Of a stretch of DNA of 64,000 bases, positions 1 to 64,000 are shown one piece after another. The stretch comes from Bacteroidales bacterium. Its GTDB lineage: Bacteria; Bacteroidota; Bacteroidia; Bacteroidales; ML635J-15. The notes beneath the pieces were generated by a model. The model had not been told where the DNA came from. It did not search any database and saw nothing but the letters and a program-made list of their open reading frames with translations. The stretch is taken from the NCBI GenBank assembly GCA_031275085.1, contig JAISPG010000042.1:8071-72070 (forward strand), written 5' to 3'. Position numbers and translations under genes: made by a program. Each line of letters starts with the position of its first letter. The stretch's first letter is position 1.

Positions 1-21
1 TTAAATTTTTTATATATGATA

Positions 22-1443
22 TTAAAATTTTATTTCTTTTCCTCTGTAAAAATCCAGAATTTTTTGTTTAAAAATATAATCATATTTTGATTTCAGCAAA
101 TCTGTTTGAGTTTTAGCCAGATTATTTTTTGCAACGTTATATTCTGTAGTATTAAGTAATCCTTGTTCATATCTTTTTTCCGTATATTCAAAACTTATTT
201 CAATGGCTTTTAAAGTTTTTTCTGTTGCAAAATACTGTTTCATGGCAGATTGTGCATCCGAATATGCTTGTCGTATTTCTTTCAGGAGGTCTTTATTTGT
301 TTGATCTATCTGTAATTTTGATTGTTCAAGATAAATTTTTGAATTGTTTACCTGTGTTTTCGACTGCAATCCGTTAAAAATAGGGATATTAAGATTAAAT
401 GTAAGAGATGCACTGGCATTATCTTTTATCTGATCTCCAAAAGATCTGGTTTTATATGTGTAGTCAAATGTATGTAGATATACATCTAATATATTTCCGC
501 TTATGTCTGTGGTAAATCCGCTTAACGTAGGAGTACCTGAAGTTATATTCTCAATTATTTGCCTGGAACTGGAATAGCCTGTGCCATAAGAAGCACTTAG
601 ACTTAAGCGCGGCATTAATCCGCTTCTGGCAATTGATAAACTTTTTTGTGCAATTTGAAGGTTAAGCTCGGCATTCTCAATCTCAGGCATATGGTTTTGT
701 GCTTCCTTAAATATTTGATCAACATTGAGCAAAGCCGATTCCGAAGTAATATCTTCAATTTCAGGACGGACAATTGAAAAATTTTCAGTATCTTCAAGTT
801 CAAGTATTTGTGCAAGAATGAGTATCGACAGGCTTAACTGGTTCTCATAATTAACAAGATTTAACTCTTCTGTAGCTAATTGAGCTTCAAGTTCATATTG
901 GTTCTGTAAAGGTAAACTTCCGGCGGTAACAAGTTTCTTTGTTTGCTCCAGTTGTTGTTCTGTTATGTTTAGTTGGTTAGTTGCTACATCAATGAGATCC
1001 ATTGCAAAAAGTACATTTAAATAAGCTGAAGCAATTGCTAGGGTTATATCATTTTTTGCTTTTTCAAGCATGACTAACCCCGATTTATGTTCGATTTCTG
1101 CTTTTTTTATAGTGTTATATTGTTGTAATCCATTGAATAGTGTTACGGAAGATGATATCTGGAAATTTGTAGAATTAAAATTTTCAGACGAAAAATCATT
1201 TGTGAATGGGTCAACACTTCTCCCGAAAGTTAAACTTTCACTTGCACCGGCATTCAATCCCGGGATCAGCGATAACTTCGATTGTAACAGCTGGTTTTTA
1301 TTTATTTTGATATTTAATTCCTGGTTTTTTATCTGGATATTGTTCTCCAATGCATAATTAATACATCTTTCAAGTGTCCATGAATCCTGGGAAAATACAT
1401 TAATCGACAGCAAAATTAAAAATATCAGAGAGAATCTTTTCAT
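22..1443 (-). CDS. TolC-family outer membrane efflux protein
   Basis: 473-aa ORF with an N-terminal signal peptide. It has the two-repeat coiled/beta architecture and the WTLERCINYALENN-type N-terminus typical of OEP/TolC proteins. Any partner pump genes would lie left of the window. Confidence 0.85.
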   Translation of the reverse strand: MKRFSLIFLILLSINVFSQDSWTLERCINYALENNIQIKNQELNIKINKNQLLQSKLSLIPGLNAGASESLTFGRSVDPFTNDFSSENFNSTNFQISSSVTLFNGLQQYNTIKKAEIEHKSGLVMLEKAKNDITLAIASAYLNVLFAMDLIDVATNQLNITEQQLEQTKKLVTAGSLPLQNQYELEAQLATEELNLVNYENQLSLSILILAQILELEDTENFSIVRPEIEDITSESALLNVDQIFKEAQNHMPEIENAELNLQIAQKSLSIARSGLMPRLSLSASYGTGYSSSRQIIENITSGTPTLSGFTTDISGNILDVYLHTFDYTYKTRSFGDQIKDNASASLTFNLNIPIFNGLQSKTQVNNSKIYLEQSKLQIDQTNKDLLKEIRQAYSDAQSAMKQYFATEKTLKAIEISFEYTEKRYEQGLLNTTEYNVAKNNLAKTQTDLLKSKYDYIFKQKILDFYRGKEIKF

Positions 1444-1457
1444 TTTGAGAATATTGT

Positions 1458-1958
1458 TTAAAATCGTTTTTTATAAAAATGGCAATAGGGTAATTTTCCT
1501 GTTTTTGCATAATAATTCTGATGATAACCTTCTGCATCGTAAAATTTAGTGGCTTTGGTCAGCTTTGTGACAATCTTGTAACCTTTAAATTTTAATTCAT
1601 CAATGAGTTTTTGTGCAATTTGTTTTTGTTCATTATTCAGGTAAAAAATTTCGGAACGATATTGTATTCCTATATCAGGTCCCTGACGATTCAGTTGTTC
1701 CGGATCATGAATTTCAAAAAATAATTTTGCCAGAGTTTCAAAATTTGTTTTATTGGCATCGTATACAACTTTTATTGCTTCGGCATGTCCTGTTGTTGAA
1801 GAACAAACTTCTTCATAAGTCGGATTTTCGGTAGTACCGCCAATATATCCTACTGTAGCAGATAAAACACCCGGAATATTTTTCATGTGATGTTCGACAC
1901 CCCAGAAACATCCTCCTGCAAAAATAGCTTCCTCAATGTTAGGATTTTTGTTTTCCAT
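1458..1958 (-). CDS. msrA: peptide-methionine (S)-S-oxide reductase MsrA
   Basis: 166 aa with the GGCFWG active-site motif near the N-terminus and MsrA-like sequence throughout. Confidence 0.9.
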   Translation of the reverse strand: MENKNPNIEEAIFAGGCFWGVEHHMKNIPGVLSATVGYIGGTTENPTYEEVCSSTTGHAEAIKVVYDANKTNFETLAKLFFEIHDPEQLNRQGPDIGIQYRSEIFYLNNEQKQIAQKLIDELKFKGYKIVTKLTKATKFYDAEGYHQNYYAKTGKLPYCHFYKKRF

Positions 1959-2020
1959 GTTATCTTTTCAGCAAACTTAAAAATAATTCATAAATAATAA
2001 AAACTTATGAATTTGTAAAA

Positions 2021-2056
2021 AAAATAGAGATACATTTTGCATCTCTATTTTTTGTA
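2021..2056 (-). terminator. rho-independent terminator (bidirectional hairpin) after the 2070-3632 gene
   Basis: ATAGAGAT (2024-2031) pairs with ATCTCTAT (2041-2048). T/A runs lie on both sides, about 22 nt past the stop codon. Confidence 0.7.
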
Positions 2057-2069
2057 TTCTAATAATTCA

Positions 2070-3632
2070 TTATCTTCCTGTAAACTGGGCAAATTTGACT
2101 TTTTGTCCGTTTTGTGCCATCATATAAAGTCTGTAATTGTATTCTTTTACAAATTCAGGGATCAGTTTATATTTTTTGTTTTTAGCAAAAAGTTGTGTTC
2201 CATGAATTTTACCGTCGGAGAATATTGAAACAGATACTGCCATTCCGGAACGTCCCGGAGATGTTATTTCTTTATAAAGAGTTCCGTCAAGATCCTGTTT
2301 TTGAAGAAGCTTAAGATTTTTTGCATTGTCATTATAGAACAGGAATATTTTTTCTCCTACTGCATAATATGCTATTGATGAGAATTTTCCCCAGTCATTA
2401 TAGCTATATTGGCTTTTGGGGATACGGGTCATCCATTCCATATTATTTTCAGGACTGCAATATGCTACCAGAACATCATTGAATTTGTAATAATCGTTGT
2501 ATATAACTTCTTTTGTCTGCGGAACAATAATACTGTCCATCCAATAGTTCTGATGTTCGGCAATTATAGCAGAACCGCCATTTGCGAGATATACAACATC
2601 CAGTAATTTATAATCATATAATTGATCCATGATTCTGGAAAGTCTTTCTGCTCTGAATTCCGGAAGTTCTGTTTTTGAAAATGTATAATCTGCTTTTTTA
2701 GCATCTCCACTAAAAAATTGTCCTGTTTTTGTGTTCAGCTTTTGATGATGTATTCCTTCGTAATTTGTTTTACCTTTTCTTACCAGGAAACCATAAATAT
2801 CTATATTTTCTTCAGTATCAAGTCCAAAAATGACATCTACAAGCTGCATTTTTTTGCCTTTGGTATCATATCCGTTAACATTACCGGTAGCTGCATCAAA
2901 TACCAGTATTTTATAGTCATATACAACTGTTTTCATTCTTTTGAGCTGTCTGGGATCTGGACTGATACGGGCAAGCATATATATATTACCGCTGTTTCCG
3001 ATTTCAATCTGGTCTATTTCAAAAGCCTTGTTGTTAAGCGGAAGTTTTATAGTATTGTTATATATTTCCTTCATATTCGAATCATATACCTTGAAATAGA
3101 AGGGTTCTTCGTTGTATGTCTGGAAAGGACGGTTATACCATATAAATACGTTTTGTTTATTTGGAGTAAGTTTTATATTGAAGTCAACTGATATGTTCTG
3201 GTTGGTAAGTTTACCTATTACTGTGGGTTCGCCAAGTATATGAGCGTTTTTACCTACTTGTTGAATATACAAAGATTTTTCTTTTGTAGTGTTGTTTAAG
3301 ACTTCTGTGAAAAGCAAAAGCTTACTATCTATAAAAAACATGTCGATATATCTGGCGTTTATTCCGCTTACCATAGGCAGTATCATCTGGTTTGAAGCTT
3401 CACGTGCCATAGTGGTTGCATTAAAATAATCCAGATAAATATCGTCGTTTTCATCTACCCTTAATGCGTAAAATCCGTCAGAATCTGCTCCCAACAGTCT
3501 TTCGTAATCGTTCAGTTTTGGTAAAACGACATCTTTATCATATCCAAAACTCACAGATGACTGAGCATTGATAAAACCAATGCATATAACCATTACAATG
3601 ATTGTTAAAAATACTTTTTTCATAATTTTCAT
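2070..3632 (-). CDS. hypothetical secreted protein
   Basis: 520-aa ORF with a clear signal peptide (MKKVFLTIIVMVICIGFINAQS). I recognise no family motif. Confidence 0.6.
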   Translation of the reverse strand: MKIMKKVFLTIIVMVICIGFINAQSSVSFGYDKDVVLPKLNDYERLLGADSDGFYALRVDENDDIYLDYFNATTMAREASNQMILPMVSGINARYIDMFFIDSKLLLFTEVLNNTTKEKSLYIQQVGKNAHILGEPTVIGKLTNQNISVDFNIKLTPNKQNVFIWYNRPFQTYNEEPFYFKVYDSNMKEIYNNTIKLPLNNKAFEIDQIEIGNSGNIYMLARISPDPRQLKRMKTVVYDYKILVFDAATGNVNGYDTKGKKMQLVDVIFGLDTEENIDIYGFLVRKGKTNYEGIHHQKLNTKTGQFFSGDAKKADYTFSKTELPEFRAERLSRIMDQLYDYKLLDVVYLANGGSAIIAEHQNYWMDSIIVPQTKEVIYNDYYKFNDVLVAYCSPENNMEWMTRIPKSQYSYNDWGKFSSIAYYAVGEKIFLFYNDNAKNLKLLQKQDLDGTLYKEITSPGRSGMAVSVSIFSDGKIHGTQLFAKNKKYKLIPEFVKEYNYRLYMMAQNGQKVKFAQFTGR

Positions 3633-3670
3633 TTTTTTTACAGTTTGCTAAGGTAATAATATTTTTTAAA

Positions 3671-4720
3671 TTATAAAATATTGTTTTTATTTGCTAATTG
3701 TCCACATGCAGCATTGATATCCTGACCTTTAGATTTCCTGAGAGTGACTATAAGATTTTTATTTTCAAGGAAGTTAAAAAAATCCTGTAATTTTTCTTTG
3801 CTTGTGTTTTTATACTCACTTTTTTCTGTTGAGTTATATTGTATCAAATTTATCTTGCACGGTGAAATTTTTGTAAATTCAGTAAGTTTTACAGCATCTT
3901 CAATACTATCATTTATTCCGCCCAACATAAGATATTCGTATGTTACCCTTGTTCCTGTTTTTTCATAAAAATATTTTATTGCTTTTTTTAAGGCTTCAAG
4001 ATCATATTTTTTGTTTACAGGCATTATTGTACTTCTTTTTTCATTATCAGCCGAGTGTAGAGAAATTGAAAGATTAAATTTTATATTATCATCGGCAAGT
4101 TTCTTTATTCCCGGAACAACTCCTGCTGTAGAAAGGGTAATGCGTTGCGGCGACATTCCCATCCCGTTTTCAGACATTATTATATTTATTGCATTTATTG
4201 TGTTCCCATAATTTAATAACGGTTCTCCCATACCCATTATTACAATGTTCGACAAATTTTTAGCAAAAATATCATTACTTAGTTTATTTAATAAAAATAC
4301 TTCATCAAAGATTTCACCGGTCGTCAGGTTTCTTTTATATCCAATCTTACCTGTGGCACAAAAGCTGCAATTCAACTGACATCCGATTTGAGTTGAAATA
4401 CATGCAGTAACTCTGTCTTTATCGGGGATAAGAACTCCTTCAAATTTATGATCATCAACGGACTGGAACAGGAATTTTGTAGTTTTATCTTTTCCGGAAG
4501 TCTGAAAAACAGGTTTTATCTTATCAATGTAATATTGTTGCTCCAATTTTTCTTTGAGGGACTGAGGGAGATTCTTCATTTCCTGAAAACTTTCACTTCC
4601 TTTTTTCCACAACCATTCGGATAATTGTGTCAGACGAAATTTCTTTTCATTAAGATCGTTAAAAAAGTCCATTAATTCGGAATATTCCTGATTTCTTATA
4701 TTTTTTCGTTTATTATCCAT
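3671..4720 (-). CDS. rlmN: 23S rRNA/tRNA (adenine-C2)-methyltransferase RlmN (radical SAM)
   Basis: 349 aa with the radical-SAM CxxxCxxC motif (CQLNCSFCATG), a C-terminal conserved Cys (AACGQL) and RlmN-like sequence overall. Confidence 0.9.
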   Translation of the reverse strand: MDNKRKNIRNQEYSELMDFFNDLNEKKFRLTQLSEWLWKKGSESFQEMKNLPQSLKEKLEQQYYIDKIKPVFQTSGKDKTTKFLFQSVDDHKFEGVLIPDKDRVTACISTQIGCQLNCSFCATGKIGYKRNLTTGEIFDEVFLLNKLSNDIFAKNLSNIVIMGMGEPLLNYGNTINAINIIMSENGMGMSPQRITLSTAGVVPGIKKLADDNIKFNLSISLHSADNEKRSTIMPVNKKYDLEALKKAIKYFYEKTGTRVTYEYLMLGGINDSIEDAVKLTEFTKISPCKINLIQYNSTEKSEYKNTSKEKLQDFFNFLENKNLIVTLRKSKGQDINAACGQLANKNNIL

Positions 4721-4774
4721 TTAGTTCAAAATTAAAAGCTGAACTTTTACCTTTATAATTAATTCTCAACCCTT

Positions 4775-4802
4775 TTAATTCTTAATTCTTAATTCTTAAT
4801 TC
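4775..4802. repeat. 4 x 7-nt tandem repeat TTAATTC (GAATTAA on the minus strand)
   Basis: Direct reading gives ttaattc x4 between the recX stop and the rlmN start. Confidence 0.9.
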
Positions 4803-4807
4803 TTTAA

Positions 4808-5272
4808 TTACTCATTAAATACCTTTTTTATATCATCATATTCAAATCCGCGACTCAATCCGAATCGTATCAATGAAGCTTTTTGTAAGTATTCGTCTTT
4901 CCCTGCCAATTGTTTTTTTTTGTTTTTTAGTAGTTGTTGTAATATTGATAAATATTCTGATTGGTCGATCTGGTCAATATATTTTGCAATGATTTTTTTA
5001 TCAATGTTCTTTGTTTTTAATTCTGATATGATTTTAATTTTCCCCCACTTATTAAATTTTAATTTATCATTAATGAATGCTTTTACGTATCGTTCGGGAT
5101 TTATAAAATCCTGTGAAACCAGTTCTTTTATTACAAAGGTTGTGTCTTCGTTGGGGATATCAAAATTTTTTTGAATATAATTTCGTACTTCAAATTCTGA
5201 TTTTTCTCCACGACTGCAATATTTACAGGTTTTTTGCAGAATTTCTTTTAATAATGGATTTTCTGTCATCAT
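4808..5272 (-). CDS. recX: regulatory protein RecX
   Basis: 154 aa. The pattern of repeated three-helix units (CSRGEKSEFEVRNYIQKN...) resembles RecX. It overlaps the upstream ORF by 4 nt. Confidence 0.65.
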   Translation of the reverse strand: MMTENPLLKEILQKTCKYCSRGEKSEFEVRNYIQKNFDIPNEDTTFVIKELVSQDFINPERYVKAFINDKLKFNKWGKIKIISELKTKNIDKKIIAKYIDQIDQSEYLSILQQLLKNKKKQLAGKDEYLQKASLIRFGLSRGFEYDDIKKVFNE

Positions 5273-6069
5273 TCAAATATTTCCAGGTCAATAAAATAAC
5301 CGTTATGTTTTCTTATATTTATGACATCACCTGAATCAAATATGAGATATTGTGCTTTGATCCCCGATAATTTCCCTTCGATTGTGTTGTTGGTATCCAG
5401 ATTTAATGATCTGAATTTTTGAATGTTGTAATTATACGGGTAATGAATATTAGTTATAGTATTGTCGAATGTAATGTATTTTTTATATTCATCAGGAATT
5501 TGTACTGAGATTTGTTTTTTCAACGACACTAAATCAATATCGCTGGTTTGTGTTTGTAACATTTTTGTCCAGCTGGTTTTATCTGATATATATTTACTCA
5601 ATTCAACTTCTATTTGTCCGGCAAGGTTACGATATGGTGTTTTTGCAAGTTTTATTGCACTTATGGCTCCCTGGTCAATCCAGCGATACGGGATCTGGGT
5701 ATATCTTGTAACTCCGACTTTTATATTACCTGTAATTGCTAGATATACATAATGATCTATCAGTGAATGTTTTTTTGCCCATTCCATATCGCGGCTTATA
5801 CCCAAATGCGACATGTCTTTTTCGGGATGTAAAACTCCTTCATCTGCTTGTGGTAACGAAACAAAACATGAATAACAATATCCCTGATGAAAACTTTTGT
5901 TTGTTATTGAATTGCAGTTTATACAATTTATCTGGTTTTTATATTTTATATTTATTTGTTTTCCTATCAAATCGTTCATTGATATTTCAATGTCTCCGAC
6001 AGTGAGGAAATAAGATACGGGATTACTGCCCGTTGTCCGCATTTTATAGATATTACCGCTATAAATCAT
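5269..6069 (-). CDS. DUF2797 domain-containing protein (Cys-rich)
   Basis: 266 aa with a zinc-ribbon-like CINCN...CYSCF cluster. The family name is recalled from memory. Confidence 0.55.
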   Translation of the reverse strand: MIYSGNIYKMRTTGSNPVSYFLTVGDIEISMNDLIGKQINIKYKNQINCINCNSITNKSFHQGYCYSCFVSLPQADEGVLHPEKDMSHLGISRDMEWAKKHSLIDHYVYLAITGNIKVGVTRYTQIPYRWIDQGAISAIKLAKTPYRNLAGQIEVELSKYISDKTSWTKMLQTQTSDIDLVSLKKQISVQIPDEYKKYITFDNTITNIHYPYNYNIQKFRSLNLDTNNTIEGKLSGIKAQYLIFDSGDVINIRKHNGYFIDLEIFE

Positions 6070-6119
6070 TTAGATTTTTTCAAAGTAGATATGCAAATTT
6101 AAAGTTTTTGCAATTATTT

Positions 6120-6653
6120 TTATTGTTTTCTGTCAAAGAAAATGTTTTTTCCGCTTACGCTTAATGCTATCCCTATAATTATACGTGTTTCTTCGGAAAA
6201 GATCCTTAATTCTCTTACCGCCATTCCTACAGTATACATGATCCTGTTGTCGATTCTGTTATCCATAGCAATGCTAACGGCAGAACCTATTGCTACACCA
6301 AGGTCATTAGTATTGAATGCACATGGTATTTGAGGATGTTTATTTTTATTTTCGCAATTTTCCATACCGCATAATCCGCATACTTTTAAATTCAAAGCCT
6401 GGATTTTGGTTCCGATTAAAACAACAGCTTCAGAGTTACGAATATTATTCGCATCTCTTAAAAAGTTAGCTTGTTCATTTGCTTTTCCGATTTCTTCCAT
6501 TTTATCGGCAATAATCAAAAGATCACTGTCGGTTGCAATTTTGATTTCAAGATTGTCGCGTCCTTTTCCTTTAGGTGCCGTACGTGCGGCAACTGCCATT
6601 TTACCGGCTATATTTATTACTGCATCTATCTTAAATTGAGCTTCACTTATCAT
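6120..6653 (-). CDS. DUF2148 domain-containing protein
   Basis: 177 aa with an N-terminal AARTAPKGKG motif and a Cys cluster (CGLCGMENC). The family name is recalled from memory. Confidence 0.6.
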   Translation of the reverse strand: MISEAQFKIDAVINIAGKMAVAARTAPKGKGRDNLEIKIATDSDLLIIADKMEEIGKANEQANFLRDANNIRNSEAVVLIGTKIQALNLKVCGLCGMENCENKNKHPQIPCAFNTNDLGVAIGSAVSIAMDNRIDNRIMYTVGMAVRELRIFSEETRIIIGIALSVSGKNIFFDRKQ

Positions 6654-7602
6654 ATTGCTTATTTTTTATGTTTATTATTTTTTTTACCAAAATTTCAGCC
6701 AGTTTAATTTTTGATTCAAATGTCCATCCTGCAATATGCGGAGACATTATTACATTATCGCACCCTGATAAATATTTGAAGTCTTTATCTTCAGTCATTT
6801 TTCCGGAAGTTTCAAAAGAAGCTTCTTCATATTCAACTACATCAAGTCCTGCTCCCAAGACCTTTTTATTTTTTAAACCATTTACAAGAGCAGATGTTTT
6901 AACAACAGGACCTCTGGCTGTATTTATCAGAAAAAAAGGTTTTTTAAATTTTTCGATAAATTTTTCGTCGACCATATAAGTGGTTTCATCTGTAAGGGGG
7001 ACATGAAGACTGAGAATATCGGAATTTTCAAATATTTCTTCCAAAGAGACTTCTTTGGTAAAACCATCTGAATAGTCAGATTTATATTTATCGTATGAAA
7101 TAATGTTGCATCCGAATCCGGAAAGTTTTTTAGCAAAGGAACTTCCCATATTTCCATAACCTATTATCCCGACAGTTTTATTATTAAGTTCAATTCCTCT
7201 GTTCGCTTCCCGCAACCACAATCCTGATTTAACTTCTTTATCTGCCTTGTTAAGATTATTTAACAATGACAATAACATACCTATGGCATGTTCACCCACA
7301 GCATCTTTATTCCCTTCAGGAGAATTCAGACATATTATTCCTTTTTTTTCGCAATATTCTGTGTCAATACTTTCCATTCCTGCTCCAACCCTGCCAATGA
7401 ATTTCATTTTTTTTGCAGCATCTATAATTTCTTTGTCGACAGTGATTCTGCTTCTTATAATTATACCGGTGAAGTCATGGATTTTTTGTAAAATTAGATT
7501 TCTTGACCATTCTGTTCCTGAAACTATTTCAAAACCATGTTTTTCAAGTTCACGGGGAATGATTTCATGTACAGTATCTATTAATAGAATTTTGTCAGGC
7601 AT
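6643..7602 (-). CDS. NAD-dependent D-isomer-specific 2-hydroxyacid dehydrogenase (phosphoglycerate dehydrogenase-like)
   Basis: 319 aa with the Rossmann motif GIIGYGNMGSSFAKKL and a catalytic His region (SPHIAGWT). Confidence 0.8.
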   Translation of the reverse strand: MPDKILLIDTVHEIIPRELEKHGFEIVSGTEWSRNLILQKIHDFTGIIIRSRITVDKEIIDAAKKMKFIGRVGAGMESIDTEYCEKKGIICLNSPEGNKDAVGEHAIGMLLSLLNNLNKADKEVKSGLWLREANRGIELNNKTVGIIGYGNMGSSFAKKLSGFGCNIISYDKYKSDYSDGFTKEVSLEEIFENSDILSLHVPLTDETTYMVDEKFIEKFKKPFFLINTARGPVVKTSALVNGLKNKKVLGAGLDVVEYEEASFETSGKMTEDKDFKYLSGCDNVIMSPHIAGWTFESKIKLAEILVKKIINIKNKQYDK

Positions 7603-7749
7603 TTTGTTAATAAATATTTATTACAAATATAATTTTTTCAGATAAAATAAAAGTTTTAATATTTGATTTTAGTTAAAGTATTATTCTGCCGGTTTGCTAT
7701 TTATTTTAATAATGTTAATTTTATGGGATCAAATTTTTAAGATTAAGTT

Positions 7750-9483
7750 ATGAAGAGATTTTCAGTGTTTTTTTCACTTTTACTATTAATGATGTTAACA
7801 TGTTCTGTGTTATATCCGTGTACAAGTTATCTGGTAAGTAAGGGAGCTTCTGCTGATGGTTCGGCAATGATAAGTTATGCCGCCGATTCCCACATAAGAT
7901 ATGGAGAACTTTACTGGCGTCCTGCAGGAGAGTGGGCGGCGGGAACATTTATTACATTATATGACAGAAGTACAGCAAAACCTCTGGGGCAAATTCCGCA
8001 AGTCGGAAAAACATATAAGGTAGTGGGATTTATGAATGAATTTCAGGTATCAATAGGTGAAACTACATTTGATGGCAGAAGTGAGTTGGTGGATACAACA
8101 GGAATTGTGGATTACGGAAGTCTGATGTTTCTTGCACTGCAACGTTCCAGGTCTGCGCGCGAAGCTATAAAAGTCATGGCAGAACTTATAAGTGAGTATG
8201 GTTATGCAAGCAGTGGGGAATCATTTTCTATTGGCGATCCTAATGAAGTATGGATCATGGAATTAATAGGAAAAGGAACAGAACTGGTATATGATAAAAA
8301 ATTGAAAAAATATATAAATAAAAATAAAGGTGGAGTATGGGTTGCAATGAAAATTCCTGACGGATATGTTTCTGCACATGCAAATCAGGCAAGAATAACG
8401 AACTTTTCTTTAAGTAATGGTAAAACATCTATAAGCAGTAAGGAGCTGGATAAGATTTTCAATCCTGAAGTGGAAGTTATATATGCGTATGATGTTATAT
8501 CTTTTGCAAAAGAGAAGGCATATTTTTCAGGCAATGATGAAGATTTTTCTTTTTCCGATGCATATGCTCCTATGACCTATGATGCTGCGAGATATTGCGA
8601 ACTAAGGGTTTGGACAATGTTCAATGCTGTAAATGACGATATGCAACAATATTGGAATGCGGCTACCGGTAAAGACCTTAATACAAGATTACCTTTGTAT
8701 ATAAAGCCAAACAGAAAATTAACACCTGCAGATCTCATGTCTTTTAAAAGAAACTATCTTCAAGGTACAGAACTTGATATGAGTAAAGATGCCGGTGCCG
8801 GTCCTTTTGGACTTCCATACCGGTGGAGACCATTAACATGGGAGCATAATGGTAAAAAATATACAAATGAAAGGGCTACGGTAACACAACAAACAGGTTT
8901 TTCATTTATAGCACAAATGCGTTCGTGGTTACCAGATCCTGTCGGAGGTATTTATTGGCTTGGTGTTGACGATGCCGGATCTTGTGTGTATGTTCCGTTT
9001 TATTGCGGAATATCAGAACCCGCAAGAACATGGGCTGAAGGATATGGAGATATTCTTACTTACAAAGACGATGCAGCATTCTGGGTATTTAACAGAGTTG
9101 CACATTTTGCATATTTGTTCTATGACAGAGTTATGGTTGATTTAAGGAAACATCAGGCAGAACTTGAGAATAAATTTTTCAGTTATCAGCCGCAGATAGA
9201 TAAAATTGCAGTCGGATTACATGAAAAAGATCCGGAATTGGCAAGAGAATTTTTGACGGATTATTCGACAACAACTGCAGATAATGTTGTATATTACTGG
9301 AAAGAATTAGGAAATTTCTTGCTTGTAAAATATCTGGACGGAAATGTAAAACAGGAAGAAAATGGAGAATTTCTGCGTAATCCGTGGGGATATCCAAAAT
9401 CGCCTAAATTTCCCGGATATTCTGAAAAATGGAAAAAAATTATTGTGGAAGATACTGGTGACCAATTTTTATTGCCGGAATAG
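7750..9483 (+). CDS. C69-family dipeptidase
   Basis: 577 aa. A signal peptide is followed by the nucleophile Cys (PCTSYLVSKGASADGS), the typical start of a peptidase C69. Confidence 0.8.
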   Translation: MKRFSVFFSLLLLMMLTCSVLYPCTSYLVSKGASADGSAMISYAADSHIRYGELYWRPAGEWAAGTFITLYDRSTAKPLGQIPQVGKTYKVVGFMNEFQVSIGETTFDGRSELVDTTGIVDYGSLMFLALQRSRSAREAIKVMAELISEYGYASSGESFSIGDPNEVWIMELIGKGTELVYDKKLKKYINKNKGGVWVAMKIPDGYVSAHANQARITNFSLSNGKTSISSKELDKIFNPEVEVIYAYDVISFAKEKAYFSGNDEDFSFSDAYAPMTYDAARYCELRVWTMFNAVNDDMQQYWNAATGKDLNTRLPLYIKPNRKLTPADLMSFKRNYLQGTELDMSKDAGAGPFGLPYRWRPLTWEHNGKKYTNERATVTQQTGFSFIAQMRSWLPDPVGGIYWLGVDDAGSCVYVPFYCGISEPARTWAEGYGDILTYKDDAAFWVFNRVAHFAYLFYDRVMVDLRKHQAELENKFFSYQPQIDKIAVGLHEKDPELAREFLTDYSTTTADNVVYYWKELGNFLLVKYLDGNVKQEENGEFLRNPWGYPKSPKFPGYSEKWKKIIVEDTGDQFLLPE

Positions 9484-9708
9484 GTTACATTATTTATTGT
9501 TTGTCTGGAATTTTTTATACAAAATATTTTCTATCCGGTTTGACTTCTAATGAGTTAATAATCAAATACTTTTTAACATTTGCTAATAAATTCTTAAAAA
9601 GAGGGTCTATTAACAATAACTATAAAACAAATTAATAAAAATGTAGTTTGTATTGTAGATATATGTAAAAAAATATCTTATTATTTTATACTTATAAGAA
9701 TAAAAAAT

Positions 9709-10407
9709 ATGTTTATATACTGGATAGTCTTCGGCGGGTTAATGGTATTAAGTTTGATAGTTAGTCAGACTTTACATTCCAGGTTCGATAAATATTCGAA
9801 AGAGCCATTACGTTCCGGTATGACAGGAAAAGAAGTAGCAGAAAAAATGTTACTGGATAAAAATATTTTAGATGTGAAAGTAGTTGCAATAAAAGGGCAT
9901 CTAACAGACCACTATAATCCTAAAGATCAGACTTTAAATTTAAGTGAATCGGTATATTCCGGATGTAGTATTGCAGCAGCAGCAGTAGCTGCACATGAGT
10001 GTGGACATGCAATACAACATGCAATATCATATAAATGGCTTAAAATGCGTTCTATATTAGTACCGGTAGTACAATTCGGAGTAAACTGGTCGCAGTGGAT
10101 ACTTTTGGCAGGGCTTATATTACTTGCAGTTGCGGGAAAATTAGGTTTTTATGTTCTGATTGCAGGAATAATCCTTTTTGCTTTAACAACAATTTTTGCA
10201 TTTGTAACACTTCCGGTAGAATATAATGCTTCTGTAAGAGCTATAAAATGGCTTGATTCCAGCGGAATTACTTCCGGGGTTGAGACCGAACATGCAAATG
10301 ATGCTCTTAAATGGGCTGCACGGACGTATGTTGTAGCAGCTTTATCGTCACTGGCAACTTTGTTATATTATATAATGATTGCTTTGAGTGGAAGGAATCG
10401 TAATTAA
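9709..10407 (+). CDS. membrane zinc metallopeptidase (Zn_peptidase_2 type)
   Basis: 232 aa with the HECGH zinc motif and flanking TM segments. Confidence 0.8.
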   Translation: MFIYWIVFGGLMVLSLIVSQTLHSRFDKYSKEPLRSGMTGKEVAEKMLLDKNILDVKVVAIKGHLTDHYNPKDQTLNLSESVYSGCSIAAAAVAAHECGHAIQHAISYKWLKMRSILVPVVQFGVNWSQWILLAGLILLAVAGKLGFYVLIAGIILFALTTIFAFVTLPVEYNASVRAIKWLDSSGITSGVETEHANDALKWAARTYVVAALSSLATLLYYIMIALSGRNRN

Positions 10408-10432
10408 AATATCATTTTCCCCATATATTTTC

Positions 10433-10465
10433 AAACCCTTATTCTGTTTTTATGAGTAAGGGTTT
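10433..10465 (+). terminator. rho-independent terminator between convergent genes
   Basis: AAACCCTTA (10433-10441) pairs with TAAGGGTTT (10457-10465) and is followed by a T-rich tract. Confidence 0.7.
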
Positions 10466-11409
10466 TATATTTCTATTTTTAAAATATGCGGATTTGAAAA
10501 ATCTTCTTTTTTAAGTTTTTTACCATTATATGTTAGTGTATCACTTAACTTTAAGCTGTGTTTTTTAATTCCATTACTAAAATATAAAGTTATATTGATA
10601 TTTTCTTTTAGAAAAATATCAATATTTTCTACGTTAACAGCAATTTTAGCTTCTATCATTGTACTTATCTCCTGTTGAAATAATGGATGGTTACCCTTCT
10701 GTCCGAAAACAGCATAAGATCCGTCATGTCTGATAAACAACGATTGAAGTGGCTGAAAATTTTCTTCATATAATTTTGCAGGAAACGAAATTTCTGTTTT
10801 ATATTCTTTTTCAACAATATTTCCTGCATTACGGATCAATATTTTTGGATAAAAACTCATTGAAGAGAATTTTCCTCCACTTAAGACAGGGATCCCATTA
10901 GTATTATAAATACCCAAAAATTCAAGCTCACAAATACTTAGTTTTCCGTAAAGCATTCTTACTTCAGTTTCATCAAGAACTACAGGTTTTTTGTTCTGCC
11001 ATTTATAATATTTATTGTCGGCAAACATGTGGGGCTGGTCATTGTTTGCAGGGATAGAAAAATGAATAATTTTTGACTCACCATCTACAGGTATGGTAAA
11101 TATTTTAAGGTCTTTTACAGGTTTATCAATTTGTGATTGTATTTCATGAAACAGCCATTCTGTATTTTTATTGAAATTCCGTACAGGATCAAAACTTTCT
11201 GCTCTACCTTGTTTTTGCAGGATTCCATATATTAATTCGCCACCTCCCGAATTTGAAACAGCACAAATATTTTTGGCAAGTTTTGCCATTGCAGCAGATG
11301 ATAAATCAATTTCATTTCCTTTGAAGAAAAGTAATGAATTATGCATCCGGGTATTATTGGCAATAAGGTCTTTATAATATTCGAATGTTGTATTTTCGGT
11401 TGTTTGCAT
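10465..11409 (-). CDS. AlbA_2 (Schlafen-like divergent AAA) domain protein with an unknown C-terminal domain
   Basis: 314 aa. The N-terminal ~130 aa show the FEYYKD...LAKNICAVSNSGGGELIYGI pattern of AlbA_2 domains. I do not recognise the C-terminal half. Confidence 0.5.
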   Translation of the reverse strand: MQTTENTTFEYYKDLIANNTRMHNSLLFFKGNEIDLSSAAMAKLAKNICAVSNSGGGELIYGILQKQGRAESFDPVRNFNKNTEWLFHEIQSQIDKPVKDLKIFTIPVDGESKIIHFSIPANNDQPHMFADNKYYKWQNKKPVVLDETEVRMLYGKLSICELEFLGIYNTNGIPVLSGGKFSSMSFYPKILIRNAGNIVEKEYKTEISFPAKLYEENFQPLQSLFIRHDGSYAVFGQKGNHPLFQQEISTMIEAKIAVNVENIDIFLKENINITLYFSNGIKKHSLKLSDTLTYNGKKLKKEDFSNPHILKIEI

Positions 11410-11475
11410 TTTGCAAACTTAAAGAAAAAATAGAAATATCAGAAACTGTTTTTTTATTATCCCGTTTCTAAAACT

Positions 11476-11754
11476 TTGTTTCAAATCATTTATTATATAA
11501 TAGATATGAGATTAAAACAAGACCAATTGAAAAATAATAAAATCGATTTTGCTGCCCGGCGTGACAGAGAAACAATATATGTTCAGGTTCGTTATTTCTT
11601 AAAAGAAGAAACTATCATAGAAAGAAAATTTGGAAATTTTGAAAAAATAAAAGATAATTATCCTAAAATGGTAATATCTATGGATGAGTTTAATTATAAC
11701 AGCAAAAATGAAATTCAGCAAATTTATCTGAAAGATTTTTTGTCGGTGGAATAG
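11476..11754 (+). pseudogene. remnant of the C-terminal part of a DUF4143-type AAA ATPase gene
   Basis: The translation IDFAARRDRETIYVQVRYFLKEETIIERKFGNFEKIKDNYPKMVISMD... matches the C-terminal nuclease-like end of COG1373-type ATPases. No ATPase domain lies upstream. Confidence 0.5.
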
Positions 11755-11866
11755 TAATCTTTTCCATGAAAAGAGTAAAATAAATCTGTCATTTGAACGT
11801 TTAATTAAATTTAGAAAAGGTTTATTATTTTTGTGTTTTGATTTTAACAATAAATAAATAGAAATT

Positions 11867-12430
11867 ATGTCAACATCTCTTTGGATAATTATTGGAATTG
11901 TATTTTTGTTGATTATTATGGTAGTATCAATGTATAATACATTGGTAAAATTGAGAAACAATCGCGAAAATGCATTTGCGGATATTGATGTTCAGTTAAA
12001 ACAACGTCATGATCTTATTCCGCAATTGGTAGAAACAGTTAAAGGTTATGCAGCTCATGAAAAAGAAACTCTCGACAGAGTAATAAGTGCACGTAACGGA
12101 GCAATGAATGCTGCAAGTATAGATGATAAAATTGTAGCTGAAACTAAATTAACATCTGCACTTGCAGGATTAAAAGTAACATTGGAAGCCTATCCTGACT
12201 TAAAAGCAAATCAGAATTTTTTGCATCTTCAGGAAGAGATTTCTGATATTGAAAATAAATTATCGGCAGTAAGGCGTTACTTTAATTCTGCAACAAAAGA
12301 GTATAATAATAAGGTACAAACCTTTCCGTCTAACCTGATAGCAGGAATGTTCGGATTTAAAAAAGAAATATTCTTTGATCTTGGCGAACAAAGAGCAAAT
12401 TTAGAAGAAGCTCCAAAAATTAAATTTTAG
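11867..12430 (+). CDS. lemA: LemA family protein
   Basis: 187 aa with an N-terminal TM helix and LemA-like sequence (YNTLVKLRN...AYPDLKANQNF). Confidence 0.85.
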   Translation: MSTSLWIIIGIVFLLIIMVVSMYNTLVKLRNNRENAFADIDVQLKQRHDLIPQLVETVKGYAAHEKETLDRVISARNGAMNAASIDDKIVAETKLTSALAGLKVTLEAYPDLKANQNFLHLQEEISDIENKLSAVRRYFNSATKEYNNKVQTFPSNLIAGMFGFKKEIFFDLGEQRANLEEAPKIKF

Positions 12431-12433
12431 TTG

Positions 12434-13396
12434 ATGAAATATATAGGACTTCATGAACAGCAGCGAAGGAATAATTTTCGTTCTATTCTGTTGTTATTTC
12501 TTTTTCCTTGTTTGGTTGTAGGATTACTATTTTTGTTTTGTTATTTGCTTGTAATATTTTCAAGTGACGGACAGGCAAATATAAATATAACCCAAACAGC
12601 TGTTGATATTTTTGTAGAAATAGCTCCATATGCATTGATTGCTGTTTTTATATGGTTTATTATTGCATATTTTGCCAACACCAGTATAATTAATTCGGCT
12701 ACCGGTTCAAAACCTTTGGAACGTAAAGAAAATAAACGCGTTTATAACCTTGTTGAAAATCTTTGCATGTCACAGGGAATGAAAATGCCTAAAGTAAATG
12801 TTATAGAAGAAGATTCATTGAATGCTTATGCAAGTGGAATAAATGACAGAACATATACTGTAACTTTAACACGTGGCATTATTGATAAACTTGACGATCA
12901 GGAGCTTGAAGGAGTTATTGCGCATGAATTGTCACATATACGTAATCGGGATGTCCGCCTACTTATAGTGTCTATAGTTTTTGTAGGTATTTTTTCCATG
13001 ATAGCTGAAATAGCAATGAGATCGGCAATATATTCGGGAAACTCCAGAAAAAGTAATGACAATAAGGGAAATGCTGTGATTATTATTCTAATAGTGCTTT
13101 TGGCAATTATTGGTTATATATTTTCTCTTTTGATGCGTTTTGCTATTTCCAGAAAACGTGAATATCTTGCAGATGCAGGAGCTGCTCAAATGACAAAAAA
13201 TCCTATGGCTTTGGCAAGTGCATTGAGTAAAATTTCTGCTGACCCGGAAGTTGAAGCATTAAATCGTGATGATATAGCCCAATTATTTATAGATCATCCA
13301 AAGAAAAAAGAGAAAAATGTTTTCAGTGGATTAGTAGGCTTATTTGCAACTCATCCGCCAATTGAAAAAAGGATTAAAATATTGGAACAATTCTAG
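12434..13396 (+). CDS. M48-family (HtpX-like) zinc metalloprotease
   Basis: It has the HELSH zinc motif and multiple TM helices. The track starts at TTG 12431, but the ATG at 12434, directly after the lemA stop, is the more likely start. Confidence 0.8.
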   Translation: MKYIGLHEQQRRNNFRSILLLFLFPCLVVGLLFLFCYLLVIFSSDGQANINITQTAVDIFVEIAPYALIAVFIWFIIAYFANTSIINSATGSKPLERKENKRVYNLVENLCMSQGMKMPKVNVIEEDSLNAYASGINDRTYTVTLTRGIIDKLDDQELEGVIAHELSHIRNRDVRLLIVSIVFVGIFSMIAEIAMRSAIYSGNSRKSNDNKGNAVIIILIVLLAIIGYIFSLLMRFAISRKREYLADAGAAQMTKNPMALASALSKISADPEVEALNRDDIAQLFIDHPKKKEKNVFSGLVGLFATHPPIEKRIKILEQF

Positions 13397-13426
13397 AAGG
13401 ACCTCTTTAAGTTGTATATTTTCTGA

Positions 13427-14041
13427 TTATTTCTGAGTAAGTTGTTGAAAATATTCTTCTTTAATACGTGCGGCAAATAAATATCTTGATTTCCAGTATT
13501 CATATTGTTCAAAATCATTGATAATTACACCTTTACTGGTACTTGAATGTATCATTTTAAATCCGTCTTTTGTTTTTTCTGTAACAAGGGCAACGTGACC
13601 TATACTGTTGGAACTAAGATTACGTCCCTTAAAGAAAACCAGGTCTCCTGGCTGTACATTATCCTTATCGACTTTATTTGAAATTTTTACCATGTCATCA
13701 ATGGTTCTGGGCATGTTAACATTATTATTCTGAAAAATGTACATAATAAAACCACTGCAATCAAAACCGGAAGGACTTGTTCCTCCGTATTTATAAGGAG
13801 TACCTATAAAGTTTTCTGCAAAATCAATTATATCGTTTATCTGTGTGTTTCTTTTGGTTGGAACTTCAACTGTAGCAGGTATTGTTTTCTCAGGTTTTAC
13901 TGAAGGTTTAGGTTTTGATACTGTAGCAGGGGATTCTTCAAAATCTACTGAATAATAAACGTCTTCGGAAATATATGATCGTTTGGTACAAGACACTACA
14001 AGCATTCCTATTAAAAAATAAAATAAAGCTCTTTTTTTCAT
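13427..14041 (-). CDS. C40 (NlpC/P60) family peptidase lipoprotein
   Basis: 204 aa with a lipobox (VVSC), the catalytic Cys motif FDCSGF, and the His of the NlpC/P60 fold (IGHVALV). Confidence 0.85.
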   Translation of the reverse strand: MKKRALFYFLIGMLVVSCTKRSYISEDVYYSVDFEESPATVSKPKPSVKPEKTIPATVEVPTKRNTQINDIIDFAENFIGTPYKYGGTSPSGFDCSGFIMYIFQNNNVNMPRTIDDMVKISNKVDKDNVQPGDLVFFKGRNLSSNSIGHVALVTEKTKDGFKMIHSSTSKGVIINDFEQYEYWKSRYLFAARIKEEYFQQLTQK

Positions 14042-14220
14042 AAATTTTATTATTTTAACCTATAAAAATACATTTGTAATTAATATATAAATAAGTAAAA
14101 ATAATTTTTTTATTATCAATTAACTGTTGAAAAGATTTTAGCTTTATAAAATAATAGATTAAAGAATCAAGAATATAATGGATTAAGCTGTAGTTGATTT
14201 AGCGGTGATTACTGGACTGT

Positions 14221-14290
14221 TTCCTGAGTGGCGGTTGATGAGCGCCGGCTACTGAGCGGAGCCGAAGTAAGCCGAAGTAAGTCGAACCCA
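14221..14290. repeat. GC-rich low-complexity repeat patch (TGAGYGG / GCCGAAGTAA units)
   Basis: The patch reads tgagtggcgg, tgagcgccgg, tgagcggagc, then gccgaagtaa x2 and gtcgaaccc. It contains the 14-mer TGAGCGGAGCCGAA (14253-14266), which recurs at 42061-42074. Confidence 0.7.
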
Positions 14291-14352
14291 AAAAACTAGA
14301 ATTAGGTACTTTTAACTAAAAAAACTATTTTTGTAGGACAAACGGATTTAAA

Positions 14353-15231
14353 ATGAAGAAATTTTTTGAATATGCAGGATTCAGATTATTAGTAGGAATA
14401 TTCTATATAATTCCGTTCCCTGTACTTTATATAATTTCGGATTTTGTTTATTTTATGATTTATAAAGTGATAAAATACAGGAGACCTGTTGTATATGATA
14501 ATCTGAAACAGTCTTTTCCTGAAAAAACTGAAGAAGAAATTAATAAACTATCTAAAGCATTTTATCACCATCTTGCAGATATAACACTGGAATCCTTAAA
14601 AGGAATGACTATTTCATTAAAGAGTCTGAAAAAACGTTATGAAATATTGAATACCGGAGTTGCGAACGAATATTTTAATGAAAATAAATCAATTTTATGT
14701 TTTACAAGTCATTATGGTAACTGGGAATATGGCATTTTGGCAACTGATAATGCAATAAAACATCAGGCTGTTGCACTTTATCTGCCTTTGACAAATAAGT
14801 ACAGTGAAAAATACGGACTAAAAAGAAGGGGTCGTTTTGGCACATGGATGGTAGCTGTTCAGGATACGAAAAAGGTTTTTTCCGAATCGTATGAGAGTCC
14901 GCTTGCAATAATACTTGCAGCTGACCAGAATCCTTCAAATCCTGAAAGATCCATATGGGTCAGGTTTTTGAACAGGGATACGGCATGTCTTCATGGTCCT
15001 GAAGCTTATGCAAAAAAAACTAATTTTCCAGTGGTATATTTGAAGATATCAAAACCTAAAAGAGGTTATTATACACTTGAAATAGAAAAACTTATAGATA
15101 ATCCGTCGGAATATGCTCCCGGGGAAATAACTCAGATTTACATGAATAAACTTGAGAAAGATATTTTAAGAAAACCGGAATATTGGTTATGGTCGCACAG
15201 AAGATGGAAACATTCACGAAATATTAATTAA
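14353..15231 (+). CDS. lysophospholipid / lipid A (LpxL-HtrB type) acyltransferase
   Basis: 292 aa with an N-terminal TM helix and an HYGNWE (HX4E/D) acyltransferase motif. Confidence 0.75.
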   Translation: MKKFFEYAGFRLLVGIFYIIPFPVLYIISDFVYFMIYKVIKYRRPVVYDNLKQSFPEKTEEEINKLSKAFYHHLADITLESLKGMTISLKSLKKRYEILNTGVANEYFNENKSILCFTSHYGNWEYGILATDNAIKHQAVALYLPLTNKYSEKYGLKRRGRFGTWMVAVQDTKKVFSESYESPLAIILAADQNPSNPERSIWVRFLNRDTACLHGPEAYAKKTNFPVVYLKISKPKRGYYTLEIEKLIDNPSEYAPGEITQIYMNKLEKDILRKPEYWLWSHRRWKHSRNIN

Positions 15232-15238
15232 AACAGCT

Positions 15239-15874
15239 ATGACAAAAATAAAACATTTTGTTTTCAATGCTTTTCAGGTAAATGCGTTTGTCATTTATGA
15301 CGACACCAAAAAAGCTGTCATTATAGATGGAGCGGCAAATTCAGAAAGAGAATTAAATGAACTTTTAGGTTTTATTAAAAATAATGAACTGGAGCCTGAG
15401 TATATAATAAGTACTCATGGGCATTTGGATCATATTTGTGGCAATTTTGATCTTAAATCAGAATTTAATATTCCGGTTTTAATGAATAATTGTGATGATC
15501 TTTGGGTCGAAAGGGCGATGGATCAGGCTGCACTATATAGTTTCGACATGAAAAAACCTCCGATGGCAGATAAAAATATCGAAGATGGAGAGATAATAAA
15601 GTTTGGAAATTCAGAATTAATTGCTCTTCATATTCCTGGTCATAGTCCCGGTAGTATAGCTTTTTATGATAAAGAAGGAGGCTATATTATTGCCGGAGAT
15701 ACTTTATTTCAACACAGTATAGGTAGAACAGATTTTCCAATGGGAAATCATGAAGACTTGATTAATAGTATTAAAAATAAATTATTTATATTACCTGATG
15801 ATACTTTGATTTTACCGGGACATGGACCGGATACTACAATAAGAGAAGAGAAAAAATGTAATCCTTTTTTTTAA
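15239..15874 (+). CDS. MBL-fold metallo-hydrolase (glyoxalase II-like)
   Basis: 211 aa with the THGHLDH metal-binding motif and downstream His/Asp ligands. Confidence 0.85.
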   Translation: MTKIKHFVFNAFQVNAFVIYDDTKKAVIIDGAANSERELNELLGFIKNNELEPEYIISTHGHLDHICGNFDLKSEFNIPVLMNNCDDLWVERAMDQAALYSFDMKKPPMADKNIEDGEIIKFGNSELIALHIPGHSPGSIAFYDKEGGYIIAGDTLFQHSIGRTDFPMGNHEDLINSIKNKLFILPDDTLILPGHGPDTTIREEKKCNPFF

Positions 15875-15931
15875 GAAAGAATTTACAAATTGAAATTATT
15901 TTAAAAATCTACTGAACTATTTTCGACTCTG

Positions 15932-17239
15932 TTAGTCTTCCGTAGCAGCTTTTAATATTTCTTCATATACTTTATTCCACCCTTGCCATTGCCCGTATTC
16001 GGAAAGAGATTCGTTATGCCATAAAGTTATCAAAGTCCCTCCGTATTCTTTAGTATAATTTATTATTCCAAGGCATTCCTTGATTGCATTCTCAATTGTA
16101 AGTTTTTGATATTTAAGTAAACTTACATCCATTATCATTGTGGGATAAAGCCATAGGTCGGTTCGTTCATTGGTTGATAGATCAAAAAAGGGAACCGGTA
16201 CTGTTGTGCCAAGCCGGAATCCAGGAAGATCAGGGTATAACATTGAAAAATCACGTTTAATCCCTAATTTTATAAGATTTTGATATGTTTTAGGGAATGA
16301 AACAAATACATAATGCTGCCTGGAAGAAAAAATGTCATTATTTGTGATATTCTTTAATATTTTTAATTCTTTTTTCCATGATTTACGATTTTTGTTACCT
16401 TTATAAGAAGGATGTAAACCTATTGTATAATCATCTTTTGAAAGATTATGTATAAGTTTTTTCATGGATTTGTTCCGTGGAGAAATATTTTTGTCCAAAC
16501 GACTGTATTTTCCTACCAAAAAGAAGTAAGAAGGTTTCAGATCATATTTTTTATGCAATTCGTTTATTTTATCGAAACAAAACCAGGGATCTGCTTCCCG
16601 TCTTGATACGACTCTTATTCTTTTAGTTACATTCTTAAAATTATTTTTAAAAATGTCTTTTAACAAGCCTCCGGCATTTCGGATAAACCCTTTATGGCGG
16701 AACATGAACGCACTGTCAACATCAATACTTGGGATATATTTGAAGGACGGCTTGTCGAAAGTAAGGTCCGGATAGAGTTTTTGGAGTTCGTCAACATAAA
16801 GTTTTATCCAAATATTTACTATAGGTTTATTTAGGATATCTATTTTATTTCCTATACTCATTTTGGAAAAAAAACGGTGATCTACATCTTCAGAATAATA
16901 ATTATATTCTTCCATGCGTGTTACATACCAAAAAACCGAGGCAAATAAATCAAAAGGCGGAAGCATATTTGATTCGGTAGGGAATAAAGTAATAATATCA
17001 TTAAAGACAGACCGTCCCGGAGATCCTATTATACTGGAATCCAGCATCATTTTGTCAGCAACAATTCCCGGTTTTTCGGAAACCTTTTCTTTTGCATACC
17101 AGAAACAAGGGGCATCTGATTTTTCAAATTCAACTAAGTCTGTAGTAATTTTATAGGTTGTTTTGTATATATGTTTGAAACAAACTTCCGCTGCAAACTT
17201 AATTCTTGAATTTCTATCAGGTATGTATAATAATAACAT
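15932..17239 (-). CDS. polysaccharide deacetylase-like protein (DUF7033-type N-terminus)
   Basis: 435 aa. The N-terminus (MLLLYIPDRNSRIKFAAEVCFKHIY) resembles a conserved Bacteroidota family annotated this way. This is recalled, not verified. Confidence 0.4.
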   Translation of the reverse strand: MLLLYIPDRNSRIKFAAEVCFKHIYKTTYKITTDLVEFEKSDAPCFWYAKEKVSEKPGIVADKMMLDSSIIGSPGRSVFNDIITLFPTESNMLPPFDLFASVFWYVTRMEEYNYYSEDVDHRFFSKMSIGNKIDILNKPIVNIWIKLYVDELQKLYPDLTFDKPSFKYIPSIDVDSAFMFRHKGFIRNAGGLLKDIFKNNFKNVTKRIRVVSRREADPWFCFDKINELHKKYDLKPSYFFLVGKYSRLDKNISPRNKSMKKLIHNLSKDDYTIGLHPSYKGNKNRKSWKKELKILKNITNNDIFSSRQHYVFVSFPKTYQNLIKLGIKRDFSMLYPDLPGFRLGTTVPVPFFDLSTNERTDLWLYPTMIMDVSLLKYQKLTIENAIKECLGIINYTKEYGGTLITLWHNESLSEYGQWQGWNKVYEEILKAATED

Positions 17240-17280
17240 ATTTCAAATTTAATTATGCAACATTAAAAAAATTAAATATT

Positions 17281-17310
17281 TAGGCATACTTTAAATTTAA
17301 AGCATGCCTA
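17281..17310 (-). terminator. hairpin terminator after the aminopeptidase gene
   Basis: TAGGCATAC and GCATGCCTA form an inverted repeat just downstream of the stop at 17317. The minus-strand flank is T-rich. Confidence 0.55.
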
Positions 17311-17316
17311 TTATCT

Positions 17317-18705
17317 TTAGTTCATGAAATCTTCAATTTCTTCTATAGTTATAGGAATTCTGGTTTTCCCCAGAATCCTGGAACTGTTCTTGGTAATTAG
17401 AATATCATCTTCAAGTCTGATACCTCCAAAATAACGATATTCTTCAACTTTCTGGTAATTAATAAAATTTTCAAACTTCTTTTCTTTTTTCCAGATATCA
17501 ATTAGTTCAGGTATGAAATAAATTCCGGGTTCATTTGTAATTACGTATCCTTCTTTTAGTTCACGCCCCATCCTTAATGAGGAAGTACCAAAAATATTGC
17601 TTGGACGAGTGTTTTCATCATACCCTACATATATCTGTCCCAGGTCTTCCATATCGTGAACATCTAATCCCATCATGTGACCAAGTCCGTGTGGCATAAA
17701 CATGGCATGTGCTCCCAACCTGACGGCTTCTTTGATATCACCTTTCATAATCCCAAGATTTTTCAACCCGTTTGCAAGTATTTCACAAGCGCTCAAATGA
17801 ACATCCATATAAGTGATTCCAGGTTTTATTAGAGGAATGGAACCATTAATTGTTTGTAGTACGATTTCATAAATTTCTTTTTGCTTTTGTGAAAATTTAC
17901 CGCCAACAGGTAATGTTCGCGTATTATCTGATGCATAATACATTGCTGTTTGGGCTCCGGCATCCTGTAACATCAGGTCTCCTTTTTCCAGAACATTGCC
18001 ATGATAATTATTGTGTAAAGTTTGTCCGTTTTTCGTTAAAATTATAGGAAACGAAGGAACTGAACCGTATGTTAGACTTATTCCTTCCATTATTCCTGAA
18101 ATTTCTCTTTCAACCATTCCGGGTTTTACCATTCTCATAGAAGCAGTATGCATAAGGAAACCTATATGGCAGGCCCTTTCTATTTCTTCTATTTCCCTTT
18201 CTTCTTTTACACTTCTTATTTCTACGATAGCTTTTATGAATTCTACAGATGCTTCTTCTTTCATTTTAGTGAAAGGAATCCCTAAAACACTGTTAAGGTA
18301 TATGATATTGTCATGTTTGTAAGGAGGGAGGAAATGTATTTTACGTCCTTTTTTTATGGCATTTTGTAAATAATCGTTTAGTTTTGCAAACGGATATGAT
18401 TCGAATATAAGACATTTTTCAGCCAATTCCTTAACGCTTGGTTGAGGTCCCATCCAAATAATGTCATCCATGTCCACATCATTTGCAAATATTATTTCTT
18501 TATTATCTTCTATATCAATAATTGCCGCCATTCCTGCAATATCCAGCCCAAAAAAGTATAAAAAATTACTGTCTTGTCTGAAATGATAACAATTTGCAGG
18601 ATAATTCATAGGAGTTTCATTATTTCCTAAGAATAAGTAAATACCGCTTCCCAGAGACTTTTTTAATTTGTCCCTTCTTTCTTTATAAACTTCCGGATTA
18701 AACAT
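17317..18705 (-). CDS. Xaa-Pro aminopeptidase (M24B, aminopeptidase P family)
   Basis: 462 aa with the M24 pita-bread metal ligands (DAGA..., HGLGHMMGLDVHD, NEPGIY, RLEDD). Confidence 0.85.
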   Translation of the reverse strand: MFNPEVYKERRDKLKKSLGSGIYLFLGNNETPMNYPANCYHFRQDSNFLYFFGLDIAGMAAIIDIEDNKEIIFANDVDMDDIIWMGPQPSVKELAEKCLIFESYPFAKLNDYLQNAIKKGRKIHFLPPYKHDNIIYLNSVLGIPFTKMKEEASVEFIKAIVEIRSVKEEREIEEIERACHIGFLMHTASMRMVKPGMVEREISGIMEGISLTYGSVPSFPIILTKNGQTLHNNYHGNVLEKGDLMLQDAGAQTAMYYASDNTRTLPVGGKFSQKQKEIYEIVLQTINGSIPLIKPGITYMDVHLSACEILANGLKNLGIMKGDIKEAVRLGAHAMFMPHGLGHMMGLDVHDMEDLGQIYVGYDENTRPSNIFGTSSLRMGRELKEGYVITNEPGIYFIPELIDIWKKEKKFENFINYQKVEEYRYFGGIRLEDDILITKNSSRILGKTRIPITIEEIEDFMN

Positions 18706-18888
18706 AATTCAATAAATTTAATATTTAAATCATAAAGATAGATAAATTATTGATTTTTTTCATAAGCAGCAAAAAAAATAGAAAATAAATTTTATGGAAA
18801 AATACAATTTATCGTATCAAAATTATAAATAAAAAGTTTTGCAAAACGATTTAAGTAAATTAATTACAAACCTTTAAAAATTAAAGTT

Positions 18889-19587
18889 ATGAAACCAAAA
18901 AAAACATCTAAAGCAAATCTCAGCAGAAAGAGAATGCTTTTTTTAGAATTGGGTTTGGTAGTGTCGTTAGCAATGTGTTTATGGGCTTTTGAGTATTCTG
19001 TTGAAGATATTTCGATAAATGCTATGGGAGCAATGTCTAATAATGGGTTCATTGAACCTGATATGCCGGTTATTGACCTTACTGAACCGGAACCGGAGCC
19101 AGAACCGGAAACCAAACCGGAATTAATTATTGAAGAATTTAACGTGAAAGATGATAATGAAGAAGTTGGGGATATTGATTTCAAACCTACTGATGCTGAT
19201 GAAAAAACAAAAACAAATGTAAAAATTGTTGATTCTTCTTTTGAAATGCCGGAAGAAAAAGAAATAGATCCCATAATATGGGAACTTGTAGAAGATAAAC
19301 CGGAATTTCCCGGAGGAGAAACTGCTCTTTTTAAATTTATCAGGGATAATACTAAATATCCGGAACGTGCAAAGAGTATAGGAATTGAAGGTAGGGTATA
19401 TATAGAATTTGTTATTGATAAAGACGGAAAAGTTTCTAATATTAAGGTAGCTCATGGTGTTGATGAATTATTGGATTCTGAAGCCATAAGGGTTGTGAGT
19501 AAAATGCCGGATTGGAAACCGGGAAAACAAAGAGGAAAAGCAGTTCCTGTAAAGTATATAGTCCCTTTTAGATTTAAATTATCATAA
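18889..19587 (+). CDS. energy transducer TonB-family protein (paralogue 1)
   Basis: 232 aa with an N-terminal TM anchor, a Pro-Glu spacer (PEPEPEPETKPE, DNA 19084-19122) and a C-terminal TonB domain (PEFPGGETALFKFI...GRVYIEFVIDKDGKV). Confidence 0.85.
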   Translation: MKPKKTSKANLSRKRMLFLELGLVVSLAMCLWAFEYSVEDISINAMGAMSNNGFIEPDMPVIDLTEPEPEPEPETKPELIIEEFNVKDDNEEVGDIDFKPTDADEKTKTNVKIVDSSFEMPEEKEIDPIIWELVEDKPEFPGGETALFKFIRDNTKYPERAKSIGIEGRVYIEFVIDKDGKVSNIKVAHGVDELLDSEAIRVVSKMPDWKPGKQRGKAVPVKYIVPFRFKLS

Positions 19588-19598
19588 ATAAAATATTA

Positions 19599-19645
19599 TT
19601 CCCGGATTTTAAGTGTCCTGATCACTTAAAATCCGGGAATTTTTA
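19599..19645 (+). terminator. strong rho-independent terminator after tonB paralogue 1
   Basis: A 17-bp perfect stem, TTCCCGGATTTTAAGTG (19599-19615) with CACTTAAAATCCGGGAA (19623-19639), is followed by a T run. Confidence 0.9.
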
Positions 19646-19772
19646 AAAAAGTAAAAAAAAGTAAAAAAAATTTATGGAATAAAAATGAAAAATGTATCAA
19701 ACAAAAAAACAATTAATATTTTGCAGGATAATTTAAAAAAATATAATTTTACGAACTTAAAATAAAAGTATT

Positions 19773-20480
19773 ATGCAAGAAAAAAAGACACCGAAAGCAA
19801 ATCTGGAAAAACGCAAATTTCTTTTTACCGAAATAGGATTAGTGTTGGCTTTAGCATTATGCCTTTTGGCATTTGAATGGTCTACTCAGGATATTTCTGT
19901 AAGTTCTCTTGGCGATTTATCTCAGAATGACCAGCTGGAAGAAGAAATTGACATTACCCAACAGGATGAAAATATGCCGGAACCGGAGCCGGAACCGGAA
20001 CCAGAGCCAGAACAGGAACAAATTATTGAGGAACTGGTCGTTGTGGAAGATGATGTTAAAGTTGATGATATTAGAATAAATACAGAAGCAGATGATAAAA
20101 CAAAAATAGCTCCGCAGATTGTTTCATCCAATTTTGATATTCAGGAAGAAGAATATATAGAACCGGTTTCTTTTGCTGTGGTTGAAGAAAAACCCACCTT
20201 CCCGGGCGGAGAGTCTGAATTGATGAAGTTTATAGTACAAAATACCGTTTATCCTCCTGTTGCAAAAGAACTTGGAGTTCAGGGCAGAGTATATGTACAA
20301 TTTGTAATAGATAAAAACGGAAAAGTAACTAAAGTTCAGGTTGCACGTGGTGTAGACCCGGCTTTGGATGCTGAAGCAATGAGAGTTGTTGGTCTTATGC
20401 CGAATTGGGCTCCGGGAAAACAAAGAGGAAAAAATGTTCCTGTAACATATATTGTTCCTATAAACTTTAAATTAAATTAA
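19773..20480 (+). CDS. energy transducer TonB-family protein (paralogue 2)
   Basis: 235 aa with the same architecture as 18889-19587. The Pro-Glu spacer is PEPEPEPEPEPEQEQ (DNA 19977-20021). Confidence 0.85.
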   Translation: MQEKKTPKANLEKRKFLFTEIGLVLALALCLLAFEWSTQDISVSSLGDLSQNDQLEEEIDITQQDENMPEPEPEPEPEPEQEQIIEELVVVEDDVKVDDIRINTEADDKTKIAPQIVSSNFDIQEEEYIEPVSFAVVEEKPTFPGGESELMKFIVQNTVYPPVAKELGVQGRVYVQFVIDKNGKVTKVQVARGVDPALDAEAMRVVGLMPNWAPGKQRGKNVPVTYIVPINFKLN

Positions 20481-20544
20481 TATAATTAAAAAAATATTAT
20501 AGGACCCTGCCTGAATGGTGGGGTCTTTTCATTAATTTTATTAT

Positions 20545-21735
20545 ATGATAAATGATTGTGAATTAACGGAAAAAGCAGTATTAGCAGGTATTATAACACA
20601 AAACCAGTCAAGGGAACAGGTAGACGAATATCTTGATGAACTTGATTTCTTAGCACAAACAGCCGGAGTTTTACCGGTAAAAAAATTTACTCAAAATTTA
20701 ATTGCTCCGAATCAGCGAACATATGTAGGAACAGGAAAACTTGAAGAAATAAAAAGATATCTTGATGAAAATGAAATAACTCTGATAATATTTGATGATG
20801 AACTATCTCCAACACAATTGAGAAATATTGAAAATATTCTAAAAGTTAGAGTTCTTGACAGGACAAATCTGATTTTAGACATATTTGCTTTAAGAGCGAG
20901 GACTGCATATGCAAAGACACAGGTAGAACTGGCTCAGTATCAATACTTGTTGCCACGTCTGACGAGAATGTGGACTCACCTGGAAAGACAGCGTGGAGGT
21001 ATTGGAATGAGAGGTCCCGGAGAATCACAGATTGAAACGGATCGCAGAATTATTCTGGATAAAATTGCAAAATTAAAAGAAGACCTTCAGAAAATAGATA
21101 GACAAATGTCCCAACAACGTAAAAATCGGGGACAAATGATCAGAGTTGCTTTAGTCGGATATACTAATGTCGGAAAATCTACAATAATGAATCTTATAAG
21201 TAAATCAGATGTTCTGGCTGAAAATAAACTATTTGCTACTTTGGACACTACAGTTAGAAAAGTGGTAATTAATAACCTGCCTTTTTTACTGAGCGATACC
21301 GTAGGTTTTATAAGAAAACTTCCGCATAAATTAATAGAATCCTTTAAATCAACGCTTGACGAAACAAGAGAATCCGATATAATCGTTCATGTTGTAGATA
21401 TTTCGCATCCTTCATTTTTTGATCAGATCGAAATTGTAGAACAAACACTAAAAGAGTTGAATGTAAATAATAAGCCGGTACTAATGGTCTTCAATAAAGT
21501 GGATGCTTTTTCTTTTATACCGAAAGATGAAGATGATCTTACCCCAAAGACAAAAGAAAATTATTCATTAGAAGATTTAAAAAATACATATTTTGCTAAA
21601 AATACATTCCCAAGTGTATTTATTTCTGCTAAAACAAAGGAAAATATAGAAGAATTCAAAGAAATATTGCTTAATATGGTAAGGAAAATATATTTTGAAA
21701 GGTATCCTTATAATAAACTGGAAAGTGAAAGCTGA
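20545..21735 (+). CDS. hflX: GTPase HflX
   Basis: 396 aa with an HflX N-terminal domain and G motifs (GYTNVGKST, DTVGF, NKVD). Confidence 0.9.
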   Translation: MINDCELTEKAVLAGIITQNQSREQVDEYLDELDFLAQTAGVLPVKKFTQNLIAPNQRTYVGTGKLEEIKRYLDENEITLIIFDDELSPTQLRNIENILKVRVLDRTNLILDIFALRARTAYAKTQVELAQYQYLLPRLTRMWTHLERQRGGIGMRGPGESQIETDRRIILDKIAKLKEDLQKIDRQMSQQRKNRGQMIRVALVGYTNVGKSTIMNLISKSDVLAENKLFATLDTTVRKVVINNLPFLLSDTVGFIRKLPHKLIESFKSTLDETRESDIIVHVVDISHPSFFDQIEIVEQTLKELNVNNKPVLMVFNKVDAFSFIPKDEDDLTPKTKENYSLEDLKNTYFAKNTFPSVFISAKTKENIEEFKEILLNMVRKIYFERYPYNKLESES

Positions 21736-22004
21736 AACCGCCTGAACTTGTACTGAAAGATAATTGAATCTACAGGTTAAATTAAGAATTAAAAAAATTG
21801 GAGATATAAAGATTTATGGTAAGGGAGTTTAAAAGGCATAAATAAGGAAATATAGATAGAAAGGTTAATAAAAACCTGGTGATTTATGGATTTTAAATTT
21901 ACTATGAGAACTTTCAACTCTTAAAATCATTAATTCCTGAAAAACTAAAACAAAATTATTAACTTTGCGTAAATATCCTTTTTAAGATAAAAATAAAATA
22001 TAAA

Positions 22005-23234
22005 ATGGATTTACAAAATATTAAGCAACGATTTGGAATAATTGGCAATTCGGAAGGATTGAACAGAGCTTTGGATATTGCCATACAAGTTGCCCCTACA
22101 GATTTGTCGGTATTGATAACGGGAGAAAGTGGGGTAGGAAAGGAAAAGATTCCTCAGATAATTCATTCTCAGAGCTTAAGAAAACATAATTCATATATTG
22201 CAGTAAATTGTGGGGCAATTCCTGAAGGGACAATAGATTCTGAACTTTTCGGTCATGTTAAAGGATCTTTTACAAGTGCACATAGTGATCGTAAAGGCTA
22301 TTTTGAAGAAGCTAATAATGGCACTATATTTCTGGATGAAGTAGGAGAATTGCCATTGTCTACTCAGGTTAGGCTATTACGTGTTTTGGAATCGGGAGAA
22401 TTTATAAAAGTTGGATCATCAAAAATAGAAAAGACTAATGTAAGGGTTATTGCAGCAACTAATCTTGATCTAACATCCAGAGTTACAGAGGGAAAATTCA
22501 GAGAAGATCTTTTTTACAGATTAAATACTGTTCCTATTTTTCTGCCTCCGTTACGAAACAGAAAAGGAGATATATTTTTATTATTCCGTAAATTTGCTAA
22601 CGATTTTGCAGATAAATACAGGATGCCTCCAATAAAACTTGCCGAAGATTCGGTATATATACTGGAAAACTACAGGTGGCCCGGGAATATACGTCAGTTA
22701 AAGAATATTACAGAACAAATATCCATACTTGAAGAGGAAAGACTTATAACAGGAGATATTTTAAAAAAATATTTATCGGATACAAATGTCCCGAATCTTC
22801 CTGTTCTTATAAAAAAAGAAACAGCAGAAGATTTTGCATCTGAAAGGGAAATTTTGTATAAGGTTTTGTTTGATATGAGGAAAGATATAAACGATCTGAA
22901 ATCTCTTATTAATGAAATAATAGATCAGGACCCGGATATCAAACTTGACGATTATGAAACTCAGATAGTGAAAAATAATACACGCCCACATGAAATTTCA
23001 CTGGATAGTGTAAAAAATATGACTCCTGTAAAAATTGAAAAATCTGAAAGGTATGACATAGAGGACACTAATGAAATTGTTGACGAAGTATTATCTTTAT
23101 CCGAACAGGAAAAGGAACTTATAATAAAAGCACTGGAAAAAAATAATTATAAGAGAAAATTAGCTGCAAAAGACTTGGGTATTTCCGAAAGAACTTTGTA
23201 CAGGAAAATAAAAGAATATAATATTACCAAATGA
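22005..23234 (+). CDS. sigma-54-dependent transcriptional activator (EBP) without a receiver or sensor domain
   Basis: 409 aa that starts directly with the AAA+ domain. It has Walker A GESGVGKE, a GAFTGA-loop variant GSFTSA, an R-finger region, and a C-terminal Fis-type HTH (LGISERTLYRKIKEY). Confidence 0.85.
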   Translation: MDLQNIKQRFGIIGNSEGLNRALDIAIQVAPTDLSVLITGESGVGKEKIPQIIHSQSLRKHNSYIAVNCGAIPEGTIDSELFGHVKGSFTSAHSDRKGYFEEANNGTIFLDEVGELPLSTQVRLLRVLESGEFIKVGSSKIEKTNVRVIAATNLDLTSRVTEGKFREDLFYRLNTVPIFLPPLRNRKGDIFLLFRKFANDFADKYRMPPIKLAEDSVYILENYRWPGNIRQLKNITEQISILEEERLITGDILKKYLSDTNVPNLPVLIKKETAEDFASEREILYKVLFDMRKDINDLKSLINEIIDQDPDIKLDDYETQIVKNNTRPHEISLDSVKNMTPVKIEKSERYDIEDTNEIVDEVLSLSEQEKELIIKALEKNNYKRKLAAKDLGISERTLYRKIKEYNITK

Positions 23235-23743
23235 AAAAAAAGATTATTCATAGTTTATGTGTTTTTACTATTTTGGTTGCACTAAATGCCTGTACCGGTG
23301 GTTATTCTTTTACAGGTGCAGATATAGGAGCAAATGTTAAAACTGTTACTATAGAATATTTTCCCAATAGGGCAACTCTTGTACAGCCTTCGTTGAGCAA
23401 TGTTTTTACCGAAATTTTGAGGGATAAATTCATTTCGCAAACAAACCTCGAACTGGTTAATTATAATGGAGACCTTACCTTTGAAGGAGAAATAACGAAT
23501 TATAATGTTGCCGCACAAGCATATCAGGGAGATGAAACTGCTGCATTAAACCGGTTGACGATAACAATAAGAGTGAAATTCACAAATAATGTTGAGCCTG
23601 CCAAAAGCTTTGATACATCTTTTTCCAGATATGCGGATTTTGAAAGCACACAATCGCTTATGTCTGTTGAAGATGAACTTATGCAGCAAATATGTAAAGA
23701 ACTGGTTGTGGATATTTTTAATAAATCAGTGGCTAATTGGTAA
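23231..23743 (+). CDS. lptE: LptE-family lipoprotein
   Basis: 170 aa with a lipobox (LNAC). It overlaps the EBP stop by ATGA. The conserved Bacteroidota EBP-LptE-SecG gene order supports the call. Confidence 0.65.
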   Translation: MKKKIIHSLCVFTILVALNACTGGYSFTGADIGANVKTVTIEYFPNRATLVQPSLSNVFTEILRDKFISQTNLELVNYNGDLTFEGEITNYNVAAQAYQGDETAALNRLTITIRVKFTNNVEPAKSFDTSFSRYADFESTQSLMSVEDELMQQICKELVVDIFNKSVANW

Positions 23744-23745
23744 TT

Positions 23746-25098
23746 ATGAATAAGGAACAATTTATAAAATATGCATCTGATTATACAATACTTAACTCCC
23801 ATAGCCTTGAGGAGTTGAAGCTTCTGCTTGAAGAATTTCCTTATTTCCAGTCGGGTTGGATATTATATATAAAAAATCTGTATGAATTAAATGATGTACG
23901 TTTTGAAAGTAAACTGAAACAAGCTGCTGTTCACGTTCCGGACAGAAAAAACCTTGCCAGGATCTTGAAAGATAACTACCAGCCGTTTCTTAATGAAGAA
24001 AAAAAAGCAGATGAAAGAAAATATATAAATAATTACAAAGATATATCTGAAGAAAAAGAATTAATTTCGCCTGATAACGTCATTATTAAAAATGGTTCCG
24101 AAGATAAAGTTGCTGAAATTAAAACCCCGGAATATTTTCATGAAGAAAGTATAAGATCAGATATAGAAGAAGATAAATCTGAAGACTACTTAAAAGGCAC
24201 GGAAACAGATCAGGAAATATTGCCGGATAGTAAAGATAAGCCCTTTTCGCTTGCGGATTCAATACTGGAAAATATTAGTGAGTTAAGGCCGGAACAATTT
24301 AATGAAAATTCTTTTGACCAGAAAAGATCTGATGAAATTATAGAATTAGACACAGGATCACTTAATATTAATGAAGAACCTTTTGTAGAAAGTCAGGATA
24401 AAATAAATAACACACAAGAACATGCCGAAAAAACGAGTATTGCTGATCTGGTTTTGAAAAATGTTCGTGAAATACAGGCTGGTTTAAATCCGGAAACAAT
24501 AAAAGATACTAAGATAACACCTGTAGAAGATTTACTTAACATAATAGACGATAGACTAAAAGAGCTTGATCAGAAAGAGAAAGTTAAGGAATTACAGGAT
24601 CCGGTAAATTATAATAATGATGAAAAAGAATTTGTTGACATAATGCAGGTTATTGATTCTAATGTAAATGTTGACAAAATAAAAGAAATAAACAAACCTG
24701 TCATTAATTCTGAAGACTTTTTAAATTTTGAGTTTGATAATAATCCTGCATATACCGGATCAATTAATATTTCTGAAGAAACAAAAAAAAATGAAGAAAC
24801 TTCAAATAATAAAAAAGAATCAAAAATAGAACTTATAGATAAATTCTTATTATCAAATCCACGTATAATTCCTGATAAAGATTTTGTTTCAAATTCCAAC
24901 AGGTCAGTTGATTACGTATTAAATGAGGAAGAAGAACTTTTTAGCGAAACCTTAGCTAAAATATATATAAAACAACAATATTTTGAAAAAGCAATTTTAA
25001 CATATGAAAAATTATGTTTGAAATATCCCGAAAAAAGTATTTACTTTGCAAGTCAAATTGAAAAAATAGAAAATTTAATAAAAAATAAAAAGAATTAA
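23746..25098 (+). CDS. hypothetical acidic low-complexity protein with a TPR-like C-terminus
   Basis: About 450-aa ORF. The ATG at 23746 is preferred over the TTG at 23737. It is E/D/K-rich, and the C-terminal segment AKIYIKQQYFEKAILTYEKLCLKYPEKS is TPR-like. Confidence 0.6.
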   Translation: MNKEQFIKYASDYTILNSHSLEELKLLLEEFPYFQSGWILYIKNLYELNDVRFESKLKQAAVHVPDRKNLARILKDNYQPFLNEEKKADERKYINNYKDISEEKELISPDNVIIKNGSEDKVAEIKTPEYFHEESIRSDIEEDKSEDYLKGTETDQEILPDSKDKPFSLADSILENISELRPEQFNENSFDQKRSDEIIELDTGSLNINEEPFVESQDKINNTQEHAEKTSIADLVLKNVREIQAGLNPETIKDTKITPVEDLLNIIDDRLKELDQKEKVKELQDPVNYNNDEKEFVDIMQVIDSNVNVDKIKEINKPVINSEDFLNFEFDNNPAYTGSINISEETKKNEETSNNKKESKIELIDKFLLSNPRIIPDKDFVSNSNRSVDYVLNEEEELFSETLAKIYIKQQYFEKAILTYEKLCLKYPEKSIYFASQIEKIENLIKNKKN

Positions 25099-25100
25099 TT

Positions 25101-25406
25101 ATGTATATCTTTTTTTCTGTAATGGTTATTATATGCGCAATTCTGTTAACATTGATAGTATTAATACAGAATAGTAAAGGAGGAGGTTTAGCATCTAATT
25201 TTGGCCAGGGCAATCAGGTGATGGGTGTTAAAAAAACAACCGATTTTTTGGAAAAAGCAACATGGACACTTGCAGTAGGGTTAATGGTTTTTTGCATGTT
25301 GGCTAGTTTTACCATCCCAAATAAAAGAGTTAAAGAACCGGTAAGAGTAGAGGAAGTCATTCCAAATGCCAATCCTGATCAACAATCTCAAACTACTACT
25401 GAATAG
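25101..25406 (+). CDS. secG: preprotein translocase subunit SecG
   Basis: 101 aa with two TM helices and the LIVLIQNSKGGGL motif. Confidence 0.85.
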   Translation: MYIFFSVMVIICAILLTLIVLIQNSKGGGLASNFGQGNQVMGVKKTTDFLEKATWTLAVGLMVFCMLASFTIPNKRVKEPVRVEEVIPNANPDQQSQTTTE

Positions 25407-25426
25407 TGTTTATATGAAATATTCTT

Positions 25427-25471
25427 ACTTTTGCTATTAGTTTAAAAAAACTTTTAGCAAAAGTTTTTTTT
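25427..25471 (+). terminator. rho-independent terminator after secG
   Basis: ACTTTTGCTA (25427-25436) pairs with TAGCAAAAGT (25455-25464) and is followed by a T8 run. Confidence 0.8.
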
Positions 25472-25642
25472 ATAAATGTTATTAAATTATAAAAGCACTA
25501 ATTACTAATTATCTAATGAATATTATATCGGTTTTTTGTTGAACATAAAAAAATAAAAACAATAAACAGAAACTAATTCTATAATTAATTGTTTCATATA
25601 GAATCAATGTTTTAATTAATTATATTTGTAAAAAAAATATAT

Positions 25643-26017
25643 ATGGCGAAAAAATTCACAGAAGACGAAACTATACAATTATTAAGGACCATAAATGAAT
25701 CAATTATAGAAAAAAAAGGAGAAAACATAATAAATTTAAATCTGGAAAATATTGAAAATGCCATTACAAAATATTTTGTAATATGTTCAGGTACATCCAA
25801 TACACATGTAAATACGATAGCTCAGTTTATAGAACATAATGTAAGGGAAAAATTAAAAGATAAACCATGGAAAAAAGAAGGTTTCGAAAATAGTGAATGG
25901 GTACTTTTGGATTATGTAAATATAGTTGTTCATATTTTTCAGCCTGAAGCCAGAAGTTTCTACAGATTGGAACAATTATGGGCAGATGCTGATACTACTA
26001 TGGTTGAAGGTAATTAA
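25643..26017 (+). CDS. rsfS: ribosome silencing factor RsfS
   Basis: 124 aa with the RsfS/Iojap pattern (YFVICSGTSNTHV...WVLLDYVNIVVHIF). Confidence 0.85.
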   Translation: MAKKFTEDETIQLLRTINESIIEKKGENIINLNLENIENAITKYFVICSGTSNTHVNTIAQFIEHNVREKLKDKPWKKEGFENSEWVLLDYVNIVVHIFQPEARSFYRLEQLWADADTTMVEGN

Positions 26018-26074
26018 TAAAAATAGAAAATTTTATAATAATTTGGTTAAATAAGAGTTTTACATAGAAAAAAT

Positions 26075-28165
26075 ATGGAAGAAAATAAAGGTTTTAATAA
26101 TAAAAATCCCAATCAAAAACCAAACCCGACGCCGAATAACTCACCGGTAAACAATAAAAATAGATTTTGGATATATGCAATTTTACTGGGTATTTTGCTG
26201 CTTTTTACTTTTATTGATTTTGGCGGAGGATCAAAAGAAATATCGAGAGACCGGTTTCAGAACGAAATGCTTGAATCTCATGATGTCGAAAAGATTGTAA
26301 TAGTAAATAAGGAACGTGTTGATGTATATATAAAGCCGGAAAGGCTGGATGATAGCAAATATAGCGATGCTGCCAATTCGCGTGGATTTGGCTTTAAAAA
26401 CAGCATGGGGCCGCAATATTATTTTACAATCGGAGATGTGGGAACATTTGAACGGCAGCTTGACGAAGCTCAGGTCGATTTTCGTCCACAGGATAAAATA
26501 AGCGCTCAATATGATACCGAGATTAATTATTTTGGTAGTATATTAAGTTGGATTCTTCCTTTGGCATTATTTTTCGGATTGTGGTATTTTATCTTTAAAA
26601 GAATGAGTGGAGGCGGAGGTGGTTCCGGCGGAAATCAGATATTTAATATAGGAAAATCCAAAGCGCAGGTCTTTGATAAAGAGCGTAAGGTTAAAGTGAA
26701 CTTTAGTGATGTTGCCGGTTTGGATGAGGCAAAAGTGGAGATAATGGAAATTGTGGATTTCCTTAAAAATCCTGATAAATATACAAAATTGGGAGGTAAA
26801 ATTCCTAAAGGAGCTTTATTAGTTGGCCCTCCGGGAACAGGAAAAACATTACTTGCAAAAGCAGTTGCAGGTGAAGCCGATGTGCCGTTTTTCTCATTAA
26901 GCGGAAGTGATTTTGTTGAAATGTTTGTAGGAGTAGGAGCTTCCAGAGTTCGCGATCTTTTTAAACAGGCAAAAGCAAAATCACCATGTATAATTTTTAT
27001 TGATGAGATAGATGCAATAGGACGTGCAAGAGGTAAAAATCCTAATTTCGGATCTAATGATGAACGTGAAAATACTTTAAATCAATTACTTACCGAGATG
27101 GACGGTTTTGATACGAACAGCGGTGTGATAATACTTGCTGCAACAAACCGTGCGGATATTCTTGATAGTGCATTGATGAGGGCAGGAAGGTTTGACCGCC
27201 AGATACACCTTGAACTTCCTGATATTAACGAAAGAGAAGCAATCTTTAAAGTACATACAAAAAATCTGAAAATGTCAAGTGATGTAAAGGTTGATTTCCT
27301 TGCTAAACAAACACCGGGATTTAGTGGTGCAGATATTGCAAATGTTTGTAATGAAGCAGCATTGATAGCTGCCCGAAAAAACAAAAAAAGTATTGACAAA
27401 CAGGATTTTCTGGATGCAGTTGACAGGATTATAGGAGGACTTGAAAGAAAGAGTAAGATTATTACTCCTGCTGAGAAAAAAACTATTGCATTTCATGAAG
27501 CCGGACATGCTACTGTTAGCTGGCTGTTGGAACATGCAAATCCATTGTTGAAAGTAACTATTATTCCTCGTGGAAAAGCTTTAGGTGCTGCTTGGTATCT
27601 GCCGGAAGAAAGACAAATAACAACAAAAGAACAGCTTCTTGACGAAATGTGTTCTACGCTTGGAGGAAGAGCCAGTGAAGAAATAAATTTCGGAAAGATA
27701 TCTACCGGAGCGCTTAATGATCTTGAAAGGGTTACAAAACAGGCTTTGGCAATGGTTACATATTTTGGCATGAGCGAAAATGTGGGTAATCTTTCTTATT
27801 ATGATTCTACCGGACAGAATGAATATGGTTTTACAAAACCTTACAGCGAAAAGACTGCTGAGATGATTGACAGTGAGGTGAAACAAATAGTTGAAGAACA
27901 ATATCAAAGAGCAAAAAAAGTTTTAATTGACAACATATACGGATTAACCCAACTGGCAGAACGTTTATTGGAAAAAGAAGTAATTTTTAGTGATGATCTT
28001 GAAAATATCTTCGGTAAACGTAAAGGTGAACATACTCCGGAAGGACTTTTTAATGAAATAGAAAAAACAGAAGCTAAAGAAAAGAAAGAAGAAGAAAAAC
28101 GGGAAAAGAAAAAAGAAAAGGAAGATAACGAAGAAAGAGAAAATAACAAAGATAAAGAAGAATAA
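26075..28165 (+). CDS. ftsH: ATP-dependent zinc metalloprotease FtsH
   Basis: 696 aa with Walker A GPPGTGKT, the SRH region, the HEAGH zinc motif and a K/E-rich C-terminal tail. Confidence 0.95.
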
Positions 28166-28178
28166 AAACAGGTTTATT

Positions 28179-29039
28179 TTGAATAATTTCGTTAAACGTA
28201 CTATAACAGGGAGTCTTTTTGTAATAATAACAGTAGCATTGATTGTTATTAATGAATGGACTTTTCTGACATTCTTATTAATTGCGAACATTTGGTTGAG
28301 TTTCGAATTTCTTAGGCTTTCAAGTACAGAAATAATAAAACCTAATTTTATAACTACCATTTTAACGGGAACTCTTGCAATTTTGATGGTTTTCTTGAAC
28401 AACTACTGTTGCTTTGATCACGGGCTCTATTGGATTATTCTTTTATTTGTAATGTTAATATTCATAGAAGAATTATTTAGGAAAAATGAAAATCCTTTGC
28501 AAAATATTTCCGTATCTGTATTATCATTGGTTTATATAAGCCTGCCTCTTGTTATATCTGTTTTATTGGTAAAAGGTAATTTATTTTATTATCAGATAGG
28601 TTCCGGGTTTAATCCCGGTGTCTTACTAGGTATCTTAATCTTGATATGGATTTTTGATAGTATGGCATATTGTATGGGAACCTTATTTGGAAAAAAAGGA
28701 AAACATAAATTGTTTGAGCGGATTTCCCCGAAAAAATCGTGGGAAGGAACTATAGGAGGAGCAATATTTGCTATTATAGCAGGATATTTTATTTGTTTAT
28801 TGTTTCCTGTTCTTTCCAGGTTAGACTGGTTAGTAATTTCAGCAATAATTATTGTTTTCGGTACTTTGGGAGACCTGATAGAATCAATGTTTAAACGCAG
28901 TTCCCATATTAAAGATTCAGGCCACTTGCTTCCCGGGCACGGAGGATTACTTGACCGCCTTGATAGTTTTATTTTTACTGTACCGTGGGTTTTCTTTTAT
29001 TTGTTGTTGAAAGAGAGCTATTTAATTTGTGTATGTTAA
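28179..29039 (+). CDS. cdsA: phosphatidate cytidylyltransferase CdsA
   Basis: 286 aa, polytopic, with the C-terminal CdsA signature (SMFKRSSHIKDSGHLLPGHGGLLDRLDS). The start is apparently a TTG. Confidence 0.85.
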   Translation: MNNFVKRTITGSLFVIITVALIVINEWTFLTFLLIANIWLSFEFLRLSSTEIIKPNFITTILTGTLAILMVFLNNYCCFDHGLYWIILLFVMLIFIEELFRKNENPLQNISVSVLSLVYISLPLVISVLLVKGNLFYYQIGSGFNPGVLLGILILIWIFDSMAYCMGTLFGKKGKHKLFERISPKKSWEGTIGGAIFAIIAGYFICLLFPVLSRLDWLVISAIIIVFGTLGDLIESMFKRSSHIKDSGHLLPGHGGLLDRLDSFIFTVPWVFFYLLLKESYLICVC

Positions 29040-29043
29040 ATAA

Positions 29044-29078
29044 AAAACGGATTCCAGTTTAAATCTGAGATCCGTTTT
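29044..29078. terminator. bidirectional terminator between cdsA and the convergent lipoprotein gene
   Basis: AAAACGGAT (29044-29052) pairs with ATCCGTTTT (29070-29078). Confidence 0.75.
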
Positions 29079-29101
29079 AAATATATATGTTATTAAGAAA
29101 A

Positions 29102-29686
29102 TTATTTATAAGAATTTTCCAGTTTCTCCATTTCTTGATTAAATATTTCTTCAAATTTCATTTTATCGTAATCAACTCTTAATTTCTGATCTTTATTGAT
29201 ATTACTTGAGATTCCCTTAAGCATATCTTCTTTATTAACTTCAATTGCGATAAAAGAAGAATACTTTCCGGTTTTTTTATCAACCATATTTTTTTCACAT
29301 ACTATAGATATGTCTGATAATGTTTGGTTAACAACTTCACGGGTTAAGTTTTCAAATTTTTGTTCAAAATCAGAATTTTTTCCAACTTCCGTTTCATTGA
29401 CGTAACGATCAGTTACAGATTTAACCTGAGTATTAATTAATCCCGACAATCTTTGTTTTGCATTAGTTAAGGCTTTTTCTCTTGATAAACTCATATCTGT
29501 TGATGTTGAACTTCCGTCTGCTCTGAAATAGTTTTTATCAGAACTACCTTCGTTTTTGCATGGAATTTCTAGCTCTACCATATCCTGAGGAATAGTTACT
29601 TCAGGCTTTTTAGCTTTACAGGATGAAAATACAATTAATGAACCCAAACATATTACCAATAAAATGTTTTTTGTAGATGTTTTCAT
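29102..29686 (-). CDS. hypothetical lipoprotein
   Basis: The track ORF extends to 29860. The internal Met at 29686 gives a canonical lipoprotein signal (MKTSTKNILLVICLGSLIVFSSC), so I prefer that start. Confidence 0.65.
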   Translation of the reverse strand: MKTSTKNILLVICLGSLIVFSSCKAKKPEVTIPQDMVELEIPCKNEGSSDKNYFRADGSSTSTDMSLSREKALTNAKQRLSGLINTQVKSVTDRYVNETEVGKNSDFEQKFENLTREVVNQTLSDISIVCEKNMVDKKTGKYSSFIAIEVNKEDMLKGISSNINKDQKLRVDYDKMKFEEIFNQEMEKLENSYK

Positions 29687-29937
29687 AATAATAAGATTTT
29701 TGTTATACATAATTTTTGTTAAAAATAGCTTTTTATTTTTTAATGACAATATAATTTTTGACACTATTTTAATAAGTTGAATTACAAACATGATGCCAAA
29801 ATGGATTATATTTTCCATTGAAGATCTGCATATTTTGATATGCCAAATAATTATAGTCAAAAATTTTGCCTAATTTACAACTAGTTAGCTGTAATTATAA
29901 AAGATAATAACAAATTCTAATTTATAAAAATTTTTAA

Positions 29938-29976
29938 TGTAAAAATTTTTGCCATTAAGTGTAAAATTATTTTACA
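29938..29976. promoter_or_regulatory. paired dyad UAS (degenerate site + perfect TGTAAAAT-T-ATTTTACA) upstream of the tolC-like gene
   Basis: The perfect palindrome is at 29960-29976, and arms of 11 nt (AAGTGTAAAAT) extend it to 29957-29979. The degenerate copy TGTAAAAATTTTTGCCA is at 29938-29954. Confidence 0.7.
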
Positions 29977-30029
29977 CTTAATGATGTTTTCGTATTTTTA
30001 ATACTTTGAATAGTAGTGTTTTATCCTTT

Positions 30030-30045
30030 TGGCATAACATTAGTA
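30030..30045 (+). promoter_or_regulatory. putative sigma-54 -24/-12 promoter (TGGCATAACATTAGTA)
   Basis: The GG lies 63 bp from the dyad centre and the element ends 25 nt before the ATG. The same element and spacing occur at three other units. The -12 position reads AGT instead of GC. Confidence 0.55.
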
Positions 30046-30069
30046 TAAATAAACATAAAAAGGAATAAG

Positions 30070-31398
30070 ATGAGATTTTCCACTTTATTTTTTATTATGT
30101 TTTTTATTTTTTCCGGAGTCGCTTCACAGGAAAACATCTGGACTCTGGAAGGATGTATGCAATATGCAGTAGAAAATAGTTCGAAAATTTATAAACAATT
30201 AGCTAAAAATACTATTACAGCTCAAAATTATAAAGAATCAGTAGGAAACCTGTTACCATCTTTAAATGCCGGAAGTAGTGTGTATTTCAACTTTGGACGA
30301 CAACTAGACCCGGAAACAAATAATTATAATAATATAAATTCATTCAGTAACAGTTACAGTATTTATTCTTCACTAAATTTGTTCAGCGGACTATCCGGAA
30401 TAAATAGTTTAAAAATGCAGAAAGTAAATAAATTAAGAGGAGTAGAAGAATTACAGGAAATAAAGGATATCGTTGCTTACGAAACTATGGAAGCCTATTT
30501 GAATGTTTTATATATAAAAGAAATTTACAAATTAGCCGGACTACAGTTGGAAGAAAGTCGCAGAAGTCTTGAACAAATAAAAAAGATGGAGCAATTAGGA
30601 ATAAAAGGAAGTCCTGATGTTGCCGAATTAACAGCAAAAGAAGCAGCTGATAATTATAACCTCACAAAACAAAAAAATCAACTTACGATAGCAATGATAA
30701 AGTTGAAAGAAAAAATGAACTATCCTTTTGATAAAGACATTGAACTATCAGAGTATGAGGATCTGCAATCAATTCAAAAAACTACAGAAACAGCTGATAA
30801 TATTTATGAAAAAGCTCTTTCTTCGTATAGTAGAGTACTTTCGGCGGCGTATAGTCTTAAATCCAGTAATCTGGCTTATAATGTTTCAAAAGGATATCTT
30901 TTCCCAAAGCTCAGTGTAGAAGCCGGATATTCTACAGGATTTTCCCGTTACATGGATGGCAGTACTTTCTATGACCCTTTCAAGGAACAAATGAAGAACC
31001 GCCAGGGCTATTATATAGGATTTTCACTTTCTGTTCCTATATTTAACGGATTTTATTATTCAGCCAACTTAAAAAGAAATAAACAAAACTTTATGATAGC
31101 TCAGTATGAGTATGATGAAATTTTATATTCGATTTATTCCGAAATAGAACAGGCCGTAGCCGATATGAACGGACAGGCAGATGCTTATATACAAGCCCAG
31201 AAACAGGTAGAAGCAATGAAATTAGCACACTCTGCGAACCAAAAAAAATATGATCAGGGTTTAATTAGTGCAATTGAATTAACAACCAGCTCTAACAGGC
31301 TTTTATCTGCTCAAATCGAAGAGATAAATGCAAAATATATGTTCTGGCTAAAATATAAATTAGTGAAATATTACAAAGGAGAAAGTTTTGTAAACTAA
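30070..31398 (+). CDS. TolC-family outer membrane efflux protein
   Basis: 442 aa with a signal peptide and OEP repeats (WTLEGCMQYAVENS..., C-terminal LISAIELTTSSNRLLSAQ). Confidence 0.85.
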   Translation: MRFSTLFFIMFFIFSGVASQENIWTLEGCMQYAVENSSKIYKQLAKNTITAQNYKESVGNLLPSLNAGSSVYFNFGRQLDPETNNYNNINSFSNSYSIYSSLNLFSGLSGINSLKMQKVNKLRGVEELQEIKDIVAYETMEAYLNVLYIKEIYKLAGLQLEESRRSLEQIKKMEQLGIKGSPDVAELTAKEAADNYNLTKQKNQLTIAMIKLKEKMNYPFDKDIELSEYEDLQSIQKTTETADNIYEKALSSYSRVLSAAYSLKSSNLAYNVSKGYLFPKLSVEAGYSTGFSRYMDGSTFYDPFKEQMKNRQGYYIGFSLSVPIFNGFYYSANLKRNKQNFMIAQYEYDEILYSIYSEIEQAVADMNGQADAYIQAQKQVEAMKLAHSANQKKYDQGLISAIELTTSSNRLLSAQIEEINAKYMFWLKYKLVKYYKGESFVN

Positions 31399-31459
31399 AA
31401 ATGAGAAGTAAAATATTTTTCAATTTTATAGATATTAAGAACTTTATAAACTGATTTTT

Positions 31460-32722
31460 ATGGAAAATAATATGGATAGAATACTGGAAAAGAAAAAAGG
31501 AATAAGAAAAAAACACATTCCTTATATCTTATTCGGGATTTTTATTCTGGTAGTTCTTGGGTGGGCAGTATTTGGCAATCATGTTTCAAAATTTAGTGTC
31601 GAAAAACAAAAACTTATTATCCAGAATGTAACCAATGGCGAATTTAACGATTATATACGTATAAACGGACAGGTGCAGCCCATAAATACAATACAGTTAA
31701 GTGCTATTGAGGGAGGTATGGTGGCTGAAAAAGTTGTGGAAGAAGGCTCAATTCTAAAGAAAGAAGATATTATTATCCGTCTTAATAATCCCATGTTAAG
31801 TCTTAATATTCTTGACAGCGAAGCTCAACTTGCCGAAAAGCAAAACTTTCTCAGGAATACACAGGTTACAATGGAGCAGGAAAAACTGAATCTAAGAAGA
31901 GAACGTCTGCAATTAGATTTGGATGTTGAAAGAAAGAAAAGAAAATACCAGCAATATGAACAATTAAATAATGAAAATTTAATATCCAGAGAAGATTACT
32001 TACAATCCAAAGAAGACTATGAGTTTGCCGTAAATTCTCGTCAGCTGGTTATAGACAGGCAGTTTCAGGACTCTATATATAGAACGATACAGGTTGTTCA
32101 GATGGAAGAAAGTCTTGATAATATGCGTAAAAATCTTGAATTAGTACGTAAACGCGTTGAAGACTTAGATGTAAAATCTCCTATCGACGGACAATTAGGA
32201 TTATTGGATGTGGAAATCGGTCAGTCGATTTCTTCGGGAACCAGAATAGGGCAAATCAATGTTCTGTCGGATTATAAAATTGAAGCTTTGATTGACGAGC
32301 ATTATATTGACAGGGTGAAATCCGGATTAACAGCAACTTTTGAGCGTCAGGACAAGACCTTTAACCTGAAAGTCCGTAAAGTATATCCCGAAGTAAGAAA
32401 TAAACAATTTAAAACAGATTTTGTGTTTGAAGGCGACCGTCCCGAAAATATACGTTCGGGGCAGACATATTATATAAATCTGCAACTGGGACAACCAGCC
32501 GAAGCTATTCTGATTCCGCGTGGAGCATTCTATCAAAGTACAGGAGGACAATGGATTTTTGTTGTAACTCCTGAAGGCGACAAAGCTGTCCGTAGAAAAA
32601 TAAGCATAGGTCGTCAAAATCCATTGTATTATGAAGTTCTCAGCGGACTTGAATCCGGAGAAAAAGTCGTTGTTTCAAGTTATGATACTTATGGTGATGT
32701 AGAAGAATTAATATTAAAATAA
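31460..32722 (+). CDS. HlyD/MacA-type periplasmic adaptor (membrane fusion protein)
   Basis: 420 aa with an N-terminal TM anchor, a lipoyl/barrel-sandwich motif, a long coiled coil and a beta-barrel C-terminus. Confidence 0.85.
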   Translation: MENNMDRILEKKKGIRKKHIPYILFGIFILVVLGWAVFGNHVSKFSVEKQKLIIQNVTNGEFNDYIRINGQVQPINTIQLSAIEGGMVAEKVVEEGSILKKEDIIIRLNNPMLSLNILDSEAQLAEKQNFLRNTQVTMEQEKLNLRRERLQLDLDVERKKRKYQQYEQLNNENLISREDYLQSKEDYEFAVNSRQLVIDRQFQDSIYRTIQVVQMEESLDNMRKNLELVRKRVEDLDVKSPIDGQLGLLDVEIGQSISSGTRIGQINVLSDYKIEALIDEHYIDRVKSGLTATFERQDKTFNLKVRKVYPEVRNKQFKTDFVFEGDRPENIRSGQTYYINLQLGQPAEAILIPRGAFYQSTGGQWIFVVTPEGDKAVRRKISIGRQNPLYYEVLSGLESGEKVVVSSYDTYGDVEELILK

Positions 32723-32735
32723 ATATAAATATGCA

Positions 32736-32842
32736 AAAAGCAAACGAAGCATATATGAATATAAACTAACAGAATTCCCAACTCTGTTTTTATATCCGTA
32801 AAAATTTTAAACCCATTTATAAAATATGCTTTGTTTGCTTTT
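32736..32842 (+). terminator. long-range hairpin (19-bp stem, ~69-nt loop) followed by a T run, directly after the hlyD-type gene
   Basis: AAAAGCAAACGAAGCATAT (32736-32754) pairs with ATATGCTTTGTTTGCTTTT (32824-32842) at 18 of 19 positions. Confidence 0.5.
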
Positions 32843-32917
32843 TTAAGACAATTTAGCTTCTTTTACTATTTTTATTTATTAAATTCGTTTATTATTGATT
32901 TAGACAACTTTTAACAA

Positions 32918-33569
32918 CATTCCGTAAGGAATGAAAATTTGGTAGAATATACATAACAACACCTACATTCATTCCGTTAGGAACCGAAGCTCAACGACTG
33001 AAAGGAGTTAATGTAACAAAACATAAAAATATGGCAAACACCTATACACAAATCCACATTCATGTTGTTTTTTCAGTAAAAAACAGAGCCTCATTAATAA
33101 AAAATGAATGGGAAAATAAGTTACATCAGTATATAGTTGGCATTATCCAAAATTATGGGCATAAAGTTTTGGCAATCAATGGAACATCAGATCATATTCA
33201 CATTTTATTTGGTTTTCGTCCTGCGCAATCACTTTCAGTATTAATGCAAAATGTAAAACGTGACAGTTCTGCATGGATAAATCAAAATAAATTTGTCAAA
33301 GGTCATTTTTCCTGGCAAGAGGGATATGGAGGTTTTTCGTATAGTAAATCACAATTACCACAAATTATTAATTACATATTAACCCAAAAAGAACATCATA
33401 AAAAACATACGTTTCTGGAAGAATACAAAAAGATATTAGAAAAATTTGAAATAGAATATGATGAAAAATATATATTCAGCCCAACATCAGGATAATGTTA
33501 CATTCCTGACGGAATGCAGACCATTAGAATAGCATCTTTTCTACCAACGTTTTATTCCTAACGGAATAA
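32918..33569 (+). mobile_element. REP-associated tyrosine transposase unit (RAYT gene flanked by inverted REP hairpins)
   Basis: The left end 32918-32947 (cattccgtaaggaatgaaaatttggtagaa) matches the reverse complement of the right end 33539-33569 at 25 of 30 positions. Inner hairpins lie at 32970-32984 and 33501-33516. Confidence 0.75.
33031..33495 (+). CDS. IS200/IS605-like Y1 (HUH) transposase, RAYT type
   Basis: 154 aa with the HUH motif (QIHIHVVF) and a C-terminal catalytic Tyr region (INYILTQKEHHKK). Confidence 0.85.
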   Translation: MANTYTQIHIHVVFSVKNRASLIKNEWENKLHQYIVGIIQNYGHKVLAINGTSDHIHILFGFRPAQSLSVLMQNVKRDSSAWINQNKFVKGHFSWQEGYGGFSYSKSQLPQIINYILTQKEHHKKHTFLEEYKKILEKFEIEYDEKYIFSPTSG

Positions 33570-33741
33570 TCGTTGTATAAAATTTTAGTTTAATAGTACC
33601 TTATAAAATCAACAAAAAGCAGTTTGTATTATTTTTATCATATAATACATTTTATTTTATTCTTGTTAAAAATATTCCGAACTTTTTTCGCTATTGGAAA
33701 TATTAATCATATTTCATTCTAAGATAATAATCTTATCAAAA

Positions 33742-33812
33742 CGTTCCGCTTCATGTTGTTTTTTGTATATAAAATCTGCCTGTAATATCCATCTACTTTT
33801 TAAAGTATTGAT
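33742..33812. repeat. copy 1 of a duplicated 71-bp intergenic segment
   Basis: A gapless hand alignment with 35074-35144 gives 59 of 71 identical positions. Weaker similarity continues on both sides. Confidence 0.8.
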
Positions 33813-33889
33813 CAAAGAAACCATATAATTTATTGATAATATACAATTCCCATCAATAAAAACACTTCAAAACTAGTTTATTATGTCCT

Positions 33890-34510
33890 TTACTTGGCAT
33901 CATAATTTCTTACTTCTTTCTGAATAAAAATTTTTATGGTTTCCCAATCTAACTTACTATATATTTTGGGAAGTGGTTGTTCTTCTGCATCTTCAAAGTA
34001 AGCGAGGCTTCTTAGCACCATGAACGAAGAATGATTAGGATATTTTTGTTCATAAAAAGTAATCATTTGCATAAGCGAATAATGTTGAAGTAGAAAATAA
34101 AGATCCACAAAATCTTTTTTTGTTCCACGGTTGGTTATAGCAGAAAGTTTCATTGCTGCAATATCTTTTAATCCGGCCATTCTTACTCCGTCTGTTTCAA
34201 TAGCAGGTTCAAGCCATTTGTATGGGTAATTAACAATATCAACTTTTATATTGTTTATATAAAGTACTTTTATTGATTTAGTATCTTGTTTTACTACAAT
34301 ATTAAAATCTGGTGAACAAAATTCATTAATAATTTCAGTTGTAGTGGCTTCCATCGTACCAAAGAAATCAAGATCAATAGAGAATCGATGTCCTAATTGC
34401 AAAGCAAGAGCAGTTCCACCAACCAATCGCATTTGTGAAAGCAGCGAACTTTCCTGCAGTTTTTTTAAAAGTACCAGTGTGTGTGTTTCGACTGTAGAAG
34501 TTTGTAGCAT
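33890..34510 (-). CDS. short AbiEii/AbiGii-like nucleotidyltransferase (putative toxin)
   Basis: 206 aa with the NTase motif LVGGTALALQLGHRFSIDLDFF. Confidence 0.7.
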   Translation of the reverse strand: MLQTSTVETHTLVLLKKLQESSLLSQMRLVGGTALALQLGHRFSIDLDFFGTMEATTTEIINEFCSPDFNIVVKQDTKSIKVLYINNIKVDIVNYPYKWLEPAIETDGVRMAGLKDIAAMKLSAITNRGTKKDFVDLYFLLQHYSLMQMITFYEQKYPNHSSFMVLRSLAYFEDAEEQPLPKIYSKLDWETIKIFIQKEVRNYDAK

Positions 34511-34764
34511 CTAAATTGATTTTGAGGAGTATTTGTAATAGTTGAAATAAAAGAAAGCGATTCGCGTTCCATGCTTTTTATGTTCAAAGCAATTTCGCGT
34601 AATTGTTCTAATCCATAGTAAGATTTAATAAAAATCCAATCTTGCATCATTCCGTAATCCAATACACGAGCAACAATAAAAGCGGCATGTTTTTGCATAT
34701 CTAAATCATTTATGTCCACATCCCAAAAAAGATTCGGCGAAAAATTTGATAATTCATCTGTCAT
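34465..34764 (-). CDS. DUF6922-like small protein (putative cognate antitoxin)
   Basis: 99 aa with the pattern FWDVD...LD...RV...YYG...FRCYKL, recalled as DUF6922. It overlaps the NTase gene by 46 nt. Confidence 0.55.
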   Translation of the reverse strand: MTDELSNFSPNLFWDVDINDLDMQKHAAFIVARVLDYGMMQDWIFIKSYYGLEQLREIALNIKSMERESLSFISTITNTPQNQFRCYKLLQSKHTHWYF

Positions 34765-35073
34765 GGCTCAATTATTTCATTTTATGGCAAATATAATTGT
34801 TTTTTTGAAAATATTTATGATGTTATACGTTAAGCTAAATTTGAAAATCCGAAACAAACCATGGCATAAATAATTCGGTAACATTTTGATATTTTTTAAT
34901 AAAATTTTCCCTGAATGAAGAAAATAAACAAAAAATTTTGGCTTTGAAAACGGCATAATACCAAAATGATTTATTTTTCATTCCTAAGTGTTCGGCATAG
35001 TCTCTTTTGACTATGTCGGATTAAAAACAAAGCTCCGGCTTTGTATCTTATACCATTTCTTTGGCATAAAATC

Positions 35074-35144
35074 CGTTCCGCTTTATGCTGTTTTTTGTAT
35101 ATAGAGTCTGCCTGTAATCTTCGTTTGTTTTTTAAATTATTAAT
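35074..35144. repeat. copy 2 of the duplicated 71-bp intergenic segment
   Basis: See 33742-33812. This copy sits immediately upstream of the functional-looking UAS of ftsX-1. Confidence 0.8.
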
Positions 35145-35151
35145 TACAATG

Positions 35152-35189
35152 TGTAAAATATTTTACCATAATTGTAAAATAATTTTACA
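35152..35189. promoter_or_regulatory. paired dyad UAS upstream of ftsX-1
   Basis: GTAAAATATTTTAC is at 35153-35166 and the perfect TGTAAAATAATTTTACA is at 35173-35189. Confidence 0.7.
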
Positions 35190-35242
35190 TTTCCCAATTA
35201 AATAAAATAAATAAACGACTTGTAATTAGCACATTACCTGTT

Positions 35243-35258
35243 TGGTATAACTTTAGCA
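35243..35258 (+). promoter_or_regulatory. putative sigma-54 -24/-12 promoter (TGGTATAACTTTAGCA)
   Basis: GG and GC are spaced as in RpoN promoters. The GG lies 63 bp from the dyad centre and the element ends 32 nt before the ATG. Confidence 0.6.
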
Positions 35259-35289
35259 TGCTACATATAATAAAGATAATAAAATATTA

Positions 35290-37656
35290 ATGAGGAATTT
35301 TATATTAGCACTTCGTTCATTATTAAAAAAAGGACAGGGAAATATTGTTAAAATACTATCTCTCGGTGTTGGCTTAGCAGTTGGACTAATAATTATTGCA
35401 GAATTATATTTTGAATTCAATTATGATAACTTTTATCCAGATTCCGAACGGATATACCAAATAAGAACTAACTTTAAGATGGGTGATGATGAAGCTGAAC
35501 CTGATGATAGAACAAGTGGTGGAGTTGCTTTAGGTATGCGCAATGAAATTCCGGGAGTAGAATCGGCAACCAGAGCGACCTTTTTTAGTGATGTTTTTTA
35601 TACTGAAGACAAGCAAAAATTTTCCGAAAATGCTTATTTAGCTGATGAAATGTTTTTTGATGTACTGCCGCGTCCAATGGTGTTGGGAAATGCCAAAGAA
35701 ATCCTTTCAAAACCTATGTATGCAATAATTTCGCGTTCGGTAGCAGAAAAACTTGCAGAAAATATATCCGGTGTTATAGGACAAACCATTGAATTTGAAG
35801 GCTATCCTGATAAAAATGTTATTATAGGCGGCATATTTGAAGATTTGCCGAAAAACTCTCATTTACAATATGATATACTGATTTCATTAAATTCAATAAT
35901 AAATTTCTGGCAATGGGACGGTTCCTTGAATTGGGACGGAAACGAAAGGTATTATGGATATGTTAAATTAGCTGATGGAATAAATCCCGACAACCTGGCA
36001 ACTCCAATACTGGAAATGCAAAAACGACATCAGGATCTGGAAGAATACGAAAAAGAAGGATATGAAATATCATATTTTCTGGTTCCTCTTTCCAAAGCCC
36101 ATACCGAAGTTCCGGGACTTTTAATGATAGTTGCATTTATTGCACTTCTGGCTTTTGTAATAATTCTTATTGCCGTAACAAATTATATCCTTATTGTAAT
36201 TTCATCTTTGGTAAACCGTACAAAAGAAATCGGAGTATATAGATGTTACGGAGCTTCGAATAAGAATATTACAGGAATTATACTTTCGGAAACATTAGTT
36301 CACCTTTTCCTGTCTTTAATAGTAGCTGCAGTATTTATTTTAATCCTTAAACCTACAATAGAAAATATTTTCGGAAATCCCATAGAAGCATTATTTACTT
36401 TTAATTCGGCACTGTTGTTAACCGTTGTTTGCGGTTTTGTATTTCTGTTCACAGGACTTATTCCGGCAAGAATATTTGTAAGGATTCCGGTAAGTGCCGC
36501 ATTTCGCAACTTTAAAGGCAATCGGAGGCGCTGGAAACATATCCTGCTGTTTTTCCAGTTTACAATAGTATCATTTCTGATAACATTACTGATAATAATG
36601 GGATTGCAATACAGGTTAATGATAAATGACAATCCCGGCTACGAATACGAAAATGTTCTGTATCATTATACATACGGATTAACTGCAACAGAACATCAAA
36701 AAGCTATGGATGAATTAAAAAAATCGCCACAAGTAGAGTTGGTAACAGAAGGAACATTCTTTTTGTACGGACCATCCGGAAATAATGTTTATGTACCTGA
36801 TGATGAGCGTGCACAATTCAACTTCGGCGACTTATACAGCGTTGATGAAAACTATCTTGATTTATTTGAAATTCCTGTTGTAGAAGGAAAAAATTTCGAT
36901 ATAAATTCCACCCCAAATCAAATGATAGTAAGCCGTTCGTTCGCAGAAAAACTATCCGGATTACAGAATTGGAAAGATGGAGTTGTAGGCAAAAACGTGC
37001 TTGTTACAGAACACGATGGAATACATACAATAATCGGAGTTCACGAGAATATTCGTATTGGCTCGGTTCAGGATAGTGACCCCAGACCAACAGCGATGTT
37101 CTACAAAAACAAGAATTTCCATCCCGGAATTATTTTTATAAAACTATCGCAATTAAATCAGGAAACAATTCTGCAGGTAATTGATATTCTGGAATCGGCA
37201 AATCCCGGCAAAGATGTTACGGTTACACCATATAAAGCTACAATGATAAGCATGTACGATTCTTTTAAAGATATGCGTAATATAATAATGGTAATAGGAA
37301 TTATTACATTGATAATAGCCATAACAGGACTTGCCGGATACACAAGAGACGAAGTCAACCGCAGAAGTGCCGAAATAGCAATACGAAAAATAAACGGAGC
37401 AACAATCCTGAATATTCAAAAATTATTTATTATTAATATTCTGTGGGTATCAATTCCTTCTGTTGCAATAGGCAGCACTTTGTCTTTATTTGTTGCGGCA
37501 AAATGGATGGAAAGTTTTACAAAAACCATAGATTTTTCAATATGGCTGTTCTTGTTATGCAGTATCATAGTTTTGTCAATAATAGTAATTATTATGCTTA
37601 TAGGTACATATAGAATTGCAGTTAAAAATCCGGTAGAGTCAATAAAAAATGAATGA
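35290..37656 (+). CDS. MacB-type ABC transporter permease with duplicated FtsX domains (ftsX-1)
   Basis: 788 aa with an N-terminal TM helix, two large extracytoplasmic regions and two FtsX TM bundles. It carries the shared C-terminal signature EIAIRKINGA...KWMESF...NPVESIKNE. Confidence 0.85.
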   Translation: MRNFILALRSLLKKGQGNIVKILSLGVGLAVGLIIIAELYFEFNYDNFYPDSERIYQIRTNFKMGDDEAEPDDRTSGGVALGMRNEIPGVESATRATFFSDVFYTEDKQKFSENAYLADEMFFDVLPRPMVLGNAKEILSKPMYAIISRSVAEKLAENISGVIGQTIEFEGYPDKNVIIGGIFEDLPKNSHLQYDILISLNSIINFWQWDGSLNWDGNERYYGYVKLADGINPDNLATPILEMQKRHQDLEEYEKEGYEISYFLVPLSKAHTEVPGLLMIVAFIALLAFVIILIAVTNYILIVISSLVNRTKEIGVYRCYGASNKNITGIILSETLVHLFLSLIVAAVFILILKPTIENIFGNPIEALFTFNSALLLTVVCGFVFLFTGLIPARIFVRIPVSAAFRNFKGNRRRWKHILLFFQFTIVSFLITLLIIMGLQYRLMINDNPGYEYENVLYHYTYGLTATEHQKAMDELKKSPQVELVTEGTFFLYGPSGNNVYVPDDERAQFNFGDLYSVDENYLDLFEIPVVEGKNFDINSTPNQMIVSRSFAEKLSGLQNWKDGVVGKNVLVTEHDGIHTIIGVHENIRIGSVQDSDPRPTAMFYKNKNFHPGIIFIKLSQLNQETILQVIDILESANPGKDVTVTPYKATMISMYDSFKDMRNIIMVIGIITLIIAITGLAGYTRDEVNRRSAEIAIRKINGATILNIQKLFIINILWVSIPSVAIGSTLSLFVAAKWMESFTKTIDFSIWLFLLCSIIVLSIIVIIMLIGTYRIAVKNPVESIKNE

Positions 37657-37782
37657 CCCCAAAGTGGAATATTTTTCATTCTGTAGAGTTTGTCTCAATT
37701 TGACGGAACTATGAGATTTTCAAAACGGAATGAAAAACAAATCACTTTGATATAAAATGATGGTGAAATATGCTAATGCAAA

Positions 37783-38568
37783 TTATGTCAACATCCTCAC
37801 AAATTCACCAAAATGTACTATTTTTTCTTTGTTCACTGTATTGAATAACAAGTGTTCAAAATCGTTAGATTTGTGTCGCAAATCTACTTTTTTGGTTATT
37901 TCTATTAATTTTATTTTTAACTCGGTCAGGTTATGAATATTATGTTTTTGAGCAAGATAATCATAATTCGGCTTTGTTTGAGAAAGCAAAAACATGGTAT
38001 CGTAGAAATCGCGTCCTTTTGCTCGCGAAAGCAATGCCGACAATTTCATTGAACAAAGTATATCATCGGGAGGAACAGGAAATGCAATGAAAAAGCCGCA
38101 ACTACTGATAATTGCCATTTGAGGGATGTATTCAAATTCTTGATTTTGACTTTCAAGTTTAATCAAAAAACGCTCTTCTTTATATGCTGACAAACCCAAT
38201 TCAAACAACAATTCTGGGAAATAAATCCTTGAACGAAATGCTGTTAATTTTTCGCTTTGTTTTTCCCGTGTTTCGGCTCTAATTCCCGACCGTTGCAAGA
38301 AAGTTAAAACCGATTGAGACATTTCTGTAAAATCTTCGATAGAAAAATTCTTACAATCAAAATCCAAATCTTCTGAAAACCGGTCAATTCCTTTCACTAA
38401 ACGCAAATTTGTACCACCAATAAAAGTAATCTTTTTTACAAATTTCGATGTTGCTAAAAAATCTAAAATCATCAGTTGAATATATTCCTTTACGATATAC
38501 TTTTTGTGTATAGGATTTTCCCTGATTTGTGGCGAAAAATAATTTTGTATTTGTTCTAAATTCAGCAT
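37783..38568 (-). CDS. AbiEii/AbiGii-family nucleotidyltransferase toxin
   Basis: 261 aa with the motif FIGGTNLRLVKGIDRFSEDLDFD. Confidence 0.8.
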   Translation of the reverse strand: MLNLEQIQNYFSPQIRENPIHKKYIVKEYIQLMILDFLATSKFVKKITFIGGTNLRLVKGIDRFSEDLDFDCKNFSIEDFTEMSQSVLTFLQRSGIRAETREKQSEKLTAFRSRIYFPELLFELGLSAYKEERFLIKLESQNQEFEYIPQMAIISSCGFFIAFPVPPDDILCSMKLSALLSRAKGRDFYDTMFLLSQTKPNYDYLAQKHNIHNLTELKIKLIEITKKVDLRHKSNDFEHLLFNTVNKEKIVHFGEFVRMLT

Positions 38569-39182
38569 AAATCATAAATTTTAATAAGTAAATTAACTCT
38601 ATTACTTAGTACCTTAGATTGAAACCTTTCTGTAAATTCATTTAAACGCTCTATATTCAAATCCTCTTGCATAAATTCTTCATCAAACCGCAATTCTCTG
38701 ATTTCTTGCTCGTTATTATATATAGGATAAAGATACAACAAATCTAAAATAGCTTTTTCGGGAGTCGCAAAAAGCAAACTTGGTTTATTCGAAAACGCTT
38801 TTTGTTCATACCCGAACATCAACTTCGGTAAAATTTGTTGATACAAAAATGAGCCGAAAACATTCTCGAAATTTGCCTTTTTCAATGAACTTACAGCAGT
38901 TGTCTGCACTATTGCTTCAGGAATAATATCATAAAATGCCAATGCCGAATGTAAGCTTACATAAGAAGGACTATATATCCTATTTGAAACAAGATACTGA
39001 AAATTAGGCATTTTTAGATATTCAGGGAAACTATACCATGAATTACGCAATTTTACCAGTAAATTCTGCTTTGTCCAACGAGTGAGATTATTTTTATCAA
39101 AATCAGGTTTCCATGCATACACTTGATTAACATTGAAGCACGCCAAGTCATAAAATTGATTTCTAAATTGCCAAAAGTTCAT
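38562..39182 (-). CDS. AbiEi-like antitoxin / transcriptional regulator
   Basis: 206 aa lying directly upstream of the AbiEii gene and overlapping it by 7 nt. It has the motif SPSYVSLHSALAFYDIIPE, typical of AbiEi-type partners. Confidence 0.65.
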   Translation of the reverse strand: MNFWQFRNQFYDLACFNVNQVYAWKPDFDKNNLTRWTKQNLLVKLRNSWYSFPEYLKMPNFQYLVSNRIYSPSYVSLHSALAFYDIIPEAIVQTTAVSSLKKANFENVFGSFLYQQILPKLMFGYEQKAFSNKPSLLFATPEKAILDLLYLYPIYNNEQEIRELRFDEEFMQEDLNIERLNEFTERFQSKVLSNRVNLLIKIYDLC

Positions 39183-39326
39183 TTTAATTTAATTCTGTTT
39201 TTCCGTAAAAATACATAAAAAGAGAATTAAAACAAATTTTAATTAAAAAACATTACGGAATTAAGAGATTTTTTAAACATAGAATAAATGACTTCCTTAA
39301 ATAAATACAATCCTAATTCCGGGAAC

Positions 39327-39365
39327 TGTAAAATATATTATCACAGATTGTAAAATAATTTTACA
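39327..39365. promoter_or_regulatory. paired dyad UAS upstream of ftsX-2
   Basis: The degenerate site TGTAAAATATATTATCACA is at 39327-39345 and the perfect TGTAAAATAATTTTACA is at 39349-39365. Confidence 0.7.
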
Positions 39366-39419
39366 TTCCGGAACTAATCTTGATTATGTAAAATTCTTAT
39401 AATTATACCTTTAGCTATT

Positions 39420-39435
39420 TGGCAAGATTTTAGTA
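39420..39435 (+). promoter_or_regulatory. putative sigma-54 -24/-12 promoter (TGGCAAGATTTTAGTA)
   Basis: The GG lies 64 bp from the dyad centre and the element ends 77 nt before the ATG. The -12 position reads AGT. Confidence 0.5.
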
Positions 39436-39511
39436 TATATTTATAACAATTAAATTAAAAAAGTGATTTTTTTGTTAGCCATGAGAAGTACTAAATATAA
39501 AAATTCTTTTT

Positions 39512-41854
39512 ATGAAAACAATATTTAAGAATTTTATCCATTTATTGTCAAAATTCAGGACATCAAGTATTTTCAATATTCTGGGTTTATCTGTTGCATT
39601 AGTTGTGTTTTTTATTGTATTAATGCAAGTCCATTACGATTTTACATTCGACCGTGGATATACTAATTCCAATAAAATTTTTCAGTTTAACAGATATTAC
39701 TTAGAAGATGGCGAAGAAGAAACTTCAACAAATATTAATTTTCAGATTCCTGAATTTCTAAAAGAGTCATTTCCGGAAATTGAAAATTATTGTATGCTTT
39801 CTAACTGGGGAAGTAGCGAATTTGATATTCTCAAAGAAGATGATTTTGTTGAAACATACAATATCCCTTTTATCCGCTCAACTCCGGGATTTTGGAAAGT
39901 TTTTTCTCCCGAAATAATTTACGGCGACACTACCGCAATATTTTCAGCTCCTGGGAGAGCAATGATTTCGGAAAAAACTGCCGAAAAACTTTTTGGAGAA
40001 GAAAATGCTTTAGGGAAAACCATTGATTTTCATTATAGTTCTTCGCCAATGACGGTTCAGGCTGTTTATCGCGATTTTCCCGAAAATTCTTCCATAGGCA
40101 ACGGATTATATACATATTTACAGAAGTACGATGAAACAGAATGGAGTTTTCATGCATATTTTCTGATTAATCCTCAAAACATAACCTTTGTCAGGGAAAA
40201 AATCAATTCAGCCGAAATTATTAGTGAAGAAACTTTTAACTACCTTAAAGAAAATCCCGATATTATTCTTGAAAACAGATTGTCCTGCTTAAACGAACTT
40301 TATCTGGATGATTCGGGCATGGGCGGAAGCAAACGTATCAATACAACAATTACACTGCTCGTTATTGGTATCTTAACATTGTTCGTTGCTTTTGTGAATT
40401 TTATTAATCTTTCATTGGCAATGTCTCCATCTCGGGTAAGGAGAATAAATATTCATAAAGTACTCGGAATAAACAAATTAAAATTACGATTTACAATATC
40501 CCTCGAAAGCGTTTTTTTAACCATAATCTCATTAATCCTGGCTTTTCTGGGAATATCATTCCTTAAAGACACATCGTTTGCACAGGGTATATTTTCAACA
40601 AATCTTTCATTATGGCAGCATTCCGGATTATTATTAGCTGCAATGGCTATAATTTTAATAATTGCTCTCCTGATAGGACTTTACACATCAAAATACACAA
40701 TATCTTTTGATGTATCGGAAGCCCTGAAAGGTTCGTTTTCTCTGGGAATAAAAGGTAAAAGATTACGTAATGTACTTATAGTTATCCAGTTTACAACAGC
40801 AATTGCATTAATTTGTATTTCAACATTTATAAAACTACAGCACAACCACATGTTGAACCACGATTGGGGTATTCCGAAAGAAAATGTTGTTTATATGCCT
40901 CTTTATGGTTTGGGACAGAATGCCGAAGCCTTTGGACAGGAATTATTAAGGAATCCCAATATTAAAGATTATTGCATAACCCGCGACCTTCCCGGAGGGG
41001 TTGGAATGAGTTGGGGACGTGAGTTTGAAGGAAAAGACATCAGTCTTTTTGTCTGGTCTGTAGATGACAGGTTTTTCGACTTTTTTGAAGTTGACATCAT
41101 TGAAGGACGTAAACCCGAACATATGGATTCTGTTGTTTCACAAATTGTTTTAAATGAAACATTTTTGAAAAAATACGAATTTGATGCCGAACTTGTAGGC
41201 AAAGATTTTCCTGCTTTTGGTCCCGGACGAGTTCAAGCCATAGCAAAAGATGTAAACTTTCAGTCACTGCATGTACCTATTACGCCTATGGCTTTCGGAG
41301 TTTTATCTCAATGGAATAATTTTAGTTATTTTCTTGTAAAGTTAAGCGGAAATAATCTTAGAGAAGAAATAGCATATATTGAACAAACATGGAATCAGTT
41401 TAGTAAAGAACCGTTTGAAGTTCGTTTCCTTGACGAAAATATGGATAATTTGTACAAACAGGAAAACAACATGGCAAAATTAATTGGTATTTTTGGGTTT
41501 ATAATTGTGATAATTGCCATAATGGGAGTTTACGGACTTATACTTTTCAATACAAAGTACAAAGAAAAAGAAATTGCCATACGCAAAGTAAACGGCTCAA
41601 CCGAAAAAGAAATTATATTTATGCTGAATCGTTCTATAGTGTTGCAATTGATAATCGCATTTATATTAGCCATTCCTATCGTTTACTTTTTTGTAGACAA
41701 ATGGCTCAACAACTTTGCTTATAAAATTTCCATTTCGTGGTGGGTATTTTTGCTTGGCGGACTTGTTATTTTTATAATCACACTTGCTACCGTTACAATT
41801 CAAAGTTATAAGGCAGCTGTGATGAATCCTGTAAAGTCATTGAATAAAGAATAA
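39512..41854 (+). CDS. MacB-type ABC transporter permease with duplicated FtsX domains (ftsX-2)
   Basis: 780 aa with the same architecture. It is the closest paralogue of ftsX-3; their termini align by eye. Confidence 0.85.
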   Translation: MKTIFKNFIHLLSKFRTSSIFNILGLSVALVVFFIVLMQVHYDFTFDRGYTNSNKIFQFNRYYLEDGEEETSTNINFQIPEFLKESFPEIENYCMLSNWGSSEFDILKEDDFVETYNIPFIRSTPGFWKVFSPEIIYGDTTAIFSAPGRAMISEKTAEKLFGEENALGKTIDFHYSSSPMTVQAVYRDFPENSSIGNGLYTYLQKYDETEWSFHAYFLINPQNITFVREKINSAEIISEETFNYLKENPDIILENRLSCLNELYLDDSGMGGSKRINTTITLLVIGILTLFVAFVNFINLSLAMSPSRVRRINIHKVLGINKLKLRFTISLESVFLTIISLILAFLGISFLKDTSFAQGIFSTNLSLWQHSGLLLAAMAIILIIALLIGLYTSKYTISFDVSEALKGSFSLGIKGKRLRNVLIVIQFTTAIALICISTFIKLQHNHMLNHDWGIPKENVVYMPLYGLGQNAEAFGQELLRNPNIKDYCITRDLPGGVGMSWGREFEGKDISLFVWSVDDRFFDFFEVDIIEGRKPEHMDSVVSQIVLNETFLKKYEFDAELVGKDFPAFGPGRVQAIAKDVNFQSLHVPITPMAFGVLSQWNNFSYFLVKLSGNNLREEIAYIEQTWNQFSKEPFEVRFLDENMDNLYKQENNMAKLIGIFGFIIVIIAIMGVYGLILFNTKYKEKEIAIRKVNGSTEKEIIFMLNRSIVLQLIIAFILAIPIVYFFVDKWLNNFAYKISISWWVFLLGGLVIFIITLATVTIQSYKAAVMNPVKSLNKE

Positions 41855-41873
41855 ATATAAACTAAAAATGAGT

Positions 41874-42076
41874 GGTTCGACTCTGCTCACCAACTGAGGA
41901 ATGAGAAATAAAAAATGAAGAAGTAAAAGAATGGAGAAGTTAATAGAAGTTAAAGAAAGGACAATTTGCTACTAAATAAGAAATACAGAAAAATTTGCAA
42001 CTGATTAAAAATGAGAAATAAATTTAAATAATTAATAAAATAATAACAACCTTAGTGCGGTGAGCGGAGCCGAACC
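41874..42076. repeat. MITE-like element: 18-bp imperfect terminal inverted repeats around a purine-rich ~170-bp core
   Basis: GGTTCGACTCTGCTCACC (41874-41891) matches the reverse complement of GGTGAGCGGAGCCGAACC (42059-42076) at 16 of 18 positions. There is no ORF inside. Confidence 0.55.
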
Positions 42077-42109
42077 GTACCTCTGTGGTTACTTAAAATT
42101 GAAATAATT

Positions 42110-42790
42110 ATGATAAAAATTGAAAATTTAAGAAAAGTATTCAGAACAGAAGAAGTAGAAACTGTTGCTTTAAATGGAGTATCAATGGGAGTCGGTGATG
42201 GCGAATTCGTAGCCATAATGGGACCTTCCGGTTGCGGAAAATCAACATTGTTGAATATCTTAGGTTTGTTGGATAACCCTACATCCGGAGAATATTTTCT
42301 TGCAGAGCAGGAAGTCGGACATTTAAAAGAAAAATACCGTACCGAAACCCGTAAGGGAAAAATCGGCTTTGTCTTTCAGAGTTTTAACCTTATCGAAGAA
42401 ATGACGGTTTACGAAAATGTAGAACTACCTTTGATATATCTGAAAATAAAACCTTCGGAACGTAAAAAACTTGTAGAAGAAGCACTTCGCAGGATGAACA
42501 TAAGTCATCGTACAAAACATTTTCCAAACCAGCTTTCGGGAGGTCAGCAGCAACGTGTTGCAATTGCGCGTGCAGTAGTTGCAAATCCTAAACTGATTCT
42601 TGCCGATGAACCTACCGGAAATCTGGATTCTAAAAACGGAAAAGATGTTATGACTTTGCTGTCAGAGCTAAATCGTGAAGGTACAACAATTGTAATGGTT
42701 ACTCACTCGCAGCATGATGCGTCTTATGCTCACAGAATTATAAATCTGTTTGACGGGCAAATTGTTACGGAAGTTGAGAGTAAGATGTAG
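42110..42790 (+). CDS. ABC transporter ATP-binding protein (MacB/LolD type)
   Basis: 226 aa with Walker A GPSGCGKS, the signature LSGGQQQR, Walker B LILADEPT and an H-loop (VTHS). Confidence 0.92.
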
Positions 42791-43156
42791 AGAAATAGGT
42801 TTGTTATTGTAATATAATGTAAGAATAATTTTTTTGAGAACTGCACATTTGAGAAAATCATATTTCAAGTTCACAAATTTAATTATTTCTTAATAAAAAG
42901 ACAAATTTTGATGAATACTTCTTTCTTTTTCTAAAAATTTCTTATCATACACCATTGATAATAAATGATTTATGAAAGCATTGTATTAAAATGAATCAAA
43001 AACGCACTTTCAAATGAGCAATTTTTTAAATAATTGTTGATTTTGTTGTGCAATTGTTGTATATTTAATAGAAAGTGACTAAAATTATAAAACCATATAG
43101 ATTTATTAACACAATTATTTGAAAAATAAGATATATATTTGTAAGAAAATACCGGA

Positions 43157-43624
43157 ATGGAAGATATTAGATGGCGTCAGCGTTTTGACAATTATCGTAA
43201 GGCATTAACAAAGTTATCAAATAATATTGATTATATAAAAGAAAAATATAATCATATGGATCTTAATAATGATAAAATCTACAGCGATATAGCTCTGACT
43301 ATTGAAGATATCTATAAACAAGGCTTGATACAAAGCTTTGAATTTACCCATGAATTAGCCTAGAAAGTTATGCAGGATTTTGCCAGAGATCAGGGTAATA
43401 ACGAAATACATGGAAGTAAAGATGCAACCCGATATGCGGCTCAGGTAAATATTATCGGTAATGCTCATGTTTGGATGGATATGATAATCAGCCGCAACGA
43501 AACTTCCCATACTTATAATGAAAGTACGGCTAACACTATTTTCTCGACCATCATTACAAAATATTATCCATTATTGTTGGATTTTGAAACCAAAATAGAA
43601 AGTATTTGTAATGAAAATCAATGA
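43157..43624 (+). pseudogene. HI0074-family HEPN (nucleotidyltransferase substrate-binding) toxin gene interrupted by one in-frame TAG
   Basis: ORFs 43157-43363 and 43370-43624 are in the same frame. The TAG at 43361-43363 replaces the Trp of the conserved F-E-F-T-x-E-L-A-W-K motif. The HEPN Rx4H motif (RNETSH) lies in the downstream part. Confidence 0.8.
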
Positions 43625-43946
43625 AAACGATATTGAACAACAAACAGGCTTATCGAACAGCGACATGGCAAAAATAATATCTATTTTTGCCGAATTTCCG
43701 GCATTAGAAAAAGTTTGGCTTTACGGTTCGCGGGCAAAAGGTAATTTTCAACCCTATTCGGACATTGATATAACTTTGCAAGGAAACGCATTGAATATAG
43801 AAATACAACATCAAATAGAATGGGCACTGGATGATTTATTTCTTCCTTATACTTTTGATGTATCCATTTTATCAGCCATTAGTAACCAAAATTTACTTGC
43901 TCACATTAATCGTGTTGGTATTCTGATATATGAAAAAGAAACCTGA
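43611..43946 (+). CDS. minimal nucleotidyltransferase (MNT, HI0073-like antitoxin)
   Basis: 111 aa with the pol-beta NTase motif LYGSRAKGN...SDIDI. It overlaps the HEPN gene by 14 nt. Confidence 0.85.
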   Translation: MKINENDIEQQTGLSNSDMAKIISIFAEFPALEKVWLYGSRAKGNFQPYSDIDITLQGNALNIEIQHQIEWALDDLFLPYTFDVSILSAISNQNLLAHINRVGILIYEKET

Positions 43947-44147
43947 AAAATTCTAATAAACTTAATTAATAAAAAACAGCATCTAATTCTGTTATCCGAA
44001 TACTATTCCACTTTGGGCTTTCGGATTGAATTATTAAACTTATCAGGTTAAGAAAATAAATTCTTTTAAGTGTATTTTTATTACAATAAATACATATTTT
44101 GCCTATGTTTTGTTACAAAATGATTATTTTTTTGAATTAAGATTAAA

Positions 44148-45485
44148 CTACAAATGAGTTTTTAATATTTTATTAATATTACCTGCATAATAAAACGGAA
44201 CATTGTATAAATTAAATTCTTTTCCCGATTGCGTTTTTACCTTATCAATAGAAAAAGGATTATTCCAAATCCTGATTGCTGTGGAATGATTTGTATTTTC
44301 CATGAATATATGCAGAGATTTTAGTTTTGAATTATGTCCTGATTTTACTTCAAGTGGAATTAACATGTTTTCATATTGTATGATGAAATCAATTTCTGAA
44401 TCTGCACCTTTTTTGTCCCGGACCCAAAATATCCTTTTATTTGAAAGTTTAGTATTTGCAGCTAAAAGTTCTTGGGCTACAATTTGTTCTGCAATTAATC
44501 CTCTCCAAATATCAGTTATATCCTTTGTACCAAAAATTTCTCTTTGGATATTTGCCGAATAATTTACTAATCCCGTATCCAACCAGAATAATTTCGGTTT
44601 ACGTTTATGATTAGTTACCAGGGGAAGCATATAATTAGTTGTGGGATAAGTAAGCTCCAATAACATTGCTTTTTCAAGAGTGCGAAAAGCTTCTCCCATT
44701 TCTCTTGCTTTGTAGGATGAGCCGGCAAAACTTCCTATGGTTATTCTTTGTGCTGCAAAAGACCAGCCTTCATCTAATATATATCGTATAGCGTGCGCCA
44801 TTGTCTGGTTTCGGGCATATTTTTCCACATCTTCTTTATAACCAAATAAAAGAGATTCATAAATATTATTGATAGCTACTAAATCTTTGTATTTTGAATA
44901 AAAGCTAACAACTTCAGGCATTCCTCCTATTAGCGTATATGTATTGAATAAATCTGAAATTTTGTTATGTATAACCTCAGGAACAGACAATTCCACTACA
45001 GCCTTTTTAATCTCGGTTTCCCCCATAGCACCAAGAAATTCATCAAAAGTGCAAGGTCTTATTGCCATGTATTCAACTCTGCCGACAGGAAATGAAATAT
45101 GTGTGTCAATTAAGCTTTCAAGTAACGAACCTGCTGCAATTACATAAAGTTCAGGAATTTGTTCGTAAAAATATCTTAACTGCATTATTGCTTTTGTTGA
45201 ATTTTGTATTTCATCAATAAATAATAATGTCTTATTGTTTGTCTTTGGTTTATTGCAATATAAATAGATCCCTGATAATATTTCTTCAATCCCTTTTTCG
45301 GTTTCAAAAAGTTCTTTTGCCTGGGATATTTCTAAATTTAAGTATAAATAAGTGTCAAAATCTTTGCTGAATTCGTTAATAAGAGTGGTTTTTCCTACTT
45401 GTCTGGCTCCTCTGAGAACCAAAGGCTTTCGATTCAGACCTCCCGCCCAGATTCTTAATTGTTTTATAATATTTCTTTCAAACAT
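44148..45485 (-). CDS. AAA-family ATPase with a DUF4143 C-terminal domain (COG1373 type)
   Basis: 445 aa with Walker A GARQVGKTT, Walker B LLFIDEIQ and a C-terminal restriction-endonuclease-like segment (EIDFIIQYENMLIPLEVKSG). Confidence 0.85.
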   Translation of the reverse strand: MFERNIIKQLRIWAGGLNRKPLVLRGARQVGKTTLINEFSKDFDTYLYLNLEISQAKELFETEKGIEEILSGIYLYCNKPKTNNKTLLFIDEIQNSTKAIMQLRYFYEQIPELYVIAAGSLLESLIDTHISFPVGRVEYMAIRPCTFDEFLGAMGETEIKKAVVELSVPEVIHNKISDLFNTYTLIGGMPEVVSFYSKYKDLVAINNIYESLLFGYKEDVEKYARNQTMAHAIRYILDEGWSFAAQRITIGSFAGSSYKAREMGEAFRTLEKAMLLELTYPTTNYMLPLVTNHKRKPKLFWLDTGLVNYSANIQREIFGTKDITDIWRGLIAEQIVAQELLAANTKLSNKRIFWVRDKKGADSEIDFIIQYENMLIPLEVKSGHNSKLKSLHIFMENTNHSTAIRIWNNPFSIDKVKTQSGKEFNLYNVPFYYAGNINKILKTHL

Positions 45486-45510
45486 TTGTTTTTTTACAAA
45501 GATAATTATT

Positions 45511-45609
45511 TTGTTTCAAAGTAGGGGTATATTTTTAGTTTTTTTGTTTCAAAGTAGGGGTGTATTTTTAAATTTTTTGTTTCAAAGTAGGGGTATGCTT
45601 TTATTTTAA
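45511..45609. repeat. 3 x 33-bp tandem direct repeat (core TTGTTTCAAAGTAGGGGT)
   Basis: Cores lie at 45511-45528, 45544-45561 and 45577-45594, an exact 33-bp period. A degenerate fourth copy at 45487-45510 abuts the ATPase start codon. Confidence 0.9.
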
Positions 45610-45631
45610 AGTGATATTATCTATTAAAAAA

Positions 45632-45669
45632 TGTAAACTATCTTATCACTACTGTAAAATAATTTTACA
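45632..45669. promoter_or_regulatory. paired dyad UAS upstream of ftsX-3
   Basis: The degenerate site TGTAAACTATCTTATCA is at 45632-45648 and the perfect TGTAAAATAATTTTACA is at 45653-45669. Confidence 0.7.
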
Positions 45670-45723
45670 CTTTTAAAACAATATTAAATCATTAAGCTAC
45701 TAATTATCAATCAATAATCATTT

Positions 45724-45739
45724 TGGTAAATTCTTTGCT
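45724..45739 (+). promoter_or_regulatory. putative sigma-54 -24/-12 promoter (TGGTAAATTCTTTGCT)
   Basis: This is the best match to the TGG-N9-TTGC consensus. The GG lies 64 bp from the dyad centre and the element ends 25 nt before the ATG. Confidence 0.65.
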
Positions 45740-45763
45740 TAAGTTTATTATTATTTATAATCT

Positions 45764-48133
45764 ATGAAACAAATATTTAGAAACTTCACATATTTAATAA
45801 AGAAGTTTAAAACTTCGAGTATTCTGAATTTTGCAGGATTAGCTGTAGCAATAATGGTATTTATTATTGCAATAATTCAGGTGCGATATACATCAAATTA
45901 TAATAAAAGTTTTGATAAATCCGGATATATACATTATGTAAGCTCTATTTATCCTGATTATGACAACCAAAGAGGTTTTGCATACTCAAAAGATGCTATA
46001 GTTCTTGCTGCGGAAAGATTTCCCGAAATAAAAAACTATTGTTTTACTCAGTATTATATTCCCGATAAAGATTTTTACAAGGCTGACAATAAAGATGAAA
46101 TTTTTACAATCAGAAGCATATACATCAATGAAAGTTTTGCAGAAATTTTTACTCCTGAAATAATCTCAGGAAGTTACACGGAAATTTTCGAATCGACTAC
46201 TCAATTATCAGGAATGTTGTCTGAGAGCATTGCAAAAAAATTGTTCGGAAAAGAAGACCCAATCGGACAGCAATTACATATGAAAGCATTGGATCAGGCT
46301 TATACCAGAGATACTGTAGAACAAGCGGTAACTATAAAAGCCGTGTGTAAGGATTATCCTGAAAATACTTTTATAGGAAGCGGTATATTTTTACCTTTGG
46401 AAGAGCTAGGAGGCGACTGGTATTCTGTATATATTGAGATTGATCCTGAGGATGCAGGAGCTTTGCAGACAAAAATGAATAATGATACTTTAATCAAAGA
46501 AGTATCCTATGGAACAGAAGTCGAAATATATCCGTACTATGAGTTGGCTGAATATTTTCCTGCATTCGGCGACCAGATAGGTAATAAAAATACAAATCTT
46601 GCCCTGCTTGCCATAGGGATATTAACACTTATAATAGCATTTATTAATTATATTAATTTTTCTGTTTCGATGGCTCCTGTGAGAGCACGTACTTTTAATA
46701 TACAGAAAATAATGGGTGCAAAAACATCTGTAATTAAAACCGTGATCATATCGGAACCTGTAATATTTTCTTCGATTTCGTTCATTTTATCACTATTAAT
46801 TATTTCTGTTTTTAAAACTTATATAAAAAATGCTTTTATAATTGCAGACCTCTCACCTGTAAATAATGTCGAAATACTTTCAATGGTATTTTTGATTATA
46901 GTATTTTTTTCTTTACTGGCAGGTATATATCCGGCATGTTATGCCACAATATCCCAACCTGCTGTAGTAGTGAACGGAAAACATTCTTTATCGCGAAAAA
47001 GTTCAGTTTTCAGAAATATATTGATCGGTATACAATTCTTTGCTGCCGTAACTTTTATCATAATCGCACTATTTATAAGGCTTCAGTATGATTATGTAAC
47101 TAATTATTCACTTGGAATGGAAAAAGAGAATATAGTTTATCTGCCTTACAGTATAAATAACGATTTGAAAACATTCGGAGATGAGCTTACAAAAAATCCG
47201 GAAATATTAGATTATACGGCTTCGTCGTTTTTACCGGGAATGGTATTCGGACAGGTTTCGGGAAGTCTGATCAATAACAAGTTTATGGAAATAACCGCAT
47301 GGCCTGTTTCGGAAAACTTTCTTGATTTTTTTGGTGTGAATATGGTTGAAGGAGAAACTTTTACAAAAACAAACCAATCCGACAAGCGTCAGATAATTGT
47401 TAACGAAAATGCTGTGAAACAATATGAACTTGAGAATATTGTAGGGATAGAAGAATTATATGAGTTTGATTTTTCAAATTATCATGGAGAACAGAAGCAA
47501 TATTTACACAGAATAAATGGTATTGCTGAGGATGTAAAGTTTCAATATCTTAAACATCCTGTAAGTCCGATGATGTTTGTATATACTCCCAACGATAATT
47601 ATTACTGGATATTTGTAAAGATTTCTGGGAATGATATTCAATCAACCATTAGTTATATAGAGAATACATGGAAAAAATTCAGTAATGAAAAATTTGAAAT
47701 TAATTTTCTCGACGAAACTCTGGATAGTCTTTATGTGATGGAAAACAGTTTGTCGAAAACAATTTCGTTATTCAGTATTATTGCTGTTCTTATAGCAATA
47801 ATGGGAGTTTATGGACTTATAATATTCAATGCAAAATATAAAGAGAAAGAAATTGCAATACGCAAAGTAAACGGGGCTTCGGTAAAAGAAATTATTTTCC
47901 TTATCAATCGTAATACTTTGGGATTGTTCGTTATTTCATTTTTAATATCAGTTCCGACAGCATATTTTATAATGAAAAGATGGCTTGAGAACTTTGCTTA
48001 TAAAATAGATATTTACTGGTGGGTATTTCTTGCAGGAGGACTTCTTGTCTTTATTATCACCCTTATAACAGTAAGTGGTCAAAGTTATAAATCGGCAACT
48101 ACGAATCCAACAAAATCATTACAAAAAGAATAA
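45764..48133 (+). CDS. MacB-type ABC transporter permease with duplicated FtsX domains (ftsX-3)
   Basis: 789 aa with the same architecture and the C-terminal signature EIAIRKVNGA...RWLENFAYKI...NPTKSLQKE. Confidence 0.85.
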   Translation: MKQIFRNFTYLIKKFKTSSILNFAGLAVAIMVFIIAIIQVRYTSNYNKSFDKSGYIHYVSSIYPDYDNQRGFAYSKDAIVLAAERFPEIKNYCFTQYYIPDKDFYKADNKDEIFTIRSIYINESFAEIFTPEIISGSYTEIFESTTQLSGMLSESIAKKLFGKEDPIGQQLHMKALDQAYTRDTVEQAVTIKAVCKDYPENTFIGSGIFLPLEELGGDWYSVYIEIDPEDAGALQTKMNNDTLIKEVSYGTEVEIYPYYELAEYFPAFGDQIGNKNTNLALLAIGILTLIIAFINYINFSVSMAPVRARTFNIQKIMGAKTSVIKTVIISEPVIFSSISFILSLLIISVFKTYIKNAFIIADLSPVNNVEILSMVFLIIVFFSLLAGIYPACYATISQPAVVVNGKHSLSRKSSVFRNILIGIQFFAAVTFIIIALFIRLQYDYVTNYSLGMEKENIVYLPYSINNDLKTFGDELTKNPEILDYTASSFLPGMVFGQVSGSLINNKFMEITAWPVSENFLDFFGVNMVEGETFTKTNQSDKRQIIVNENAVKQYELENIVGIEELYEFDFSNYHGEQKQYLHRINGIAEDVKFQYLKHPVSPMMFVYTPNDNYYWIFVKISGNDIQSTISYIENTWKKFSNEKFEINFLDETLDSLYVMENSLSKTISLFSIIAVLIAIMGVYGLIIFNAKYKEKEIAIRKVNGASVKEIIFLINRNTLGLFVISFLISVPTAYFIMKRWLENFAYKIDIYWWVFLAGGLLVFIITLITVSGQSYKSATTNPTKSLQKE

Positions 48134-48138
48134 ATATC

Positions 48139-50454
48139 ATGAGAAATTTCAGAACTTATTTTAAATTCTTGTCAAGAAATAAATTATACACTATTGTTAA
48201 CATTACCGGCTTTTCAATATCGTTAATGTTTGTTTTCCTGTTGGGTATTTATGTAATTCAGGAACTGTCGGTTGATAAATTTCATGAGAAAAAAGACAGG
48301 ATTTATTTACTTGTAAATTCTACTGATATAGCAAGTGTTTCGAATCCTGTGGGGGACTATGTACAGTCTAAACTACCCGAAATAGAAAGTTACACAAGAG
48401 TTTTGTCAAGAAATGTAAATTTTAAGTATGGTGAAACAAATACTTTCTATGAGGCTATGTTTGCCGACTCTACATTTTTCAATATTTTTTCTTTTGATTT
48501 GATTGATGGAAATCCTGATAATGTTCTGAAATCAAAACAAAATGTTGTGTTGACACAGTCTTTTGCAAATAAGATATTTCCTGACATAAATCCATTGGGA
48601 AAGACATTTCAGGTTGATGATATAGAAGTGATTGTATCAGGAATAATGAAAGATTTTCCATCCAATACTCATTTGCCGGAATGCGATTTTATTTTAAATT
48701 ATGGCTTAATTACAAACTATTGGGGCGAAGATATTCTTCAGGATTGGGGAAATAGTTCTTTTGTAACTTATCTCCTGCTAAAAGAAGGAGCAGATATTAA
48801 TTCAAAAAAAGACTTTTTATTAGAACTGTTTAAGCAAGATTATTGGGTATATGAAATGGGATATTACGACGAAGTTACATTTGTTCCTGTTGATGAAATA
48901 TATTTTAATAACTTTTCAACAGGCAATATAGGTTTTAATTCAAACAGTAAATCGTTGATATACATATATTTTGCAATAACAATACTGATACTTATGGTTG
49001 CTATTCTGAATTATATAAATTTAACGGTATCGCAATCAAGTTTCAGAGGAAAAGAAACAGCAATAAGAAAACTTTTAGGAAGTAGCCAAAAGTCTATAAT
49101 TTCTCAGTTTATATCGGAATCAATAATGATGGCACTATTGGCTTCCGTATTGGGAATTTTATTAGCATTTGCAGCAAAGCCGTTTTTTAATAATATTATG
49201 TCAACAAATCTTGATATATCACAATATGTCACTCCGCTGAATATTTTGATAGTCATCACCGGAATTGTTGTAATAGGAATTGTATCGGGATTATTTCCTG
49301 CGATTGTTGTATCCCAGTTCAAACCCATTGAGGTTGTTAAAGGAACATACAAGTTAAAAGTTAAAACATTATTTTCAAAAGTACTGATTACATTCCAGTA
49401 TTTAGTTGCAATATCATTACTTATTTGCAGTATTTTCTTAATAAAACAGACAAATTATCTGAAAGATTATAATCTTGGATATGATACGGGTAAAGTTTTT
49501 GTTATGAAAAATATTTTTGATCAGGAAAAGATTGAAGGACTTAAAAATGAATTATTCAAAATTCCCGGAGTAGAGAATGTTTCTTATTCTGCAGGAACTC
49601 CTTTTGATGGAGGCAATAACCAAAGTTTTGAATATGAAGGAGAACCTTTAAGTTTTCAGGTATTTCAGGTAGATTCTGCCTTTTTCGATGTTTATGGTAT
49701 TAAATTATTTCCTTTCGAAGATATAAATGGTAATTCTGTTTGGGTAAACCAACAGGGGCTTAATGCTCTGCATCTGGATAGTACAAATAGGTCTTTTAAG
49801 TATTGGGATCAGGATTTATATATCTCCGGCACAACTAATGATTTTAATTTCCGGTCGCTACATACACCTGTCGGACCTTCGCTTATAATTTACTATAGCG
49901 AATTAAATTATCGTCCGTGGCATATTTCTGTAAAAATCGCTTCATCAGCCAACACATTCGAAACTGCAGACAGAATAAAAGAAACATATACAGAATACAG
50001 CAATGGAGAATTATTTGATTCTTTTTTCGCAGATGAGGTAATACAAAAGCAATATGAAGGTGAAAACAAAATATCGAAAATAATTATTGCTTTTACTGTA
50101 TTGACAATAATAATACTTATGATGGGAATACTGGCAATGTCGCTGTATTATGTAAACCAGAAAGAAAAAGAAATTGCAATACGAAAAGCAAACGGAGCAA
50201 AAGAAAAGGAAATTATTTATATGCTTAATATGAATTTTATTAAATGGATTATCGTAGCGTTTGTTTTGGCAATTCCACTTTCATATTTTGCTATGCAGAA
50301 ATGGCTTGAAAGTTTTCCGTATAAAATTTCATTGACATGGTGGATATTTATTATGGCAGGTATTGTAATAATTTTGCTATCTGCTGTTTTTGTAACATTA
50401 CAAAGCTGGAAAACGGCAACTTCAAATCCTGTTAATGCTTTAAAAAATGAATAA
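48139..50454 (+). CDS. MacB-type ABC transporter permease with duplicated FtsX domains (ftsX-4)
   Basis: 771 aa. It starts 5 nt after the ftsX-3 stop and has the same architecture and C-terminal signature. Confidence 0.85.
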   Translation: MRNFRTYFKFLSRNKLYTIVNITGFSISLMFVFLLGIYVIQELSVDKFHEKKDRIYLLVNSTDIASVSNPVGDYVQSKLPEIESYTRVLSRNVNFKYGETNTFYEAMFADSTFFNIFSFDLIDGNPDNVLKSKQNVVLTQSFANKIFPDINPLGKTFQVDDIEVIVSGIMKDFPSNTHLPECDFILNYGLITNYWGEDILQDWGNSSFVTYLLLKEGADINSKKDFLLELFKQDYWVYEMGYYDEVTFVPVDEIYFNNFSTGNIGFNSNSKSLIYIYFAITILILMVAILNYINLTVSQSSFRGKETAIRKLLGSSQKSIISQFISESIMMALLASVLGILLAFAAKPFFNNIMSTNLDISQYVTPLNILIVITGIVVIGIVSGLFPAIVVSQFKPIEVVKGTYKLKVKTLFSKVLITFQYLVAISLLICSIFLIKQTNYLKDYNLGYDTGKVFVMKNIFDQEKIEGLKNELFKIPGVENVSYSAGTPFDGGNNQSFEYEGEPLSFQVFQVDSAFFDVYGIKLFPFEDINGNSVWVNQQGLNALHLDSTNRSFKYWDQDLYISGTTNDFNFRSLHTPVGPSLIIYYSELNYRPWHISVKIASSANTFETADRIKETYTEYSNGELFDSFFADEVIQKQYEGENKISKIIIAFTVLTIIILMMGILAMSLYYVNQKEKEIAIRKANGAKEKEIIYMLNMNFIKWIIVAFVLAIPLSYFAMQKWLESFPYKISLTWWIFIMAGIVIILLSAVFVTLQSWKTATSNPVNALKNE

Positions 50455-50538
50455 TATTATATAACGACTAAGACACGGAGAACACTAAGGTTTTATTTCT
50501 TAGTGCCTTTAGTACTTTAGTGGTAAAAAAAACTTACT

Positions 50539-52956
50539 ATGAATATAATTATTGCACTTCGCCGGTTGAAAAACAACAAATCATTAAGAATAGTAAATCT
50601 TTTAGGTCTTTCATTAATTTTTTCGAGTATTTTGTTATCATATAATTATGTGAAAAAAGAGTTAAGTTACGACAGGTTTAATGAAAAGGCAGACCGTATT
50701 GTAAGAATGTCTTTACAATTTGACGGTAACCCTATTGATGGACGCCAGTCTACATTTGGACTGCCTAATGATTCCTGGATAGAAGCTTTTCCCGAAATAG
50801 AAAATGTAACAAAAGTTTTTTTTATAAATACAGGAGTTTTAACATACAATGGAAAGCCTGAAATAATAAACGATTTTTTTGTAGCAGATTCTTCTTTTAC
50901 AGACATTTTTACTCTTAAGTTCATTGAAAAAAAGAGTGAAAAAGTTTTAAATTCCTCCGAAGATGTTATTATAAGCAAAAGCCTTGCTGTTCAACTTTTC
51001 GGAAATGAATCTGCAATTGATAAAGAGGTGAAAATATCCGGCAGAAAAGTAAGTGCCGATATAACCTGGTTTATAAGTGGTGTGTATGAAGACTTTCCTG
51101 AGACATCACACTTCCATCCTAAGGTTATAATGAGCAACGCTTCGGATTCATACAATGATTGGGCATATTATTATTTTCTTTTAGAACCCGGCAGTATATT
51201 AAATATTCATGAACTGGAAGAGAAAATTGGGAAAACCACATATGGCGAATTCATGGAAAGACAAAATATTGATGTAAAAGTATTTTTAACGCCATTAACC
51301 GATATTCATCTTAAAAGTCATGTACTGCGCGAAATGGAACAAAATGGGAATATATATTTTATTTATTTGATTGTTGGAGCTAATATATTGCTATTATTTG
51401 TTGTATTATTTAATTTATGGCTCAATTCATCTCTGATTTTTTCGTTCAGTAAAAAGTATTACCAGCTGCTACGCCTTAACGGAGGTTCTAAATTGAATAT
51501 AATTAAAGATGAAACGTTCCTTGCATTGTTATTGGGAATTTCTTCGGTTTTAATAAGCTTACTCATAATACATTTATATTCATCTGTGTTTAATTTTTCT
51601 TTAGAATATATATCCAATATAAAAATATCATTATTTGCAATAATATTTATTATGCTAATATTATTTGTATCATTATTGCCTGTAATTGTAAACATATCCT
51701 TAACAATTTTCAATAATATCAATCAGGATTTAAAAGCACTGCGTTTTTCATTTTCCGATATAAAATATATGCTTATTGTTCAGTATTGCATTGTCGTTTT
51801 TATGATTATCATAACCTTTGTAATAAACAGGCAAATGGAGATGATACAACAGCACCAGATGGGAGCAGGCGAATCTAATATTCTGGCACTTTACGAACAG
51901 CCAAATAAAGTGCAGGAATCTTATGAATTATTAAAATCCGAACTTGAAAAGTATTCCGAAATAGAAATGGTTACAGCATGTATGCAGTTGCCGGGCAGTT
52001 CTATAAGAGACGGAATAGAAATAAACTTTGAAAATGAAGAAGATAAAAAATCACTGAATCTGTTATATGTTACAGAAGATTTTTTACCTTTTTTCAAAAT
52101 AATGCCTGTTGCAGGAAAATCTTTTTCGTCTTTAAAATTCACCTATAAAGAAGAGAGTGAAATGATGAAGAATGTATGGATGGGAAAACCTGAATTAAAT
52201 CCCGTCATATCGGAAGAATATTTGATAAATATGAAGGCATTGCAAATATTAGGATTTGACTCTCCTGAAGAAGCTATCGGGCAAAATATAACAATAAACC
52301 ATTCGGCACTTGACTATATAAAAGGAGGAAAAATCGTAGGTGTGGTTGATGATTTTAATTATGCTACGGTTTTTGAGGAATCTGTACCTCTATTAATAAT
52401 GCAGCGGTCTGTTATAGTAAACTGTATAATGATAAGATTAAATCCTGAAAATATAGATAAAGCCTTGGCTATTTTTGATAAAGTATGGAGCGAAGTCAAT
52501 CCTGATTTTCCTGCTGATTATAGTTTCTTACAGGATACTTACAATGAAGTTTACAAAAATGAAATAAACGCAGATATTTTAGTCAGTATTTTTTCATTAT
52601 TATGTCTTGTTATAACTGGTCTGGGCTTAATAATATTTACGGCATTTGTAGTAAAAAGCCGTTCAAGGGAAATTGCAATACGAAAAGTAAACGGAGCGAC
52701 AATATTTGATATTATCAAGATGTTGAACAAAAATGTTCTAATCTGGGTTCTTGTAGCTTTTATAATATCAATACCATGTGCTTATTTTACGGCAAAAATA
52801 TGGCTTGAAAATTTTATTTATAAAATCAGTCTGGAGTGGTGGATATTTGTTTTAGCCGGTATATTTGTTTTCATACTGACAATTATAATTATTTCGATAC
52901 AAAGTCTTAAGATAGCGATGACAAATCCGGTGAATGTTTTAAAGTCCAATAATTAA
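50539..52956 (+). CDS. MacB-type ABC transporter permease with duplicated FtsX domains (ftsX-5)
   Basis: 805 aa and the most diverged copy. It has the same C-terminal signature (EIAIRKVNGA...IWLENFIYKI...NPVNVLK). Confidence 0.85.
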   Translation: MNIIIALRRLKNNKSLRIVNLLGLSLIFSSILLSYNYVKKELSYDRFNEKADRIVRMSLQFDGNPIDGRQSTFGLPNDSWIEAFPEIENVTKVFFINTGVLTYNGKPEIINDFFVADSSFTDIFTLKFIEKKSEKVLNSSEDVIISKSLAVQLFGNESAIDKEVKISGRKVSADITWFISGVYEDFPETSHFHPKVIMSNASDSYNDWAYYYFLLEPGSILNIHELEEKIGKTTYGEFMERQNIDVKVFLTPLTDIHLKSHVLREMEQNGNIYFIYLIVGANILLLFVVLFNLWLNSSLIFSFSKKYYQLLRLNGGSKLNIIKDETFLALLLGISSVLISLLIIHLYSSVFNFSLEYISNIKISLFAIIFIMLILFVSLLPVIVNISLTIFNNINQDLKALRFSFSDIKYMLIVQYCIVVFMIIITFVINRQMEMIQQHQMGAGESNILALYEQPNKVQESYELLKSELEKYSEIEMVTACMQLPGSSIRDGIEINFENEEDKKSLNLLYVTEDFLPFFKIMPVAGKSFSSLKFTYKEESEMMKNVWMGKPELNPVISEEYLINMKALQILGFDSPEEAIGQNITINHSALDYIKGGKIVGVVDDFNYATVFEESVPLLIMQRSVIVNCIMIRLNPENIDKALAIFDKVWSEVNPDFPADYSFLQDTYNEVYKNEINADILVSIFSLLCLVITGLGLIIFTAFVVKSRSREIAIRKVNGATIFDIIKMLNKNVLIWVLVAFIISIPCAYFTAKIWLENFIYKISLEWWIFVLAGIFVFILTIIIISIQSLKIAMTNPVNVLKSNN

Positions 52957-53143
52957 TAATTAAAGTTAAGGATATCATAATAAGTTGTATTGAAAAAAAA
53001 ATCTGAAAGAAGTAAAATTTATAAAAAAGGAGTAAATTGATTTTTATTCAAAGATTTCGGATTTAAAATTTCTTGATATCTTTGCTGTAAGAAGAGAAAT
53101 TGATATGTTTTCTTATATTTGGTTATACAAATTACCCAGAAAT

Positions 53144-53176
53144 AAAAAAACCGGTAAAATTTTTTACCGGTTTTTT
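53144..53176. terminator. bidirectional rho-independent terminator between ftsX-5 and the OmpA-family gene
   Basis: AAAAAAACCGGTAAAA pairs with TTTTACCGGTTTTTT, a near-perfect palindrome with A and T runs. Confidence 0.85.
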
Positions 53177-53201
53177 AAAGTTTGGTTGATTAGAGAAATT
53201 G

Positions 53202-54632
53202 CTAGTTGTTGACTATAAATTCTACTCTTCTATTTTTCTTTCTGTTGGCTTCACTAGTATTTGGAACAATAGGGTTTGTTTTTCCTTTTGTTTCTATTTT
53301 TAATCTGTCTTTAGAAATTCCTTTTGATACCATGTATTCTTTTACAGCTTCGGCTCTTAATTCGCCTTCACGCATATTGATCGCATCTGTATCAATATCG
53401 CAGCAATTTCCTACAATTGTAATGGTCATATTCGGATATTGCTTCATAAGTTCCACTTTTTTGTCAATATATGTTCTTCTTGAGTCATCTAAATATTCAC
53501 TACCTAAATCATATCCGTCTATAGTTTTTTCTACTTCACTAACAGCAGCCTGATATGCAGCTTCTTTTGCCACCGCCGCTTTTTTAGCTTCTTCAGCTTT
53601 TCTTGTTTCTTCAGCTCTCCTGGCTTCTTCGGCTCTTCTGGCATCTTCAGCTTTTTTTGCGTCGGCGCTACTGTTATCTTTCGGCGCTGCTGCTACCTTA
53701 TTAGGTTTTGGTGTAAATGTAACTGCATTTGACATATTTGATTTATTTCCAAAACCACCCATTCCAAAGGATAATCGAACTTTTAGTCCTACAGCCATAG
53801 GACGTATTTTTTCAGCCAGGGTTTTTGATGTTTCAGAAGTATTGTTTAATGAATTATATGATGAGTGTCTTGATGAAAGAACACTGTTAGTAGAAAAATC
53901 TCTTGAAAGCATATCATTTCTTACAATAAAATTTTCATCGTTATCTTTTGCTAAATTGTTTACGCCATAATCAAAATAAACACCGGTATATAAATATAGT
54001 TTTTCACTCAGCATCCATTTTGCACCAGCTTCTACAGATACAATACATGCAAGTTTAAGATCTACGTCGCCTTTGGATTTTGTTGAACTTAATTCTCCGA
54101 ATCCTAAAAATTCCTGAGTTGTATATTCAACATTTTCATATGCATAATATCCGGAACTTAGTATATCAGCATTACCGGTTGTTTCATATTTTACGCTTAC
54201 TGGTATGCCAAGTTTTGCTCCGGCAGCTGCATAAAATTTGTGTTTAGCACCGGTTTGATACTGAAGCATAAGAGGAATGTTAACAAATATGGCGTTTTGT
54301 TTTTCTTCAAAATTGTTTAATTTATATCTTGATTCGAAGCTTTCGCCAAATCTGTCAATAGCATTATAACTGAATAAAACATCATTAAGTTTTATTTTAC
54401 TGTTATAAAATGCGGCTTCTGCTCCAATTCCCAATCCAAAACTTTCAGTGAAAAAATATGTATATCCTAATCCTGCTTCACCTCCAAAACCAAGTTTTGC
54501 ATCACCGTGAGAAAGTTTATAATTAAGTGTTGATAATCCGCCGCCACCATAAATAGAGAATTCATCTCTGGACTGTCCCATTGCTGTAACAGATGCAAGG
54601 ACAGCTATCATTAAAAATATTTGCTTTTTCAT
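53202..54632 (-). CDS. OmpA-family outer membrane protein (N-terminal beta-barrel, charged repeat linker, C-terminal OmpA domain)
   Basis: 476 aa with a signal peptide and a beta-barrel with aromatic/Gly-rich strands. It has 4 x (A-E-[DE]-[AT]-[RK]-[RK]) repeats encoded at 53580-53651 and an OmpA C-terminal domain (NRRVEF). Confidence 0.85.
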   Translation of the reverse strand: MKKQIFLMIAVLASVTAMGQSRDEFSIYGGGGLSTLNYKLSHGDAKLGFGGEAGLGYTYFFTESFGLGIGAEAAFYNSKIKLNDVLFSYNAIDRFGESFESRYKLNNFEEKQNAIFVNIPLMLQYQTGAKHKFYAAAGAKLGIPVSVKYETTGNADILSSGYYAYENVEYTTQEFLGFGELSSTKSKGDVDLKLACIVSVEAGAKWMLSEKLYLYTGVYFDYGVNNLAKDNDENFIVRNDMLSRDFSTNSVLSSRHSSYNSLNNTSETSKTLAEKIRPMAVGLKVRLSFGMGGFGNKSNMSNAVTFTPKPNKVAAAPKDNSSADAKKAEDARRAEEARRAEETRKAEEAKKAAVAKEAAYQAAVSEVEKTIDGYDLGSEYLDDSRRTYIDKKVELMKQYPNMTITIVGNCCDIDTDAINMREGELRAEAVKEYMVSKGISKDRLKIETKGKTNPIVPNTSEANRKKNRRVEFIVNN

Positions 54633-54664
54633 AATTTTTTATATTAAGATTATTCTTTTTAAAT

Positions 54665-56731
54665 TTATTTAACTACCAATTTTTCTACTTGTTCTGTATT
54701 TCCTGTACGAACTTTGATAAAATAAATGCCGGCTGCAGAAGGTGCATTTATTTTTACAAGTGTTTCTGAAGCATTTGTTGTGCTTATAAGAGTTCCCGAA
54801 GTAGAATACATCTCTATAACAACATTTGATAAATCTTCAAAATTTTCATTATTCAGATCAACATATATAATATCGTCTGTATTTACAGGATTTGGATATG
54901 TACTTATTGTATGTTCCGCAGATCTCAGAATTGTAGTTAATGTTGGATGACCACCACATGTACTCATTTTTTCATCGCTGGTTGTCATCATTGTTACATA
55001 ATATCTGTCTGATTCAGTAAGAATATCATTAATACTAGTACCGGCAGAATAGTATTGTTTGGTTTGTCCGTTAAGTTTTGAGTATTCAGCTTCATCAGCA
55101 GTTTTACGATACCATTGGTAACTATCGGCTTTAAATGTCAGGTTACCGTTTTTAGCGGGGTCATTTATTACAGTAAGTGTATTGTTCCAACGTGTAGTAA
55201 CTATTGAGTCAAAAGCAATACATTCGATCAGGTTATCCATTGCATCTTTAAGTGCTTGTACAGCAGCATCTATTTCTGCCTGTGTAGCATCAGGATCGTC
55301 ATATACTTCTACAGCATTTCTGACAGCTTCTTCAAGATCTTTGATACTTCCGTCGTTATATATGTCTTTATCGTTATCAATGATATTTTGTGCGCTGTCC
55401 AGCATTTCGCTAAGTCCTGATTTATCTGTAATATTGAATTTTTTAGTTATATTACCAGTATAATTACCAGTACCCGTAATTGTAACTGTTGCTTCTCCGA
55501 TATTTACATTGTCCTGATAAGCTACAGTATATTCTGTTCCTTCCAGTAAAGTATAAGTTCCGTGTTTTACCACGACACCTGGAGTTATTGCCTGGCCTGT
55601 ATATGCCTGGGTCGGGATATTATCGGCAGTTGTAACGTCCATATCAGCAGCTTCAATAATGAAGTTTGCTGTTGAATTGGTTGCTCCGCAGTATTGGGAG
55701 TTTCCTGTAAATATTGCAATAACTTCATATGTCCCCACGTTTTCGGGCAGAGAACTTAATAGATTATTATTTGAATCATAATATTCATATGTGACCCATG
55801 AATGTTCACCAATATTTTGTCCGTCAAATTGCACATATATAGGAGATATTTGTTTAGGCGTGCGGTCATATGCAACAGTTTCATTAAGAAGTTCTAGAGT
55901 TGTAGCTCCTTTTACCAATATTTCGAAAGTTGCAGTTGTACTACAATCATATGTGTTTTCTACAGTATAATTAATAGTTGCTGTTCCACGGTTTATACCG
56001 CTAACTAATCCGCTATTGCTAACAGTTGCTATTGAAGGATGTAAACTTTCCCAGTTTCCACCTGTAGTTTCATTTGATAATTGGGTTGTTGCATCTTGAC
56101 AAACTTCAGTGTTTCCTGTAATAGAATGAATTGTCGGCAATGGTTTTACAGTTATCCTTGCTGTATCATATGTGATACAGGAATTGAGATTGGTTACCAT
56201 AACAGGATATTCTTCAATATGTAAATCATTTGTAGTGTTTGCAGTTGTTACCGTTAGGTCTTGACCGTTAACATCAGCTTCAAACCAGTAATACGTATGA
56301 TCTCCACCTGTTGCAGTTGCAGTTATTTTTACAACTATATTATGACAAACAGAGTTCTGAATTTCCTCATTATTTTCATAATATTTGAAATTTACTACAG
56401 GAACTGCATGAACAGTAACATCATAATCAAAGTTAGTTCCTCCGTCATAATTAATGTTAATAGTATAACTACCTGCATTTATCCATTTTATTGTTATGGT
56501 ATTATCAGTTAACGAACCTCCTTCTTCAACACTGAAATCAGTATTTAAAGTTCCACCTGTAATATCCCATACATAATTAATATTTCCTGCCTGTGTTTCA
56601 TATTCTTCAGTTGTACCTCCACAGGCAGAAGCAGCTCCGGTAATAGTTTGGGCATCAGACTTTGATCCCATAAAACATAGCATAGTTATTAAACTTAAGC
56701 TAGTTATTAAACTTGTAAATTTTTTATTCAT
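54665..56731 (-). CDS. T9SS type A sorting domain-containing surface protein (multi Ig-like domain)
   Basis: 688 aa with a signal peptide and a Big_2-like segment (IATVSNSGLVSGINRGTATINYTV). It also has repeated Ig-like modules and a C-terminal T9SS sorting domain (YPNPVNTDDIIYVDL...GIYFIKVRTGN...KLVVK). Confidence 0.8.
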   Translation of the reverse strand: MNKKFTSLITSLSLITMLCFMGSKSDAQTITGAASACGGTTEEYETQAGNINYVWDITGGTLNTDFSVEEGGSLTDNTITIKWINAGSYTININYDGGTNFDYDVTVHAVPVVNFKYYENNEEIQNSVCHNIVVKITATATGGDHTYYWFEADVNGQDLTVTTANTTNDLHIEEYPVMVTNLNSCITYDTARITVKPLPTIHSITGNTEVCQDATTQLSNETTGGNWESLHPSIATVSNSGLVSGINRGTATINYTVENTYDCSTTATFEILVKGATTLELLNETVAYDRTPKQISPIYVQFDGQNIGEHSWVTYEYYDSNNNLLSSLPENVGTYEVIAIFTGNSQYCGATNSTANFIIEAADMDVTTADNIPTQAYTGQAITPGVVVKHGTYTLLEGTEYTVAYQDNVNIGEATVTITGTGNYTGNITKKFNITDKSGLSEMLDSAQNIIDNDKDIYNDGSIKDLEEAVRNAVEVYDDPDATQAEIDAAVQALKDAMDNLIECIAFDSIVTTRWNNTLTVINDPAKNGNLTFKADSYQWYRKTADEAEYSKLNGQTKQYYSAGTSINDILTESDRYYVTMMTTSDEKMSTCGGHPTLTTILRSAEHTISTYPNPVNTDDIIYVDLNNENFEDLSNVVIEMYSTSGTLISTTNASETLVKINAPSAAGIYFIKVRTGNTEQVEKLVVK

Positions 56732-56986
56732 AATTACTTTTTTTATAGTTAAAAAATTAGGTTATCACCCCAATAAACACTTAACTGTAGAAAAAGTTTT
56801 TAATTTTATTGACAATTATCTAATAATTCGTTAAAAAAAATATAAAATGCTGTTAATATGTATTTATGTATATTAAATATGTGTTTTATTGCTATTTGTG
56901 TTTTTAAAAGACTTAAGTGGAAAAAAGTGATATAAATTTGGAAAAATTATCTAAATTTATTTTTTGAGAAAAGTTTCTGGGAAATA

Positions 56987-58188
56987 TTATTCCCATAATT
57001 TTAATTGTATATGTGTTTCTTTCGGTTTTTTTGCATTTCCGAAAACAGTTTTACCATCATATTTATAAGAGGTATCCCTTTCTTGTTTTACAAGGTCATC
57101 AAAGTAGTTATTTGGTGTGAAATCTTTTTCTATTGCCTGTGATATTTTACTTAAGTTTTGCAGGGCGGCAGATTTGTCTTTATAGCCTAATTTTGATCGC
57201 GTTATAGCTTTATCAAATATTTCAATTGTTTCGTCGTATACTTTTAATGGTACCGGAAAAGGATGTCCGTCTTTTCCTCCGTGTGCAAATGAAAATCTGG
57301 CCGGATCCGAAAAACGTGAAGAAGTTCCGTGAATTACTTCGCTTACAAGTGTTAATGACTGTAAAGTCCTGGGACCAACTCCTTTAAGTAACAATAATGA
57401 TTCTATATCGGAAATATTAGTTTCATGTGCAAGAATTAATGCGGCACCTAAACGTTTTAGGTTTACATCTTCTGCTTTCACTTCATGATGATTTGGCAGT
57501 ATTATTGAAACTTCCTTCATTAGATTATCAGGATTTATTTTAATAAGTTCAATAATACTTTCTTTTGTATTATTTGCAAATTTATCGGTTAAATTTAAAA
57601 TTAAACCCTGATTCATTCCGCAAACGGAAGTATGAGGTTCTTCAGTAAAAGACTTTAATGAAGAAGAAAGCCAGTGGTATCGCCTGGCCATTCGTTCGTT
57701 TGGGTTCATTCCCTGTTGTATTACAGCCCATTCTCCTTCTTTAGTTACGACAAAAGAATGTAAATAAAGCTGGAACCCGTCTTGTACAGCTGAATTATCT
57801 ACCTTTGCCGATAATTTTTATATACTAATTTATCTCCGTTAAGACCTGTTTTTGATGCGACTTCAAGAAGTTCTGACGGAGTTTGTCTTGAAGATTTACC
57901 TCTTCCTCCGCAAATGTAAACTCCTAATTCTTCTGATTTTTTATTGATGGATTTTTTAAGGGCATTCATTACGGATGTAGTTATTCCTGATGAATGCCAG
58001 TCCATTCCGAGTACGCATCCAAGCGACTGGAACCAGAAAGGATCACTTAATCTTTGTAATAATGCAGAACGTCCGTATTCAATTATTATAGATTCGGCGA
58101 TAGCTCCTCCGAGTAAACTCATTCTTTGAGCTAACCAGGGAGGTACGGTTCCATAATGAAGAGGTAGATCGGCATGTCCGCGTTTCAT
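56987..58188 (-). pseudogene. DUF763 domain protein gene with a frameshift in a homopolymer run
   Basis: ORFs 57799-58188 and 56987-57709 are the N- and C-terminal parts of one DUF763-like protein. The C-terminal frame stays open upstream to KLSAKVDNSAVQDGF... Adding one A to the A5 run (T5 at 57815-57819 on the plus strand) joins the frames into about 400 aa. Confidence 0.75.
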
Positions 58189-58284
58189 TTTACAAAGGTA
58201 ATTTATTAATATGAATTGTTAAATGGGTTAGAAACAGAAACTTGTGGTAAGTTATAGCAGAAAATAAAGTATTTTATGATATAT

Positions 58285-58776
58285 TTATTCTTTTTTTATT
58301 AATGTTAAATATGTGAATGGTGGTTCATGTTCAAGGTGTTCTTCTTTGTCTGTAATTTCCCATTCGTCATAGTTAATTTCCGGGAAAAATACATCAGCAT
58401 CGTAGTTACGATGTACGATTGTAAGATATAGTTTATTTGCTACCGGTAAAAATTCTTTATAGATCATTCCGCCTCCGATAATAAAGTTTTCTCCTGTTTT
58501 ATCGGCAATTGCAATAGCTTCTTCAATATTGCCCACAACTTCAGCTCCCTGAAATAATTTTTTGTAATCTTCAGGGGTACTGGTAATAACGATATTTTTC
58601 CTGTTAGGCAAAGGACGTTTGGGCAGAGACAGGTAGGTATTTCGTCCCATTATTACAGGGTGTCCGGTAGTTATCTCCTTAAATCTTTTCAGGTCTCCTG
58701 AAATATGCCATAATAAATCGTTATTTTTCCCTATTGCATTATTTTCGGCAATTGCTACTATTATAGAGATATTCAT
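58285..58776 (-). CDS. folA: dihydrofolate reductase
   Basis: 163 aa with the DHFR pattern (ISIIVAIAENNAIGKNNDLLW...GRNTY...IGGG). Confidence 0.9.
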   Translation of the reverse strand: MNISIIVAIAENNAIGKNNDLLWHISGDLKRFKEITTGHPVIMGRNTYLSLPKRPLPNRKNIVITSTPEDYKKLFQGAEVVGNIEEAIAIADKTGENFIIGGGMIYKEFLPVANKLYLTIVHRNYDADVFFPEINYDEWEITDKEEHLEHEPPFTYLTLIKKE

Positions 58777-59004
58777 AATATTTTATTTAGTGAAGTTTTC
58801 ATTTGAATTAAATAAAACATCGAATTTATAAAATTATTTTATGACTGAAAATAAAATGATTGTAAATTCATTAAGCAGATAAGTTATTTTGTAATATTAT
58901 TCGCTGAAACATATAATTATTTTATAGTTTTAGCGAGTAATAAAATTTTATTTTCGCTGAAACATATTTTTTTATTATCTTTATCAACGATAAATAAATA
59001 TTTT

Positions 59005-59115
59005 ATGAAAATAATAGGTCGTGTAGAAGAACAAGCAGTCTTGAGAGAATATTCGGAATCCAAAATGCCTGAATTTATTGTTGTTTACGGTCGTAATGAT
59101 TTCTACATATTATAG
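59005..59115 (+). pseudogene. N-terminal remnant (36 codons) of an archaeal-type AAA ATPase gene
   Basis: MKIIGRVEEQAVLREYSESKMPEFIVVYGRNDFYIL-stop matches the start of this ATPase family up to where the Walker A (YGRRRxGKT) should begin. Confidence 0.45.
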
Positions 59116-59322
59116 CATAAAATGTAATGAATGTTTCAATGCTGTACAATCCGCAGTGAGAACAGATGATTTTTTTGCTGATGTAATGTTCTTTGTGTTT
59201 AATGTTAGAGTGGGTTTCGTATCATAAAGATTAAATTTACTACTGAAATTTAATAGAAGCTTCAAACTTGTGCATTGAACTGTTTTGACGCAAGACACGT
59301 GTTTACAATGGTTTCACATCAA

Positions 59323-59652
59323 TTATCTTATTGTTACTTGTTTTACTTTCTCGTTTTCAAAATCAATGTCCATTACTTCAACCGCTTTTTCCGTCGCAAA
59401 AGAATTTGGAATTAAAATTATGAACATCCATGAGTTGTCTGAATATTTAAATTTTTTAATATTCACTGTGTCAAGCAAATCAATAACTTCCGTTTTAGTT
59501 TTGTCTAATAGTATTTCACTTTCAACAAGGTCGTTAAGCATATAAAATTGCTTGTCTATGTTAGTCTTCCATTTTTCAGAATTGAATTTTTTGTCTGAGC
59601 AACCAAACAATAAAAGCAAACCCAATGAATAAAATATTGCCTTATTTTTCAT
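59323..59652 (-). CDS. hypothetical small lipoprotein
   Basis: 109 aa with a lipoprotein signal (LGLLLLFGCS). Confidence 0.55.
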   Translation of the reverse strand: MKNKAIFYSLGLLLLFGCSDKKFNSEKWKTNIDKQFYMLNDLVESEILLDKTKTEVIDLLDTVNIKKFKYSDNSWMFIILIPNSFATEKAVEVMDIDFENEKVKQVTIR

Positions 59653-59907
59653 TAGTCAAATTATGTGTTGTCAATGATAACCAAAGATAAAATAAAGTCT
59701 AATGAAATTCAAGGTTATTCTTGAATTTTGCCTTAAAGATTAGTATTGCCGTTATAAGCACCAGATTAATAGAAAAAGAAACTGGTAAAATCAAAATCTG
59801 TAACTAAAAACTCTACCTGTTGATTCTATTTTCAGGAAACTAAAATGGCAAAAAAATAAATATTTGCCATTTTTTTGCAAACTTTACTTGTGGTAATTAG
59901 TTCAAAT

Positions 59908-60702
59908 TTATACCGCTACAATTCCTTTAATATGTGGATGAGGGTCATAATTTATTAACTCAAAATCTTCGTATTTAAAATCAAATATACTTTTTACTTC
60001 CGGATTAATTTTCATTTGAGGCAGTTTTCGGGGTTCCCTGCTTAACTGTAGTCCGACCTGTTCTAAATGATTAAGATAGATATGTACATCTCCGAATGTA
60101 TGTATAAATTCACCCGGTTTGTATCCTGTTACATGTGCAACCATCATTGTTAATAATGCATATGATGCGATATTGAACGGAACTCCAAGAAACAGGTCTG
60201 CACTTCGCTGATACAGTTGACATGATAATTTCCCATCGGAGATATAAAACTGGAATAAGGTATGGCAAGGCGGAAGAGCCATTTTGTCGACATCGGCAAC
60301 ATTCCATGCACTTACAATAAGACGTCTGGAATCAGGTGTGTTCTTTATAGACGTGATTAAGTTACTGATCTGGTCGATATGTTCTCCATCCGGAGCAGGC
60401 CATGAGCGCCATTGATAGCCATATACATGTCCCAGATCTCCGTTTTCGTCTGCCCATTCATTCCAGATCCTTACTCCGTTATCATTCAGATACCTGATAT
60501 TTGTATCACCTTTCAGGAACCATAATAATTCATAAATAATTGATCTCAGATGCAACTTTTTGGTAGTAAGACATGGAAATCCTTCCTGAAGGTCAAATCT
60601 CATTTGATATCCGAATATACTGGTTGTTCCAATGCCGGTTCTGTCATTTTTTACAGTTCCGTTTTCTTTTACATGTTTTAATAAATCCAAATATTGCTGC
60701 AT
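59908..60702 (-). CDS. thyA: thymidylate synthase
   Basis: 264 aa with ThyA motifs (DRTGIGT, the active-site region [12 protein letters not shown], and DVHIYLNH). Confidence 0.95.
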
Positions 60703-60715
60703 ATGAAATAGTAAA

Positions 60716-61330
60716 TTAAAAAGGTGATGATTCGTCTTTTTCCCTGTGGCCTAATTCGTCCCTTATTAATGAAGCCGTTTCATAGTCTTCATTTTTTATT
60801 GATTCTTCCATTAAAAGTTTGAGTTCTGTCGTAGATAGATGAGAAAAATTTGATTTTTCTTTTTTTCTATATTCTTCTTTTTCCTGATCAAAGTCATTGA
60901 TCTCTTGTCCTTCATCCTTAATATCCAATACTATTCCTGATTTTTCGACAATTTCCGGAATAGTATATATAGGGCAGTTAAACCGTAATGCAAGGGAAAT
61001 TGCATCTGAAGTTCTGGATTCGAGTTCTTTTATTTCCCCGTCTTTTTCAAAATATAAACGTGAATAAAATATTCCTTCTTCCAGTTTATATATTAATACT
61101 TCTTTTAAAATAATTCCGAATACTTCGGCAAAATTACGGAAAATATCATGTGTTAACGGACGTGGAGGTTTTAATTTTTCAAGTTCTATTGCTATGGATT
61201 GGGCTTCGAAACCACCTATTATTATAGGAATCCTCTGGCTGTTATTTTCAATAGATAGAATTAAAGCGTAGGCTCCGGCTTGTGTTTGACTATAGGTCAA
61301 TCCAAAAACCTCCAATTTGATCTTTTCCAT
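60716..61330 (-). CDS. bifunctional nuclease (DUF151) family protein with a C-terminal UVR motif
   Basis: 204 aa with a DUF151-like N-terminal domain ([17 protein letters not shown]...RPLTHD) and a UvrB/C-like motif ([13 protein letters not shown]). Confidence 0.7.
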
Positions 61331-61451
61331 GGCTTTTTTTTACAAAATTACAAAATTTATGTTTAAATCTGAAACTATTCATTATTGTAGATTTCAAATT
61401 CATTTGGTACCTGGCTTAGTTCGTTAAGTATTCTTTTTCCAGGAGTATTTT

Positions 61452-63398
61452 TTATTTATTCTCATTAAAATTTTCCATTTCTTTACAAACATTTTCCCAG
61501 TCTTGTATTTTTTGCTCCAACTCATTATGTAACTTTGATGACATATTATACAGGCCTTCCAATTTTGAGGCATCCATACTTTCAGGTTTTGCAAGCAAAT
61601 TGTTTATTGTAGATATTTCTTTTTCAAGTTTTTCGATTTCTGCTTCAAATTTTTCTATTTTATTTTGAATACTTCGTCTTTTCTTTTCCTGTTCTTTACG
61701 TTCAAGATATGATTGTTTGTTGTCGGCTTTTTTTTCTTTACTTTCTGATGAAATTGTTTTTTCTTTATGTTCTAATTCTTTTAAATTTTCGAGTTTTCGT
61801 TTTCTTAAGAATTCATAAATCCCCCCAATGTGCTGACGTATTTTTTTATCTTTGAATTCGTAAACTTTGTCCACAAGTCCGTCTAAAAAATATCTGTCGT
61901 GAGAAACCAGTATTAATGTTCCGTCAAACTTTTGAAGTGCTTGTTTCAAAATATCTTTGGAGCGTATATCAAGGTGATTTGTAGGTTCGTCTAATACTAA
62001 TAAATTATATGGTTCGAGCAATAATTTTGCAAGTGATAATCTTGAGTGCTCTCCTCCTGAAAGAACTTTTACTTTTTTATCAATATCTTCGCCTGAGAAT
62101 AGAAATGAACCTAATATATCTCTGATTTTTGTTCTTATATCGCCTACGGCAACCTTATCAAGTGTCTCAAATACAGTTAATTCAGGATCTAATAATTCAT
62201 CCTGGTTTTGAGCGAAATATCCTGTTTTTACATTATGTCCTATCTTCAAATTACCTGAATATTCCAATTCTCCAATTATTATTCTGGATAGTGTCGTTTT
62301 TCCTTCTCCGTTTCTTCCGACAAAAGCAACTTTTTCACCTCTTTCAATAGTCAGGTCAATATCATTCAGTACATTATGTTTTCCATAATTTTTGGTTAAT
62401 TCTTTTGCTTCAACGACAATATCTCCGGTTCTTGGGGCAGGAGGGAATTTTATATTCATTGACGAGTTATCAAGATCGTCTATTTCTACACGTTCAAGTT
62501 TTTCAAGTTGTTTTATTCTTGACTGTACCTGATTGGCTTTTGTAGCTTTGTAACGAAACCTGTCAATGAATTTTTCCGTATCGTTAATTAGTTTCTGTTG
62601 ATTTTCATAAGCTGCAAGTTGTTGTTGCAATCGTTCTTCCTGTAAAATTTTAAATTTGGAATAAGAAACTTTATAATCGTATATTTTTCCAAGGTTTATT
62701 TCAATTGTTCTGTTTGTAACATTGTCAAGAAAAGCTCTGTCATGTGAAATAACCAGAACAGCACCTTTATATGTTTCCATAAATTCTTCCAGCCACTGGA
62801 TAGCTTCTATATCAAGGTGGTTTGTAGGTTCATCAAGTAGTATTATATCCGGATTCCTCAGTAGAATTTTTGCTAATTCTATACGCATTCTACAACCTCC
62901 ACTGAATTCTGATAATTTCCTGTTCATGTCGGTTCTGGAAAAACCTAATCCTTTTAGTACTTTTTCAATATCGGCTTCGATGCTTATTGCACCTGATATT
63001 TGTAGTACTGAACTCAGGTCAGTTAATTTTTCCACCAGTTTTGAGTATTCATCGCTTGTATAATCGGTTATTTCACCTATTTTATGATTAATTGCTTCTA
63101 TCTGGTCATGAATATCAAAGATTTCTTTGAAAGCATTTTTTGTTTCTTCAAAAACAGAAACATCTTCATTGGGTAATACCATTTGTTGCGGAAGGTATCC
63201 TATTGTTACATCCGATGGTAAAGAAACATTTCCTTCAGTAGGGGATACTTTACCGCATATAACTTTTAAAAGAGTTGACTTTCCAGCTCCGTTTTTCCCT
63301 ACAAGACCAATTCGATCCCGTTTATTTATCATAAATCCGATACCGGAAAATAACTCAAATCCTCCGAAACGGATACATAAATTATTTAATGAAACCAT
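61452..63398 (-). CDS. ABC-F family ATPase (two ABC domains, C-terminal coiled coil)
   Basis: 648 aa with two Walker A motifs (GKNGAGKST, GRNGEGKTT), two signature motifs (FSGGCRMR, LSGGEHSR) and no TM domain. Confidence 0.9.
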   Translation of the reverse strand: MVSLNNLCIRFGGFELFSGIGFMINKRDRIGLVGKNGAGKSTLLKVICGKVSPTEGNVSLPSDVTIGYLPQQMVLPNEDVSVFEETKNAFKEIFDIHDQIEAINHKIGEITDYTSDEYSKLVEKLTDLSSVLQISGAISIEADIEKVLKGLGFSRTDMNRKLSEFSGGCRMRIELAKILLRNPDIILLDEPTNHLDIEAIQWLEEFMETYKGAVLVISHDRAFLDNVTNRTIEINLGKIYDYKVSYSKFKILQEERLQQQLAAYENQQKLINDTEKFIDRFRYKATKANQVQSRIKQLEKLERVEIDDLDNSSMNIKFPPAPRTGDIVVEAKELTKNYGKHNVLNDIDLTIERGEKVAFVGRNGEGKTTLSRIIIGELEYSGNLKIGHNVKTGYFAQNQDELLDPELTVFETLDKVAVGDIRTKIRDILGSFLFSGEDIDKKVKVLSGGEHSRLSLAKLLLEPYNLLVLDEPTNHLDIRSKDILKQALQKFDGTLILVSHDRYFLDGLVDKVYEFKDKKIRQHIGGIYEFLRKRKLENLKELEHKEKTISSESKEKKADNKQSYLERKEQEKKRRSIQNKIEKFEAEIEKLEKEISTINNLLAKPESMDASKLEGLYNMSSKLHNELEQKIQDWENVCKEMENFNENK

Positions 63399-63502
63399 TT
63401 TTTTTAAGTTAAGAACTGTGAGTTGAAAGCTAAGAGTTTAAAAAAATAAGAACTAAGAGTAAAGTACCTAACTTTTAACTTTTAGTTCTTGACTCTTTAC
63501 TT

Positions 63503-64000
63503 TTAACTCATCATTTTCATTTCTATAGCATTTTCATATTTTTCTTTTTCGTCTGTTATAAAGCCGAATGAAATATCATCAATTCTTAGTTCTCCTTTAG
63601 TGACATGTCCTAAGGTGGAAAATGGGAAGTTATTTGCGAGCATAAAATCTACGAAATCCGGTTCTTTTTCAATCGGTACAGATACAACAACTCTGCCCTG
63701 TGATTCTCCGAAAAGGAATGCATCTGTTCTTATTTCCGCATCTGTGGTTATATCAAAACCAAGGTTATTAGGCATGGATGATTCCAGCAGTGTAATGTAT
63801 AACCCTCCGTCGGAAACATCATGCATTGAATTTACCAGATTTTTTTCTGCCAACTGTTGTAATATTTTAACTAAATTTACTTCAAAGTCAATATTAAATT
63901 CAGGGGCAGGAGAATTTTTTACCTTATGATATGAATACAAATATTCAGATGAAGAAATATCATTGGTTGATTTACCCAAAAGATAAATCATATCTCCTTT
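63503..64000 (-). CDS. purL: phosphoribosylformylglycinamidine synthase PurL, C-terminal part (truncated by the window edge)
   Basis: The sequence is AIRS_C-like (HDVSDGGLYITLLES...FGESQGRVVV). The reading frame stays open to position 64000. Confidence 0.6.
   Translation of the reverse strand, partial: KGDMIYLLGKSTNDISSSEYLYSYHKVKNSPAPEFNIDFEVNLVKILQQLAEKNLVNSMHDVSDGGLYITLLESSMPNNLGFDITTDAEIRTDAFLFGESQGRVVVSVPIEKEPDFVDFMLANNFPFSTLGHVTKGELRIDDISFGFITDEKEKYENAIEMKMMS

Follow-up and report, generated by a model that had tools for sequence, protein, structure and literature searches.

Candidate enhancer-dependent sigma-54 promoter modules upstream of four units of a Bacteroidales ABC efflux locus

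Several described systems resemble the regulatory arrangement considered here. The NtrC/NtrB-type enhancers, for example those of glnAp2 and of the AtoSC and ZraSR regulons, have in common with it the tandem dyads that lie on the same helical face roughly 80-110 bp upstream of the transcription start. They also have a -24/-12 promoter with GG and GC elements, to which the predicted promoters here correspond in part, and a regulator of receiver (REC), AAA+ and HTH_8 domains with a PAS/HisKA kinase, as encoded by relatives of the organism studied. Similarly, the half-sites TGTAAA and TTTACA are identical to those of the TyrR/PhhR box, TGTAAA-N6-TTTACA (PMC4894688), which is bound by a protein of the enhancer-binding protein (EBP) family. 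An independent computational study has found sigma-54 promoters over-represented ahead of FtsX permeases (COG0577) in Bacteroidia (PLoS One 2025, PMC12316311), and the gene family, taxon and sigma factor named in the available part of that article are all as we propose here. As for the encoded proteins, the MacAB-TolC, DevBCA-TolC, DarBCD and ADOP exporters likewise comprise a MacB_PCD+FtsX permease, a separate or fused ATPase, an HlyD-type adaptor and a TolC-type channel. Our search of the literature for any regulator or motif described for such clusters in Bacteroidetes returned only the 2025 enrichment study, with nothing specific in PMC10434189.

Four modules in one efflux locus

The window, which is the whole 64-kb stretch of DNA analysed, encodes OEP (TolC-like), HlyD, MacB_PCD+FtsX and ABC_tran proteins together at one locus, all with Pfam matches above gathering scores. 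Modules lie directly upstream of tolC-hlyD, ftsX1, ftsX2-ATPase and ftsX3-5, and the corresponding units are as follows.

30070-32722, plus strand: unit 1, TolC-like outer membrane factor (30070-31398) and HlyD-type adaptor (31460-32722); Pfam OEP, HlyD_3
35290-37656, plus strand: unit 2, duplicated MacB_PCD+FtsX permease FtsX1, 788 aa; Pfam
39512-42790, plus strand: unit 3, FtsX2 permease (39512-41854) and ABC ATPase (42110-42790); Pfam
45764-52956, plus strand: unit 4, three tandem duplicated FtsX permeases (45764-48133, 48139-50454, 50539-52956); Pfam, including Logan contig labels

Judged by domain content, the locus encodes a tripartite ABC exporter of the MacB/DevCBA/ADOP class with no named orthologue. 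The nearest NCBIfam model for the unit 1 adaptor is DarC and FtsX1 is ADOP/DarB-like, both with scores below cut-off, while the ATPase is 71-77% identical to those of relatives' clusters. All eight transporter ORFs are intact. The locus is interrupted by mobile and toxin-antitoxin cargo, and the 255-bp gap between the FtsX2 and ATPase genes contains an inverted-repeat element. Rfam and tRNA scans of the window gave no matches. The elements that make up each module are listed below.

29938-29954, plus strand: module 1 distal (weak) dyad TGTAAAAATTTTTGCCA, 2 mismatches, 22 bp upstream of proximal
29960-29976, plus strand: module 1 proximal perfect dyad TGTAAAATTATTTTACA, predicted EBP site, centre about -88
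30029-30045, plus strand: module 1 -24/-12 element TTGGCATAACATTAGTA, predicted start near 30056, core matrix rank 12
35152-35168, plus strand: module 2 distal dyad TGTAAAATATTTTACCA, 2 mismatches, 21 bp upstream of proximal
35173-35189, plus strand: module 2 proximal perfect dyad
35242-35258, plus strand: module 2 -24/-12 element TTGGTATAACTTTAGCA, weakest of the four, core matrix rank 125
39327-39343, plus strand: module 3 distal dyad TGTAAAATATATTATCA, 2 mismatches, 22 bp upstream of proximal
39349-39365, plus strand: module 3 proximal perfect dyad
39419-39435, plus strand: module 3 -24/-12 element TTGGCAAGATTTTAGTA, core matrix rank 29
45632-45648, plus strand: module 4 distal dyad TGTAAACTATCTTATCA, 2 mismatches, 21 bp upstream of proximal
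45653-45669, plus strand: module 4 proximal perfect dyad
45723-45739, plus strand: module 4 -24/-12 element TTGGTAAATTCTTTGCT, core matrix rank 28
29783-29799, minus strand: possible fifth, divergent -24/-12 element TTGGCATCATGTTTGTA, core matrix rank 3 in the window

The 17-bp perfect palindrome TGTAAAAT-N-ATTTTACA / TGTAAAATNATTTTACA occurs exactly four times in the 64-kb window and in none of 100 shuffles, at the same four coordinates that an earlier, sequence-only reading of this DNA had given. Distal dyads were scored against TGTAAA-N5-TTTACA, with offsets from the proximal dyads taken start to start. Dyads with two mismatches are at chance level window-wide (18 found, 14.7 expected); the placement of 4/4 distal dyads at one offset of 21-22 bp is not chance. 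That reading had also described these distal copies, and their presence and offset hold, while two of its end coordinates were off by 1-2 bp. The degenerate right half CTTGCCA of the module 1 distal dyad recurs in the same form in distal sites of relatives, as does the CTTATCA-type right half of module 3.

Sigma-54 promoters carry the first G of a GG and the G of a GC 12 nt apart (TGGCAC-N5-TTGC). The pattern TTGGYA-N6-TWGYW matches the window five times against 0.97 expected, a count reached by no shuffle, and four of these five matches sit 63-64 bp from a dyad centre. When recomputed, the distances between the palindrome centre and the initial G of the GG in modules 1-4 are 63, 63, 64 and 64 bp, in agreement with the sequence-only reading, and the gap between dyad and promoter is 52-53 bp. 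Paired, helically phased dyads at a fixed distance from a -24/-12 element are thus present in 4/4 modules, and the promoter-like elements end 24, 31, 76 and 24 nt ahead of the ATGs at 30070, 35290, 39512 and 45764. Aligned with each other, the modules are invariant in the dyads and at the GG/G positions, and the intervening spacers have diverged. Since these spacers are unconserved and the downstream genes are non-homologous (TolC versus FtsX), simple duplication does not account for the identity of the modules.

On promoter score alone, the four elements are weak matches. A core-position weight matrix built from relatives' promoters and scored over 127,952 window positions placed them at ranks 12, 28, 29 and 125; a full-length matrix, which put 0/4 modules in its top 15, was discarded as confounded by the higher G+C of relatives' spacers. 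The GG and the -12 G stand at exact spacing in 4/4 modules, two have the C of GC (GT in the other two), none has the C of GGCAC (two read GGT), and TAG replaces TTG in three of the four -12 elements. The sequence-only reading had taken AGT at -12 as a sign that some promoters might be weak or dead, but relatives commonly have GT at this position and only the G never varies among them, so AGT alone does not mark a dead promoter. Low scores, the lack of a two-component system at the locus and its division by mobile and toxin-antitoxin cargo could also be read as decay, in which the modules would be relics left after loss of that system, with -24/-12 elements that have drifted in a genome rich in AT and a locus that is silent or otherwise transcribed. 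We regard this as improbable, given that 4/4 proximal dyads are perfect at 17/17 positions, that the GG and -12 G are kept at exact spacing and that every transporter ORF has stayed open. Indeed, perfect dyads and exact GG/-12 G spacing amid freely diverged spacers point to ongoing selection.

The possible fifth element points at a lipoprotein-like ORF (29102-29818), and a distance of 138 nt separates it from the dyads of module 1. No homologue of this ORF occurs in any fetched relative locus, which leaves the element without comparative support.

Housekeeping sigma-A promoters of Bacteroidetes are marked by a TAnnTTTG -7 box a short distance ahead of the start and by TTTG at -33. No TAnnTTTG box occurs between the dyads and the ATG in any of the four modules, and the motif was found at -22 to -45 of four other plus-strand window genes, housekeeping genes among them.

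The same module in related genomes

Species-representative genomes were scanned for a dyad followed by a promoter at any gap of 40-70 bp. Of 120 matches, 57 fell in a peak at gaps of 51-55 bp, and homologues of TolC, HlyD, FtsX or the ATPase lay downstream of 43/57 in this class as compared to 2/63 at other gaps. Members of the 51-55 bp class are nearly all from Bacteroidales, with tandem TGTAAA-N5-TTTACA dyads about 22 bp apart followed by TTGGCACG-N4-TTGCT. Among 35 non-redundant relatives, positions unconstrained by the search spell TGGCACG, which is the canonical -24 box of sigma-54, and 23 have the distal dyad at 21-23 bp. The positions orthologous to the window's elements therefore carry a canonical sigma-54 promoter in relatives. 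An IHF-like AATCA element is possible in relatives' spacers and is not clearly present in the window.

A second sample consisted of 80 metagenome loci retrieved solely by homology to the cluster EBP. Efflux genes were found in 54/80, the dyad again stood 53-56 bp from TGGCA[CT], and in the promoter set from these loci TGGCAC was present in 16/18 and the -12 G in 18/18. What is directly observed comprises the elements themselves, how they are spaced and conserved, and their association with efflux genes and with the relatives' regulator gene, and by these comparisons the module is real and conserved across many related gut bacteria.

The dyads might instead be operators of a repressor or other regulator, for example an AbiEi-type antitoxin, with transcription through the housekeeping sigma factor. 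AbiEi antitoxins bind paired inverted repeats, and three modules of the four occupy divergent intergenic regions with minus-strand cargo genes (DUF6922/AbiEii, AbiEi, AAA_14) alongside. Module 1, however, has no such neighbour, the -7 box is missing downstream of the dyads, and relatives carry the canonical TGGCACG-N4-TTGC at a fixed distance. Moreover, in relatives such as L038 the modules sit directly between efflux genes with cargo absent, and on that ground both the AbiEi-operator and the mobile-element-end readings were rejected; we give operator function very little credence.

Regulator genes and predicted control

Clusters of relatives encode an NtrC-type response regulator (REC, sigma-54 AAA+, HTH_8) and a PAS/HisKA histidine kinase within, at the end of, or beside the efflux genes, and homologues of this REC-EBP usually adjoin such genes. 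In place of GAFTGA, its sigma-54 contact loop has GAFTDA. Among NCBIfam models, PrsR and AtoC come closest to the regulator and AtoS to the kinase, with scores far below equivalog cut-offs. An EBP gene linked to its target genes is thus found in relatives and is lacking from the window and its 18 kb of flanks: with three REC-EBPs and three kinases as tblastn queries, the window yielded only a receiver-less EBP and no remnant, and the flanks (8 kb left, L201; 10 kb right, L203) held neither a two-component system nor modules. A database-wide homologue search for the host's own regulator returned only matches at least 70% identical, all from other organisms and none with the AT-rich amino-acid bias of the host genome. 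The sequence-only reading, which had noted no kinase or response-regulator EBP beside the locus, missed the following gene.

22005-23234, plus strand: receiver-less sigma-54 EBP gene, Pfam Sigma54_activat + HTH_8, GSFTSA loop, 409 aa

The presence of this gene suggests that the genome uses sigma-54; no ORF with an RpoN box was found within the 64-kb window. The receiver-less EBP is itself a possible activator of the modules, which would then be sigma-54/EBP-dependent after loss of the cluster two-component system. Within about 82 kb there is no other EBP gene, the HTH_8 domain of its product is of the cluster-EBP type, and a 1-mismatch dyad (21999-22015) overlaps its start codon. Such dyads nevertheless occur at chance frequency, the sigma-54 contact loop reads GSFTSA, and the gene stands 8 kb upstream of the efflux locus in a housekeeping context unrelated to efflux (hflX-EBP-lptE-like-secG-rsfS-ftsH). 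In addition, every EBP found beside a dyad module and efflux genes in Bacteroidota carries a receiver domain, also where the dyads share the exact AT-rich centre of those in the window (L025, L080). We consider its role as the activator unlikely.

Each module is, probably, an enhancer-dependent sigma-54 promoter under an NtrC-type EBP. The one-regulon interpretation put forward in the earlier reading, in which EBP dyads and -24/-12 elements would govern the export locus, gains support from three independent comparisons. An NtrC-type EBP dimer would bind the strong proximal dyad centred near -88, and a second dimer would bind the weaker distal dyad cooperatively, two helical turns upstream, near -109. 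The bound EBP would assemble into an active AAA+ ring, the AT-rich 52-53 bp spacer would loop, and ATP hydrolysis would open the closed complex of sigma-54 RNA polymerase on TTGG-N10-G at -24/-12. In this way the four modules would place tolC-hlyD, ftsX1, ftsX2-ATPase and ftsX3-ftsX4-ftsX5 under one signal, and the product would be a tripartite MacB/DevCBA/ADOP-type ABC exporter with five alternative duplicated permeases. From sequence we infer binding to the dyads, sigma-54 dependence in this genome, the kind of activator used here and an inducing signal. By analogy to relatives, the activator would be the REC-AAA+-HTH_8 regulator with its PAS/HisKA kinase, which are encoded at the cluster there and in this genome presumably act in trans from elsewhere.

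A more elaborate scenario, unlikely as a whole, is that the organism lost its own NtrC-type two-component system and kept the four enhancers. Regulation could in that case have passed to another or a remote activator, perhaps the receiver-less EBP encoded 8 kb upstream. In the same scenario, a divergent fifth sigma-54 promoter, serving a lineage-specific lipoprotein, could also depend on the module 1 enhancer, and toxin-antitoxin and mobile cargo could insert preferentially in the gaps immediately upstream of the enhancers.

Significance and relation to known systems

The data offer a testable cis-regulatory code, in which tandem TGTAAA-N5-TTTACA dyads are followed after 51-55 bp by a sigma-54 promoter, for the very abundant and uncharacterised multi-paralogue FtsX/MacB-like efflux clusters of gut and rumen Bacteroidales. 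Such a code would allow regulon prediction across genomes, and the sensor kinase offers a route to the signals to which these pumps respond. The mechanism would be that of a textbook enhancer-dependent promoter and changes no concept; the module is an ordinary example of a well-known type of gene control.

Sigma-54 control of Bacteroidia FtsX permeases was already predicted computationally in 2025 (PMC12316311). In its available part, that study reports the enrichment of -24/-12 matches per COG only, and mentions neither a dyad enhancer, the 51-55 bp geometry, a cluster two-component system nor several promoters per cluster. As compared to NtrC/NtrB-type systems, the site here is TGTAAA-N5-TTTACA, the genes under control would form an ABC efflux cluster that has several promoters inside it, the contact loop in relatives is GAFTDA, the regulator genes are missing from the locus in the window, and the relatives' regulator and kinase are orthologous to no named system (NCBIfam matches below cut-offs). 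The sites also fall outside the TyrR box, as the spacer is 5 bp rather than 6 in 4/4 modules and in all retrieved relatives, and the relatives' regulators carry receiver domains in place of TyrR-type ACT/PAS N-termini. Similarly, NCBIfam matches of the locus proteins to DarB/C/D, MacB and ADOP are all below cut-off, and, unlike those of the MacAB, DevBCA, DarBCD and ADOP exporters, the permeases here are internally duplicated, about 780-805 aa long and unfused to the ATPase, with five permease paralogues for one ATPase gene.

Repeated modules in the export locus

Exactly four copies of the palindrome TGTAAAATNATTTTACA were found by pattern search in the 64-kb window, as compared to none in 100 dinucleotide-preserving shuffles of it, and the four perfect palindromes of the sequence-only reading are thus borne out. 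Each is the proximal dyad of a module that also contains a weaker distal dyad and a -24/-12 element, and the modules precede the transcription units of the export locus as follows.

Module 1: distal dyad starting at 29938, proximal dyad at 29960; tolC-hlyD, 30070-32722
Module 2: distal dyad at 35152, proximal dyad at 35173; ftsX1, 35290-37656
Module 3: distal dyad at 39327, proximal dyad at 39349; ftsX2 and ABC ATPase, 39512-42790
Module 4: distal dyad at 45632, proximal dyad at 45653; ftsX3-ftsX4-ftsX5, 45764-52956

The distal dyads each carry two mismatches to TGTAAA-N5-TTTACA and lie 22, 21, 22 and 21 bp upstream of the proximal dyads in modules 1-4; the degenerate second copies proposed earlier are therefore all present at 21 or 22 bp, with two of their end coordinates off by 1-2 bp. 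Because sites of this quality occur at chance frequency across the whole window (18 found versus 14.7 expected), the significance of the distal sites rests on their position. Five matches to TTGGYA-N6-TWGYW were counted in the window versus approximately one expected, and for four of them the distance from the palindrome centre to the first G of the GG was recomputed as 63, 63, 64 and 64 bp, confirming the fixed geometry that had been claimed for -24/-12 elements before four genes. Counted from their ends, these four elements stand 24-76 nt ahead of the ATGs of the TolC-like gene (30070) and of three duplicated MacB_PCD+FtsX permeases (35290, 39512 and 45764). When the four regions are aligned, no difference is seen among them in the dyads, in TTTGG or at the -12 G, and the spacers are unconserved.

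A weight matrix built from only the core positions of promoters in related genomes ranked the four elements 12, 28, 29 and 125 of 127,952 window positions, and on score alone they would not be callable as promoters. In all four the C of TGGCAC is missing; GGT is found in two, and TAG replaces TTG in three. GT at -12 had been read as a possible sign of a weaker or non-functional promoter; in relatives' loci fetched through their enhancer-binding protein (EBP) the -12 G is invariant and the following base is C, T or A, so that GT is normal in this family. That the modules are decaying relics is very improbable, given four perfect proximal dyads, exact geometry and transporter ORFs that are all intact.

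A fifth -24/-12-like element, TTGGCATCATGTTTGTA (29783-29799, minus strand), is nearer to consensus than the four module elements and ranks 3 in the window by the same matrix. It faces a lipoprotein-like ORF (29102-29818) whose real start is likely near 29686-29710, and the module 1 dyads are 138 nt away; this element may be a divergent promoter that shares the module 1 enhancer.

Module geometry and regulators in relatives

We scanned one genome per species for TGTAAA-N5-TTTACA, N{40,70} and TTGGYA-N6-TWGYW, with the free gap between proximal dyad and -24/-12 element serving as an internal control, and obtained at least 120 matches at no fewer than 119 loci. Among the matches listed, gaps were non-uniform: 57 of 120 fell at 51-55 bp, a range that takes in the window modules (52-53 bp when measured in the same way), and nearly all of this class came from Bacteroidales and other Bacteroidia. 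A homologue of the window's TolC, HlyD, FtsX or ATPase, counted if its start lay no more than 3.5 kb downstream in the same orientation, accompanied 43 of these 57 listed matches versus 2 of the 63 listed with other gaps. The 51-55 bp class has the same tandem layout, as in tgtaaagtttctttaca-ctcac-TGTAAAGAAACTTTACA and then TTGGCACG-N4-TTGCT; of the 35 non-redundant relatives among the matches listed, 23 have a distal dyad, 21-23 bp away. Degenerate distal right halves CTTATCA and CTTGCCA are common to the window and some relatives. After TGGCA, at positions unconstrained by the pattern, the relatives have C and G, giving the canonical sigma-54 box TGGCACG. Since the relatives' proteins are 54-77% identical to those of the window, the architecture is conserved across considerable evolutionary distance.

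A protein of roughly 450 aa is also encoded at some of these module loci; it combines a receiver, a sigma-54 AAA+ domain with a GAFTDA loop, and HTH_8 (REC-EBP), and its gene lies within the cluster or divergently beside the module. Using the REC-EBP of one such locus (L085) as query, we fetched 80 metagenome loci by homology alone, with no DNA motif, and TolC, HlyD, FtsX or ATPase genes adjoin the regulator in 54, the remainder being mostly short contigs. Of the 28 cases in these loci where a dyad and TGGCA[CT] occur together, 19 have them 53-56 bp apart and none 20-45 or 57-71 bp apart; a few are spaced about 20 bp more widely, which is what a distal dyad would give. A predicted histidine kinase gene, recognised by HATPase_c and by weak PAS/HisKA matches, follows the regulator gene in three loci (L157, L187 and L133), either overlapping it or directly adjoining it.

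The relatives' geometry, the linkage to efflux genes and the linked REC-EBP and kinase genes together support the sequence-only proposal of a sigma-54/EBP regulon over the export locus, and the modules are best described as putative NtrC-type enhancers with sigma-54 promoters, a textbook class. It is unlikely that the dyads are instead repressor operators at housekeeping-sigma promoters, because the -7 box TAnnTTTG is absent between dyads and ATGs, whereas four other plus-strand genes of the window do have it (at -22 to -45), and because relatives have canonical sigma-54 boxes and modules in clusters without adjoining mobile cargo.

Divergent REC-EBP genes were also seen 1.5-2.2 kb from modules with 61-63 bp gaps in Prolixibacteraceae and Flavobacteriaceae (Dokdonia, Yeosuana; loci L021, L025, L064, L080 and L098), some of which share the window's exact AT-rich dyad centre, TGTAAAATAATTTTACA or TGTAAAATTATTTTACA. 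Outside Bacteroidota, TGTAAA-N5-TTTACA likewise precedes canonical sigma-54 promoters, but the fixed gap differs by lineage, being 42 bp in Poribacteria, 47-48 in Aminicenantes and 70 in Clostridia (L005, L028, L034, L054, L055, L087, L112, L119 and others); in Clostridia and Poribacteria, several of these loci have an EBP gene next to them. From these comparisons, several lineages of EBPs seem to use the half-site.

The exporter and its cargo

The window has a G+C content of 31.8% and stems from a member of Bacteroidota; it encodes a Por_Secre_tail protein and has Bacteroidales MAGs as nearest relatives. The export locus is a predicted tripartite ABC exporter of the MacB/DevCBA class, its permeases being nearest to the ADOP and DarB families, its adaptor to DarC and its ATPase to DarD (NCBIfam, all scores below cut-off). 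Units that are contiguous in relatives are separated here, unlike there, by mobile or toxin-antitoxin cargo, present in every gap between them (32723-35150, 37657-39326 and 42791-45631):

IS200-like Y1 transposase (Y1_Tnp; gene 33031-33495) with AbiEii/DUF6922
AbiEii/AbiEi
Nucleotidyltransferase pair, NTase_sub_bind with NTP_transf_2/Polbeta
AAA_14/DUF4143 ATPase

A 71-nt direct repeat (33742-33812 and 35074-35144, 83% identical) flanks the AbiEii/DUF6922 cassette, its second copy stopping 8 bp short of the module 2 distal dyad, which suggests that the cassette was inserted, with duplication, immediately upstream of the module 2 enhancer. The intergenic stretch from the ftsX2 stop to the ATPase gene contains an element of about 215 bp (41870-42080). 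Its centre is purine-rich, its RNA fold z-score is -5.7, and its termini are inverted repeats rich in G+C (GGTTCGACTCTGCTCACC at 41874-41891, its reverse complement with two mismatches at 42059-42076); it looks MITE- or REP-like. A tandem repeat (45505-45607; 3.2 copies of the 33-bp unit ATTTTTTTGTTTCAAAGTAGGGGTATATTTTT) sits between the AAA_14/DUF4143 gene start and the module 4 distal dyad.

A second TolC-like gene occupies 22-1443 on the minus strand, with an RND-type adaptor just past the left end of the window (L201, the left extension of the contig). Neither dyad nor -24/-12 module was found at these genes, and the module is therefore specific to the FtsX-type locus.

Regulator genes and known systems

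No receiver-EBP or kinase gene, or remnant of one, was found in the window, 8 kb to its left or 10 kb to its right; the two flanks contained no modules, a database search returned no REC-EBP orthologue from the source organism, and the 64-kb window has no rpoN gene. The earlier statement that neither a sensor kinase nor a response-regulator EBP is encoded beside the locus needs one correction, since the window contains a sigma-54 EBP gene:

22005-23234: receiver-less EBP (Sigma54_activat, AAA_lid_14, HTH_8; GSFTSA loop)

This gene lies 8 kb upstream, in the neighbourhood hflX-EBP-lptE-like-secG-rsfS-ftsH, and shows no obvious link to the export genes. We consider it improbable that its product activates the modules, as all EBPs found beside efflux-gene modules in Bacteroidota have a receiver domain. 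A one-mismatch dyad, TATAAAATGGATTTACA (21999-22015), spans part of its start region, overlapping the start codon, and is probably fortuitous. The window locus is unusual only in lacking cognate regulator genes and in having cargo inserted between its units.

Literature searches found no description of the dyad, the geometry or a two-component system for these efflux clusters. A 2025 computational survey reports that COG0577 FtsX permeases of Bacteroidia are enriched in upstream sigma-54 promoters, a link that its authors term previously unrecognised (PMC12316311). The TyrR box has the same half-sites as the window dyads but a spacer of 6 bp (PMC4894688) rather than 5 bp.
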